Origin: Cylindrospermopsis raciborskii Cr2010
GTDB lineage: Bacteria > Cyanobacteriota > Cyanobacteriia > Cyanobacteriales > Nostocaceae
Reading direction: 5' to 3'
Length of the DNA stretch: 32,000 nucleotides
Assembly: GCF_003367075.2 (NCBI RefSeq)
Contig: NZ_CP065936.1
Coordinates: 1,890,001-1,922,000, forward strand
This document shows positions 1-32,000 of this stretch, one piece after another (the stretch's first letter is position 1; every line of letters begins with the position of its first letter). A model generated the notes under the pieces. That model ran no database searches and was not told the origin of the DNA. It was given only the letters and a program-made list of their open reading frames with translations. A program made the translations under genes and the position numbers.

Positions 1-922
1 GTGAACGAACAGCGCTTGAACTTTCATCCATGGTCAATTTTACGCGTTTTCCTTTAGGGCTATAGTATAATTCATCATTCTTCGTGACAAGATACTCACC
101 ACCAATAATGTCTGAGAAGTCATTTGTAATCTCTGGATGATTCTTTGCTATGAAGCTATCTTTTTTTGAAAGCTCTTCTAACTGTCTTGTGAAATCAACG
201 TTTGACTTAATGGGTAGGGCATAATCCGCATATACTTTGGAAAGTAATTCAAGTGGATTTATTTCCTTTTCCATTGAGCTCATTTCCTCCAGGAGACGGT
301 TTCGGGCAAAATTAAGCTCTCTTCTGAATATTGCCACACCAGTTCGTTCGGCGCTGGCAATAAAAAGACGGGGGAAAAGGTCCCCAAAAATAATGTCTTT
401 TAGAGCATCTCCGATAATTCGACTAATTATTTCTTGAGGTATCCTTACCTGCTCTTTCTCAACGAGCAAAGAAATTGAAACTAGGGAAGAGTCGGCTTTT
501 TTCGATATGAAGAATAGCTGGGTTTTAGCTGCACCCATAGTCCGTTCGAAGGTTGAAAGAGGGTGTATATCACTAGAATCCAGGTTTACCAAAAACTGAC
601 TCCCGGCAAAATGTTTTTCGGAGGAAGCGAAGAAGTGAGGTAATTGTTGTGTAAATGCCTTACAACCTTTCTCAAGGATATTTGGTGCATTGCGGATGTA
701 TTCTTCAATATTTAACTCAATTAAACCTTCATTTAACAATTGCCACACATCTCCGTCGGAAATATCTATGGAGAAAGCATCACGCCAAAATGAGATAAAG
801 CCAAACAATGCATAGGTGGCATAGGTTTTACCGGTATTGTTCCCACCACATATAATAGTTAGTTCGTTAAGTGTAAACTCTGCCTGCTTGATAGGTCCGA
901 GATTCTTTATGGAAATTTTCAT
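1..922 (-). CDS. P-loop ATPase, ABC/SMC-like (AAA_15/AAA_21-type), first ~307 codons only; ORF continues past the left window edge
   Basis: My own translation of the minus strand from ATG 922..920 stays open to base 1. It is absent from the ORF track because it has no stop in the window. Sequence: MKISIKNLGPIKQAEFTLNELTIICGGNNTGKTYATYALFGF..., with Walker A GGNNTGKT. The track ORF 237..437 is its antisense shadow. Confidence 0.6.
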   Translation of the reverse strand, partial: MKISIKNLGPIKQAEFTLNELTIICGGNNTGKTYATYALFGFISFWRDAFSIDISDGDVWQLLNEGLIELNIEEYIRNAPNILEKGCKAFTQQLPHFFASSEKHFAGSQFLVNLDSSDIHPLSTFERTMGAAKTQLFFISKKADSSLVSISLLVEKEQVRIPQEIISRIIGDALKDIIFGDLFPRLFIASAERTGVAIFRRELNFARNRLLEEMSSMEKEINPLELLSKVYADYALPIKSNVDFTRQLEELSKKDSFIAKNHPEITNDFSDIIGGEYLVTKNDELYYSPKGKRVKLTMDESSSAVRS

Positions 923-1368
923 TCGCTTTTACATTTAGCTGATTTAAATATATAGCCTTGGCCAGAACCACCTTGCAAATAGGTACGAGTAGTTGATTTT
1001 TTAAGAGAGATAACATACACCTATCTTAATGTAACAGATATCAAGTTATATGTCAACTCCGTCAACTCATCTTGTCTTGGGAGGATATGTTTAGGTAGAG
1101 CTTAGTTATAGGATGAGATTAAACAAATATACACTTTGAAATAGCCCTAAAAATTATGACTTGAGTTATAAAAATATAGATAGGAATGAGTAGCAACAGT
1201 TTGTGTTAGCTAGTATTTAATCTTAGTATAATAAATACTAATACTTTACCTATATTTTGAATCCCAAAATTTTCTACCCCAGCCTATTGACTTTTATTCT
1301 CAAAAGTTCTACATTAACTTTTGGGATTAGTTGAAACTAATTCGCAAAAATACTGAGAATTATTACTA

Positions 1369-2349
1369 ATGAACCTTAACCAATTCCTGAAAAGAAAGTT
1401 CTTGATTGCCGGTACATTGGCAACACTGACAAGTTTATTTGTCAGCAATGTAGTCAAAACCCAACCCACGGTGGCTAACTCCAATCCTCCCCCAGTAGCA
1501 CCACTGTTACTTACAAAAAATCTCAAAAATTTGACCATAGTCTTTCCTAGTCGAAAGGATGCTCCTAACCTGCAAGAACAAGTGGGGAAAGTAGCTAACT
1601 TCTTGTCCCGGGAGTTAGGAATACCCGTAAAGGCACAAATTAGCGATGATACTGCTGCTGTAGAAGCCCTAAGAGCTAATAGAGCCGATGTGGCTTTTTT
1701 AAGCAGTCGTCCAGCCTTAAAAGCGGAGGGACTAGCAAATTCTCGTTTATATCTAGCAGAGGTGAGATCTAACTACTCCGGTAGATACACTTATAATTCC
1801 ATATTTGTAGTTGCCAAAAACAGTCCTCTAACTCCTAAAGCTTCTACTAAAGCGACGCTGGAACAGCTCAGAGGCAAAAAAATTGCCTTTACCTCCCCCA
1901 CCTCTGGATCAGGGTTTATTTTCCCAGTTAGTGAGTTGGTGAAGAACGGATTTGTCCCCGACAAAGATCGGATGGAAGGTTTCTTCGGTCAAATTACTTA
2001 TGGAGGTAATTACAGTAAAGCACTGGAAGCAGTGGTACGTGGTCAAGCAGATGTAGCAACAGTTTCTGAGTATGCCATGTATCCCCCCTATATATCTACC
2101 ACAGATGCTGCTAAATTGCGAGTGCTGTATAAAATATCCGGTGTTCCCGCTCATGGAATAGTTGTTGATGATGATGTTCCAGTAGTCATGCGAGAAAAAA
2201 TTATTAACGCCTTTCTCAAGTTAAACAAACCAGAAAATAACCAATTGTTGCAGGGTTTGTATAATTCCACCGAGCTAGTGAGAGTTGATCATAATCGTCA
2301 CTTGAAACCCGTGCGCGATGCTCTGAAAAATTTGGGTATAGAACCATAG
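1369..2349 (+). CDS. phnD: Phosphonate/phosphite ABC transporter substrate-binding protein (PhnD family)
   Basis: 326 aa with a hydrophobic N-terminal signal-like segment (FLIAGTLATLTSLFVS). Body resembles PhnD-type binding proteins (YSGRYTYNSIFVV, FTSPTSGSGFIFP). First gene of a D-C-E transporter trio. Confidence 0.8.
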   Translation: MNLNQFLKRKFLIAGTLATLTSLFVSNVVKTQPTVANSNPPPVAPLLLTKNLKNLTIVFPSRKDAPNLQEQVGKVANFLSRELGIPVKAQISDDTAAVEALRANRADVAFLSSRPALKAEGLANSRLYLAEVRSNYSGRYTYNSIFVVAKNSPLTPKASTKATLEQLRGKKIAFTSPTSGSGFIFPVSELVKNGFVPDKDRMEGFFGQITYGGNYSKALEAVVRGQADVATVSEYAMYPPYISTTDAAKLRVLYKISGVPAHGIVVDDDVPVVMREKIINAFLKLNKPENNQLLQGLYNSTELVRVDHNRHLKPVRDALKNLGIEP

Positions 2350-2462
2350 GGCGAAAAATGGATATGTAACTTCTATAAGTAGTTTTCTATAAAGCTATTT
2401 ACTGTCAAAAACTGTTTAGAAGTGCTAGAATATTTTTAATTAACAATAATTTGGTTACTACC

Positions 2463-3194
2463 ATGAAACTAATTGAATGTCACAATCTAAAAACAAGTTA
2501 CACTGCATCCTCAAATCGTCCGATCCTCAATGGGATTGATTTGGAGATTAGCCAAGGTGAATTTGTAGTTCTCTTGGGTTTAAACGGAGCTGGTAAATCC
2601 ACCCTCTTGCGATCGCTCATAGGGTTAGCTCCGGTAGTAGGTGGTTCTGTTTACATAAACAATAGACAGATGACAAACGAGACCTTGCCAGAAATTCGTC
2701 AAGATATTGGCATGTTATTTCAAGGTGGGGGATTAATTGGGCAGTTATCAGTTTTAGATAATGTGTTATGTGGTCGTTTAGGCAAAAGAAAAACCACCCA
2801 AACTTTATTTGGATTTCCTCGTCAGGATCACTTCTTAGCTCAACAATTATTAGCACAACTGGGTTTGAAAGGTAAAATCTATCAAAAAACCAGTCAACTC
2901 AGTGGTGGACAGCAACAAAGAGTAGCTATTGCCAGGGCTCTAATTCAATTCCCGCAAATCCTGCTAGCGGATGAACCAATTACCGGTTTAGACATGATGG
3001 CTTCTCAACAGGTAATGGAAACCCTGGTGAAACTAAATCGAGAGCAGGGATTAACTATTATTATGGTGCTACATGATTTAGCCATGGCTGCAAAATATGC
3101 TGATCGTGCTATAGTTTTGGATGCTGGGCGCATTGTTTATGACGGTAAACCTTATAATTTACCAGAGAAAGTTGCTCAGGTTTCACACTTTTAA
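2463..3194 (+). CDS. phnC: Phosphonate ABC transporter ATP-binding protein (PhnC family)
   Basis: Walker A GLNGAGKST, ABC signature LSGGQQQRVAIARAL, Walker B ILLADEP, H-loop VLHDL. ATG 2463 (MKLIECHNL) is preferred over the TTG at 2451 used by the ORF track. Confidence 0.85.
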   Translation: MKLIECHNLKTSYTASSNRPILNGIDLEISQGEFVVLLGLNGAGKSTLLRSLIGLAPVVGGSVYINNRQMTNETLPEIRQDIGMLFQGGGLIGQLSVLDNVLCGRLGKRKTTQTLFGFPRQDHFLAQQLLAQLGLKGKIYQKTSQLSGGQQQRVAIARALIQFPQILLADEPITGLDMMASQQVMETLVKLNREQGLTIIMVLHDLAMAAKYADRAIVLDAGRIVYDGKPYNLPEKVAQVSHF

Positions 3195-3197
3195 ACT

Positions 3198-4004
3198 ATG
3201 ACAAAAACACCTAAACACCCTCTATTTAATCACTACTCTCAGCTTGTTTTTTGGTTAAGGAATATAATTATTCTCTTAGTGGTTGTGGGGGTGTATGTTT
3301 GGGCATTGCAGGGGTTAAAAGTTGATTTTGAATTGGTCAAAAACAGTTGGCCCTACGTCATAGATTTTATTGTCAGGTTATTTCCCCCCGATTGGAAGGT
3401 TCTGGATATAGCTGTTAGGGCACTAATAGAAACTGTGCAAATGTCTTTGTGGGGTACTTCTATTGGCGCGCTGCTCTCCTTACCAATTGCAGTAGCTAGT
3501 GCTAATAATATTGCACCCTTGTGGTTGCAATGGTTAGCCAATCTCCTGCAAAATGCTGTTCGTTCTGTTCCTTCGATTATTTTAGGTTTAATCTTTGTTG
3601 CTGCTACGGGTTTGGGATCACCTGCTGGAACCTTGGCCCTAGCTATCTACACTATTGGCTATCTTGCGAAATTTTATCAACAAGCCATTGAAGCTGTGGA
3701 TTCCCGTTCATTGGAATCTTTACGGGTAATTGGTGCGTCAAAGTTACAAATGGTTCAGTATGGCATATTACCTCAAGTGTTACCTTTGGGACTGGGTTAT
3801 ACTCTGTGGATGTTTGAGTATAATATTCGTGCTGCTTCTGTGCTAGGTGTGGTAGGTGCAGGTGGAATTGGGTTTCAGTTAAAGAGTTATATAGACGGTT
3901 TTGAGTATAATAAGGCGACTACTATGATGTTAGTATTGTTAGTTGTGGTGACAGTAATTGATGTTTTTAGTAGCAAGTTACGTCGCTATCTGGATTCTAT
4001 CTGA
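3198..4004 (+). CDS. phnE: Phosphonate ABC transporter permease (PhnE family)
   Basis: 268-aa polytopic membrane protein. PhnE-like core ETVQMSLWGTSIGALLSLPIAVASANN. Starts 3 nt after the phnC stop. Confidence 0.8.
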   Translation: MTKTPKHPLFNHYSQLVFWLRNIIILLVVVGVYVWALQGLKVDFELVKNSWPYVIDFIVRLFPPDWKVLDIAVRALIETVQMSLWGTSIGALLSLPIAVASANNIAPLWLQWLANLLQNAVRSVPSIILGLIFVAATGLGSPAGTLALAIYTIGYLAKFYQQAIEAVDSRSLESLRVIGASKLQMVQYGILPQVLPLGLGYTLWMFEYNIRAASVLGVVGAGGIGFQLKSYIDGFEYNKATTMMLVLLVVVTVIDVFSSKLRRYLDSI

Positions 4005-4029
4005 TGATTGAATATTCTGCTGCGATCGC

Positions 4030-4054
4030 CTAAGTGTAGGTTGGGTTGAAGTAT
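4030..4054. terminator. Possible bidirectional terminator hairpin between convergent phnE and cmr6/1
   Basis: GTTGGGTT (4030..4037), a 9-nt loop, then AACCCAAC (4047..4054): a perfect 8-bp stem. No clear U-tract. A HIP1 site lies just upstream (4022..4029). Confidence 0.3.
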
Positions 4055-4136
4055 GAAACCCAACGCCCGCATGAGTTAACCCATTCTACAAATAATTGTG
4101 CCTCCCTACTTAAAAAGACGATTTAATTAGTCTTAA

Positions 4137-5801
4137 TTAGTCGCCCCATAATCGTTGGAAATTACTTGCAGGCGTTCCTAAAAAAGCCAAAAATTGCCTA
4201 GTTTGAAGAGGAGGATTAGCACCAGGAAAAATAGTGAGTAATTCTATGTACCCCTTTTGGTACCCCTTTTGGCGAACTATATTACCATCTACAGTTTTCT
4301 TGTAATGAGGATACATTCGATGATAAATTCTGCCAATATTGCCCATACGACCAGTCAAGGTAGAACCCTTGATTGATTGATTCCCTTGATAATTACCATG
4401 GAACCAATGCACTGCTAAACTATCATCCTTATCTTCAGCTATACGTCCCCAAATTTGTACATTTTGAGGGTGAAAAGATTCTCTCCATAAACACCTCACA
4501 TTTTCAGGTGTTATTCCTTTAAACCTTAACCATTCTTCCACAGTTTGACGAACTTTATCAATGGCATTTTTGATATGTAGAATATTATTAACTGGGAAAT
4601 AATAGTCCTTTGAATCCGGGATGAATTCCCAGTGACAACCAATCATAGGCTTATTTTGATTATCCAAATATTCGGGTAAAAATTCTCTATGATCTATCCG
4701 ACGAGAGGATTTGCCAAATCCACCAATCAACATACTAAATCGCAGAATAGCTTTTGCTAACATTTTCAACTGCTTTTTATATTCAGGAGAAGGATTTTTC
4801 ATACAAACAATGGTTAAGGTACCACTTTTTAAATGGTAGGTGGGCATGGTGACATTATTATATCTAAACTCACCCATGACTAAATTTTCTGGATTAAAAC
4901 TAATCCCTAAATCTCCTGCTATGGCTCCATTATTTCCTGCAAATCCTCCCCACAGTTCTTTGGTTAATTGTTCTGCGGTTTTTTCATTGATCATTCCACT
5001 TAATAATCTGAGGGTATGACCACGGAGAGCAGCTTTAAATATATTGGGACGAAATTCACCACTTTTGTCTATTAACTGTGATGCTAAACCTTTGCCCTTT
5101 AGTTTAACACTTAATAATTTATTCTGGTTTTGTTCTGGTGCAATAACAGGTTGACCATAACCCGCACTGACTCTAGAACCAATACCCTTTTGTATGGCTT
5201 TATCCCAAATCTCCCAAATTGTTTGCCACTCAGTATCATCTAACTCAATATTGCTAGAAATACCAAAAACCAGGGTTGGTTGATATAGGGAAATTTGTAG
5301 GAATGCAGAATGACTATTATGATTTTTAACTTGCCATTCTTCTTGAGGGTGAACTATGTCAATTAATTGTTGCTCACGCCAACTATCATCTTTTGGATAT
5401 GCACCATGAAACCGCAATATACCTGGTTTGGTATCCTGGGTAGTTTGAGTTCCACAATATCTTATACCTTGTTCACGGGTGCAACTTCTTAAAAATGCCC
5501 CCTTCATACTAGCACCAGGATAATAGGGAAATCCATTGGCACCAATTACAGGTCTAATAATATCATCATCTTGTCCACTATTGGCAAGAAAACGCCAGGA
5601 AATCTCATATTCTTTGGTTCTCACATGAGTCCCAAATTTAGGTAGGTTTGCTACTGCTTCATCCCATTCGTCAACCCATCTTTCTGGCTTTGACCGATCT
5701 GCAATATACTGAACCTGTCCCCTTCCATCAACTTGAGCTTGAAACATTAAGGGGACTTCATTACTGTTCATTAAACGTAATTCATTAATCATCATTTTCA
5801 C
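4137..5801 (-). CDS. cmr6: Type III-B double-RAMP subunit, Cmr6-like N-terminal half fused to a Cmr1-like C-terminal half (cassette A)
   Basis: 554 aa, about twice the size of a stand-alone Cmr6. The first half has RPVIGANGFPYYPGASMKGAFLR and the G-rich loop GIGSRVSAGYGQP. The second half has FRPNIFKAALRGHTLRLL and LIGGFGKSSRR. It is the last gene of the cmr operon. The start is uncertain: MNSNEVPLMFQAQ (ATG 5771) aligns with MSHNSVPLMYQAQ of the paralog. Confidence 0.75.
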   Translation of the reverse strand: MKMMINELRLMNSNEVPLMFQAQVDGRGQVQYIADRSKPERWVDEWDEAVANLPKFGTHVRTKEYEISWRFLANSGQDDDIIRPVIGANGFPYYPGASMKGAFLRSCTREQGIRYCGTQTTQDTKPGILRFHGAYPKDDSWREQQLIDIVHPQEEWQVKNHNSHSAFLQISLYQPTLVFGISSNIELDDTEWQTIWEIWDKAIQKGIGSRVSAGYGQPVIAPEQNQNKLLSVKLKGKGLASQLIDKSGEFRPNIFKAALRGHTLRLLSGMINEKTAEQLTKELWGGFAGNNGAIAGDLGISFNPENLVMGEFRYNNVTMPTYHLKSGTLTIVCMKNPSPEYKKQLKMLAKAILRFSMLIGGFGKSSRRIDHREFLPEYLDNQNKPMIGCHWEFIPDSKDYYFPVNNILHIKNAIDKVRQTVEEWLRFKGITPENVRCLWRESFHPQNVQIWGRIAEDKDDSLAVHWFHGNYQGNQSIKGSTLTGRMGNIGRIYHRMYPHYKKTVDGNIVRQKGYQKGYIELLTIFPGANPPLQTRQFLAFLGTPASNFQRLWGD

Positions 5802-6213
5802 CTGCTTTTTTATAGCGTTGAGTCCACCACACTAAGCTATCACAAAATTGTGTTAACACGGCTAAACAAACACGTTGGTCATCAATAGATAGGTTCCATA
5901 ATCTAGATGCATAGTCTTGTAGTTGTGCGGTGTCATTATTAGTTGGTATTTCTGGTAATTGTACGCCCGCATTCTTCATAATCTGTGTGAATTCTTTCCA
6001 GGTAGCCTGCCAATACTTACCTTTTTGTTGGTCATCATCATTATTTTTATTATTTTTACTCAACAGTCGTAGGTGTTCACCGGAAAATCTTTCTAAACCG
6101 TAGGCTACGGTGCTACGCATTTTATGGGATTGACCAATCACACCTTTTTTATCTCGATAGATAAGAACTAATTTTTGAGCTTTCTGATCTAAATTATAGG
6201 ATTTCCAGGTCAT
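5785..6213 (-). CDS. cmr5: Small subunit, Cmr5/Cas11-like (cassette A)
   Basis: 142 aa with helical-looking sequence, sitting between cmr4 and cmr6 where cmr5 normally lies. It is homologous to the 130-aa protein at the same position in cassette B (shared KMRSTV.YGLERF.GE.LRL and WWTQRYK). The assignment rests mainly on position and size. Confidence 0.55.
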   Translation of the reverse strand: MTWKSYNLDQKAQKLVLIYRDKKGVIGQSHKMRSTVAYGLERFSGEHLRLLSKNNKNNDDDQQKGKYWQATWKEFTQIMKNAGVQLPEIPTNNDTAQLQDYASRLWNLSIDDQRVCLAVLTQFCDSLVWWTQRYKKAGENDD

Positions 6214-6216
6214 AAT

Positions 6217-7062
6217 TTACGCTCCTTTAACTGTTAATTGACAATGACCAAAACCAATGGACTCTAATCCACCCAAATAAATATCTCCCGTGTTACTAGT
6301 GCCAAATGCCTGCCATTTTTGTTCACCCTGGATATTGTTTCTAATAGCTATGGGAAATACTAGAATTGTGCCTTCAGGTAAGGCTTCAGTATTGAAAAAT
6401 CCACCCTTATCTACTACTTTTTGTTCCGATTGCAAACGCACCCGACTTTGGCGATATAATGCCATATCATGGATCATTCCAATATCCCCATCATCTACCA
6501 CTACTGCTGATTTTTGTTCAAGTTCAGGGAACCACGCTGATAGATCTTCAGTGTTGTTAATTTCTAAGAATCCTAGGTTAAAAAATATAGTTCTTTTACC
6601 TCCTGCAGCTTGTTTTGTCTTAATTATGGTAGAACCTGTATAAGGTGTGGGAACTGATATTTCCCGAAGAAGTTTATTTTGACCATTCTTTTTTATTTCT
6701 ACCGTGTCACCAGCTATACGTTGGTAACGTTTTAATAAGCGAGGAGAAGTAACCCAAACTATGGGTTGACCTGGACAAAAAACGGGAATCCAAATAATAG
6801 AAGCATATTCAAATTTGACAATAGATTCGTTATTTTTATCGTCATCTGCTCCGTTACCATACCAGTGATTTGCCCTTTCTTCTCCTTCTAAAATGCGAGT
6901 TTCAGCCCGCAATCTTCCACGAATGGAACTACCGGGAATAATCCCCGTTTGGGTGAACTGGTCACGGAATATGAGGTTCAAATTACCACTTTCTTCTCCT
7001 GCAGTTGCACCAACATGAACGGGTGCTAGTGTTTCTATAATGCCATATTGTTTGGTGTACAT
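6217..7062 (-). CDS. cmr4: Cmr4 (Cas7-family backbone RAMP), cassette A
   Basis: N-terminus MYTKQYGIIETLAPVHVGATAGEESGNLNLIFRDQFTQTGIIPGSSIRGRLR. The Asp in IFRDQ sits where the Cmr4 catalytic Asp lies. C-terminal G-rich loop GGLESIGFGHC. Confidence 0.85.
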   Translation of the reverse strand: MYTKQYGIIETLAPVHVGATAGEESGNLNLIFRDQFTQTGIIPGSSIRGRLRAETRILEGEERANHWYGNGADDDKNNESIVKFEYASIIWIPVFCPGQPIVWVTSPRLLKRYQRIAGDTVEIKKNGQNKLLREISVPTPYTGSTIIKTKQAAGGKRTIFFNLGFLEINNTEDLSAWFPELEQKSAVVVDDGDIGMIHDMALYRQSRVRLQSEQKVVDKGGFFNTEALPEGTILVFPIAIRNNIQGEQKWQAFGTSNTGDIYLGGLESIGFGHCQLTVKGA

Positions 7063-7073
7063 TTTTTCTTCCT

Positions 7074-8117
7074 TTAGTTAATTCCCTGAATTTCTACTGG
7101 TAAACACAAACCACAGCCTACTTTTTTGAGACTGTAACCTTCGTTAGGAAACCATTTTTCATCCCATTTCCACCACGGTTGATTAATGGGTTCTTTGAGG
7201 AGGTAAACGCTACCAGCAGGTACAGCATAACGTCCTCTTCCTAAAGTTCCCTGGGAACGAAAACGATAGGGAACTGCTTTGTCTGTGAGTAATTGCACAA
7301 CCTGGGGAAAGGGATGACTGTCATCTTCTGGGTGGGGATAACGGTGAGAAATACGGTTGGATCCCCATACTCCCGGTGTCAATAAGGCAAAACTTTTACC
7401 AATGGGTTGTTGGAGTAATTCCTTGGTTTTGGGTTGAAGTTTTTTACAGGTTATTTCCACAATGTGATTTTCGCCCCCGAATTTATACCAACCATTATCG
7501 ATATCATAAGTGGATAAATAGACTAAACAAACATCATCTGGTAGTTGTACGGAGTTTTCTAAAAACAATCCATCGGATTTTTCAACGCGTCTTGCTGAAA
7601 ACTCAATTTTCGGGTGGAGAAAAGAAACAAATTTCCAAGGATCATTAGCAAGGTTACAAGAATCATTACTAGGTTTACTAGCTTTGACTAGTTCTTTGGT
7701 AGGTAATTTCCACGACTCTATGGTTTGCCAATTATAATCTGACTCCAATTTATAGTCTAGCTTCTCCTCTTGTTTATTATCCTGCTTGTTAGGCAAATAC
7801 CATTCGCCATTTTGGATATTCCACTCTCCCCATTCTTTTTTGCCAATAATTTTATTGCGTGGTATGGGAACAAAAAAGTTCTGTGGATTATCTGAGTTTG
7901 CCCAAAAGGGCCCAGCTACATACAAATTATCTCTTAATTCTACTTGAGATCGCTTGTTATTGACCTTATTGATGCTAAATATGAGACCCGCCAAAGTAGC
8001 AGCTTCAGGGGGGAATTTAGCACCAGAGCGACCTACTAAGTTTTCCGGAGATAAAAATGCCCCCGCACTGCCATACATAAGTCCCAAAGGACTAATACTA
8101 ATTAAGTAATTGAACAT
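7074..8117 (-). CDS. cmr3: Cmr3 (Cas5-family), cassette A
   Basis: N-terminus MFNYLISISPLGLMYGSAGAFLSPENLVGRSGAKFPP. C-terminal GRGRYAVPAGSVYLL and GCGLCLP. The start is set at ATG 8117 (track ORF starts at 8153) because it is homologous to the paralog start MYKYLIIINPLG, and both overlap the cas10 stop by 16 nt. Confidence 0.85.
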   Translation of the reverse strand: MFNYLISISPLGLMYGSAGAFLSPENLVGRSGAKFPPEAATLAGLIFSINKVNNKRSQVELRDNLYVAGPFWANSDNPQNFFVPIPRNKIIGKKEWGEWNIQNGEWYLPNKQDNKQEEKLDYKLESDYNWQTIESWKLPTKELVKASKPSNDSCNLANDPWKFVSFLHPKIEFSARRVEKSDGLFLENSVQLPDDVCLVYLSTYDIDNGWYKFGGENHIVEITCKKLQPKTKELLQQPIGKSFALLTPGVWGSNRISHRYPHPEDDSHPFPQVVQLLTDKAVPYRFRSQGTLGRGRYAVPAGSVYLLKEPINQPWWKWDEKWFPNEGYSLKKVGCGLCLPVEIQGIN

Positions 8118-9718
8118 AAATGCCAACCTACTTCTACTAAGTCCGTAATCCAATCAATAATAGCTTTTGCCTTTTCTATGGTATCAGCATCATCACTAAA
8201 TCCTGATAATTTTTGAGCTAATTCCTCTTGATTTTTATTCATTTGATTGATCAAGGTAGTAACCAAACTTGGTTCAGAATCTTGACTAGGGAAGTAAAGA
8301 TCTAAAAAATGCAAAGCTGTTACCAAGGCTGTTATTTCAACCAGTTTAGTTTTATTGACATTAGTACGATCATCAATATCAAAAGCACGCCGGGATTTTA
8401 AATATGCCAAATCTTGATAAATGTGACTCCAATTTGCTTTTCCTTCTCTGTCTTTGTATTTGGTTAGAATATCCAAATAGTCCCAAGGACAAGTCCACTG
8501 AACATACTGACCACTGTTAAATAGTATGCGCATAGTTATCCTATTTCTTCCCCGAGACTTAGCTACTTTTTCAGCTTCCCGACAGTGTTGTAAAACATCT
8601 CGCTGAGGCACACTACCTGCTACCCAGACAAAACCAACACTCAATGAAATTTCTTGTTCATGTTTTTTCCATGTATCATTTAAACCCAGCAACCACTCAT
8701 AAGCAGTTAATGGGGAGACAGAAAGACTAGGATCTTGACTATAAATTACCCCTAAAAAGTCATCACCACCAGCATAAACTACCTTACCTAAATCGAATCC
8801 TCGTTCAAAATCTCTACCCCATTGTCGTATAGCTAGGCTGAAATTGTGAATTGCAGTATCAGGATCTTCCATCCTAGCTAGTTTTTGCAAGTGATATCCG
8901 ACTCTATCACCATCCCCCATAAACCATCCTGTCCACTGACCCTTAAAGGTTTCCGTTGGTTTACGTTGTATTTCTCTAAAATTTGTGAGCGATCGCTCTA
9001 TATTAATTCCCTTTTGAATTTCGTGCCATGTTATGAGACGTTTAACCAGTTCGGGAATACTGAGTTTTTCATTGACTGCAATAAATTTACCTTCGGGATT
9101 TTCTTCCTCCGTATTGTCGGTTAATTTAGCTAATTCAGTATAGAAATTTTGAATTTGTTCTTTTTCCCACCCATAATTCAAAGTTTGAGGATTGCGATGA
9201 CTTGAGCCCAGATCAGGGAATGCAATACCATCGGATCCACTTAAACTAGAACTTTCGCCAATCCAATTGACAGCGCTCCAATCGCGGGATAACTTTTTAA
9301 CTTCTAGGTCAGACATTGCAGCAATAATAGTATCACCAGAGCCTTGGAATACTTCCCATGCGTGGGAACCCCATAAACTCCATTCTCTCTCCCAGTAATA
9401 TGGACCACAGTTGGTAATATTACCCTCTATCCATTCTCGGCAATGTTTTAGTAATTCCTTCCAGGAACAGAGTATAATATGCTCAGCTGTTTCTTTTGTG
9501 AGTTCCCCCTTAATTAGAATACGATTGGGCATTCCCTTGAGAATGTTAGGACTTGCGGGAGAAATTAGCCTTAAATCTGGATCTTGATCCACATGTTTGG
9601 CTATTTTTTTACTTAAATAAGATAAAATCAGGGATGCACCATACAAGTCTCGTAGTTTACGGGACTTTTCGATGAAACCTTGTACGGGAGCAAAAGTGAC
9701 AACACTATACTTACCCAT
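8102..9718 (-). CDS. cas10: Cas10/Cmr2 without HD domain, GGDD cyclase motif intact (cassette A)
   Basis: 538 aa. It begins directly with MGKYSVVTFAPVQGFIEKSRKLRDLYGASLILSYL, the conserved block that in full-length Cmr2 follows the HD domain. Palm motifs WFMGDGDRVG and VVYAGGDDFLGVIY are present. First gene of the operon. Confidence 0.9.
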   Translation of the reverse strand: MGKYSVVTFAPVQGFIEKSRKLRDLYGASLILSYLSKKIAKHVDQDPDLRLISPASPNILKGMPNRILIKGELTKETAEHIILCSWKELLKHCREWIEGNITNCGPYYWEREWSLWGSHAWEVFQGSGDTIIAAMSDLEVKKLSRDWSAVNWIGESSSLSGSDGIAFPDLGSSHRNPQTLNYGWEKEQIQNFYTELAKLTDNTEEENPEGKFIAVNEKLSIPELVKRLITWHEIQKGINIERSLTNFREIQRKPTETFKGQWTGWFMGDGDRVGYHLQKLARMEDPDTAIHNFSLAIRQWGRDFERGFDLGKVVYAGGDDFLGVIYSQDPSLSVSPLTAYEWLLGLNDTWKKHEQEISLSVGFVWVAGSVPQRDVLQHCREAEKVAKSRGRNRITMRILFNSGQYVQWTCPWDYLDILTKYKDREGKANWSHIYQDLAYLKSRRAFDIDDRTNVNKTKLVEITALVTALHFLDLYFPSQDSEPSLVTTLINQMNKNQEELAQKLSGFSDDADTIEKAKAIIDWITDLVEVGWHLCSIT

Positions 9719-10042
9719 TTTCTCTAACTCGTGTTTGCTTATTCTATATAGTACATACTTAGAAGGTACACTTTTAACAAAAGCTCAGTTTTGTAACAAT
9801 TCTTGACATATCACAGACTTTCCTCTAGTGGGGAACACCAATTAGGGTAAAGGTTAATGGCTAGAAGTGAGTGCTAGGTAGACTTTCTGACTTACCTCAG
9901 CCGTATATGACTATGGCTACAAAACTTGTGTTATATTGTTACATTGCAGTCTTCTATCTCAAAGCAATTTAATCTACGGATTGAAAAAGTTTAATACTTT
10001 CCGCTCCCCAGTTTTACACCTTGAGAAAAATCAATAAGGAAC

Positions 10043-10324
10043 TTGATAATTGTGTATATTTCACGTCGCTCTGCCACTCTTAGAAACATTTCTGTTGCCG
10101 TTGTTAATGGAATTATCACCTTGGTAATTTTATTGATTGCGCCCTTGGGATTAGCAGCAGTTATTATCAATACAATACTGATAACATTTGCTACTTATTT
10201 TGTATCCAATATTGCTGATAGGATAGTATGGTGGTTACAGTCAGAATCGAGGAAAGATATGGAAGCTGGTGGAAACGAATATTCTGCTGTCAAGAAGTCA
10301 AATTTACAACGTTGGTGGCGTTAA
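10043..10324 (+). CDS. Hypothetical small membrane protein (two predicted TM helices), translationally coupled to cas1
   Basis: 93 codons from TTG 10043 (GTG 10052 is an alternative); no ATG start. Hydrophobic core ISVAVVNGIITLVILLIAPLGLAAVIINTILITFATYFVSNIA. Its stop TAA (10322..10324) overlaps the cas1 ATG (10324..10326) as TAATG. Confidence 0.4.
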   Translation: MIIVYISRRSATLRNISVAVVNGIITLVILLIAPLGLAAVIINTILITFATYFVSNIADRIVWWLQSESRKDMEAGGNEYSAVKKSNLQRWWR

Positions 10325-11316
10325 TGCAAACCCTGTATGTTTCTGAGCAAAACTGCTACATTTGCTTGCAAAAAGAGATATTAGTGGTAAAAAGAGGTGA
10401 AGTTACACAAGCACAAGTGCAGTTACCCTTATTAGAACAGATACTAATATTTGGTAGTTCCCAGGTAACCACTCAAGTAGTTCGAGCCTGTTTGTTGCGC
10501 GACATTCCTATTGCCTATTTATCCAGAATGGGTTACTGCTATGGCAGAATTTTACCAATATCGAGAGGATATCGCCAACTGTCTCGTTATCAACAACAAC
10601 TTTCTGCTATGGAAAAATTAGTAACAGCGAGGGAGATTATTAAAAGTAAAATAAAGAACAGTAGAGTATTATTGCAAAGACAGAAGAAAAAAACAGCATC
10701 TGCTAATTTAGAACGTGTTTTAGAAAGCCTTAATTATTTAGCAGAGCAAACTGCATCAGCTGACAGTTGTGAGAGACTAATGGGGATAGAAGGCGCTGGT
10801 GCTGCCCAATATTTTTCAGCTTTTGGGGAATGTCTTAGCAACGAGAATTTTATTTTTTTAGGTCGCAGTCGTCGTCCCCCTGGAAACCAGGTCAACGCCA
10901 TGTTGAGTTTTGGATATCAAGTGCTTTGGAATCATCTATTGGCACTAATAGAAATTCAAGGTTTAGATCCTTACTATGGTTGTTTGCATCAAGGTCATGA
11001 TGGTCATCCAGCATTAGCTTCTGATTTAATTGAAGAGTTTCGCTCCCCATTAATAGACTCATTGGTTATGTGGTTAATCAATCGCAATATTTTTGATGTA
11101 GGAGCTGATTTTGAGTTTATAAAAGGGGGATGTTATTTAAATAATTCAGGAAGAAAAAAGTTTTTACAAGCTTTTTTGCAAAGAATGACAGAGGAAGTAC
11201 AAACGGAGGATGGAACTAAACAACCAAAGTGGGACTTACTCACTCAACAGGTAAGAGCTTTTAAGCAGTTTGTTTACAATCCTGCCCATCACTATCGTCC
11301 ATATAGAATACATTAG
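10324..11316 (+). CDS. cas1: Cas1 integrase
   Basis: MQTLYVSEQNCYICLQKEILVVKRGE... is a typical Cas1 N-terminus. Also NAMLSFGYQVLWNHLLALIEIQGLDPYYGCLHQ and ALASDLIEEFRSPLIDSLV. ATG 10324 is preferred over the upstream in-frame start at 10228 used by the ORF track. Confidence 0.9.
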   Translation: MQTLYVSEQNCYICLQKEILVVKRGEVTQAQVQLPLLEQILIFGSSQVTTQVVRACLLRDIPIAYLSRMGYCYGRILPISRGYRQLSRYQQQLSAMEKLVTAREIIKSKIKNSRVLLQRQKKKTASANLERVLESLNYLAEQTASADSCERLMGIEGAGAAQYFSAFGECLSNENFIFLGRSRRPPGNQVNAMLSFGYQVLWNHLLALIEIQGLDPYYGCLHQGHDGHPALASDLIEEFRSPLIDSLVMWLINRNIFDVGADFEFIKGGCYLNNSGRKKFLQAFLQRMTEEVQTEDGTKQPKWDLLTQQVRAFKQFVYNPAHHYRPYRIH

Positions 11317-11397
11317 TTTTTCTTTACAGCAGAATGTCTTAATTTTATGCTGAATTACATTATAAGTTTATGGTATTATTAAGTGGTACTTCTAATT

Positions 11398-11679
11398 ATG
11401 TTTTTATATGTAATTGCCTACGATGTTCCTGATGATAAAAGGCGCAAGAAAGTAGCTGATTTACTAGAAGGTTATGGTCAGCGAGTGCAGTATTCCGTAT
11501 TTGAGTGTCAACTAAGCACACAGCAATATCGTGATTTGCATTCCCGACTGAAAAAGATTATCAAGTTACAAGAGGATAATATTAGATTTTATCCTTTATC
11601 TAAACATACCATTCCTCAAATAGAAGCTTGGGGAGTGGGAGTACCCATAGTGCAATTACCCAATTCTATTATTATCTGA
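11398..11679 (+). CDS. cas2: Cas2
   Basis: MFLYVIAYDVPDDKRRKKVADLLEGYGQRVQYSVFECQL is the canonical Cas2 N-terminus. 93 aa from ATG 11398 (track start is GTG 11383). Lies directly upstream of the leader and array. Confidence 0.9.
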   Translation: MFLYVIAYDVPDDKRRKKVADLLEGYGQRVQYSVFECQLSTQQYRDLHSRLKKIIKLQEDNIRFYPLSKHTIPQIEAWGVGVPIVQLPNSIII

Positions 11680-12093
11680 GTATTCATGCTAGGTAAAGTT
11701 TTAATCTATATGATATCTGTTTACTTTAGTCTAAGCAAAAATAAAATATACAATAAATTTTTTGTTTTTGAATACTAGTTATTTGAGCATGAATCAGTTA
11801 TAATGATATAGCTAGATGGGTTAATTAACGATTAGTATTGAGATTATTTATTGAGTATTAATTAAGGGCTAAAGTGATATTAATGACAGTAAATTCAGTG
11901 ATTAACGAATGAAATGCGAAGGTCAGGAAAAAACGCTGGAATGCCTATTATTTCGTCGGGAACCTCGCAGCCTTGTGGTGTAAGGGTTTCAGCCATTATT
12001 TTGAGGGTGGTAGGGGTGAAAAACAGAGAAAATTTGCTGACCTTCGCAAAGTGGGTCTAGACACCAGTCAGGGTAAGGGCTTAAAATGGAGGT
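11680..12093 (+). promoter_or_regulatory. CRISPR leader (AT-rich, between cas2 and repeat 1)
   Basis: 414 bp non-coding and very AT-rich in its first ~230 bp. It lies on the side opposite the degenerate terminal repeat. It contains a TATAAT hexamer at 11799..11804 (promoter status unproven) and a 12-bp inverted repeat at 11915..11926 / 12037..12048. Confidence 0.6.
11915..12048. repeat. 12-bp perfect inverted repeat in the leader (TGCGAAGGTCAG ... CTGACCTTCGCA) enclosing 110 nt
   Basis: Read directly: 11915..11926 and 12037..12048 are exact reverse complements. The right arm ends 46 nt before repeat 1. Confidence 0.9.
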
Positions 12094-15000
12094 CCCCGCT
12101 TCCCTCTGGGAAGTGGAATCAATGGAAACATCTCCCAAAACCCCCATGGGTTTGGGTTTGGTTCCCCCCGCTTCCCTCTGGGAAGTGGAATCAATGGAAA
12201 CAGGATCCTCTCCTCGAGAATTCTTTTGCGCTTTTGCACCCCGCTTCCCTCTGGGAAGTGGAATCAATGGAAACATTTGGTCAAAGATGTGAATAAGATT
12301 AGTTCTAAGTCCCCGCTTCCCTCTGGGAAGTGGAATCAATGGAAACTATTTTGAAAATCCAAGAACGAAGCATCAATGGTTTCAGGTCCCCGCTTCCCTC
12401 TGGGAAGTGGAATCAATGGAAACTGTATCCCGTTTCAACTGGTTCTGTTTCCAGACCCACTTGCCCCGCTTCCCTCTGGGAAGTGGAATCAATGGAAACT
12501 GCAACTAATAAAAACATCAGTTTGATTATCTTTTTGCCCCGCTTCCCTCTGGGAAGTGGAATCAATGGAAACCGTAGGTATATTATATTCTTTACCAACG
12601 GAAACTCAGTGGCCCCGCTTCCCTCTGGGAAGTGGAATCAATGGAAACTTTAAACAATCAGGAGAGACCTCCTGGTTATTTGGGCCCCGCTTCCCTCTGG
12701 GAAGTGGAATCAATGGAAACAGTCATAGACATCCTTGAACCAATAAACAGTTACAGCCCCGCTTCCCTCTGGGAAGTGGAATCAATGGAAACCCAGAGCA
12801 GTGGTGGCCTAGCCACACTGCCAATGAGTGGAACCCCGCTTCCCTCTGGGAAGTGGAATCAATGGAAACATTTACTCTGTGAGTTCCATAAGCAATTGCA
12901 TCATCTCCCCGCTTCCCTCTGGGAAGTGGAATCAATGGAAACGAATTTTGAAATCAAGATAAAAGTAGACGGGCTAGCCCCGCTTCCCTCTGGGAAGTGG
13001 AATCAATGGAAACTCCCCTGGTAGTTCCCCTCTAGCGGTTCCCCTCTAGCAGCCCCGCTTCCCTCTGGGAAGTGGAATCAATGGAAACAGATTTGATAGG
13101 GGTGGATTTGGCGATCGCACTAACACCCCGCTTCCCTCTGGGAAGTGGAATCAATGGAAACGATATTTATTACGTCGCTGGAAAATTCCAGTAAATTTTC
13201 CCCGCTTCCCTCTGGGAAGTGGAATCAATGGAAACCACTCCCGCTCAGGATCTTTAAGATCCTGAAAGTCCTAAAACCCCGCTTCCCTCTGGGAAGTGGA
13301 ATCAATGGAAACATAATAAAAATACTAGCTACTCCCTGTAAGCCTGATTATCCCCGCTTCCCTCTGGGAAGTGGAATCAATGGAAACGGGAGTGGTGTTT
13401 AGATGAATGGTTTAATAATTACAACCCCGCTTCCCTCTGGGAAGTGGAATCAATGGAAACGTTTGTTAAGCTTGCTCCTGTTCGGGTGCTTTTGCCACAT
13501 CGCCCCCGCTTCCCTCTGGGAAGTGGAATCAATGGAAACTTGGTACTATAGGACAAAAACGAGACTAGGGTGGCCCCGCTTCCCTCTGGGAAGTGGAATC
13601 AATGGAAACATTTGTTAATAAAGCTACGAATTGGTTAATAGAAACCCCGCTTCCCTCTGGGAAGTGGAATCAATGGAAACTTTTATTGGTATTGAACTGG
13701 ATAAAGATTATGTCGAAATAGCAACCCCGCTTCCCTCTGGGAAGTGGAATCAATGGAAACGAGTTGGGCAGTAAATCACTATCTACATATACGTAGCTCC
13801 CCGCTTCCCTCTGGGAAGTGGAATCAATGGAAACCCGAGGTAATCTACCAAGCTAACCAAAGTGTATAAATCCCCCGCTTCCCTCTGGGAAGTGGAATCA
13901 ATGGAAACAAGTCATGCAAACAAAACCTCCATGTTTTTAAACGCTTCTTCCCCGCTTCCCTCTGGGAAGTGGAATCAATGGAAACGTTCGTGGGAGATGC
14001 ACCAAAGAGACTTTGGATCCAACCCCGCTTCCCTCTGGGAAGTGGAATCAATGGAAACGCTCAGGGAGCTGCTGAGCTATAGGAACAAAGAATATCCCCG
14101 CTTCCCTCTGGGAAGTGGAATCAATGGAAACCGCCGCGGATGCGGACGCTTGTGCGACGATTTCACCGCCCCCGCTTCCCTCTGGGAAGTGGAATCAATG
14201 GAAACCTACTTCTTGGGGTGTCCAGGACTCATATTTATCTTCCCCGCTTCCCTCTGGGAAGTGGAATCAATGGAAACAAAAAATTTAACCTTCATAACCT
14301 AATCTCCTAATCAAAACCCCGCTTCCCTCTGGGAAGTGGAATCAATGGAAACTTGTAGTTGGGACGATCCCAACCCGTCTTTTTGTCATACCCCGCTTCC
14401 CTCTGGGAAGTGGAATCAATGGAAACCTGCCACCCTTCGACTGAAACCCATCCAATTTGGATGCCCCGCTTCCCTCTGGGAAGTGGAATCAATGGAAACC
14501 TCCACCCTTTCGGGAGAGCGCGGGTTAGTTTAGGATACCCCGCTTCCCTCTGGGAAGTGGAATCAATGGAAACCACCAGACTGACTTACTTCCGCTTCAA
14601 AACTTGTGGCCCCGCTTCCCTCTGGGAAGTGGAATCAATGGAAACCAACCGAATATCGTACCCGTACGAACTAAGTCCGTACCCCCGCTTCCCTCTGGGA
14701 AGTGGAATCAATGGAAACCCATTATTTCCCTCAGAATACCATGGTTGAATTTCCCCCGCTTCCCTCTGGGAAGTGGAATCAATGGAAACATATTAGTTTC
14801 AGTTGCTTAAAAAAAGATATTGACACCCCGCTTCCCTCTGGGAAGTGGAATCAATGGAAACTTCTCCAGTTGGTGGCAGGACTGTGCGCGTGGAAAAACC
14901 CCGCTTCCCTCTGGGAAGTGGAATCAATGGAAACTTTAAAGATCCTGAGTGGCATTGAGAATTTTAGTAAGGTCCCCCGCTTCCCTCTGGGAAGTGGAAT

Positions 15001-15753
15001 CAATGGAAACCTACCTGATGAAAAAACTGTTATCATTGGTCTATGGGCCCCGCTTCCCTCTGGGAAGTGGAATCAATGGAAACAGGCATCCTCTGGAAAT
15101 ACCCCCTCATACCGAAAGGTATCCCGCTTCCCTCTGGGAAGTGGAATCAATGGAAACATGCTGTAATAATTTAACTTGCTCATTTAAGTCATAGACCCCC
15201 GCTTCCCTCTGGGAAGTGGAATCAATGGAAACGCATTGGAATTCTGCTACAGATTGTCTAGTAGCGTAGCCCCGCTTCCCTCTGGGAAGTGGAATCAATG
15301 GAAACTTGTGGATAACTTACCAAAGTTCCGCCATCTAAAAGAATTACCCCGCTTCCCTCTGGGAAGTGGAATCAATGGAAACGTGATACGTTTGATATGA
15401 AAATATCAGAAAGTCATATCCCCGCTTCCCTCTGGGAAGTGGAATCAATGGAAACTTGTCACGGTTAAGCGGTGTTAACCCGGGTGAGTTTCAGCCCCGC
15501 TTCCCTCTGGGAAGTGGAATCAATGGAAACTCATCCGCACGGGGATGGTTGTTTAATACTTCTAGCCCCGCTTCCCTCTGGGAAGTGGAATCAATGGAAA
15601 CCTCTAGGGGAACAACTTGTGGTTCTGCTGCAGGAGTTCCACCCCCGCTTCCCTCTGGGAAGTGGAATCAATGGAAACATCTTAAAAATCCTGAGTGGTA
15701 ATGTAAAATTTAGCAAACCCCGCTTCCCTCTGGGAAGTGGAATCAATAGAAAC
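12094..15753 (+). CRISPR. CRISPR array, 50 repeats / 49 spacers, transcribed left to right
   Basis: 36-nt repeat CCCCGCTTCCCTCTGGGAAGTGGAATCAATGGAAAC, located by hand at 50 positions (first 12094..12129, last 15718..15753). Spacers are 34-44 nt. There are only two variants: repeat 42 (15122) starts with T, and the terminal repeat 50 has CAATAGAAAC. Orientation is supported by the leader at the cas2 side, the degenerate repeat at the far end, and the repeat ending in GAAAC. The internal hairpin is CCGCTTCCC/GGGAAGTGG. Confidence 0.97.
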
Positions 15754-15974
15754 GCATTGTCTTTAGGTAATTATTGCCACGAGCAATAAAAAGCATCTTT
15801 CTATTTTTATTGATGCTAGGGAATGGGGAGAAATTTAAAATATGAGAGCGATCGCCTACAATAAGCTATAAGATCGCACCTCCTCAACTCCCCAAACAGC
15901 GATTATTCATTTTTATTAAACTGGTACGTCTGACTCCTTCTGCGCTAAAATATCCTTAGTTCAAGGAATTGGCT

Positions 15975-16175
15975 ATGAAAATAAAAGCAATTATTTGGGA
16001 AGAAGACGGTGTATGGTGTGGTTCTGTACCAGCTTTACCAGGATGTCATACCTGGGGTGAAAGTTACGAACATTTATTAGAAATGTTGAAAGATGCTGTT
16101 CAAGGTTGGTTAGAAGTTGCTAGTCAGCAAGAAGAAGTTGAACCACAAAAACAGTTAATTGAGTTATCTTTATGA
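15975..16175 (+). CDS. hicB: HicB-family antitoxin (UPF0150-like)
   Basis: MKIKAIIWEEDGVWCGSVPALPGCHTWGESYEHLLEMLKDAVQGWLEV matches the HicB N-terminal domain pattern. The stop TGA overlaps the hicA ATG (ATGA at 16172..16175). Confidence 0.7.
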   Translation: MKIKAIIWEEDGVWCGSVPALPGCHTWGESYEHLLEMLKDAVQGWLEVASQQEEVEPQKQLIELSL

Positions 16176-16376
16176 AATCCGTTTCTGGTAAGTCTCTGTG
16201 TAAGAGAACGCTATGGATGGAATCTAAAAAGGATTACAGGTAGTCATCATATCTATGTTAGGGAAGGTATGAGTGTGATTCTTTCTATACCTGTTCATGG
16301 AAATCGTGATCTACCTACGGGTACACTGAAAAGTATTTTGAAAGATGCTGGTTTGATTGAAGAAGATTTAGACTAA
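16172..16376 (+). pseudogene. hicA: HicA-family toxin, disrupted by a frameshift near codons 10-13
   Basis: From ATG 16172 the frame reads MKSVSGKSLCKRTLWMESKKDYR and stops at TAG 16241..16243. The next frame, from about 16206, reads ERYGWNLKRITGSHHIYVREGMSVILSIPVHGNRDLPTGTLKSILKDAGLIEEDLD and stops at 16374..16376, which is a complete HicA body. Neither piece is in the ORF track (<60 aa). Confidence 0.6.
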
Positions 16377-16450
16377 TTTCGCCAACGCACTCCCTCCTTG
16401 TAAAGTCTCTTCTCTTTGCATCTGCTCTTTATAAAACAACTCATTCAAAA

Positions 16451-18586
16451 CTACTGATATAGCTTACTAATCCCATCCGCCATTAACTTAATTTGTTCCC
16501 GAATCTCCAATGGTTGTACAACCTTAACTTTATCTCCAAAACCAATAATCCAACGTCTGAGGTCTATATCCTCAATACTCCAACAGGGTAAAGTCAGTTG
16601 GCAACAATAAGGATACTTAGAATCTTCTGTTAGTGGTAAAACAAATATCGTCTCCCCTTGTGAAATTCTTTTTCCTGATCGCTTTGAGAATTTAATTTTA
16701 TTATGAGGTAATCGTTTAGTTCTTTCACTCAGAAAATTAAAAATGCTTTCTTCACACCATATTTCTACTGTAATTTCTACAGAAGAACGTTGTTTAGTAT
16801 TTAAATACTTTTGCTGTTCGTCAACGCTATTACCTAAAAATAAACTATAGCTAGATTGGTATAATTTTTCTAATTTAGATAAAGCTGCTTTCTGTTCTTT
16901 TTTGTCGCGTTTTGTTGGTAAATACTCATTAATAGAAAAGCGATCTAATCGCTCAAATCTAAATAATTTATCAGCTTTTCCACCTTTGGTTTCGTAGCCT
17001 AAATACCAGCCTATTTTTGAAAATACAATTTGTAAAGGCCAGACTTGGAATAGTTGGTTAGGATAGGGATCATTAAGATGACGTCCTGTATTTGCAAAGC
17101 GGATAAGTTCTAATAATTGACCTGATAAAATAGCTTCGGTAAGTTGATCTAGTTTCTTGTAAGCTGCGTTGTCTGACAATTTTTCCAGATCAATACCGGG
17201 ACTATCAGCGATCGCTCTCACTCGGTAATCATCAGTATAGTCCTCAGAATCGGTTTGAGTAGAATCCTGAGACTCTGATTCACCAGGCTCTTTACAATCT
17301 GCTTTTTTGTTCTTCTGAGGACGCAATATTTGACTTAATTCTAACTTTTTCTCAATCCCTTCATAAATAGATAAAGAAATAGGATCATCTAAATCTTTAG
17401 CATGAGAACGAAGCACTTTATAAACCTGTACCAGTTCATGTTTATTTAAAATTGCATTGCCAACAAAATAAGCACGTTTCATAATATCCTTAGGTAATAT
17501 TTTATAGGGGTGTAAAACTCTTTGAATATCTTTACGTAGTGTGTCTTGACTAAAACCAACAATATATTTTTTCAAGCTTTCAAAAAATATCTCTTGAACT
17601 GTTTTATCCTCGTCTTCCTCATGGCGAAAACAAGGGAAGTGTACCAAACAGCGAATAATTGTTATTAATCGTAAAAAAGCATCACTATCAGAATAGGTAT
17701 GTGCCTCAAATTTATCAATATTTCCTGTATATTCACCAACCAAAATTTCTGATGTTAACCCTTGTTCATTAAGAATTCCATTTTTTTCTAACCATTGCAA
17801 ATCATTAGCTAAAGCTTTGGGTTCAGCATAAATAGAATGATATTTACGCGACATTAATGCAGATATTTCATCTAAAGAATCTGTTATAGGTTGAACATTA
17901 CCAACTAACTCCTTTTGTAAAAGATCAGGATTAATTTCATGAAGTAAACCTAAGCCAGGGAATTTAATAATTAACGAAATCAAATACATCAATCGTTCAA
18001 AATCAATTAAACCAGAATACTGATGTAAAGTTTTCTTCTGGCTACAATTACGACGATTAATAATAGAACGAGGTAAACTTTTAATCTGTTTTGCAACTAG
18101 AGAAAAGTCATATTTGCCATTTACCATTGGCACAACATTTACTTTAGCAAAACCCTCAGCTTCAATAGGTTCAAAGTTTATTAACTGCTTTTCAAAACTC
18201 TCAATGATACTTTTACCAACTTGCCGTTGTCGCTGTTCATTTCTGCGGTAACATTCCTCCAAAAGCGTTTTCAAATACCAACCCATCCAAGTTTCTGCAC
18301 CTACAACTGCAAACTTTTGCAATATATCCATGCGTTGCGATCGCTTAAAATTTGTAGCATCATAAATTACAGAACGACCAGAAGCAACAGCAACTTTAAC
18401 CCTATTCAATACCTCCTGTTCAATTAAATTCCAATCACCTTGTATACTTTCATCACCAAACAACTCCCCCCGAATTGTATCTGTAGAGATTATTACACAA
18501 TTAGGATCATATTCCACCCACTGACGAGCAAAGGTTGACTTTCCGGAACCAGGAAGACCGATAAGACAATGACAAATTGGAGACAT
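16451..18586 (-). CDS. P-loop kinase (polynucleotide-kinase/AAA_33-like) fused to wHTH-like repeats, a WYL domain and a C-terminal extension
   Basis: 711 aa. N-terminal Walker A LIGLPGSGKST, then IYDATN and the Arg-rich lid RRNEQRQRQV. The middle has wHTH-like segments (DFERLMYLISLIIKFPGLG ... DLQWLEKNGIL; FLRLITIIRCLVHFP ... TLRKDIQRVL), followed by an acidic linker. The WYL core is PLQIVFSKIGWYLGYETKGGKADKLFRFERLDRFS. Confidence 0.7.
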   Translation of the reverse strand: MSPICHCLIGLPGSGKSTFARQWVEYDPNCVIISTDTIRGELFGDESIQGDWNLIEQEVLNRVKVAVASGRSVIYDATNFKRSQRMDILQKFAVVGAETWMGWYLKTLLEECYRRNEQRQRQVGKSIIESFEKQLINFEPIEAEGFAKVNVVPMVNGKYDFSLVAKQIKSLPRSIINRRNCSQKKTLHQYSGLIDFERLMYLISLIIKFPGLGLLHEINPDLLQKELVGNVQPITDSLDEISALMSRKYHSIYAEPKALANDLQWLEKNGILNEQGLTSEILVGEYTGNIDKFEAHTYSDSDAFLRLITIIRCLVHFPCFRHEEDEDKTVQEIFFESLKKYIVGFSQDTLRKDIQRVLHPYKILPKDIMKRAYFVGNAILNKHELVQVYKVLRSHAKDLDDPISLSIYEGIEKKLELSQILRPQKNKKADCKEPGESESQDSTQTDSEDYTDDYRVRAIADSPGIDLEKLSDNAAYKKLDQLTEAILSGQLLELIRFANTGRHLNDPYPNQLFQVWPLQIVFSKIGWYLGYETKGGKADKLFRFERLDRFSINEYLPTKRDKKEQKAALSKLEKLYQSSYSLFLGNSVDEQQKYLNTKQRSSVEITVEIWCEESIFNFLSERTKRLPHNKIKFSKRSGKRISQGETIFVLPLTEDSKYPYCCQLTLPCWSIEDIDLRRWIIGFGDKVKVVQPLEIREQIKLMADGISKLYQ

Positions 18587-18743
18587 AAAAGAAATGATTA
18601 AAAATCAATAAATATATATTAGGCTAAATCACTAATTCTTAATAATACTTAACGCGAATCACGAAAAATACCTTGAAGATTCCCAAATTTTCATTACCTA
18701 AAATTACCAATTACAACAAATCTATAACTAATCGTTACAACTT

Positions 18744-19037
18744 TTAATTTTGTTGTTCGCGTCAAATTAACACTGCTTAGGTACTTTGATGTTATAAGGA
18801 ATTCAAACTAGACGCTAACGTTTGTGGGAAAGCTGAAAACCCCTCTCCTGTCTGGATAGCGGATTTAGGTAAATATCAAGTAGTACCAGTGTTTGGTCTT
18901 ACTGACAACAACAACCCAAGACATAAATTTGTACAAACATTGCGTAATGGTACATCCACACAAGAATTTGCTGAAATTTTCCCCCTCCCCTAGCTTTCTG
19001 TTGTTCGCGCCAAGAGGATTTAATTTTGACGGTCGCG
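18744..19037. promoter_or_regulatory. Three copies of a TTAATTTTG-N3-(T/G)TCGCG / TGTTGTTCGCG motif in the divergent kinase-WYL / CARF intergenic region (candidate operators)
   Basis: 18744..18761 is TTAATTTTGTTGTTCGCG. 18999..19013 is TGTTGTTCGCGCCAA, whose 11-mer is identical to 18751..18761. 19020..19037 is TTAATTTTGACGGTCGCG, matching copy 1 at 15/18. Function is not shown. Confidence 0.3.
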
Positions 19038-19154
19038 TGAAGAATTAGACAAGTAGGCTAGGGGTAGCCATAATTATAACTATCAACCCAAGAAAAGATT
19101 GATTGCACAGTACACGATTGCAGAATTTATCAAAGTTATCATAAGGAGTCTATT

Positions 19155-20093
19155 ATGGAAAATCGTTTATTTGTTTTCTCACCCTGTGGCACAAGTTTGT
19201 TGACTAATCAAGCAGCTCAAGAAGAAAGAGCTTTAGTCACTAAATATGCTAATGCAAAACACATTGAAGAAATACCCCCAGAAGATAGCCTGAAACTGCG
19301 ATCGCTTGCCAAGAGAGTAGAAGAAAAACTAGCATCTGCTGATCTTGAGTTAGCAGGTAAGATGTCAGCGGAGCTAAATGGCATTATTAAACTTTATAAT
19401 GGTAAGTTAGAGAAAAAAGCAGACATTCACTATTTGCTTTGTACTGACACCTGGTTAGGGGAACAGACAGCAACCTTAGTAGAACAATGGTTAAGAGAAA
19501 AAGGTTTTATAGTTGATAAAAACCGACAGAAGGATCTGCAAACAAAAGATATTGAGTCCTTTCAAGTTGCCTTATCAGATATAGTAGAGTTTTTTGAAAA
19601 AACCATACCTGGTTATAGAGATTCTCAACATAAGATTATATTTAACTTAACTGGAGGATTCAAGAGTGTGCAGGGATTTTTACAAACCCTAGCCACATTT
19701 TATGCAGATGAGACAATTTATATATTTGAAACAGCCAAAGACCTGTTGTGCATACCAAGATTGCCAGTGAAAATGGTAGTAGAAGACAGCGTACGCGACC
19801 ATCTTCAAGTTTTTCGTAGACTAGCAAATGAAATGAAAACTGCTGACGTTAGTGGTGTACCAGAAACCCTATTAATGCGGATAGGAGATGAAGTTTCTTT
19901 ATCTCCCTGGGGAGATTTAGTGTGGGGAAGAACAAAGAAAGAGATTTATGGGGAGAGATTGCATCCTTCACCCAGTGAAAAGGTAAGTTATGGACCTAAG
20001 TTTGAGAATAGTCTGAGGGGAATATCAGCAGATAGATTAGTATTAATTAACGAAAGAATAGACCAGTTAGCAAAGAATTTAGGCGTTGCATAA
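19155..20093 (+). CDS. CARF-domain protein, Cas_APE2256/TIGR02619 type (CARF7 clade); 3' end truncated by IS1 insertion
   Basis: Family motifs FSPCGTSLLTN, SAELNGIIKLY, LLCTDTWLGEQTA and IIFNLTGGFKSVQGFLQ. The last four codons (GVA plus stop) lie inside the left inverted repeat of the IS, which begins at 20082. Confidence 0.75.
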   Translation: MENRLFVFSPCGTSLLTNQAAQEERALVTKYANAKHIEEIPPEDSLKLRSLAKRVEEKLASADLELAGKMSAELNGIIKLYNGKLEKKADIHYLLCTDTWLGEQTATLVEQWLREKGFIVDKNRQKDLQTKDIESFQVALSDIVEFFEKTIPGYRDSQHKIIFNLTGGFKSVQGFLQTLATFYADETIYIFETAKDLLCIPRLPVKMVVEDSVRDHLQVFRRLANEMKTADVSGVPETLLMRIGDEVSLSPWGDLVWGRTKKEIYGERLHPSPSEKVSYGPKFENSLRGISADRLVLINERIDQLAKNLGVA

Positions 20094-20837
20094 TAGAGGT
20101 ATGAATTGAGGTAATCTACTGTGCATTGTCCAAACTGCGGGTCTTCCAAAATCAGAAAGAATGGCAAACGTCGAGGTAAACAAAATCACATTTGTGTTGA
20201 TTGTGGTCGTCAATTTATCGATGTCTATAGTCCACCTAAAGGCTATTCAGAAGAAGTTAAACAAAGTTGCCTGCGCTCTTATGTTAACGGTATGGGATTT
20301 AGAGCAATTGAACGCGATAAAGGCGTTCATCATACAACTATTATTTACTGGCTAAAACAAATTGGTTCCATACTTCCAGATGCTCCACCAGTTGAGGAAA
20401 CACCCTTGGTAGGTGAGCTTGATGAGTTGGAGACCTTTGTGGGATCAAAAAAAAACAAAATATGGTTGTGGACAGCAGTAAATCACTTCCGTAAAAATAT
20501 CCTGGCTTGGGTTGTGGGAGACCACAGCTCACAAGCATTTCAACCTTTGTGGGACATCGTTAAACTCTGGCAATGCTTTTTTTATGTTACTGATGGGTGG
20601 AGGGTTTATCCGAGTTTTATTCAGCCAGAGGATCATATTGTGAGCAAAACATATATGACTAGGGTAGAGGGTGAAAATACACGTTTACGTCACTACTTAG
20701 CGCGACTACATAGAAAAACGCTATGCTATTCAAAATCTGTAGATATGCTTAGGTATTCAATTAAATTATTACTTCACTATTTAAAGTATGAAGTAATACC
20801 CGCGTTTAGTTGATTCATCCCGCAAATATGCAACGCC
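20082..20837 (+). mobile_element. IS1-family insertion sequence, 756 bp, apparently intact
   Basis: Imperfect terminal inverted repeats: GGCGTTGCATAATAGAGGTATGAAT (20082..) versus the reverse complement of the right end, GGCGTTGCATATTTGCGGGATGAAT (..20837). The first 11 nt are identical. One transposase ORF fills the element. No clean target-site duplication could be identified. Confidence 0.85.
20121..20813 (+). CDS. IS1-family transposase (single fused ORF, N-terminal zinc finger + HTH + DDE)
   Basis: MHCPNCGSSKIRKNGKRRGKQNHICVDCGRQF provides the zinc finger. DDE-region blocks are IWLWTAVNHFRKNILAWVVGDHS, YVTDGWRVY and EGENTRLRHYLARLHRKT. Confidence 0.9.
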   Translation: MHCPNCGSSKIRKNGKRRGKQNHICVDCGRQFIDVYSPPKGYSEEVKQSCLRSYVNGMGFRAIERDKGVHHTTIIYWLKQIGSILPDAPPVEETPLVGELDELETFVGSKKNKIWLWTAVNHFRKNILAWVVGDHSSQAFQPLWDIVKLWQCFFYVTDGWRVYPSFIQPEDHIVSKTYMTRVEGENTRLRHYLARLHRKTLCYSKSVDMLRYSIKLLLHYLKYEVIPAFS

Positions 20838-20849
20838 CTCTCAAATTCT

Positions 20850-22440
20850 ACTCCGTAGGTGGAACAATGCAGTAGAAAATCATCAACAATTAAATCCCCT
20901 ACTATTGGAGACTATCTATGCTGAAGAACAGCGAGATAGCAAGGTTAAGCTTCTCCGGTCTAAAGACACGGAGATTTCTGAAGAGTCCATAAACGAACTT
21001 TCTGAGGCTGGCTTAAACAGCCTCTACTGATTCCGCTAAGATCAATTCCTAGCATCACCGCTACTTTTTTCAAAATATTAGCAGCACCATTACAGTCCGC
21101 ATTAATTTTGAACCCATCAGAAGTTTGATATACTCCGCGACTAACTCCTTTCCCGCTTGCTTCCCACCCTTCGGGTTTTTCACCGAATTTAGGTATATTG
21201 TCGCAATCAAAAAATGATGATTGAGAAGTGTATGATTCTTCTGTTTCAATAAAATCTATTCCGTATTGTTTACATAATTGAGCAATACGGTCTTTTAATC
21301 TTGCTGTGGGAATTTGCACAAACTTCTGATTGTTTTTAGACCCCAAATCAATACTATCTTTTTGTCCTTTATTCCATCCAAAAACAATAGCACCAATCTT
21401 ATTTTCAATACAGTGGTTAACGACTATTCTTGCAGCTTTGTTAACTGCATCACGCATTTGTCGGTTTCTTTTTTCGGTAATAGCAGCTAATCTGTTAGAC
21501 CAAAAACCTTGCGGTTTATCACTTTTAAGTTTAGCTACTGATTTGTTGTACCACTGATTTAAACTTTTTAAATGAAGTCCATCAACAATAAATGATGTTC
21601 CCAGATTAGAAACACAAGTTAACCAGTTATTTAACCCGTGGTCAATCCCTAAAACATTATTTCTATCAACATCAGATTTTATTTCAGCTACCTGATAGAC
21701 AAATTATGCATAAAATTGTCTATTTCTAGGTAAAATCCGTACTTCTCTGATTGATTTGAAGTCAAGGTTAGATGGCATTGGTAGACAAAAAGAATCTATC
21801 CCAAACCATGCCTTAACTTTTGTTCCCAAAGGAAACCTAATCATCCCATCAATTAACTTTAATGACCTGCCCGTAAAAGTAGCTACAGTCATAACACTTT
21901 TACAGTAATTAGGTAATTTTGGTTTTTGGGAAACTTCGCCCTTTTTTGCAGCTTTTACTAGCCCAATGTACGATTTAAAGGATTCAGCTACACTGGTTAG
22001 TATTTGTTGAGAAGTATCAGAATACAATGCCTGATAACGAACGTTTTTCTGATAAGTTCCTAGTTGTTTATGCAAATCTGCTCTACTAGGAATATAACCC
22101 GTTTTAAAGTACATCTGCCTAGAATAGTAAACGCCACAATTTGTCAGCTTTTTAGCTTCTGTGCAGACGTACTCCAGTATCGCTGTTATTGATTTATCGG
22201 ACTTGATAAGAACTTGTTGGCATCCGTACATTGTTCGACCTTCAATGTTTGTTGATTTCAAAAGTATAGTTGAGATATGATTTACTTGTCAATAGCAGCC
22301 ACGAAACAACATGAAGACAGCACTGGAATATTGAAGATCCGCATCACGGTTAAATATCAAGGCGAATAAATTCGCCGTTGGCACTTCCTGTCTAAAGCCA
22401 AGTGGCTTCCGTGCCGGCGATTTTCTTGTGAGGCTAAGAG
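20850..22440 (-). mobile_element. IS200/IS605-family element carrying only tnpB (IS1341-like); ends approximate
   Basis: A tnpB body, plus subterminal hairpins upstream of tnpB (GGCGAAT-AA-ATTCGCC around 22361..22376; AAGCCA-AG-TGGCTT around 22395..22408). No tnpA. The left boundary abuts the IS1 element. Exact ends are not determinable by eye. Confidence 0.45.
20960..22261 (-). pseudogene. tnpB: tnpB (IS605 OrfB / RuvC-like RNA-guided nuclease family) interrupted by one in-frame TAA
   Basis: Track ORFs 21704..22261 and 20960..21457 are in the same frame (22261-21457=804, a multiple of 3). My read-through of 21457..21704 gives ...ILPRNRQFYA*FVYQVAEIKSDVDRNNVLGIDHGLNNWLTCVS...KRNRQMRDAV.... 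The only stop is the TAA at 21706..21704, where relatives, as I recall them, usually have Glu (GAA). RuvC motifs LGIDHG, IETEESYTSQ and INADCNGAANI are present. The likely start is MYGCQQV (22231). Confidence 0.8.
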
Positions 22441-22613
22441 AGATATTGAGTTCAGTTCTACCAGAAACGCTAGAGTTGCTACATTCTGGTGAAAAGTTAG
22501 TAGAGATCAGTGGGATGGCATAACAACCCCAATGCAGCAGTTGACGACTTTTATAGACATTGAGGTCGAGTGTTAGGGCAGGAATACACCTCTACAAATG
22601 GAACATTTACTTT

Positions 22614-24167
22614 TCAAGTGTATAAGCAAGTGGATTCATAGTTCTCTAATTCCCTAACTATCTCCTCGTGGACTTGATACATAATACTTGCATCTTCCAG
22701 AGAATTAAATTTCTCATCTGTAATGAAGTTTAAACAGCATAGAACTCTTTTCTCCCAATGATCTTTTGTTGTTTTTTTCCAAGCCTTGAAGACTTCTTCT
22801 TCAGATAATCCAAGTATGTTGTGAAATATTTTATTTCTTTCGGTTTTTGTAACTTCGTAAAATTTTTTCATATCGTCATTCTTATTTATTTCTAATTCTT
22901 TGATTATCTTGAATAAATCTTTCCACCGATCAACTTTAAGTGTATTTGATCGATTAAAAAATTTATTGTTAACTTTTTCTTGAAGACTACGTTCCAATTC
23001 ATTGATCATCGTTTCACAAATTGCTTTATTAGCATAATCGTCTTTGTTGGTAATGTGCTGATGATATTTGTCTTCAATCCAGTTAATGATTAATCCTTCC
23101 ACAGATCTGAAACTGTGAAATAGTGCTTCCACACTGTTTCCTTGCTCTATTCTTACCACAGCTAAATAGGCAGCTTCATATGCTGGCCACCAGTAATATT
23201 TCAATCGCTCTTCTGCTGTTTTCTCAAACTTTGGTAGCTTTTTTAATTCCTCAATAAAACCTTCGGCTTTAGAAGTATTTGATTTAACTTTGAATTCAGA
23301 AGTATTCCACTTAATAGCTGCATTTAATAAATTTTTAATGTTATCCATTTTCTCATCCTGGTTATTAGGATCGTCTAATAAATCATCTTTTAACAAATCC
23401 AGGACACCTGAATAATCAAAACGTTTCAGTAAGATTTTTGCCTCTTGCAGTTTAAGTCCCCGCAAATAATTGGAAGTATTTATGATTTTTGTACTTTCAC
23501 TTTTGTATTCATTGGAAACCAAAAATTTCACTTTTTTACCGAATCTTGATAAGCTGAGAAATTGAATTGCAGATGAAATAGCAGGTGTACCAGCTTGATG
23601 ACTTACATATATATTATTCAAATCTTGATCTTTCATTAGTCCGAGTATACTTGAAGAATTAAATAGTTCTTTCATGATCAGCTTGGGCACTTGATCCCAG
23701 CTATCTAAACTTTCTGATTCTGATTTTGGTTGAATTGTGACATAATTAATCTCTGACTGAGGAAATTTACTTTTCAAATATTTCTCGATTATTGGTTTCA
23801 AAGTACAAGTATCTTTCCAGTATGGGCTATCTAAACCAGGATCGCCGTCCTCGCAATTCTCCCTAATAAATCTCTGATCTGTCAAAATAACAATTATTTG
23901 ATTAATATCCTTTTTTTCTTGTTCTAATTTTTGAGAAAAATTATCCAGTAATGGAAAACATAGGTGTTCATGTATGGAATAACCTAATTTTTCGCCAATA
24001 GCCATTCCCATAGCTCTTGCTGGAACTAAAAACATATCTTTTTCTTTATCTTCTTCCCCAAATTCATGAGGAAGTTTTTTGGATAGTTCATTCCATCGAC
24101 ATATTCCAGAAATTTTGAGTTGAACATCACTGTTACCGGTTGTCAAGATCCAAATATTACTACTCAT
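22614..24167 (-). CDS. CARF-like N-terminal domain fused to a HEPN RNase domain (Csx1/Csm6-like cOA effector), appended to cassette B
   Basis: 517 aa. The Rossmann-like N-terminal part has IWILTTGNSDVQL, CFPLLDNF, QIIVILTDQ and NIYVSHQAGTPAISSAIQ. The helical C-terminal part carries an R-x4-H HEPN motif in KTERNKIFHNILG. It lies 108 nt downstream of cmr6/1 B on the same strand. Confidence 0.65.
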   Translation of the reverse strand: MSSNIWILTTGNSDVQLKISGICRWNELSKKLPHEFGEEDKEKDMFLVPARAMGMAIGEKLGYSIHEHLCFPLLDNFSQKLEQEKKDINQIIVILTDQRFIRENCEDGDPGLDSPYWKDTCTLKPIIEKYLKSKFPQSEINYVTIQPKSESESLDSWDQVPKLIMKELFNSSSILGLMKDQDLNNIYVSHQAGTPAISSAIQFLSLSRFGKKVKFLVSNEYKSESTKIINTSNYLRGLKLQEAKILLKRFDYSGVLDLLKDDLLDDPNNQDEKMDNIKNLLNAAIKWNTSEFKVKSNTSKAEGFIEELKKLPKFEKTAEERLKYYWWPAYEAAYLAVVRIEQGNSVEALFHSFRSVEGLIINWIEDKYHQHITNKDDYANKAICETMINELERSLQEKVNNKFFNRSNTLKVDRWKDLFKIIKELEINKNDDMKKFYEVTKTERNKIFHNILGLSEEEVFKAWKKTTKDHWEKRVLCCLNFITDEKFNSLEDASIMYQVHEEIVRELENYESTCLYT

Positions 24168-24275
24168 AAGCTTCAGTCCTCTCCTATTCTGTATTCCAAC
24201 CTGTTGTTTTTTTATCTACTGATTACCAACTGTACGTCAAAAGTAAGTAAAAAATGTCTCCCCTACTATAGCACT

Positions 24276-26078
24276 TTAACTGCCCCAAAGTTTTTCAAAA
24301 GTGTTATCATTTTCTAACAATTTGAAGAATTCTGTTTTCAGATCTGGGTTATCTGGAGCAAATATGGTTAATATTTCTACGTATCTACACTTTGTTTGTT
24401 TACAATCATGTACTATTTTATCGTTCCGTATAGTAGTATATAGAGGATACATTCTGTGCCAAATTTGACTGATTTTTCTCTTTCCAGAATCAACATATCC
24501 GGTTAAATCTGTTCTTTTGATATTATCTCGATGAAACCATTCAATGGCTCTACTATCTTCTCGACCTTCTGCTATTCTTGCCCATACCTGTACATTTTTT
24601 GGGTGCCAAGATTCTCGCCATGTTTCTACATATGGACCTGTGGTTCCGGATTTAATATATTGAGGAAAGTATCCTCTTACTGTATCTGGAAGATCGGATA
24701 AAAATTTCTTTATATTATTCAATTTTCCATCGTTTACTGTAATGCAATATTCTTCCAATTGAAATGATTTTTGAAAAATCCAATGGCAACCAATTAGTAT
24801 ATCTTTCCTATATGCTGGATAAAAGAGTTTATGATCTGATCTGCGCCATGATCTACCAAAACCACCTAGCAGCATGGAGAACTTAATTAGTAAAGCTAGA
24901 AATTGCCGTTCATTTTCTGAACAGCGACCAGCTAAAGTTGAATTAGTATTACTAATTTCTAGTAAACCTTCTAAATCATATCTAATTTCTTGATCAATAT
25001 CATATTTAAAATTCACATCATATTTAAAACTAACACCAAATTTACCAACAGTTGAACCTTTTTTATGAATGTCTGAAGTAATCCCACCCCATAATTCTTC
25101 ACTTATCTTTTGCACTGTGTATTCGTCAGTTAACCCTGCTAATAATCGTAAAGTATGACCTCTTAATGTCGCTTTAAACATATTAGGACGAAATTCCGAA
25201 GAGGCGTTTTGATTTAATAACCTAGAATTTATTCCTTTTCCTTTTAAACCGACCGATATAACAACTTTATTATCAGTCAAAAATACTGTTTCCGAATTTT
25301 GAGAATTTTGAGAATTTTTAAATTTACCGTATCCAGCACTGGTTCTAGAACCAATTCCGTTCGATAAAGCATGTTCCCAAATTCTTTGAACTAACTCCCA
25401 GTCTAAATCATTTGAATGGTTATATTTAATTTCTGAAATACCAAATATAAAAGTTGTGCGGTACAGTGAAATTTGCAAATTAGCTTTAGTTTTTATGTCA
25501 TCATACATAACCTGAAATTTTTGTTGACTGTGAATAATATCAAGCAAGCGATCACTATTTGCCCAGGACATATCTACAGGATAGCCCCCATGAAAACGTA
25601 AAATTCCTGGCTTTGTTGTTTTTCCGCCAACACATTTTTCTTCCCCACCACAATAATCTAATACTTTGTCTGGTTCAATCTCTAAACAAGCTCTCAAAAA
25701 AGCTCCCTTCATACTAGTTCCTGTGTAGTAAGGTACACCTTTTGCACCGATAACAGGTCGAATTATTCCGTCGTCTTGTCCTGAATTTGTAACTAAACGC
25801 CAAATTAGTGTATATTCCCACGTATGGACATTTTGTCCAAACTTAGGTATTCTTATTGTTGATGGCTTCTGTTTCCATTTCGGCAAGACTTCATCTGATT
25901 TATTAGGTATGGGGGGACATCCTTTGAACCACTCCTCTATCCACTGTTTTGCTGCTGATTTATTTCCAGCATATTGAATCATTCCCCTATCTTTAATTTG
26001 AGCTTGATACATTAATGGTACTGAATTATGACTCATTTTTTTGTCCTCACCTATAACTTCTCTCAATTTTTTAGCCAC
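24276..26078 (-). CDS. cmr6: Type III-B double-RAMP subunit, Cmr6-like + Cmr1-like fusion (cassette B)
   Basis: 600 aa paralog of 4137..5801. Motifs: RPVIGAKGVPYYTGTSMKGAFLR, GIGSRTSAGYGKF, FRPNMFKATLRGHTLRLL and LLGGFGRSWRR. The likely true start is MSHNSVPLMYQAQ (ATG 26036). Confidence 0.75.
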   Translation of the reverse strand: MAKKLREVIGEDKKMSHNSVPLMYQAQIKDRGMIQYAGNKSAAKQWIEEWFKGCPPIPNKSDEVLPKWKQKPSTIRIPKFGQNVHTWEYTLIWRLVTNSGQDDGIIRPVIGAKGVPYYTGTSMKGAFLRACLEIEPDKVLDYCGGEEKCVGGKTTKPGILRFHGGYPVDMSWANSDRLLDIIHSQQKFQVMYDDIKTKANLQISLYRTTFIFGISEIKYNHSNDLDWELVQRIWEHALSNGIGSRTSAGYGKFKNSQNSQNSETVFLTDNKVVISVGLKGKGINSRLLNQNASSEFRPNMFKATLRGHTLRLLAGLTDEYTVQKISEELWGGITSDIHKKGSTVGKFGVSFKYDVNFKYDIDQEIRYDLEGLLEISNTNSTLAGRCSENERQFLALLIKFSMLLGGFGRSWRRSDHKLFYPAYRKDILIGCHWIFQKSFQLEEYCITVNDGKLNNIKKFLSDLPDTVRGYFPQYIKSGTTGPYVETWRESWHPKNVQVWARIAEGREDSRAIEWFHRDNIKRTDLTGYVDSGKRKISQIWHRMYPLYTTIRNDKIVHDCKQTKCRYVEILTIFAPDNPDLKTEFFKLLENDNTFEKLWGS

Positions 26079-26120
26079 CTAAACTATCTAAATTACCTTT
26101 GCTGTAATAATTTGGTTCAT

Positions 26121-26513
26121 TCAATTCTCTTGATCAGTTTCGTTACTTGCTGTAGGTTTGTATCTTTGTGTCCACCAAACCATATAATCACATAGTTGTG
26201 TTAGTATTGAAAGTGTAACTTTTCGATACGCTAAAGGAAATTTTTGTGAATCCCATAAATCTTCCGGTGTTCGAGGTACTTGGATACTAGCTTGATGCAT
26301 AGTTATGACCAATTTGTCCCAAGTATCTGCCCAATATTGAGATTTCTTATTATTTTTATCTTCTTTTAATCGCAATTGTTCACCCCAGAACCTTTCTAAA
26401 CCATAGTGAACCGTAGAGCGCATTTTGTAAACTTGCTTTGATGCTTCATCATCTTTATATTTTTTGACTAATTCGTGAGCAATCTTGTCTAGATTAAAAT
26501 CTTCCCAGGACAT
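26121..26513 (-). CDS. cmr5: Small subunit, Cmr5/Cas11-like (cassette B)
   Basis: 130 aa. Same position as, and homologous to, 5785..6213 (KMRSTVHYGLERFWGEQLRL, VWWTQRYK). Confidence 0.55.
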   Translation of the reverse strand: MSWEDFNLDKIAHELVKKYKDDEASKQVYKMRSTVHYGLERFWGEQLRLKEDKNNKKSQYWADTWDKLVITMHQASIQVPRTPEDLWDSQKFPLAYRKVTLSILTQLCDYMVWWTQRYKPTASNETDQEN

Positions 26514-26564
26514 ACTTACCTCGTAATATAACTAACTTTGTAAGATTATTAAATACTAACAGTT

Positions 26565-27440
26565 TTATTGGATAAATACTGTGACTTCACAGTACCCAAA
26601 ACCTACGGACTCCAAACCCCCAAAATAAATATTAGCCTTATTAATTCTAGGCTGATCTTGTTCATACTCTCCAGCAAAAGGTTTCCATGTTTCAGGTTTA
26701 TTTTGACCGTTCTTTTTAATACCAATAGGAAAAACTAAAAAGGTTTCCTCTGGTAATGCTTCAACTCCAAAAAAATTCTTACTACACTTTTGTTCCTTTT
26801 CTAAAGCAACACGACTTTGACGGTAGAGTGCCATATCATGAATCATAGAAATTTCATTGTCACGTACTATTATTGCTGGTAATTTTTCTTGATTCGGAAA
26901 CCAACAGTCATCTATATATTCGTTGTTCTTAATACTCAAAAAACCAAAATTGAAGAATAATTTGTTGTTTGGTAAAGGTACAAGGTTTTTGGATCTAGAA
27001 TATTCACTAGGTAGAGGTTTTTGCAATCCAGTGATTCTCTTGTAACGCTTCAACAAACGTGGACAGCTTACCCAAACAATTGGTTGACCTGGACAGAATA
27101 CAGGTAGCCAAATGATAGAAGCATAGTCAAACTTTACTAATGATTCAGTTATTCTACTGTAAATAGCAGAATCGTCTGTATTATTCTCATCATTACGCTC
27201 ATCTGTGTAAGTGAAATCATTTCCATACCATTTTTTTACCTCTGTTTCTTTTTTGTCTCCCGAGTGATTGTACCGCATTAAAGCTCGGAATCTACCACGA
27301 ATTGAGCTGCCAGGAATAATACCAGTTTGAGTAAATTGATCTCGAAAAATTAGGTTGATATTTCCCGTTTCTTCTCCCGCTGTTGCTCCTACATGTAATG
27401 GTGCTTCTGTTTTAATAATTCCATAACCCTGATGATACAT
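26565..27440 (-). CDS. cmr4: Cmr4 (Cas7-family backbone RAMP), cassette B
   Basis: N-terminus MYHQGYGIIKTEAPLHVGATAGEETGNINLIFRDQFTQTGIIPGSSIRGRFR. C-terminal GGLESVGFGYC. Relative to the cassette A copy it carries an insertion after RYNHSGDKK. Confidence 0.85.
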   Translation of the reverse strand: MYHQGYGIIKTEAPLHVGATAGEETGNINLIFRDQFTQTGIIPGSSIRGRFRALMRYNHSGDKKETEVKKWYGNDFTYTDERNDENNTDDSAIYSRITESLVKFDYASIIWLPVFCPGQPIVWVSCPRLLKRYKRITGLQKPLPSEYSRSKNLVPLPNNKLFFNFGFLSIKNNEYIDDCWFPNQEKLPAIIVRDNEISMIHDMALYRQSRVALEKEQKCSKNFFGVEALPEETFLVFPIGIKKNGQNKPETWKPFAGEYEQDQPRINKANIYFGGLESVGFGYCEVTVFIQ

Positions 27441-27540
27441 AAACTAAATTCTCCTAATTTTATTATTTACTACTTGTCCACACGAATGAAATAGCATAAT
27501 CTGTTGAATCAATGAAAACTAGTTTTTTTCAACTCTAGTA

Positions 27541-28557
27541 TTATTCAACACCCTTAATTTTGATTGGTAAACATAAACCACATCCTAATTGTTTAAGAGA
27601 AAAGCCCTCAGTGGGGAACCATTCATTAGGAAACCCTGCTTCATTTTCGTCCCCCCACCAAGATTTATTTAAAGGCTCTTCAAATACATAAACACTCCCT
27701 GCTGGAACTGCGTAACGTCCTCTTCCTAATCTTCCTCCCCCTTTATTATCTCCCACTCGATAACGGTAAGGTGAAGGTCTATCCGTCAAAATATGGCTAG
27801 GTTTAGGAAAAGTTGTCTGATTTGGGTCTGGGTAGCGACGTGAAAACCGATTTGAACCCCAGACTCCCGGTGTGATCAGGGCAAAACTACGCTGAATTTT
27901 TTCTTTTAACAGACCTAATATCACGTGATTTGACAAATCCTGTGATTCAATTTCCACCAAATGACCCTCACCTCCAAAACAGTACCACCCCTTCGGTATT
28001 TCGTGAGTTGATAAATAAACTAAGCAAAATTCTTGATCATTTTGTATAGCATTTTCTAGAAATAATCCGCTTTCTTCAACACAACGCTCATTTTTAAGTA
28101 ACCTGGGATGTAGTATAGATACGTATCTCCATGGATCTCCTTTGCTCTGATTCATAATGTCTTTAACACGATTATACCGCCAATAATGAATATCATGCCA
28201 TTTACAATCAGGCTCCAAAGATTTTTGATCACGATACCACTTGTCATTTTTTATTTCCCACTCATCTGACTTATTGCTTTTTTGATTGATAATTTTTGTC
28301 CAAGGAATGGGGATGTAGAAGCGGTGTGGTTGGTCTGGTTTTGACCAAAAAGGTCCGGCCAGATGTAATTTCTTGAGTTCTTCATGCTCAATAAATGGGT
28401 TAGTCTTATTGGCTGCAAAGAACAAGCCAGACAAGGTATAAGCGTCTGGAGGAAACTTTGAACCAGAACGTCCTATCAGATTTTCTGATGATAAGAATGC
28501 TCCCGCACTGCCATATAAAAATCCTAAAGGGTTAATAATAATTAGATATTTGTACAT
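27541..28557 (-). CDS. cmr3: Cmr3 (Cas5-family), cassette B
   Basis: N-terminus MYKYLIIINPLGFLYGSAGAFLSSENLIGRSGSKFPP. C-terminal GRGRYAVPAGSVYVF and GCGLCLP. ATG 28557 is preferred to GTG 28566. It overlaps the cas10 B stop by 16 nt, as in cassette A. Confidence 0.85.
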   Translation of the reverse strand: MYKYLIIINPLGFLYGSAGAFLSSENLIGRSGSKFPPDAYTLSGLFFAANKTNPFIEHEELKKLHLAGPFWSKPDQPHRFYIPIPWTKIINQKSNKSDEWEIKNDKWYRDQKSLEPDCKWHDIHYWRYNRVKDIMNQSKGDPWRYVSILHPRLLKNERCVEESGLFLENAIQNDQEFCLVYLSTHEIPKGWYCFGGEGHLVEIESQDLSNHVILGLLKEKIQRSFALITPGVWGSNRFSRRYPDPNQTTFPKPSHILTDRPSPYRYRVGDNKGGGRLGRGRYAVPAGSVYVFEEPLNKSWWGDENEAGFPNEWFPTEGFSLKQLGCGLCLPIKIKGVE

Positions 28558-30197
28558 ATTTGCCACCCTACATTAATTAGATCGTTGATCCAAATAATCA
28601 TATCTATATCTTTCACAAGTGTGTTTCTTTCACCATAAAGAATTGTTGCGGATTCTGTCTGTAGATGTCTTTCGTCCTCAAAATAAATATCAAACAAGGA
28701 CATTCCTAATAGATATTTACTACGATCTTGACTCGATTTATGTAAATCAATGGCATGACGGGCTTTGAGTTCAGCAAGATCACTATAAATATGATTCCAA
28801 TTTGGTTTACAGTTATCCTTCCTACCTCTACATTCCCATTTTGGGTAAGTTTTACCATCCCTGTCCCGGTATCGTTTTAAAACATATAGATAATTCCACG
28901 GACAAGTCCATTGTACATATTGTCCACTATTAAACACAACTCGAATAGTCACTCTGTCCTTACCAGAAGATTTTGCTATCTTCTGTGTTTCTCGACAATG
29001 CTGTAACACATCTCGCTGAGGTACACCCCCTGCTGCCCAGACAAAACCAACACTTAAAGTTATCTTTTGTTTATGCTCATTCCATCGGTCATTCAAAGTC
29101 ATTAACCATTCATAAACTTCCAACCCTATCTTTTTGTCCGTCTGTTTACTGTCTGAAGTCTTTTTTTCAGTTTGTCTACCATAAATTACCCCTAGGAAAT
29201 CATCGCCACCCGCATAAATAACTCTCCCTTGAATATTCGGATTGGGATATCTGTTAAAGTCTTCATAAAAATCCTCCCCCCACTTTAGCATTGCTCTACT
29301 AAATCTACTTAAACCCACATCTCCTTCATCTTCTGCAATATTTTTCAGATGCTCACCAACGTTATCTCCATCTCCCATGAACCATCCTGTCCACAGATAC
29401 TCTGTTTTACCATTAAAATTCGATTGACGCTGGATTTCTGTAAATCTTTCTACCACCGACATGCCCAATTCTTCTGCAATACTGGGATACGTAACTAAAC
29501 GTTTAGTCAGTTCAGGAATACTCAACTTTTCTCTAGGGTCAATAAATTTACCTTGAATTTCTGATGACGTTGGCTCTTCAGTTATTTTTGCCAGATCCGT
29601 ATAGAATGTTTTAATTTGTTTATTTTCTTCTTTATAGTTGGTATGTTTTGGATTACGCCCTGTTCCACCTAATCCTGGGAAAGCGATTGCATCACTACCA
29701 CTTAGACTAGAACTTTCTCCAACCCAATTTATTGCAGTCCAATCACGACACAGTTTTTTGGTTTCTAGTTCTTTCATTACGGATATAGGAGAATCTGCCT
29801 GAGCCCAAAAGATTTCCCAAGTATGATTGGCCCAATGATTCCATTCATCATCCCAATAATAAGGTTCTAAATGTCGCAGATTACTGGTCAACCATTCCTT
29901 ACAACAGTTAAGAACTTTTTTCCAAGTTTGTAAAATTGACTCTCTTGCTTTATCTTCTGGGAAATCGCCTTTAAAAAGAATTCGATTAGGAATTCCTCTT
30001 TCTATATTAGGAGATCCAGGTGAAATCACTTTGATAGTAGATATCTCCCGCTCAGCAGTATCAATTATATGTCTACTTAGGTACGAAAGAATTTGTGATG
30101 CACCATATAAGTCTCGTAACTTCCGAGACTTTTCTATAAATCCTTGTACAGGTGCAAAGGTGACAGCAGTATATATGTATTTTTCTTCGTCATCCAT
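28542..30197 (-). CDS. cas10: Cas10/Cmr2 without HD domain, GGDD motif intact (cassette B)
   Basis: 551 aa. N-terminus YTAVTFAPVQGFIEKSRKLRDLYGASQILSYL, palm motifs WFMGDGDNVG and VIYAGGDDFLGVIY. Alignable along its whole length with 8102..9718. Confidence 0.9.
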   Translation of the reverse strand: MDDEEKYIYTAVTFAPVQGFIEKSRKLRDLYGASQILSYLSRHIIDTAEREISTIKVISPGSPNIERGIPNRILFKGDFPEDKARESILQTWKKVLNCCKEWLTSNLRHLEPYYWDDEWNHWANHTWEIFWAQADSPISVMKELETKKLCRDWTAINWVGESSSLSGSDAIAFPGLGGTGRNPKHTNYKEENKQIKTFYTDLAKITEEPTSSEIQGKFIDPREKLSIPELTKRLVTYPSIAEELGMSVVERFTEIQRQSNFNGKTEYLWTGWFMGDGDNVGEHLKNIAEDEGDVGLSRFSRAMLKWGEDFYEDFNRYPNPNIQGRVIYAGGDDFLGVIYGRQTEKKTSDSKQTDKKIGLEVYEWLMTLNDRWNEHKQKITLSVGFVWAAGGVPQRDVLQHCRETQKIAKSSGKDRVTIRVVFNSGQYVQWTCPWNYLYVLKRYRDRDGKTYPKWECRGRKDNCKPNWNHIYSDLAELKARHAIDLHKSSQDRSKYLLGMSLFDIYFEDERHLQTESATILYGERNTLVKDIDMIIWINDLINVGWQICTNI

Positions 30198-30292
30198 TCT
30201 TTTTTACAGCCTCAACAAATGTAAACAAAGACACTTTAGGTGATTACAATCTTTCCCCGCATCTATCTTAAGGTAGATATTTAAAACTTGGA

Positions 30293-30314
30293 AAGAAATG
30301 CGATCGCATTTCTT
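30293..30314. repeat. 22-bp perfect palindrome centred on a HIP1 site, in the cas10B / SDR divergent intergenic region
   Basis: AAGAAATGCGATCGCATTTCTT reads the same on both strands. It lies about 96-117 nt upstream of the cas10 B start codon. Confidence 0.9.
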
Positions 30315-30450
30315 AATACCTATAGATCCCAGCCTTGAAATGGGTTATGATGTCCACATACCAAGTCTAATCAACAATGATAACCTAGCCTTATTGTTAT
30401 AGAAAAGGCTTTTACAAACCTTAAAACAAACTCGGAGGGGCAAATTTTCC

Positions 30451-31146
30451 ATGAAAGGGAAACAAGTTTTACTAACAGGTGGAACAGGTGGACTGGGCTT
30501 AGGGGTCACACCCACGATTTTGGCTCAAGGTGCATATCTCACCATTCCGTACCGCAATCTTACTTATGTCGAAAGATTAAAAACAATCTTACCCCCTGCG
30601 GATATGGCCAGGATTCAATTTATTCCCGTAAATCTTGAAAGCGATTCTTCCGTGGAAGAACTGGTTAATAGCATGACCAAAGTCGACGTCTTAATTCATT
30701 TAGTCGGTGGTTTTTACTATGGCAAAACCCATGAATGCAGTTTTGACGATTGGAAACATCAATTTGAATTAAATGTTTACACAACTTTCTTAACCTGCAA
30801 ATATAGTTTAAAAAGAATGCTAGAGAATGGTTATGGGCGCATTGTTACTGTTAGTTCTCGTGCTGGTTTAGAGCCTGCTGCCAATCTAGCAGCTTATTCT
30901 GCATCTAAAGCCGCTGTGATAGCTCTAACTAAGGCTATAGCTGATGAAACTAGGGGCACTAATATCACCGCAAATACGGTTTTACCCAGTGTTATTGATA
31001 CACCCACTAATAGGGAGGCAATGGGTGTGGAAAAAGCTGGCGAATGGGTCAAACCCGAATCCATTGGCCAGGTAATTTGTTTTTTGGCTTCGGAAGCTGC
31101 TGGGGATATCCGGGGTGCTACTATTCCCGTTTATGGCAATATTTAA
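30451..31146 (+). CDS. Short-chain dehydrogenase/reductase (SDR) family oxidoreductase
   Basis: 231 aa. TGGTGGLGLG cofactor-binding loop and the catalytic YSASKAA (YxxxK). Confidence 0.85.
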   Translation: MKGKQVLLTGGTGGLGLGVTPTILAQGAYLTIPYRNLTYVERLKTILPPADMARIQFIPVNLESDSSVEELVNSMTKVDVLIHLVGGFYYGKTHECSFDDWKHQFELNVYTTFLTCKYSLKRMLENGYGRIVTVSSRAGLEPAANLAAYSASKAAVIALTKAIADETRGTNITANTVLPSVIDTPTNREAMGVEKAGEWVKPESIGQVICFLASEAAGDIRGATIPVYGNI

Positions 31147-31314
31147 GGGGAGCGATCGCATGGTTTGGGGATATTTTTTAAAAACCCCCCAATCCTCTCG
31201 AAGCAATGTTGAGTGGAGTATCTAATCCAGGCGATCGCATTTCTTAACACATATTTAGATGCCCGACCTAATCATTGTTATTCTTTACTACTTGAAGTAA
31301 AATTAGTATCCATA

Positions 31315-31346
31315 TTTAGTTGATTCATCGCGCAAATATACAACGC
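31315..31346 (+). mobile_element. Solo right-end remnant of the same IS1-family element
   Basis: TTTAGTTGATTCATCGCGCAAATATACAACGC matches the right end of the intact copy (20805..20836, TTTAGTTGATTCATCCCGCAAATATGCAACGC) with 2 mismatches. No transposase sequence is attached. Confidence 0.6.
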
Positions 31347-31352
31347 TAAGTT

Positions 31353-31571
31353 ATGTTGAAGCAAGAAGCACAATGGCTAGGAAAAATGATTTATTCTCTT
31401 GATCAAGATAGTATTTTTCCATTATTAAATCTTGGAAGTTCCAGTCAAAACTTCCGAGAAAAACAACAACCTTGGATATATCAATTCTTGTTTAAACCTG
31501 CTCAGCAATCCGCTGTAGTTTTAATTCCCCACGCCCTGGGTATCCTAGAAAATGTGGAAATTGGGCTTTAA
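31353..31571 (+). pseudogene. Possible N-terminal fragment of a class I SAM-dependent methyltransferase
   Basis: MLKQEAQWLGKMIYSL...FPLLNLGSSSQNFREKQQPWIYQFLFKP resembles, from memory, the N-terminus of a methyltransferase family. The reading frame then runs into unrelated sequence and stops after 72 codons. Confidence 0.3.
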
Positions 31572-31616
31572 TTCCTCTAGAAATAGCGATCGCACAGCCA
31601 AAAACATTTTGTTGAA

Positions 31617-32000
31617 CTATCCTTTCTCCGGATTGGTTAGTTTAATAACAAAATTTCTCAATACTTTCAACATAGCCAAATTAACTTCATGTCCCGCATC
31701 AAAGTGATGGTACTCAACAGGAACTCCCAAGGATTGTGCAACCTGTTGGCTTTTAATTGCAGCTGAGAGGGGAACAATCTGGTCTTGGGTTCCGTGCATA
31801 ATCAGAGTTGGGGGGAACTGGCGTTTTTCCATAGTGGAGACTTGAGGATGTAAATAGCCACTCATGACTGCTAAACCGGCTAAGGGTAAGTTGAGACCCA
31901 CATCTAAGGTCATGGCGCCACCCTGGGAAAATCCGGTCAAAATAGTTTTAGACAGGGGAATTCCTGTGGTGGTTGGTAGGGATTGCAACCAGTCTATTAA
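31617..32000 (-). CDS. Alpha/beta hydrolase (phospholipase/carboxylesterase family), C-terminal part; ORF continues past the right window edge
   Basis: Nucleophile elbow GFSQGGAM, then MHGTQDQIVP and DAGHEV (Ser-Asp-His arrangement). The frame stays open from 31988 to base 32000 (LIDWLQSLPTTTG...), so the TTG start in the ORF track is not the real start. Confidence 0.75.
   Translation of the reverse strand, partial: LIDWLQSLPTTTGIPLSKTILTGFSQGGAMTLDVGLNLPLAGLAVMSGYLHPQVSTMEKRQFPPTLIMHGTQDQIVPLSAAIKSQQVAQSLGVPVEYHHFDAGHEVNLAMLKVLRNFVIKLTNPEKG

Follow-up and report, generated by a model that had tools for sequence, protein, structure and literature searches.

Two effector cassettes lacking the HD domain of Cas10 lie in one chromosomal locus of the bloom-forming cyanobacterium Cylindrospermopsis raciborskii with a single CRISPR array between them, which raises the question of where the two cassettes came from and whether their complexes share crRNAs. 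We analysed the locus in a 32,000-nucleotide stretch of strain Cr2010 (hereafter the window). Our preferred reading, which we hold with somewhat better than even confidence, is a chromosomal type III locus in which two compact Cmr-type modules surround one csx18-cas1-cas2 set, an array, a kinase-WYL gene and a gene for a Csm6-family RNase, with a common crRNA pool and sensors that would act by signalling only.

The first-pass annotation had described two five-gene cassettes, and its coordinates, strand and gene order were recovered unchanged. Cassette A (4137-9718) and cassette B (24276-30197) both lie on the minus strand in the identical order HD-less cas10, cmr3, cmr4, cmr5 and cmr6/1. All ten ORFs are intact, and Pfam, NCBIfam and PADLOC assign them to Cas10/Cmr2, Cmr3, Cmr4, Cmr5 and a long Cmr6-type RAMP protein:

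4137..5801, minus strand: cassette A cmr6/1, long RAMP; 554-aa ORF (547-548 aa by gene callers in other strains); PADLOC Cmr6 model PDLC01212, full length, E 1.5e-220
5785..6213, minus strand: cassette A cmr5, small subunit, 142 aa; PADLOC Cmr5 PDLC01476, E 2.9e-59
6217..7062, minus strand: cassette A cmr4, 281 aa; NCBIfam TIGR02580, 111.5 bits, above cut-off
7074..8117, minus strand: cassette A cmr3, 347 aa from the homologous ATG; Pfam Cas_Cmr3, E 1.4e-9; PADLOC Cmr3 (cassette A copy only), E 8.6e-17
8102..9718, minus strand: cassette A cas10/cmr2, 538 aa; Pfam Cmr2_N and palm2; PADLOC Cas10b PDLC02051, E 1.5e-214
24276..26078, minus strand: cassette B cmr6/1, 600 aa; PADLOC Cmr6 PDLC01212, E 3.9e-180; Pfam RAMPs
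26121..26513, minus strand: cassette B cmr5, 130 aa; PADLOC Cmr5, E 2.7e-42
26565..27440, minus strand: cassette B cmr4, 291 aa; NCBIfam Cmr4, 74 bits, just under cut-off; Pfam RAMPs
27541..28557, minus strand: cassette B cmr3, 338 aa; Pfam Cas_Cmr3, E 2.5e-4, only marginally over cut-off (21.1 vs 21 bits); full-length alignment with the A copy, 49% identity
28542..30197, minus strand: cassette B cas10/cmr2, 551 aa; HD absent, GGDD present; Pfam and PADLOC

The 16-nt cas10/cmr3 overlap attributed to both cassettes is present (ATGTTCAATTACTTAA in A, ATGTACAAATATCTAA in B), given a cmr3 start at the homologous ATG (8117 in A, 28557 in B), the start that gene callers used in other strains. Pairwise alignment gave identities between A and B of 48% for Cas10, 49% for Cmr3, 50% for Cmr4, 43% for Cmr5 and 39% for Cmr6/1, so that an earlier estimate of half to two thirds was too high. 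Cassette B is slightly more A+T-rich, as had been suggested (GC 35.6% vs 38.3% in A), but the accompanying excess of Lys and Asn was found in only three of the five proteins. Cassette B cmr6/1 contains an in-frame 18-nt tandem repeat at 24999-25044, and its product ranges from 580 to 608 aa across strains.

The shared strand, gene order and 16-nt overlap might suggest a tandem duplication in this locus followed by divergence in place. However, order and overlap are features of the whole family. The two cassettes fall into separate family clades, the B core clade excluding A in 100/100 bootstrap NJ trees, and each is far closer to relatives in other genera (up to 78% for A Cmr4 and 65% for B Cas10) than to the other (48-50%). 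Clades and relatives together contradict duplication in place, which we regard as scarcely credible, and they uphold the view that no recent duplication is involved. As judged from these alignments and trees, A and B are paralogous modules from two old sub-lineages.

The arrangement is not peculiar to one assembly. The window is 99.4% identical in nucleotide sequence to CP073250.1, identical proteins occur in many assemblies, and the two-module layout was seen again in several sequenced C. raciborskii genomes. In strain UAM/DH-BiRr the end of a second cassette (cmr4-cmr5-cmr6/1 and a Csm6-like gene, preceded by an incomplete ORF) is followed on the same contig by kinase-WYL, HicAB, a gap without called genes, cas2-cas1-csx18 and cassette A; the gap is where the array lies in other strains. 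The second slot itself is allelic within C. raciborskii: its B1 and B2 alleles share 63% Cas10 identity within flanking DNA that is 95-99% identical. The slot in CP060822.1 encodes a 1065-aa Cas10 with an HD-domain-like N-terminus; the first 140 residues of this protein give a weak alignment with the N-terminal part of Synechocystis Cas10. Differences within the species are few in either cassette.

The adaptation genes and the array lie beside cassette A:

10043..10324, plus strand: csx18, adaptation-associated small protein; NCBIfam NF040558 CAS_Csx18, E 4.8e-30, above cut-off
10324..11316, plus strand: cas1, 330 aa from the gene-caller ATG; Pfam Cas_Cas1, E 1.5e-86
11383..11679, plus strand: cas2; Pfam CRISPR_Cas2, E 3.6e-26
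11680..12093, plus strand: leader, between cas2 and the first repeat, assigned by position
12094..15753, plus strand: CRISPR array, 50 repeats of CCCCGCTTCCCTCTGGGAAGTGGAATCAATGGAAAC and 49 spacers of 34-44 nt; last repeat degenerate

The open frame of cas1 reaches back to 10228, and the 330-aa product is the one called in other strains. Within the window, the statement that there is one cas1-cas2 pair and one array holds. A scan of the window with the 21-nt repeat core (up to three mismatches; 0 expected by chance) found no other repeat-like sequence and bore out the claim that the flanks of B are free of repeats. No cas6 was found in the window, and no B-type cassette in C. raciborskii was found to have its own array within 10 kb. 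"One array" applies to this window only, because the identical repeat turns up in other settings on metagenome contigs (loci L115, L121 and L123/L124).

The leader is kept among strains; downstream of it the arrays are wholly different, and no spacer was common to different strains. A 92%-identical copy of the leader stands beside a B2 cassette in locus L097. Spacer 10 matches the Cylindrospermopsis phages Cr-LKS4 and CrV-01T, and sister arrays also have spacers that match Cylindrospermopsis phages; these matches suggest that the array is used against phages. A bias towards mRNA found no support: three of five good spacer-phage matches agree in sense with the annotated phage gene, a sample that is too small and comes with inverted duplications in the phage genome.

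A close parallel in layout is CRISPR3, the III-Bv system on plasmid pSYSA of Synechocystis sp. PCC 6803, where csx18-cas1-cas2 likewise diverges from cas10-cmr3-cmr4-small subunit-long RAMP fusion and the array adjoins cas2. That system has no cas6 (PMC6546367), and cleavage by RNase E yields handles of 13-14 nt (PMC12464536). Its repeat is built like ours, with a stem-loop on the 5' side and then an A/U-rich tail that finishes in TGGAAAC. The Synechocystis Cmr1-Cmr6 fusion (649 aa) aligns with A cmr6/1 (E 1.5e-10), and Synechocystis Cmr4 also lacks the catalytic Asp, with Leu there and Asn here. However, the Synechocystis Cas10 has 979 aa and an N-terminal HD motif, whereas those of the window (538-551 aa) start where that domain ends, A Cas10 aligning from residue 223. 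Subunits share 21-29% identity where alignable, and the small subunits have no BLAST match. The Synechocystis operon is a single module with an inserted peptidase gene and no Csm6-like sixth gene seen. The label "III-Bv" given to the window modules is therefore loose: it suits the layout, but not the Cas10 of the type system or the low subunit identity.

In the window, nt 3-23 of the repeat RNA are predicted to fold into a stem-loop, with a single-stranded tail of 13 nt after it (-15.3 kcal/mol, z -3.7). We propose that the array would be transcribed from the leader on the cas2 side and that host RNases would cut the repeat RNA in the A/U-rich tail 3' of the stem-loop, as RNase E does in Synechocystis CRISPR3, leaving a 13-14-nt 5' handle that ends in GGAAAC. 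Both complexes would load the resulting crRNAs, because the handle is common to arrays accompanying either lineage elsewhere. In other genera, arrays next to B-lineage cassettes that stand alone have the same 13-14-nt tails as those beside A-lineage cassettes, and in locus L104, which holds a B-lineage cassette, the tail is exactly that of the window, GAATCAATGGAAAC. It is thus plausible that complexes A and B draw on one crRNA pool. Tails do differ slightly between loci (some B-lineage cassettes adjoin arrays with GCATAATTGGAAAC), which leaves room for a degree of handle preference.

Cassette B might instead ignore the local array: it could be a III-B module without an array, supplied in trans with crRNAs encoded elsewhere in the genome or on plasmids, and lie near A only through defence-island clustering. 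Most III-B loci are without arrays, and array-less modules take crRNAs in trans (PMC12669027, the 2025 classification). IS elements, a toxin-antitoxin pair and CARF genes make up a variable stretch between B and the array, and the metagenome contigs place arrays or single copies of the identical repeat in different surroundings. However, the arrays of this kind seen up to now all have the same repeat and would therefore feed the same pool as the local array. Moreover, two modules with an array between them are kept across strains, even with the 63%-identical allele of the second cassette, and the repeat tails are common to both lineages. We consider recruitment from elsewhere unlikely and retain the shared local pool as the more plausible reading.

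The genes between the array and cassette B bear on whether both cassettes function:

15969..16376, plus strand: hicB (15969-16175) and truncated hicA remnant (16269-16376), between array and WYL gene
16451..18586, minus strand: P-loop kinase (AAA_33)-WYL-WCX protein, 711 aa; Pfam AAA_33 and WCX; PADLOC WYL, E 7.1e-20
19155..20093, plus strand: truncated CARF-RelE gene (Cas_APE2256 family), native sequence up to 20081
20082..20838, plus strand: IS1-family element, transposase 20121-20813; NCBIfam transpos_IS1, E 8.3e-76
20960..22261, minus strand: IS200/605-type tnpB, split over at least two ORFs; NCBIfam guided_TnpB on both fragments
22614..24167, minus strand: Csm6-family CARF-6H-HEPN RNase, 517 aa; sixth gene of the canonical module, beside B only

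The 517-aa protein has 100% identity to a protein recorded for C. raciborskii Cr2010; it is labelled "hypothetical protein" in public records and matches no Pfam or NCBIfam model. Its family profile matches Csm6 in the PDB (6TUG, E 1.9e-7, RNxxxH motif aligned), PADLOC assigns it to CARF1--CARF_HEPN (E 5.9e-141), and its AF2 model (pLDDT 83) returned EiCsm6, StCsm6', TtCsm6 and Csx1 as top Foldseek matches. It shares the CARF-6H-HEPN fold and the invariant R-N-x3-H motif of Enterococcus italicus Csm6 and Streptococcus thermophilus Csm6', but sequence identity is 13-17% only. The CARF-RelE product (PADLOC CARF7--CARF_RelE, E 3.6e-121, model positions 2-305 of 359) stops at residue 309 of 369; the intact 369-aa version is found in CP073250.1. 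The IS1 element, with terminal inverted repeats GGCGTTGCAT, has taken the place of about 256 nt, made up of the final 60 codons and the adjoining downstream sequence, and is missing from locus L081, where tnpB is intact (423 aa). Within the window, only B thus has an intact putative effector dependent on cyclic oligoadenylate, and the other CARF gene is IS-disrupted. In other species the kinase-WYL homologue is a conserved companion of the module family (51 of 64 loci), and 62 of 64 evaluable loci have the Csm6-like gene as the next gene after cmr6/1. The canonical module of other species therefore has six genes and A is without the sixth, the Csm6-like gene being absent beside A in every strain seen.

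The missing sixth gene, found in 62 of 64 relatives, could mean that only one cassette functions, its counterpart being silent, in decay or a spare that hitch-hikes in the island. Decay is visible elsewhere in the locus, in the truncated CARF-RelE gene, the broken tnpB and the truncated hicA (HicA has 69 aa in other strains). Against this, each cassette retains, in its five intact ORFs, all residues invariant across 54 Cas10 and 106 Cmr4 sequences. For each cassette, several strains share Cas10 and Cmr4 at 100% identity, and B-type cassettes have stayed intact despite the deep B1/B2 divergence. We find it quite unlikely that one cassette is idle, and treat both complexes as probably functional.

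What these complexes would do is suggested by Cas10 and Cmr4. In both cassettes Cas10 lacks the HD domain and comprises Cmr2_N and palm2 (Pfam), with the GDGD and GGDD motifs that are invariant in the 54-sequence alignment. The AF2 model of B Cas10 (pLDDT 82.8, pTM 0.84) has as its top Foldseek matches DtCmr Cas10 and PfCmr2, including engineered HD-deleted (dHD) constructs. In profile alignments with three references from independent solved structures, Asn29 of Cmr4 in A and B aligns with PfCmr4 D26, SisCmr4-beta D31 and the DtCmr4 Asp, and Asn29 occupies the catalytic-Asp position invariantly in all 106 Cmr4 sequences of this family. With no HD domain and Asn in place of the catalytic Asp, both complexes are predicted to be binding sensors whose sole output is a signal. 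Conserved Glu23/Glu24 or another subunit could still provide an RNase. Binding of a complementary phage transcript would switch on the Cas10 cyclase, and the cyclic oligoadenylate made would activate the single Csm6-like RNase and, in strains without the IS1 insertion, would act on the CARF-RelE protein as well.

As a side finding, and the most interesting single result, the family-wide Asn is the same change as a laboratory RNase-dead mutant: D26N in Cmr4 abolishes target RNA cleavage and keeps binding (PMC4762429).

In subtypes III-G and III-H, Cas7 also lacks conserved catalytic aspartates and array-less loci borrow crRNAs, but the HD nuclease is apparently active and DNA cutting is predicted (PMC12669027). 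The window modules lack HD and keep intact cyclase motifs, so the opposite specialisation, signal only, is predicted for them.

The layout had been put forward as undescribed. It recurs in C. raciborskii genomes, and comparable multi-module systems have been published. Cmr-alpha and Cmr-beta of Saccharolobus islandicus use the common arrays and adaptation module of the genome. In strain REY15A these two diverged III-B modules are both active in defence, and Cmr2-alpha has an HD domain of which mutants are described (PMC9368842). Unlike the window, that system is archaeal and Cas6-dependent, and its Cmr4 proteins both keep the catalytic Asp (D27, D31) where ours have Asn; the window modules are both compact and HD-less, lie on either side of one array and divide the accessory genes. 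For Pyrococcus furiosus, I-A, I-G and III-B complexes with seven arrays and a single cas6 are described (10.1101/2020.04.14.041012; also PMC4436667), and several effector complexes stand beside common arrays there as here, although in that archaeon they are of different types and crRNA processing depends on Cas6. Multi-effector type III loci with common arrays are thus already known; the locus is real, and its design is a known one. For C. raciborskii, the likeliest meaning is that two sensors would be kept for robustness against phage counter-measures aimed at one complex, a reading that fits the strongly diverged alleles of the second slot.

The ORF map and domain scans confirmed that two five-gene cassettes, A and B (cas10, cmr3, cmr4, cmr5 and cmr6/1), lie in the window with the same gene order and strand. 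Their surroundings are as follows.

Features of the window, left to right: coordinates, strand and description
1369-4004, plus strand, phosphonate-type ABC transporter
4137-9718, minus strand, cassette A
10043-11679, plus strand, csx18-cas1-cas2
11680-12093, plus strand, leader
12094-15753, plus strand, CRISPR array of 50 repeats
15969-16376, plus strand, hicB and truncated hicA
16451-18586, minus strand, P-loop kinase-WYL-WCX protein of 711 aa
19155-20093, plus strand, truncated CARF gene
20082-20838, plus strand, IS1 element
20960-22261, minus strand, broken tnpB
22614-24167, minus strand, 517-aa gene
24276-30197, minus strand, cassette B
30451-31146, plus strand, FabG-like reductase

Rfam and tRNA scans of the window were empty, and promoter and terminator scans gave counts within shuffle expectation. 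Besides the truncated CARF gene, two genes between the cassettes are damaged. hicA (16269-16376) is shortened to 35 aa compared with 69 aa in other strains, with hicB intact, and tnpB (20960-22261) is split into at least two ORFs, its copy in CP073250.1 being an intact 423-aa gene. The 711-aa protein (16451-18586) joins an N-terminal P-loop kinase domain (AAA_33, PNK/PSTK-like) to C-terminal WYL and WCX domains. In other species, 51 of 64 loci of the module include a homologue, and the protein could be a regulator or an RNA-end kinase.

Each cassette encodes Cas10/Cmr2, Cmr3, Cmr4, a Cmr5 small subunit and a long Cmr6-type RAMP protein. The joint presence of these subunits with a Cas10/Cmr2 carrying palm domains and the GGDD cyclase motif places both cassettes in type III-B. 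Cas10/Cmr2 is short (538 aa in A, 551 aa in B), both copies contain the Pfam Cmr2_N and palm2 domains, and all 54 sequences of an alignment containing both copies keep the GDGD and GGDD motifs unchanged. PADLOC, which already holds curated full-length models for the family of both cassettes, matched Cmr5 and Cmr6 in each; its Cmr3 scan covered A only and gave a match. The Cmr3 of B scores 21.1 bits against Pfam Cas_Cmr3, at the 21-bit cut-off, and the NCBIfam Cmr4 model places A above its cut-off and B just below. The NCBI annotation is type III-B. No HD model matches the Cas10 of either cassette. A structure model of the B copy (pLDDT 82.8) has Cmr2 structures as its best Foldseek matches (E 1.7e-14), HD-deleted (dHD) constructs among them.

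The 16-nt cas10/cmr3 overlap is common to A and B, given homologous cmr3 start codons. The first-pass annotation had judged the paired proteins by eye to be half to two thirds identical; the computed identities are lower, at 48, 49, 50, 43 and 39%. Its impression that B is the more A+T-rich cassette holds (GC 35.6% vs 38.3% in A), and the accompanying Lys/Asn enrichment appears in only three of the five proteins. The cmr6/1 gene of B contains an in-frame 18-nt tandem repeat at 24999-25044, and its protein ranges from 580 to 608 aa among strains.

Assignment to III-Bv, the III-B variant with Synechocystis sp. PCC 6803 CRISPR3 as its type system, stands in part. Both systems have csx18-cas1-cas2 diverging from the effector operon, a Cmr1-Cmr6 fusion, which belongs to the definition of III-Bv (PMC6546367), a repeat of the same build (stem-loop, then tail) and no cas6. 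In the window, one RAMP protein of 554 aa (A) or 600 aa (B) ends each cassette and neither cassette has a separate cmr1. Residues 62-368 of this Cmr6/1 align with 124-452 of the 649-aa Synechocystis fusion (E 1.5e-10), and its C-terminal half is a putative Cmr1 part. Neither the ORFs of the window nor the called genes up to 10 kb away in other strains include a cas6. Synechocystis does without Cas6 here: RNase E cleaves behind the repeat stem-loop, leaving 13-14-nt handles (PMC12464536). The assignment fails on close sequence relationship and Cas10 architecture. Identity to the Synechocystis proteins is 29% for Cmr4, 23% for Cmr3 and 21-22% for Cmr6/1, the small subunits have no BLAST match, and between about 50 (A) and 160 (B) residues of Cas10 align. 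The 979-aa Synechocystis Cas10 is extended at its N-terminus by about 220 aa, starting with an LLHD motif, whereas the short, HD-less Cas10 of the window aligns from residue 223 onward.

The 517-aa gene beside B belongs with the module. Among 64 evaluable loci from other species, 62 have its homologue directly after cmr6/1 on the same strand, and stand-alone B-lineage loci also carry it; the canonical module is one of six genes. The protein is 100% identical to one from C. raciborskii Cr2010. Public records name it 'hypothetical', and Pfam, NCBIfam and single-sequence PDB searches gave no match. Its family profile matches Enterococcus italicus Csm6 (6TUG) with the RNxxxH motif aligned, its structure model (pLDDT 83) matches Csm6, Csm6' and Csx1 over the full length, and PADLOC calls it CARF1--CARF_HEPN (E 5.9e-141). 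It has an N-terminal CARF fold and a C-terminal HEPN domain with the R-x4-6-H motif, in which R444 and H449 are invariant. By family profile, structure model and PADLOC it is a Csm6-family CARF-6H-HEPN RNase.

This sixth gene is missing beside cassette A in every strain seen, in agreement with the proposal that only B has its own intact effector responding to cyclic oligoadenylate (cOA). The accessories are therefore split between the modules, A standing beside adaptation genes and array and B next to the one effector that is intact. The second CARF gene, correctly described as IS-disrupted, is of CARF-RelE type (PADLOC E 3.6e-121, model positions 2-305 of 359). About 256 nt, comprising the gene's final 60 codons and adjoining downstream sequence, have been replaced by IS1; the 312-aa truncated protein thus lacks the 60 C-terminal residues of other strains, and with them the putative toxin part of the fusion.

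A recent duplication of one cassette was ruled out, as had been suspected, by the A-B protein identities of 39-50% and by separate clades in a bootstrapped neighbour-joining tree. Relatives of each cassette were sought in two ways. The best 80 loci from species-representative genomes are all A-like (Cmr4 61-78% identical to A, 50-59% to B), as expected of a list that was ranked by similarity to A in the Cmr4 alignment and so holds A-lineage loci only. A Cas10 protein search, together with look-ups of exact proteins, gave access to B-lineage contexts; the Cas10 search yielded a separate group of B-like proteins at 55-65% identity. All 100 bootstrap replicates of the neighbour-joining trees contain a small split that includes the B core group and excludes A. 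With closer relatives elsewhere and this bootstrap split, A and B are old sub-lineages that came to lie together; they did not arise as copies diverging on the spot.

Having two modules in this layout is characteristic of C. raciborskii as a species. With the IS1 element left aside, the window and the C. raciborskii-type chromosome CP073250.1 share 99.4% identity, and the A-type Cmr4 is unchanged in 93 blocks of the assembly collection. The allele of cassette B found in the window (B1) occurs in at least four assemblies. In AP018317.1 and others, a diverged allele (B2) occupies the same slot between the FabG-like and kinase-WYL genes, with Cas10 63% identical to that of B1 and flanks 95-99% identical in DNA. 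In strain UAM/DH-BiRr, one contig shows a partial ORF followed by cmr4-cmr5-cmr6/1 as the tail of a second cassette, the Csm6-like gene, kinase-WYL and HicAB, and continues through an uncalled gap at the array position of other strains to cas2-cas1-csx18 and cassette A. CP060822.1 has a 1065-aa Cas10 beside the kinase-WYL gene instead. This third type of second module is known from the first 140 Cas10 residues only, which align weakly with the N-terminal region of Synechocystis Cas10 and gave no match in a protein search. This allelic second slot (B1, B2 and long Cas10; loci L097-L100, L125 and L089) has the appearance of a defence-island site where cassettes are replaced or balancing selection acts. 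Within the species, most genes show few substitutions. Only cmr6/1 and the Csm6-like gene vary, with unstable dN/dS ratios, and identity among the Csm6-like alleles lies between 47% and 100%, close pairs being rich in nonsynonymous differences.

A scan of the window for the 21-nt repeat core with up to three mismatches, for which the chance expectation is none, found it 50 times, all inside the one array. The flanks of B are thus free of repeats, and the single cas1-cas2 pair lies with csx18 beside A, both as first described. The B1 and B2 cassettes of C. raciborskii also have no repeats within 10 kb on their far side; stand-alone B-lineage cassettes in other genera do have arrays. Repeat tails of 14 nt overlap between the two lineages, with GAATTAATGGAAAC found beside both, and the B-lineage locus L104 has exactly the tail of the window, GAATCAATGGAAAC. 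As RNA, the repeat folds into a stem-loop (nt 3-23), behind which 13 nt remain single-stranded as an A/U-rich tail. Mature crRNAs would carry 13-14-nt 5' handles beginning in the AAUCAAUGGAAAC tail. Judged from the repeats, it is plausible that the A and B complexes draw on one crRNA pool.

The identical 36-nt repeat also occurs in other contexts on metagenome contigs (L115, L121, L123/L124, L108/L109): it flanks a TPR gene beside a second repeat family, lies close to a type I restriction subunit, stands at an array end ahead of a 1075-aa DUF3854 protein, and adjoins a variant repeat. More arrays of this kind may therefore exist in the species. Beside the B2 cassette of AP018317.1, a leader copy (L097:19166-19476) is 92% identical to window 11802-12112 and by eye has an apparent degenerate repeat; it may be what is left of an array formerly attached to the second module.

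C. raciborskii forms toxic blooms, and phages of it have been isolated. The array is in use. It has none of its 49 spacers in common with the arrays of nine further strains (L087-L095), in which the flanks are 98-99.6% identical; the first four repeat bases differ among strains (CCCC vs GTAC). No spacer targets the window itself, the longest match being 14 nt. Spacer 10 (12793-12833) matches a hypothetical gene of the Cylindrospermopsis phages Cr-LKS4 (31/32 nt) and CrV-01T (30/32 nt) in the sense orientation, and four sister-strain spacers match Cr-LKS4 over 33-42 nt. The five usable spacer-phage matches, a small sample, comprise three sense and two antisense to annotated phage genes. Since the spacers match isolated C. 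raciborskii phages, the system is experimentally approachable. Phage Cr-LKS4 itself has two annotated CRISPR arrays (L129:37526-39128, record 87526-89128) with the repeat GTTGGGAACGGGTGGAGAAGTTAGGTCAATGGGAAC, whose last 11 nt are one base off the host repeat tail (TCAATGGGAAC vs TCAATGGAAAC). Given such near-identical tails, the phage arrays may use the host complexes.

The most consequential feature of the subunits may lie in Cmr4. Three independent profile alignments (to PfCmr4 D26, SisCmr4-beta D31 and DtCmr4) place Asn29 at the position of the Asp that is catalytic in target RNA cleavage, a functional feature and not a classification criterion. Asn29 is invariant in 106 sequences of both lineages (comparison loci L001-L105 and codon 29 of the window cmr4 genes at 6217-7062 and 26565-27440); Synechocystis III-Bv Cmr4 has Leu at this position. 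D26N is known as a laboratory mutation that abolishes target RNA cleavage and leaves binding intact (PMC4762429), and by alignment Asn29 corresponds to this RNase-dead mutant. Asn29 together with an HD-less Cas10 leads us to predict complexes that act by signalling only. The III-G and III-H systems of the 2025 classification have also lost the Cas7 aspartates, but keep an apparently active HD domain (PMC12669027). In S. islandicus, losing target RNA cleavage removes the normal off-switch (PMC9368842). We found no description of the Cmr4 Asn substitution in the literature searched.

A more sweeping proposal, which we rate as less likely than not, is that the whole cyanobacterial family is a natural RNase-dead, DNase-less type III sensor (D26N-equivalent Asn, HD-less Cas10, cyclase intact), its immunity resting only on cOA signalling to the dedicated sixth-gene Csm6. 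C. raciborskii would then run two diverged sensors on one array and one Csm6, the second slot being kept polymorphic (B1, B2, long Cas10) by pressure from phages, some of which have their own arrays with a near-host repeat tail.

The view that the locus organisation is undescribed is weakly justified. Two diverged III-B modules in one genome are established in S. islandicus (PMC9368842), the coexistence of several complexes with one set of arrays is established in P. furiosus (10.1101/2020.04.14.041012), and III-B loci without their own array are the norm (PMC12669027). No description of C. raciborskii CRISPR loci was found in the literature searched. The interest comes mostly from the accessory split between the modules, the polymorphic second slot and the invariant D-to-N change in Cmr4.

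Should the A and B complexes load identical crRNAs, the locus would be a natural bacterial test case for keeping two versions of one sensor, for which anti-CRISPR redundancy, a different tolerance of target or tag mismatches and a different signal output are possible reasons. The accessory split, with adaptation and array at A and the intact RNase at B, gives clean genetic predictions. The Cmr4 Asn, a side finding, may outweigh the two-module finding in importance: a large and widespread cyanobacterial Cmr family carries the exact laboratory substitution that kills cleavage, and is also without an HD nuclease. If these complexes are nuclease-inactive, the question becomes how a sensor switches off without destroying its target.

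Follow-up and report, generated by a model that had tools for sequence, protein, structure and literature searches.

A 32,000-nucleotide stretch of DNA from Cylindrospermopsis raciborskii Cr2010 (hereafter the window) encodes KW ("kinase-WYL"), a protein in which a polynucleotide-kinase-like domain is followed by two tandem HTH-like modules of about 90 amino acids each, a WYL domain, and a WCX domain. KW is a type III CRISPR-associated gene, located in most genomes beside type III modules. The reading we favor, at a probability of about one half, is that KW would serve cyanobacterial type III modules as a locus-specific transcription factor of the HTH-WYL-WCX class that also carries an active 5'-OH polynucleotide kinase; it would probably tie the control of these modules to how cut nucleic-acid ends are processed. 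The gene and its domains are as follows.

16451-18586, minus strand: KW gene, open reading frame of 711 aa with an ATG start
18092-18586, minus strand: P-loop 5'-OH polynucleotide-kinase-like domain, residues 1-165 (Pfam AAA_33, family profile, Foldseek)
17741-18037, minus strand: HTH-like module copy 1, residues 184-282 (alignment to a kinase-less WYL paralog)
17471-17713, minus strand: HTH-like module copy 2, residues 292-372 (pattern shared with copy 1, conservation, Foldseek)
17192-17329, minus strand: acidic linker, residues 420-465 (pLDDT <50, low confidence)
16907-17164, minus strand: WYL domain, residues 475-560 (PADLOC WYL, Foldseek)
16454-16789, minus strand: WCX domain, residues 600-711 (Pfam WCX, family profile)

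The original prediction had called a kinase and a WYL domain in this protein, and both calls are correct: Pfam AAA_33 matches residues 7 to 136 (E = 8e-23), the PADLOC CRISPR-associated WYL model matches residues 468 to 703 (7e-20), and every motif quoted in support was found. These comprise LIGLPGSGKST (residues 8 to 18), IYDATN (74 to 79), and RRNEQRQRQV (114 to 123) in the kinase and IGWYLGYE (525 to 532) and LFRFERLDRFS (541 to 551) in the WYL domain. The AF2 model of KW has a mean pLDDT of 80 and a pTM of 0.55, so that the geometry between domains is unreliable; the linker at residues 420 to 465 is a gap in most homologs and in part an insertion restricted to the subclade of this KW.

We collected more than 120 full-length KW homologs of 640 to 780 aa, 119 of which entered the conservation analysis. 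The family is present in at least 279 species genomes, every inspected one cyanobacterial, and frequently in several copies per genome. The model strain Picosynechococcus PCC 7002 carries a KW copy on pAQ6, and Synechocystis carries a stand-alone relative of the kinase on pSYSA. The fusion had been said to belong to no named family, and this holds: no curated NCBIfam family covers it, and our literature search found no description of the fusion, of AAA_33 with CRISPR, or of the DNA motif described below. TIGR03985, to which a pSYSA protein near CRISPR3 scores 344 bits, matches neither KW residues 175 to 711 nor the kinase-less paralog. Such kinase-less paralogs, with one HTH-like module, WYL, and WCX, stand divergent from csx18-cas1-cas2 at other type III-B loci. 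The list of Shah et al. includes a cyanobacterial "HTH-WYL" cluster (Nos7107_4284), possibly of the KW family.

The kinase domain is nearer to RNA and DNA 5'-kinases than to kinases of the shikimate or gluconate type, as had been proposed. Its nearest matches were polynucleotide kinases (Pnkp1 4xrp, 1.4e-9; Clostridium thermocellum Pnkp kinase, 3.5e-6), and a family profile matched C. thermocellum Pnkp at 1e-14, PSTK at 5e-12, Pnkp1 at 7e-11, and T4 Pnk at 1.6e-4, whereas shikimate kinase (0.07) and adenylate kinase (0.04) were far weaker. Against the NCBIfam Pnkp equivalog TIGR04075, KW residues 7 to 153 alone match, with 40 bits versus a cutoff of 750. Foldseek aligned the domain with 4gp6 at a TM score of 0.77 to 0.79, and its structural neighbors include the RNA 5'-OH kinases 9drz and 9d8a from Mucorales, characterized in PMC11571804. 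The 150 closest kinase-domain relatives are either KW sized or stand-alone, many of the next closest being stand-alone kinases of ~170 to 180 aa; ten sampled mid-length relatives show AAA_33 only, one of them also WCX.

Walker, acceptor, and lid residues, on which the kinase assignment had been staked, are kept across the 119 homologs. The P-loop GxxGxGK(S/T) is present (K16, 119/119; S/T17, 119/119), as is the acceptor-site D-x-x-R, where ISTDTIR aligns to ISSDFCR of C. thermocellum Pnkp (D36, 119/119; R39, 118/119); D76 (119/119) and the lid arginines R119 (119/119) and R121 (117/119) complete the set. In the alignment, KW K16, S17, D36, R39, D76, R119, and R121 correspond to K21, S22, D38, R41, D78, R120, and R123 of C. 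thermocellum Pnkp. We take D36 and R39 to play the acceptor-site roles known from T4 Pnk and C. thermocellum Pnkp, with the Asp as general base. At the position that aligns with the first lid arginine in C. thermocellum Pnkp, this KW has Arg and 86 of 119 homologs have Trp, which counts against our favored reading. On these comparisons, the domain is best read as a putatively active Pnkp-like 5'-OH polynucleotide kinase.

The middle of the protein had been described as wHTH repeats. The repeats are real, since the two modules form a tandem duplication with an invariant pattern in both (H-x-Y-S..F-x-R-L..P..D..L), but Pfam and PDB sequences yielded no HTH profile that fits them. Residues 175 to 365 have no Pfam match, and a profile of the two modules gave only noise against PDB sequences and four short fragments without annotation in a large protein collection. 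We apply the wHTH label because of position, helix pattern, and a YafY-like signature; in view of the profile results, DNA binding by KW is therefore a prediction. The modules occupy the wHTH place of HTH-WYL-WCX regulators. Copy 1 is helical (pLDDT about 85 to 95) and aligns to the N-terminal 92 aa of the kinase-less WYL paralog (E = 2e-7). Copy 2 carries a near-invariant RKDI(E/Q)xxL(K/H)PYKILP, a putative recognition helix that is among the best-conserved segments of KW (R351, 113/119; D353, 118/119; Y361, 119/119), and Foldseek alignments with full-length DriD (446 columns) and a PafBC chain (409 columns) reach through this module.

Pfam WYL scores below its cutoff on KW (15.4 versus 21.8 bits), and the core residues W527-Y528-L529, R546, D548, and R549 are conserved in 119/119 homologs. 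Foldseek matched the WYL domain, an SH3-like barrel in this class, to the ssDNA-bound DriD C-domain, PafBC, WYL1 (6oaw), CapW, and BrxR, and the C-terminal 540 residues of KW to PafBC, DriD and CapW (both ssDNA bound), BrxR, and WYL1. Pfam WCX (PF25583) matches residues 675 to 703 (E = 4e-5; 24.3 bits against a curated cutoff of 23.9), and the family profile matches the WCX domain of PafC at 4.5e-4.

The surroundings of KW in the window include two type III-B modules.

4137-11316, whole span: type III-B module a (4137-9718, minus strand) and cas1 (10228-11316, plus strand)
12094-15753, plus strand: CRISPR array of 50 repeats, leader on the cas1 side
19155-20093, plus strand: CARF-RelE (Csm6-like) gene, divergent from KW (PADLOC CARF_RelE, 4e-121)
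22614-30197, minus strand: csx1 (CARF-HEPN) and type III-B module b (cmr6, cmr5, cmr4, cmr3, short cas10)

KW indeed lies between the 50-repeat array and the CARF-RelE gene, as first placed, and the degenerate last repeat of the array faces its 3' end in a convergent arrangement. The CARF-RelE match spans only profile positions 2 to 305 of 359, and an IS1 transposase open reading frame lies just past the gene (20121-20813); the 3' end of the gene appears to have been truncated by the IS1 element. Module b with csx1 lies upstream of KW on the same strand, the codirectional layout seen in ~10 loci. Its Csx1 contains RNKIFH, and its Cas10, like that of module a, keeps GGDD and lacks an HD domain. 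An Rfam search of the window returned nothing. The KW cassette at 16446-18713 matches a Cuspidothrix contig at 94% identity, whereas the flanks are unrelated, which indicates that the cassette moves between contexts.

We surveyed 80 KW loci within 10 kb of the gene; the numbers that follow are raw counts for these loci. Type III cas genes or an array were found in 61/80 loci, mostly as the immediate neighbor (type III effector genes in 54/80, arrays in 53/80), bearing out strongly the proposed tie of the homologs to CRISPR and type III systems. Thirteen of the 19 loci without either have an incomplete flank; a few loci with full flanks but no CRISPR context (L007, L026, L059, L060, and L079) speak against our favored reading. 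KW is divergent from cas10 in ~38 loci, with a 200- to 600-bp spacer or a mini-array between them, and follows csx1 on the same strand as the last gene of a cas10-cmr-csx1 operon in ~10. An array lies within 700 bp of KW in 40/80 loci and starts no more than 700 bp from its stop codon in 28/80. A CARF-HEPN gene (csx1 or a 585-aa form) accompanies KW in about 43/80. Several assemblies carry two KW loci (e.g., L001 and L018 in Cuspidothrix), and in those checked each copy has its own type III module beside it. On PCC 7002 pAQ6, genes for a SAM methyltransferase and AlkB come after KW, and on Synechocystis pSYSA, AlkB comes after the stand-alone homologous kinase, which lies next to CRISPR3; such neighbors of KW or its kinase relatives are confined to the PCC 7002 and PCC 6803 plasmids. 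No RNA ligase, 3'-phosphatase, 2',3'-phosphoesterase, RtcB/RtcA, or Hen1 is among the recurrent neighbors in the 80 loci, and no second kinase paralog is among the neighbors of KW.

A conserved DNA element, TCATGCGAATGACGAAATTT, accompanies the gene at a fixed distance upstream of KW, and also occurs near cas10, at ~250 bp, as well as in array leaders. Its sites in the window are as follows.

18648-18673, plus strand: motif site 1, core GCGAATCACGAA at 18654-18665, PWM 19.3 bits, antisense to KW and 79 bp upstream of its ATG
18741-18766, minus strand: motif site 2, core GCGAACAACAAA, PWM 19.4 bits, in KW orientation and ~165 to 180 bp upstream of its ATG
18998-19011, minus strand: possible weak third site GGCGCGAACAACAG, seen by eye, ~150 bp upstream of the CARF-RelE ATG

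The third site, which scores under the 9-bit PWM threshold, is tentative. In the entire 32 kb, no PWM match besides sites 1 and 2 reaches 9 bits, and these two lie in the 18.6- to 19.15-kb intergenic region. Across loci, the motif occurs within 400 bp upstream of KW in 55/81, compared with ~2 to 3 expected from its density elsewhere; 48 sites are antisense to KW at -77 to -139 (mode, -87), a position and strand shared by site 1. PWM matches of at least 17 bits number 151 in 1.32 Mb versus 0 in shuffled sequence. Further KW loci contained the motif in 6 of 7 cases (1 to 4 matches each), and six cyanobacterial type III-B loci without KW contained none (0 matches in 118 kb). A metagenome search with an exact 18-mer of the motif, a weak test, gave 25 matches, of which 3 are KW/cmr loci and the rest occur at chance number.

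We also considered the motif pair as an RNA hairpin and rejected it: a consistent difference between the arms at one position would place G opposite G, and in many loci a mini-array separates the two arms. From the recurrence of the element, KW-type systems appear to share a regulatory element between the CRISPR leader and part of the region upstream of cas10. In the window, neither cas10 gene has the motif upstream, nor does the array leader; control of the cmr operons is therefore not indicated here, and KW most likely controls itself and the divergent CARF-RelE gene, to judge from site placement. The motif could instead function as a promoter element, or it could bind a different factor that simply accompanies KW.

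The mechanism we infer, from motif binding, ligand identity, and kinase substrate to the sign of regulation and each link between the steps, would run as follows. A KW dimer would bind TCATGCGAATGACGAAATTT via its HTH-like modules and so set transcription of KW, the cmr-csx1 operon, and the arrays. The WYL domain would sense single-stranded nucleic acid and thereby switch the regulator; its most likely ligands would be 5'-OH RNA fragments released by Cmr4, Csx1 (HEPN), and RelE-type effectors after type III firing. The kinase would phosphorylate the 5'-OH end of the ligand, ending the signal as the fragments become substrates of RNases that require a 5'-monophosphate (RNase J and RNase E, for example); alternatively, the 5'-phosphate may create the true ligand. 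The precedent for WYL ligands is ssDNA (DriD, PafBC, and CapW) and not RNA, which counts against this scheme.

Of two hypotheses in the original prediction, that of a regulator controlled by its own kinase fits better, given the divergence from cas10, the conserved putative helix, and the KW-linked motif. The other, a repair or reset arm like RtcAB or T4 Pnk, finds no support: ligase and phosphatase partners are missing from the recurrent neighbors in the 80 loci, and on that ground we rejected an RNA-repair cassette. Taken more broadly, this main hypothesis of the original prediction, which we consider unlikely, makes KW mainly an enzyme: a ligand-gated RNA 5'-kinase acting as a type III accessory effector. 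It would heal 5'-OH ends, allowing repair and recovery once collateral RNases have acted, or mark cleaved RNA for 5'-P-dependent decay, and its HTH-like modules would bind nucleic acid or a partner instead of promoters. The invariant catalytic residues, the many stand-alone relatives, and the AlkB and methyltransferase genes on pAQ6 and pSYSA all agree with such a role, and in the ~10 loci where it ends the cas10-cmr-csx1 operon, KW looks more like an accessory effector than a regulator. Type VI-D WYL1 likewise binds RNA and boosts its effector, not as a transcription factor (PMC6547453). However, the recurrent neighbors offer none of the enzymes expected of repair, conservation of the putative recognition helix ranks with the highest in the protein, and a KW-linked motif at a set distance is hard to reconcile with a pure enzyme.

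It is improbable that the CRISPR link is a by-product of shared defense or plasmid islands and KW a general stress or DNA-damage WYL regulator, comparable to DriD or PafBC, with an unrelated regulon. Copies outside CRISPR contexts exist in Calothrix chromosomal loci and in plasmid islands of Microcystis and Geminocystis that also contain toxin-antitoxin, reverse-transcriptase, and restriction genes, and the cassette is mobile, as the Cuspidothrix stretch indicates; yet the adjacency in 61/80 loci, the separate type III modules of the two-KW assemblies checked, and the recurrence of the motif upstream of cas10 and in array leaders all argue for a specific association.

We equally doubt that the kinase acts on a small nucleotide-derived type III signal, such as the 5'-OH of the ring-nuclease products A2>P or A4>P, or on another metabolite. 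Signaling by cOA is expected in these loci because both Cas10 proteins keep GGDD without HD and CARF effectors are present, and AAA_33 spans kinases of many specificities; however, polynucleotide kinases and PSTK match best, with shikimate and adenylate kinases far behind, and the neighborhoods lack a second kinase paralog. A link to the cyanobacterial Csx3-kinase fusion, or to other sensor-kinase architectures, was sought and rejected, as no homology with that fusion was detected and, of the 150 closest relatives of the kinase domain, the ten mid-length proteins sampled all lack a Csx3 or CARF domain. Finally, the kinase fold might be a regulatory NTP-binding or -hydrolyzing module that phosphorylates no polynucleotide and tunes the factor to energy or nucleotide state, as in NadR, an HTH-enzyme "trigger" regulator; the intact P-loop, the frequency of sensor-regulator fusions, and a KW substrate that is only inferred allow for it, but D36 and R39 are as conserved as the P-loop, acceptor-side residues that a pure NTP sensor does not need, and the nearest relatives are catalytically active RNA and DNA kinases, leaving it little probability.

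As a candidate transcription factor with a built-in kinase, KW is closest to the HTH-WYL-WCX factors DriD (Caulobacter), PafBC (actinobacteria), CapW (CBASS), and BrxR (BREX), each matched with a Foldseek probability of 1.0. It shares their order of HTH-like module, helical linker, WYL, and WCX and their typical place divergent from the controlled defense operon. Unlike these four, which have no enzyme domain, KW adds a second HTH-like module and an N-terminal kinase; its HTH is undetectable by sequence profiles, and its operator and ligand are predicted. Sll7009 (type I-D repressor, Synechocystis) and WYL1 (Cas13d accessory, 6oaw) are, like KW, WYL proteins inside a CRISPR-cas locus, and both the PADLOC CRISPR "associated_signaling" WYL model and 6oaw match KW, but neither of the two proteins has a kinase.

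On the enzyme side, KW has the fold, P-loop, Asp/Arg motif, and lid arginines in common with bacterial Pnkp kinases (C. thermocellum 4gp6/4gp7 and Capnocytophaga Pnkp1 4xrp) and T4 Pnk. Bacterial Pnkp is trifunctional and belongs to Pnkp-Hen1 RNA repair, whereas KW lacks phosphatase and ligase domains as well as Hen1 and is instead fused to a part resembling a DNA-binding regulator. In the eukaryotic pair Las1-Grc3, a HEPN nuclease with a polynucleotide kinase, the 5'-OH product of a HEPN RNase is phosphorylated by a dedicated P-loop kinase, after which a 5'-P-dependent exonuclease acts. The pairing of HEPN product and kinase recalls the CARF-HEPN genes that accompany KW, although Grc3 belongs to another kinase clade (Clp1/Grc3) and KW differs in its regulator domains and in having no predicted complex.

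The Mucorales RNA 5'-OH kinases MciKIN, RazKIN (9d8a), and LcoKIN (9drz) are single-domain members of the same clade as the KW kinase, and rank high among its structural matches; they differ from it in being eukaryotic tRNA-splicing enzymes, and they prefer GTP. An essential Asp is reported for MciKIN (PMC11571804). RtcR, a CARF-like sensor that regulates RNA repair (PMC4012209), resembles KW in coupling nucleotide or RNA sensing to RNA-end chemistry in a defense or stress setting; it is, however, a sigma-54 activator without catalytic RNA-end activity, and RtcA and RtcB are separate proteins that are absent from KW loci. Csx3', a fusion of Csx3 to a kinase/transferase domain, is common beside cyanobacterial type III-B loci (PMC7371418). 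It is like KW in joining a sensor to a P-loop-type enzyme domain of unassigned function, in the same taxa and kind of locus, but its sensor is the Csx3 ring nuclease and not WYL, and the enzyme domains have no detected relationship. The WYL fusion partners surveyed in 2014 comprise Cas3, exoRNase, Mrr, HNH, SF1 helicase, AbiGII, BRCT, and TerB, with kinase absent (PMC4012209); the kinase is thus an addition to the known enzyme domains fused to WYL sensors.

More tentatively, KW may be a trigger enzyme in a type III feedback loop, a possibility to which we give well below even odds. Its WYL domain would gauge how much 5'-OH RNA the Cmr, Csx1, and RelE-type nucleases have produced. The kinase would clear or mature that signal by converting it to 5'-P ends, and the HTH modules, reading ligand occupancy, would act through a dedicated operator to set how strongly the cmr operon, the arrays, and KW itself are transcribed. 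If true, KW would be without precedent in two respects, as a transcription factor with a built-in polynucleotide kinase and as an RNA-end-modifying enzyme that is a dedicated accessory of type III CRISPR. How the expression of type III modules is set, and how cells handle and read out the RNA ends left by collateral RNases, are poorly understood; the KW family supplies a protein, a DNA motif, and point mutants (K16A, D36A, and R546A/R549A) with which to ask whether RNA-end chemistry is wired into CRISPR regulation.

KW, the kinase-WYL gene (16451-18586, minus strand), encodes a 711-aa protein in which every motif quoted in the original prediction was found where it had been placed. Pfam recovered AAA_33 at residues 7 to 136 (8e-23) and WCX at residues 675 to 703 (exceeding the cut-off), with a WYL match below threshold, and residues 468 to 703 matched the CRISPR-associated WYL model of PADLOC (7e-20). 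NCBIfam returned only subthreshold kinase matches (PSTK and bacterial Pnkp) and gave no family name. An AlphaFold model with 41 homologues as input (mean pLDDT, 80) delimits the following regions:

Residues 1-165, kinase domain
Residues ~185-360, helical middle region
After the middle region, helical linker
Residues 420-465, disordered acidic stretch
Residues 475-560, WYL barrel
Residues 600-711, WCX domain

The acidic stretch is mostly an insertion of KW's own subclade. A separate model of residues 175 to 711 matched PafBC, DriD (including its ssDNA-bound C-domain), WYL1 (6oaw), CapW, and BrxR; together with the PADLOC match, these structures uphold the predicted WYL assignment. Within the WYL core, W527, Y528, L529, R546, D548, and R549 are invariant in an alignment of 119 full-length KW proteins, which also provides the conservation figures below.

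The KW family profile, searched against the PDB, matched C. thermocellum Pnkp (1e-14), PSTK (5e-12), Pnkp1 (7e-11), and T4 Pnk (1.6e-4), whereas shikimate and adenylate kinases reached merely 0.04 to 0.07, supporting placement of the kinase in the polynucleotide kinase clade. The C. thermocellum Pnkp kinase is also among the best structural matches (TM, 0.77 to 0.79), along with Mucorales RNA 5'-OH kinases, mammalian PNKP, PSTK, Pnkp1, and T4 Pnk; RNA/DNA 5'-OH kinase activity of the Mucorales enzymes has been demonstrated by experiment (PMC11571804). Loss of Walker or lid residues had been raised as a possible objection, and none is apparent: K16, D36, D76, N79, R85, N116, and R119 are invariant, R39 is present in 118 of 119 proteins, and R121 is present in 117. 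In the alignment, these residues correspond to the P-loop Lys/Ser, acceptor Asp/Arg, and lid Arg of C. thermocellum Pnkp. The roles of P-loop, acceptor, and lid residues are established for T4 Pnk and C. thermocellum Pnkp. Because the catalytic residues are kept and align with those of C. thermocellum Pnkp, the KW kinase is very likely catalytically active rather than a decayed NTP-binding relic. An active kinase would also suit a protein that is primarily an enzymatic accessory effector, a reading that has the conserved putative recognition helix and the upstream DNA element against it and that we consider unlikely. Lower still is the chance of an NTP-sensing pseudo-kinase, which would keep the P-loop but would not need the acceptor residues, conserved here to the same degree. 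We give similarly little credence to a kinase for small signaling by-products, which the AAA_33 match alone would accommodate but against which the weak scores of the shikimate and adenylate kinases count.

The "repeats" originally noted in the middle region proved to be a tandem duplication: a kinase-less paralogue (one HTH-like module plus WYL and WCX) aligns through its N-terminal 92 residues to both residues 184 to 275 and residues 290 to 365, and a set of H, Y, F, R, L, P, D, and L residues is invariant in both copies. Sequence profile searches of these modules matched no HTH profile. In the second copy, a near-invariant RKDI(E/Q)xxL(K/H)PYKILP precedes a (K/R)-x-(G/A)-Y-F-x-G stretch, a pattern reminiscent of the recognition helix plus wing in YafY-type wHTH domains.

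More than 120 full-length homologues (37 to 96% identity) were retrieved; those with a named source are cyanobacterial without exception and are labeled merely "WYL domain-containing protein," "AAA family ATPase," or "predicted kinase." When a single genome was scanned for each species, at least 279 KW loci emerged, and 80 were kept for locus analysis. These are cyanobacterial except for two contigs (L050 and L069) from a metagenome bin labeled Acetobacteraceae, which nevertheless carry cyanobacterial-type CRISPR repeats and long Cas10 and are probably mis-binned cyanobiont DNA. Several assemblies hold two KW loci (e.g., L001 and L018 in Cuspidothrix); in those checked, each of the two adjoins a type III module of its own.

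KW is closely associated with type III systems, as the original prediction had asked of its homologues: effector genes occur in 54 of the 80 loci, a CRISPR array lies within 10 kb in 53, and one or the other is present in 61. In the most common layout (~38 loci), KW is divergent from cas10-cmr3-cmr4-cmr5-cmr6-csx1 across a 200- to 600-bp spacer or a mini-array, with an array and csx18-cas1-cas2 downstream; in a second (~10 loci), it comes after a CARF-HEPN gene (csx1 or another) and shares its strand. An array lies within 700 bp of KW in half of the loci (40/80) and on both sides in 8. Of the 19 loci with neither effectors nor array, 13 have a truncated flank. A general stress regulator with only a loose tie to CRISPR might account for the few copies in other defense or plasmid islands or at non-CRISPR chromosomal sites, a reading that we judge improbable. 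Recurrent neighbors across the 80 loci are cas genes only, and ligase, phosphatase, RtcA/B, and Hen1 are not among them. The proposed repair arm analogous to RtcAB or T4 Pnk thus lacks the sealing partner that it needs, with no ligase or RtcA/B recurring.

Two loci outside this pattern may point to a link with nucleic-acid repair or modification. In Synechocystis pSYSA, a stand-alone kinase homologue adjoins CRISPR3 and is followed by AlkB (L081, 12001-13672), and in Picosynechococcus PCC 7002 pAQ6, a full KW lies downstream of a cmr operon, with a SAM-dependent methyltransferase and AlkB coming next (L082, 14147-15671). The 80 loci, mostly from Nostocales, show no such linkage. The kinase-less paralogues (~395 to 402 aa; ~25% identity to KW residues 290 to 703) occur in other type III-B loci, with long Cas10, and are always divergent from csx18-cas1-cas2:

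L083, 9010-10218, kinase-less paralogue
L114, 10004-11191, kinase-less paralogue
L115, 9992-11182, kinase-less paralogue

The Nostoc PCC 7524 paralogue is followed by a gene for a low-molecular-weight phosphatase.

KW-cas10 intergenic regions have in common a conserved DNA element, TCATGCGAATGACGAAATTT, with the core GCGAAT[G/C]ACGAA. By a relaxed core pattern, a site lies within 400 bp upstream of KW in 55 of 81 loci, against ~2 to 3 expected from the site density over the rest of these loci. Sites of the first class (48 sites) are on the antisense strand at -77 to -139 from the KW ATG, most commonly at -87, and are also present in KW loci without CRISPR. The second class is on the sense strand ~250 bp from the cas10 ATG, with the mini-array, where present, between the two classes. 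Sites of the third point in the direction of array transcription and lie 185 to 220 bp past the leader-proximal repeat of the downstream array. The inserted mini-array sits exactly between two motif copies in the divergent region of many loci (L008, L014-L017, L019, L023, L030, L032-L034, L037, L043, L049, and others) and is transcribed towards KW, which then has an array on either side.

A weight matrix at ≥17 bits gave 151 matches in 1.32 Mb of KW loci versus 0 in shuffled sequence. At ≥14 bits, 118 kb from six KW-less cyanobacterial type III-B loci contained no match, and 6 of the 7 additional KW loci contained 1 to 4. The motif is absent from the three type III-B loci with a kinase-less paralogue. 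The exact 18-mer had 25 matches in metagenomes, of which 3 are KW/cmr loci and the remainder are compatible with chance. The two 18-mer copies on one metagenome contig (L085, 1-3380) come from an exact 300-nt direct repeat 2,310 bp apart and probably represent a single site in a circular or wrapped assembly. Because weakly conserved TTTTCA-like and A/T-rich flanks surround the element, we conjecture that it may overlap a core promoter.

The window contains two type III-B cmr modules, cas1, and csx1 (its Csx1 with an R-x4-H motif), and KW lies among the following features:

12094-15753, CRISPR array of 50 repeats, on one side of KW
Within 15969-16376, HicB-like antitoxin ORF, 68 aa (Pfam HicB_lk_antitox, 1e-8)
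18648-18673, plus strand, element site 1 (weight matrix)
18741-18766, minus strand, element site 2 (weight matrix)
19155-20093, CARF-RelE gene, on the other side of KW
20121-20813, IS1 transposase ORF
20960-21457 and 21704-22261, TnpB/Cas12f-like fragments

The two sites are the sole matrix matches in the 32 kb, both within the 568-bp KW/CARF-RelE intergenic region; a weaker look-alike lies near 19000, and the matrix scan found no element upstream of either cas10 or in the array leader. From this arrangement, KW would most plausibly regulate itself and the divergent CARF-RelE gene. Insertion debris, namely the IS1 and TnpB remnants at 20121-22261, separates KW from csx1. The CARF-RelE ORF covers profile positions 2 to 305 of 359; it seems to be truncated by IS1, and the effector has probably lost its RelE end to the debris.

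KW and the 127 bp upstream of it, which include site 1, (16446-18713) are 94% identical to 9873-12141 of a Cuspidothrix issatschenkoi CHARLIE-1 contig (L001), and the window protein belongs to the Cuspidothrix subclade. Homology ends abruptly on both sides. Because of this identity between unrelated flanks, KW appears to behave as a cassette moved between type III contexts: in Cuspidothrix, it faces a long-Cas10 module with a different repeat, whereas both Cas10 proteins in the window are short, with GGDD kept and no HD domain.

The window modules (4137-9718 and 24276-30197) are paralogous (~40 to 55% identity), with Cas10 of 538 and 551 aa and long Cmr6 of 554 and 600 aa. Neither cas6 nor a separate cmr1 is among the annotated window ORFs, a situation that recalls the Cas6-less III-Bv type found in Synechocystis. 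The HicB-like ORF lies between the stop codon of KW and the array trailer, together with a 35-aa ORF resembling part of a HicA toxin. Array spacers 14936-14970 and 15682-15716 are 80% identical over 35 nt, suggesting repeated acquisition from related targets. The island is bordered by ordinary housekeeping genes, a phosphonate-type ABC transporter (binding protein, ATPase, and permease; 1369-4004) and a short-chain dehydrogenase (30451-31146).

As originally predicted, the fusion belongs to no named family: curated libraries and the searched literature describe neither it nor its type III linkage, and no mention of the element sequence was found. Nor do these sources describe the associated DNA element; the constituent parts were already known. 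A 2014 catalogue of WYL fusions contains no kinase (PMC4012209), and a cyanobacterial "HTH-WYL" cluster in the accessory-gene list of Shah et al. may or may not be the KW family.

The simplest account of these sequence and model comparisons is that KW is a WYL-class transcription factor that serves type III modules specifically and has a predicted active 5'-OH polynucleotide kinase. Type III responses yield abundant 5'-OH RNA ends, as established for Cmr4, HEPN, and RelE nucleases, and the WYL domain of WYL1 binds RNA. Structures of DriD and CapW show WYL-class proteins bound to ssDNA. Given this precedent for single-stranded nucleic acid and the abundance of such ends, we infer that the WYL domain may sense 5'-OH RNA fragments of the type III response and that the kinase may phosphorylate them. 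KW would thereby tie the sensing and turnover of the signal to transcription.
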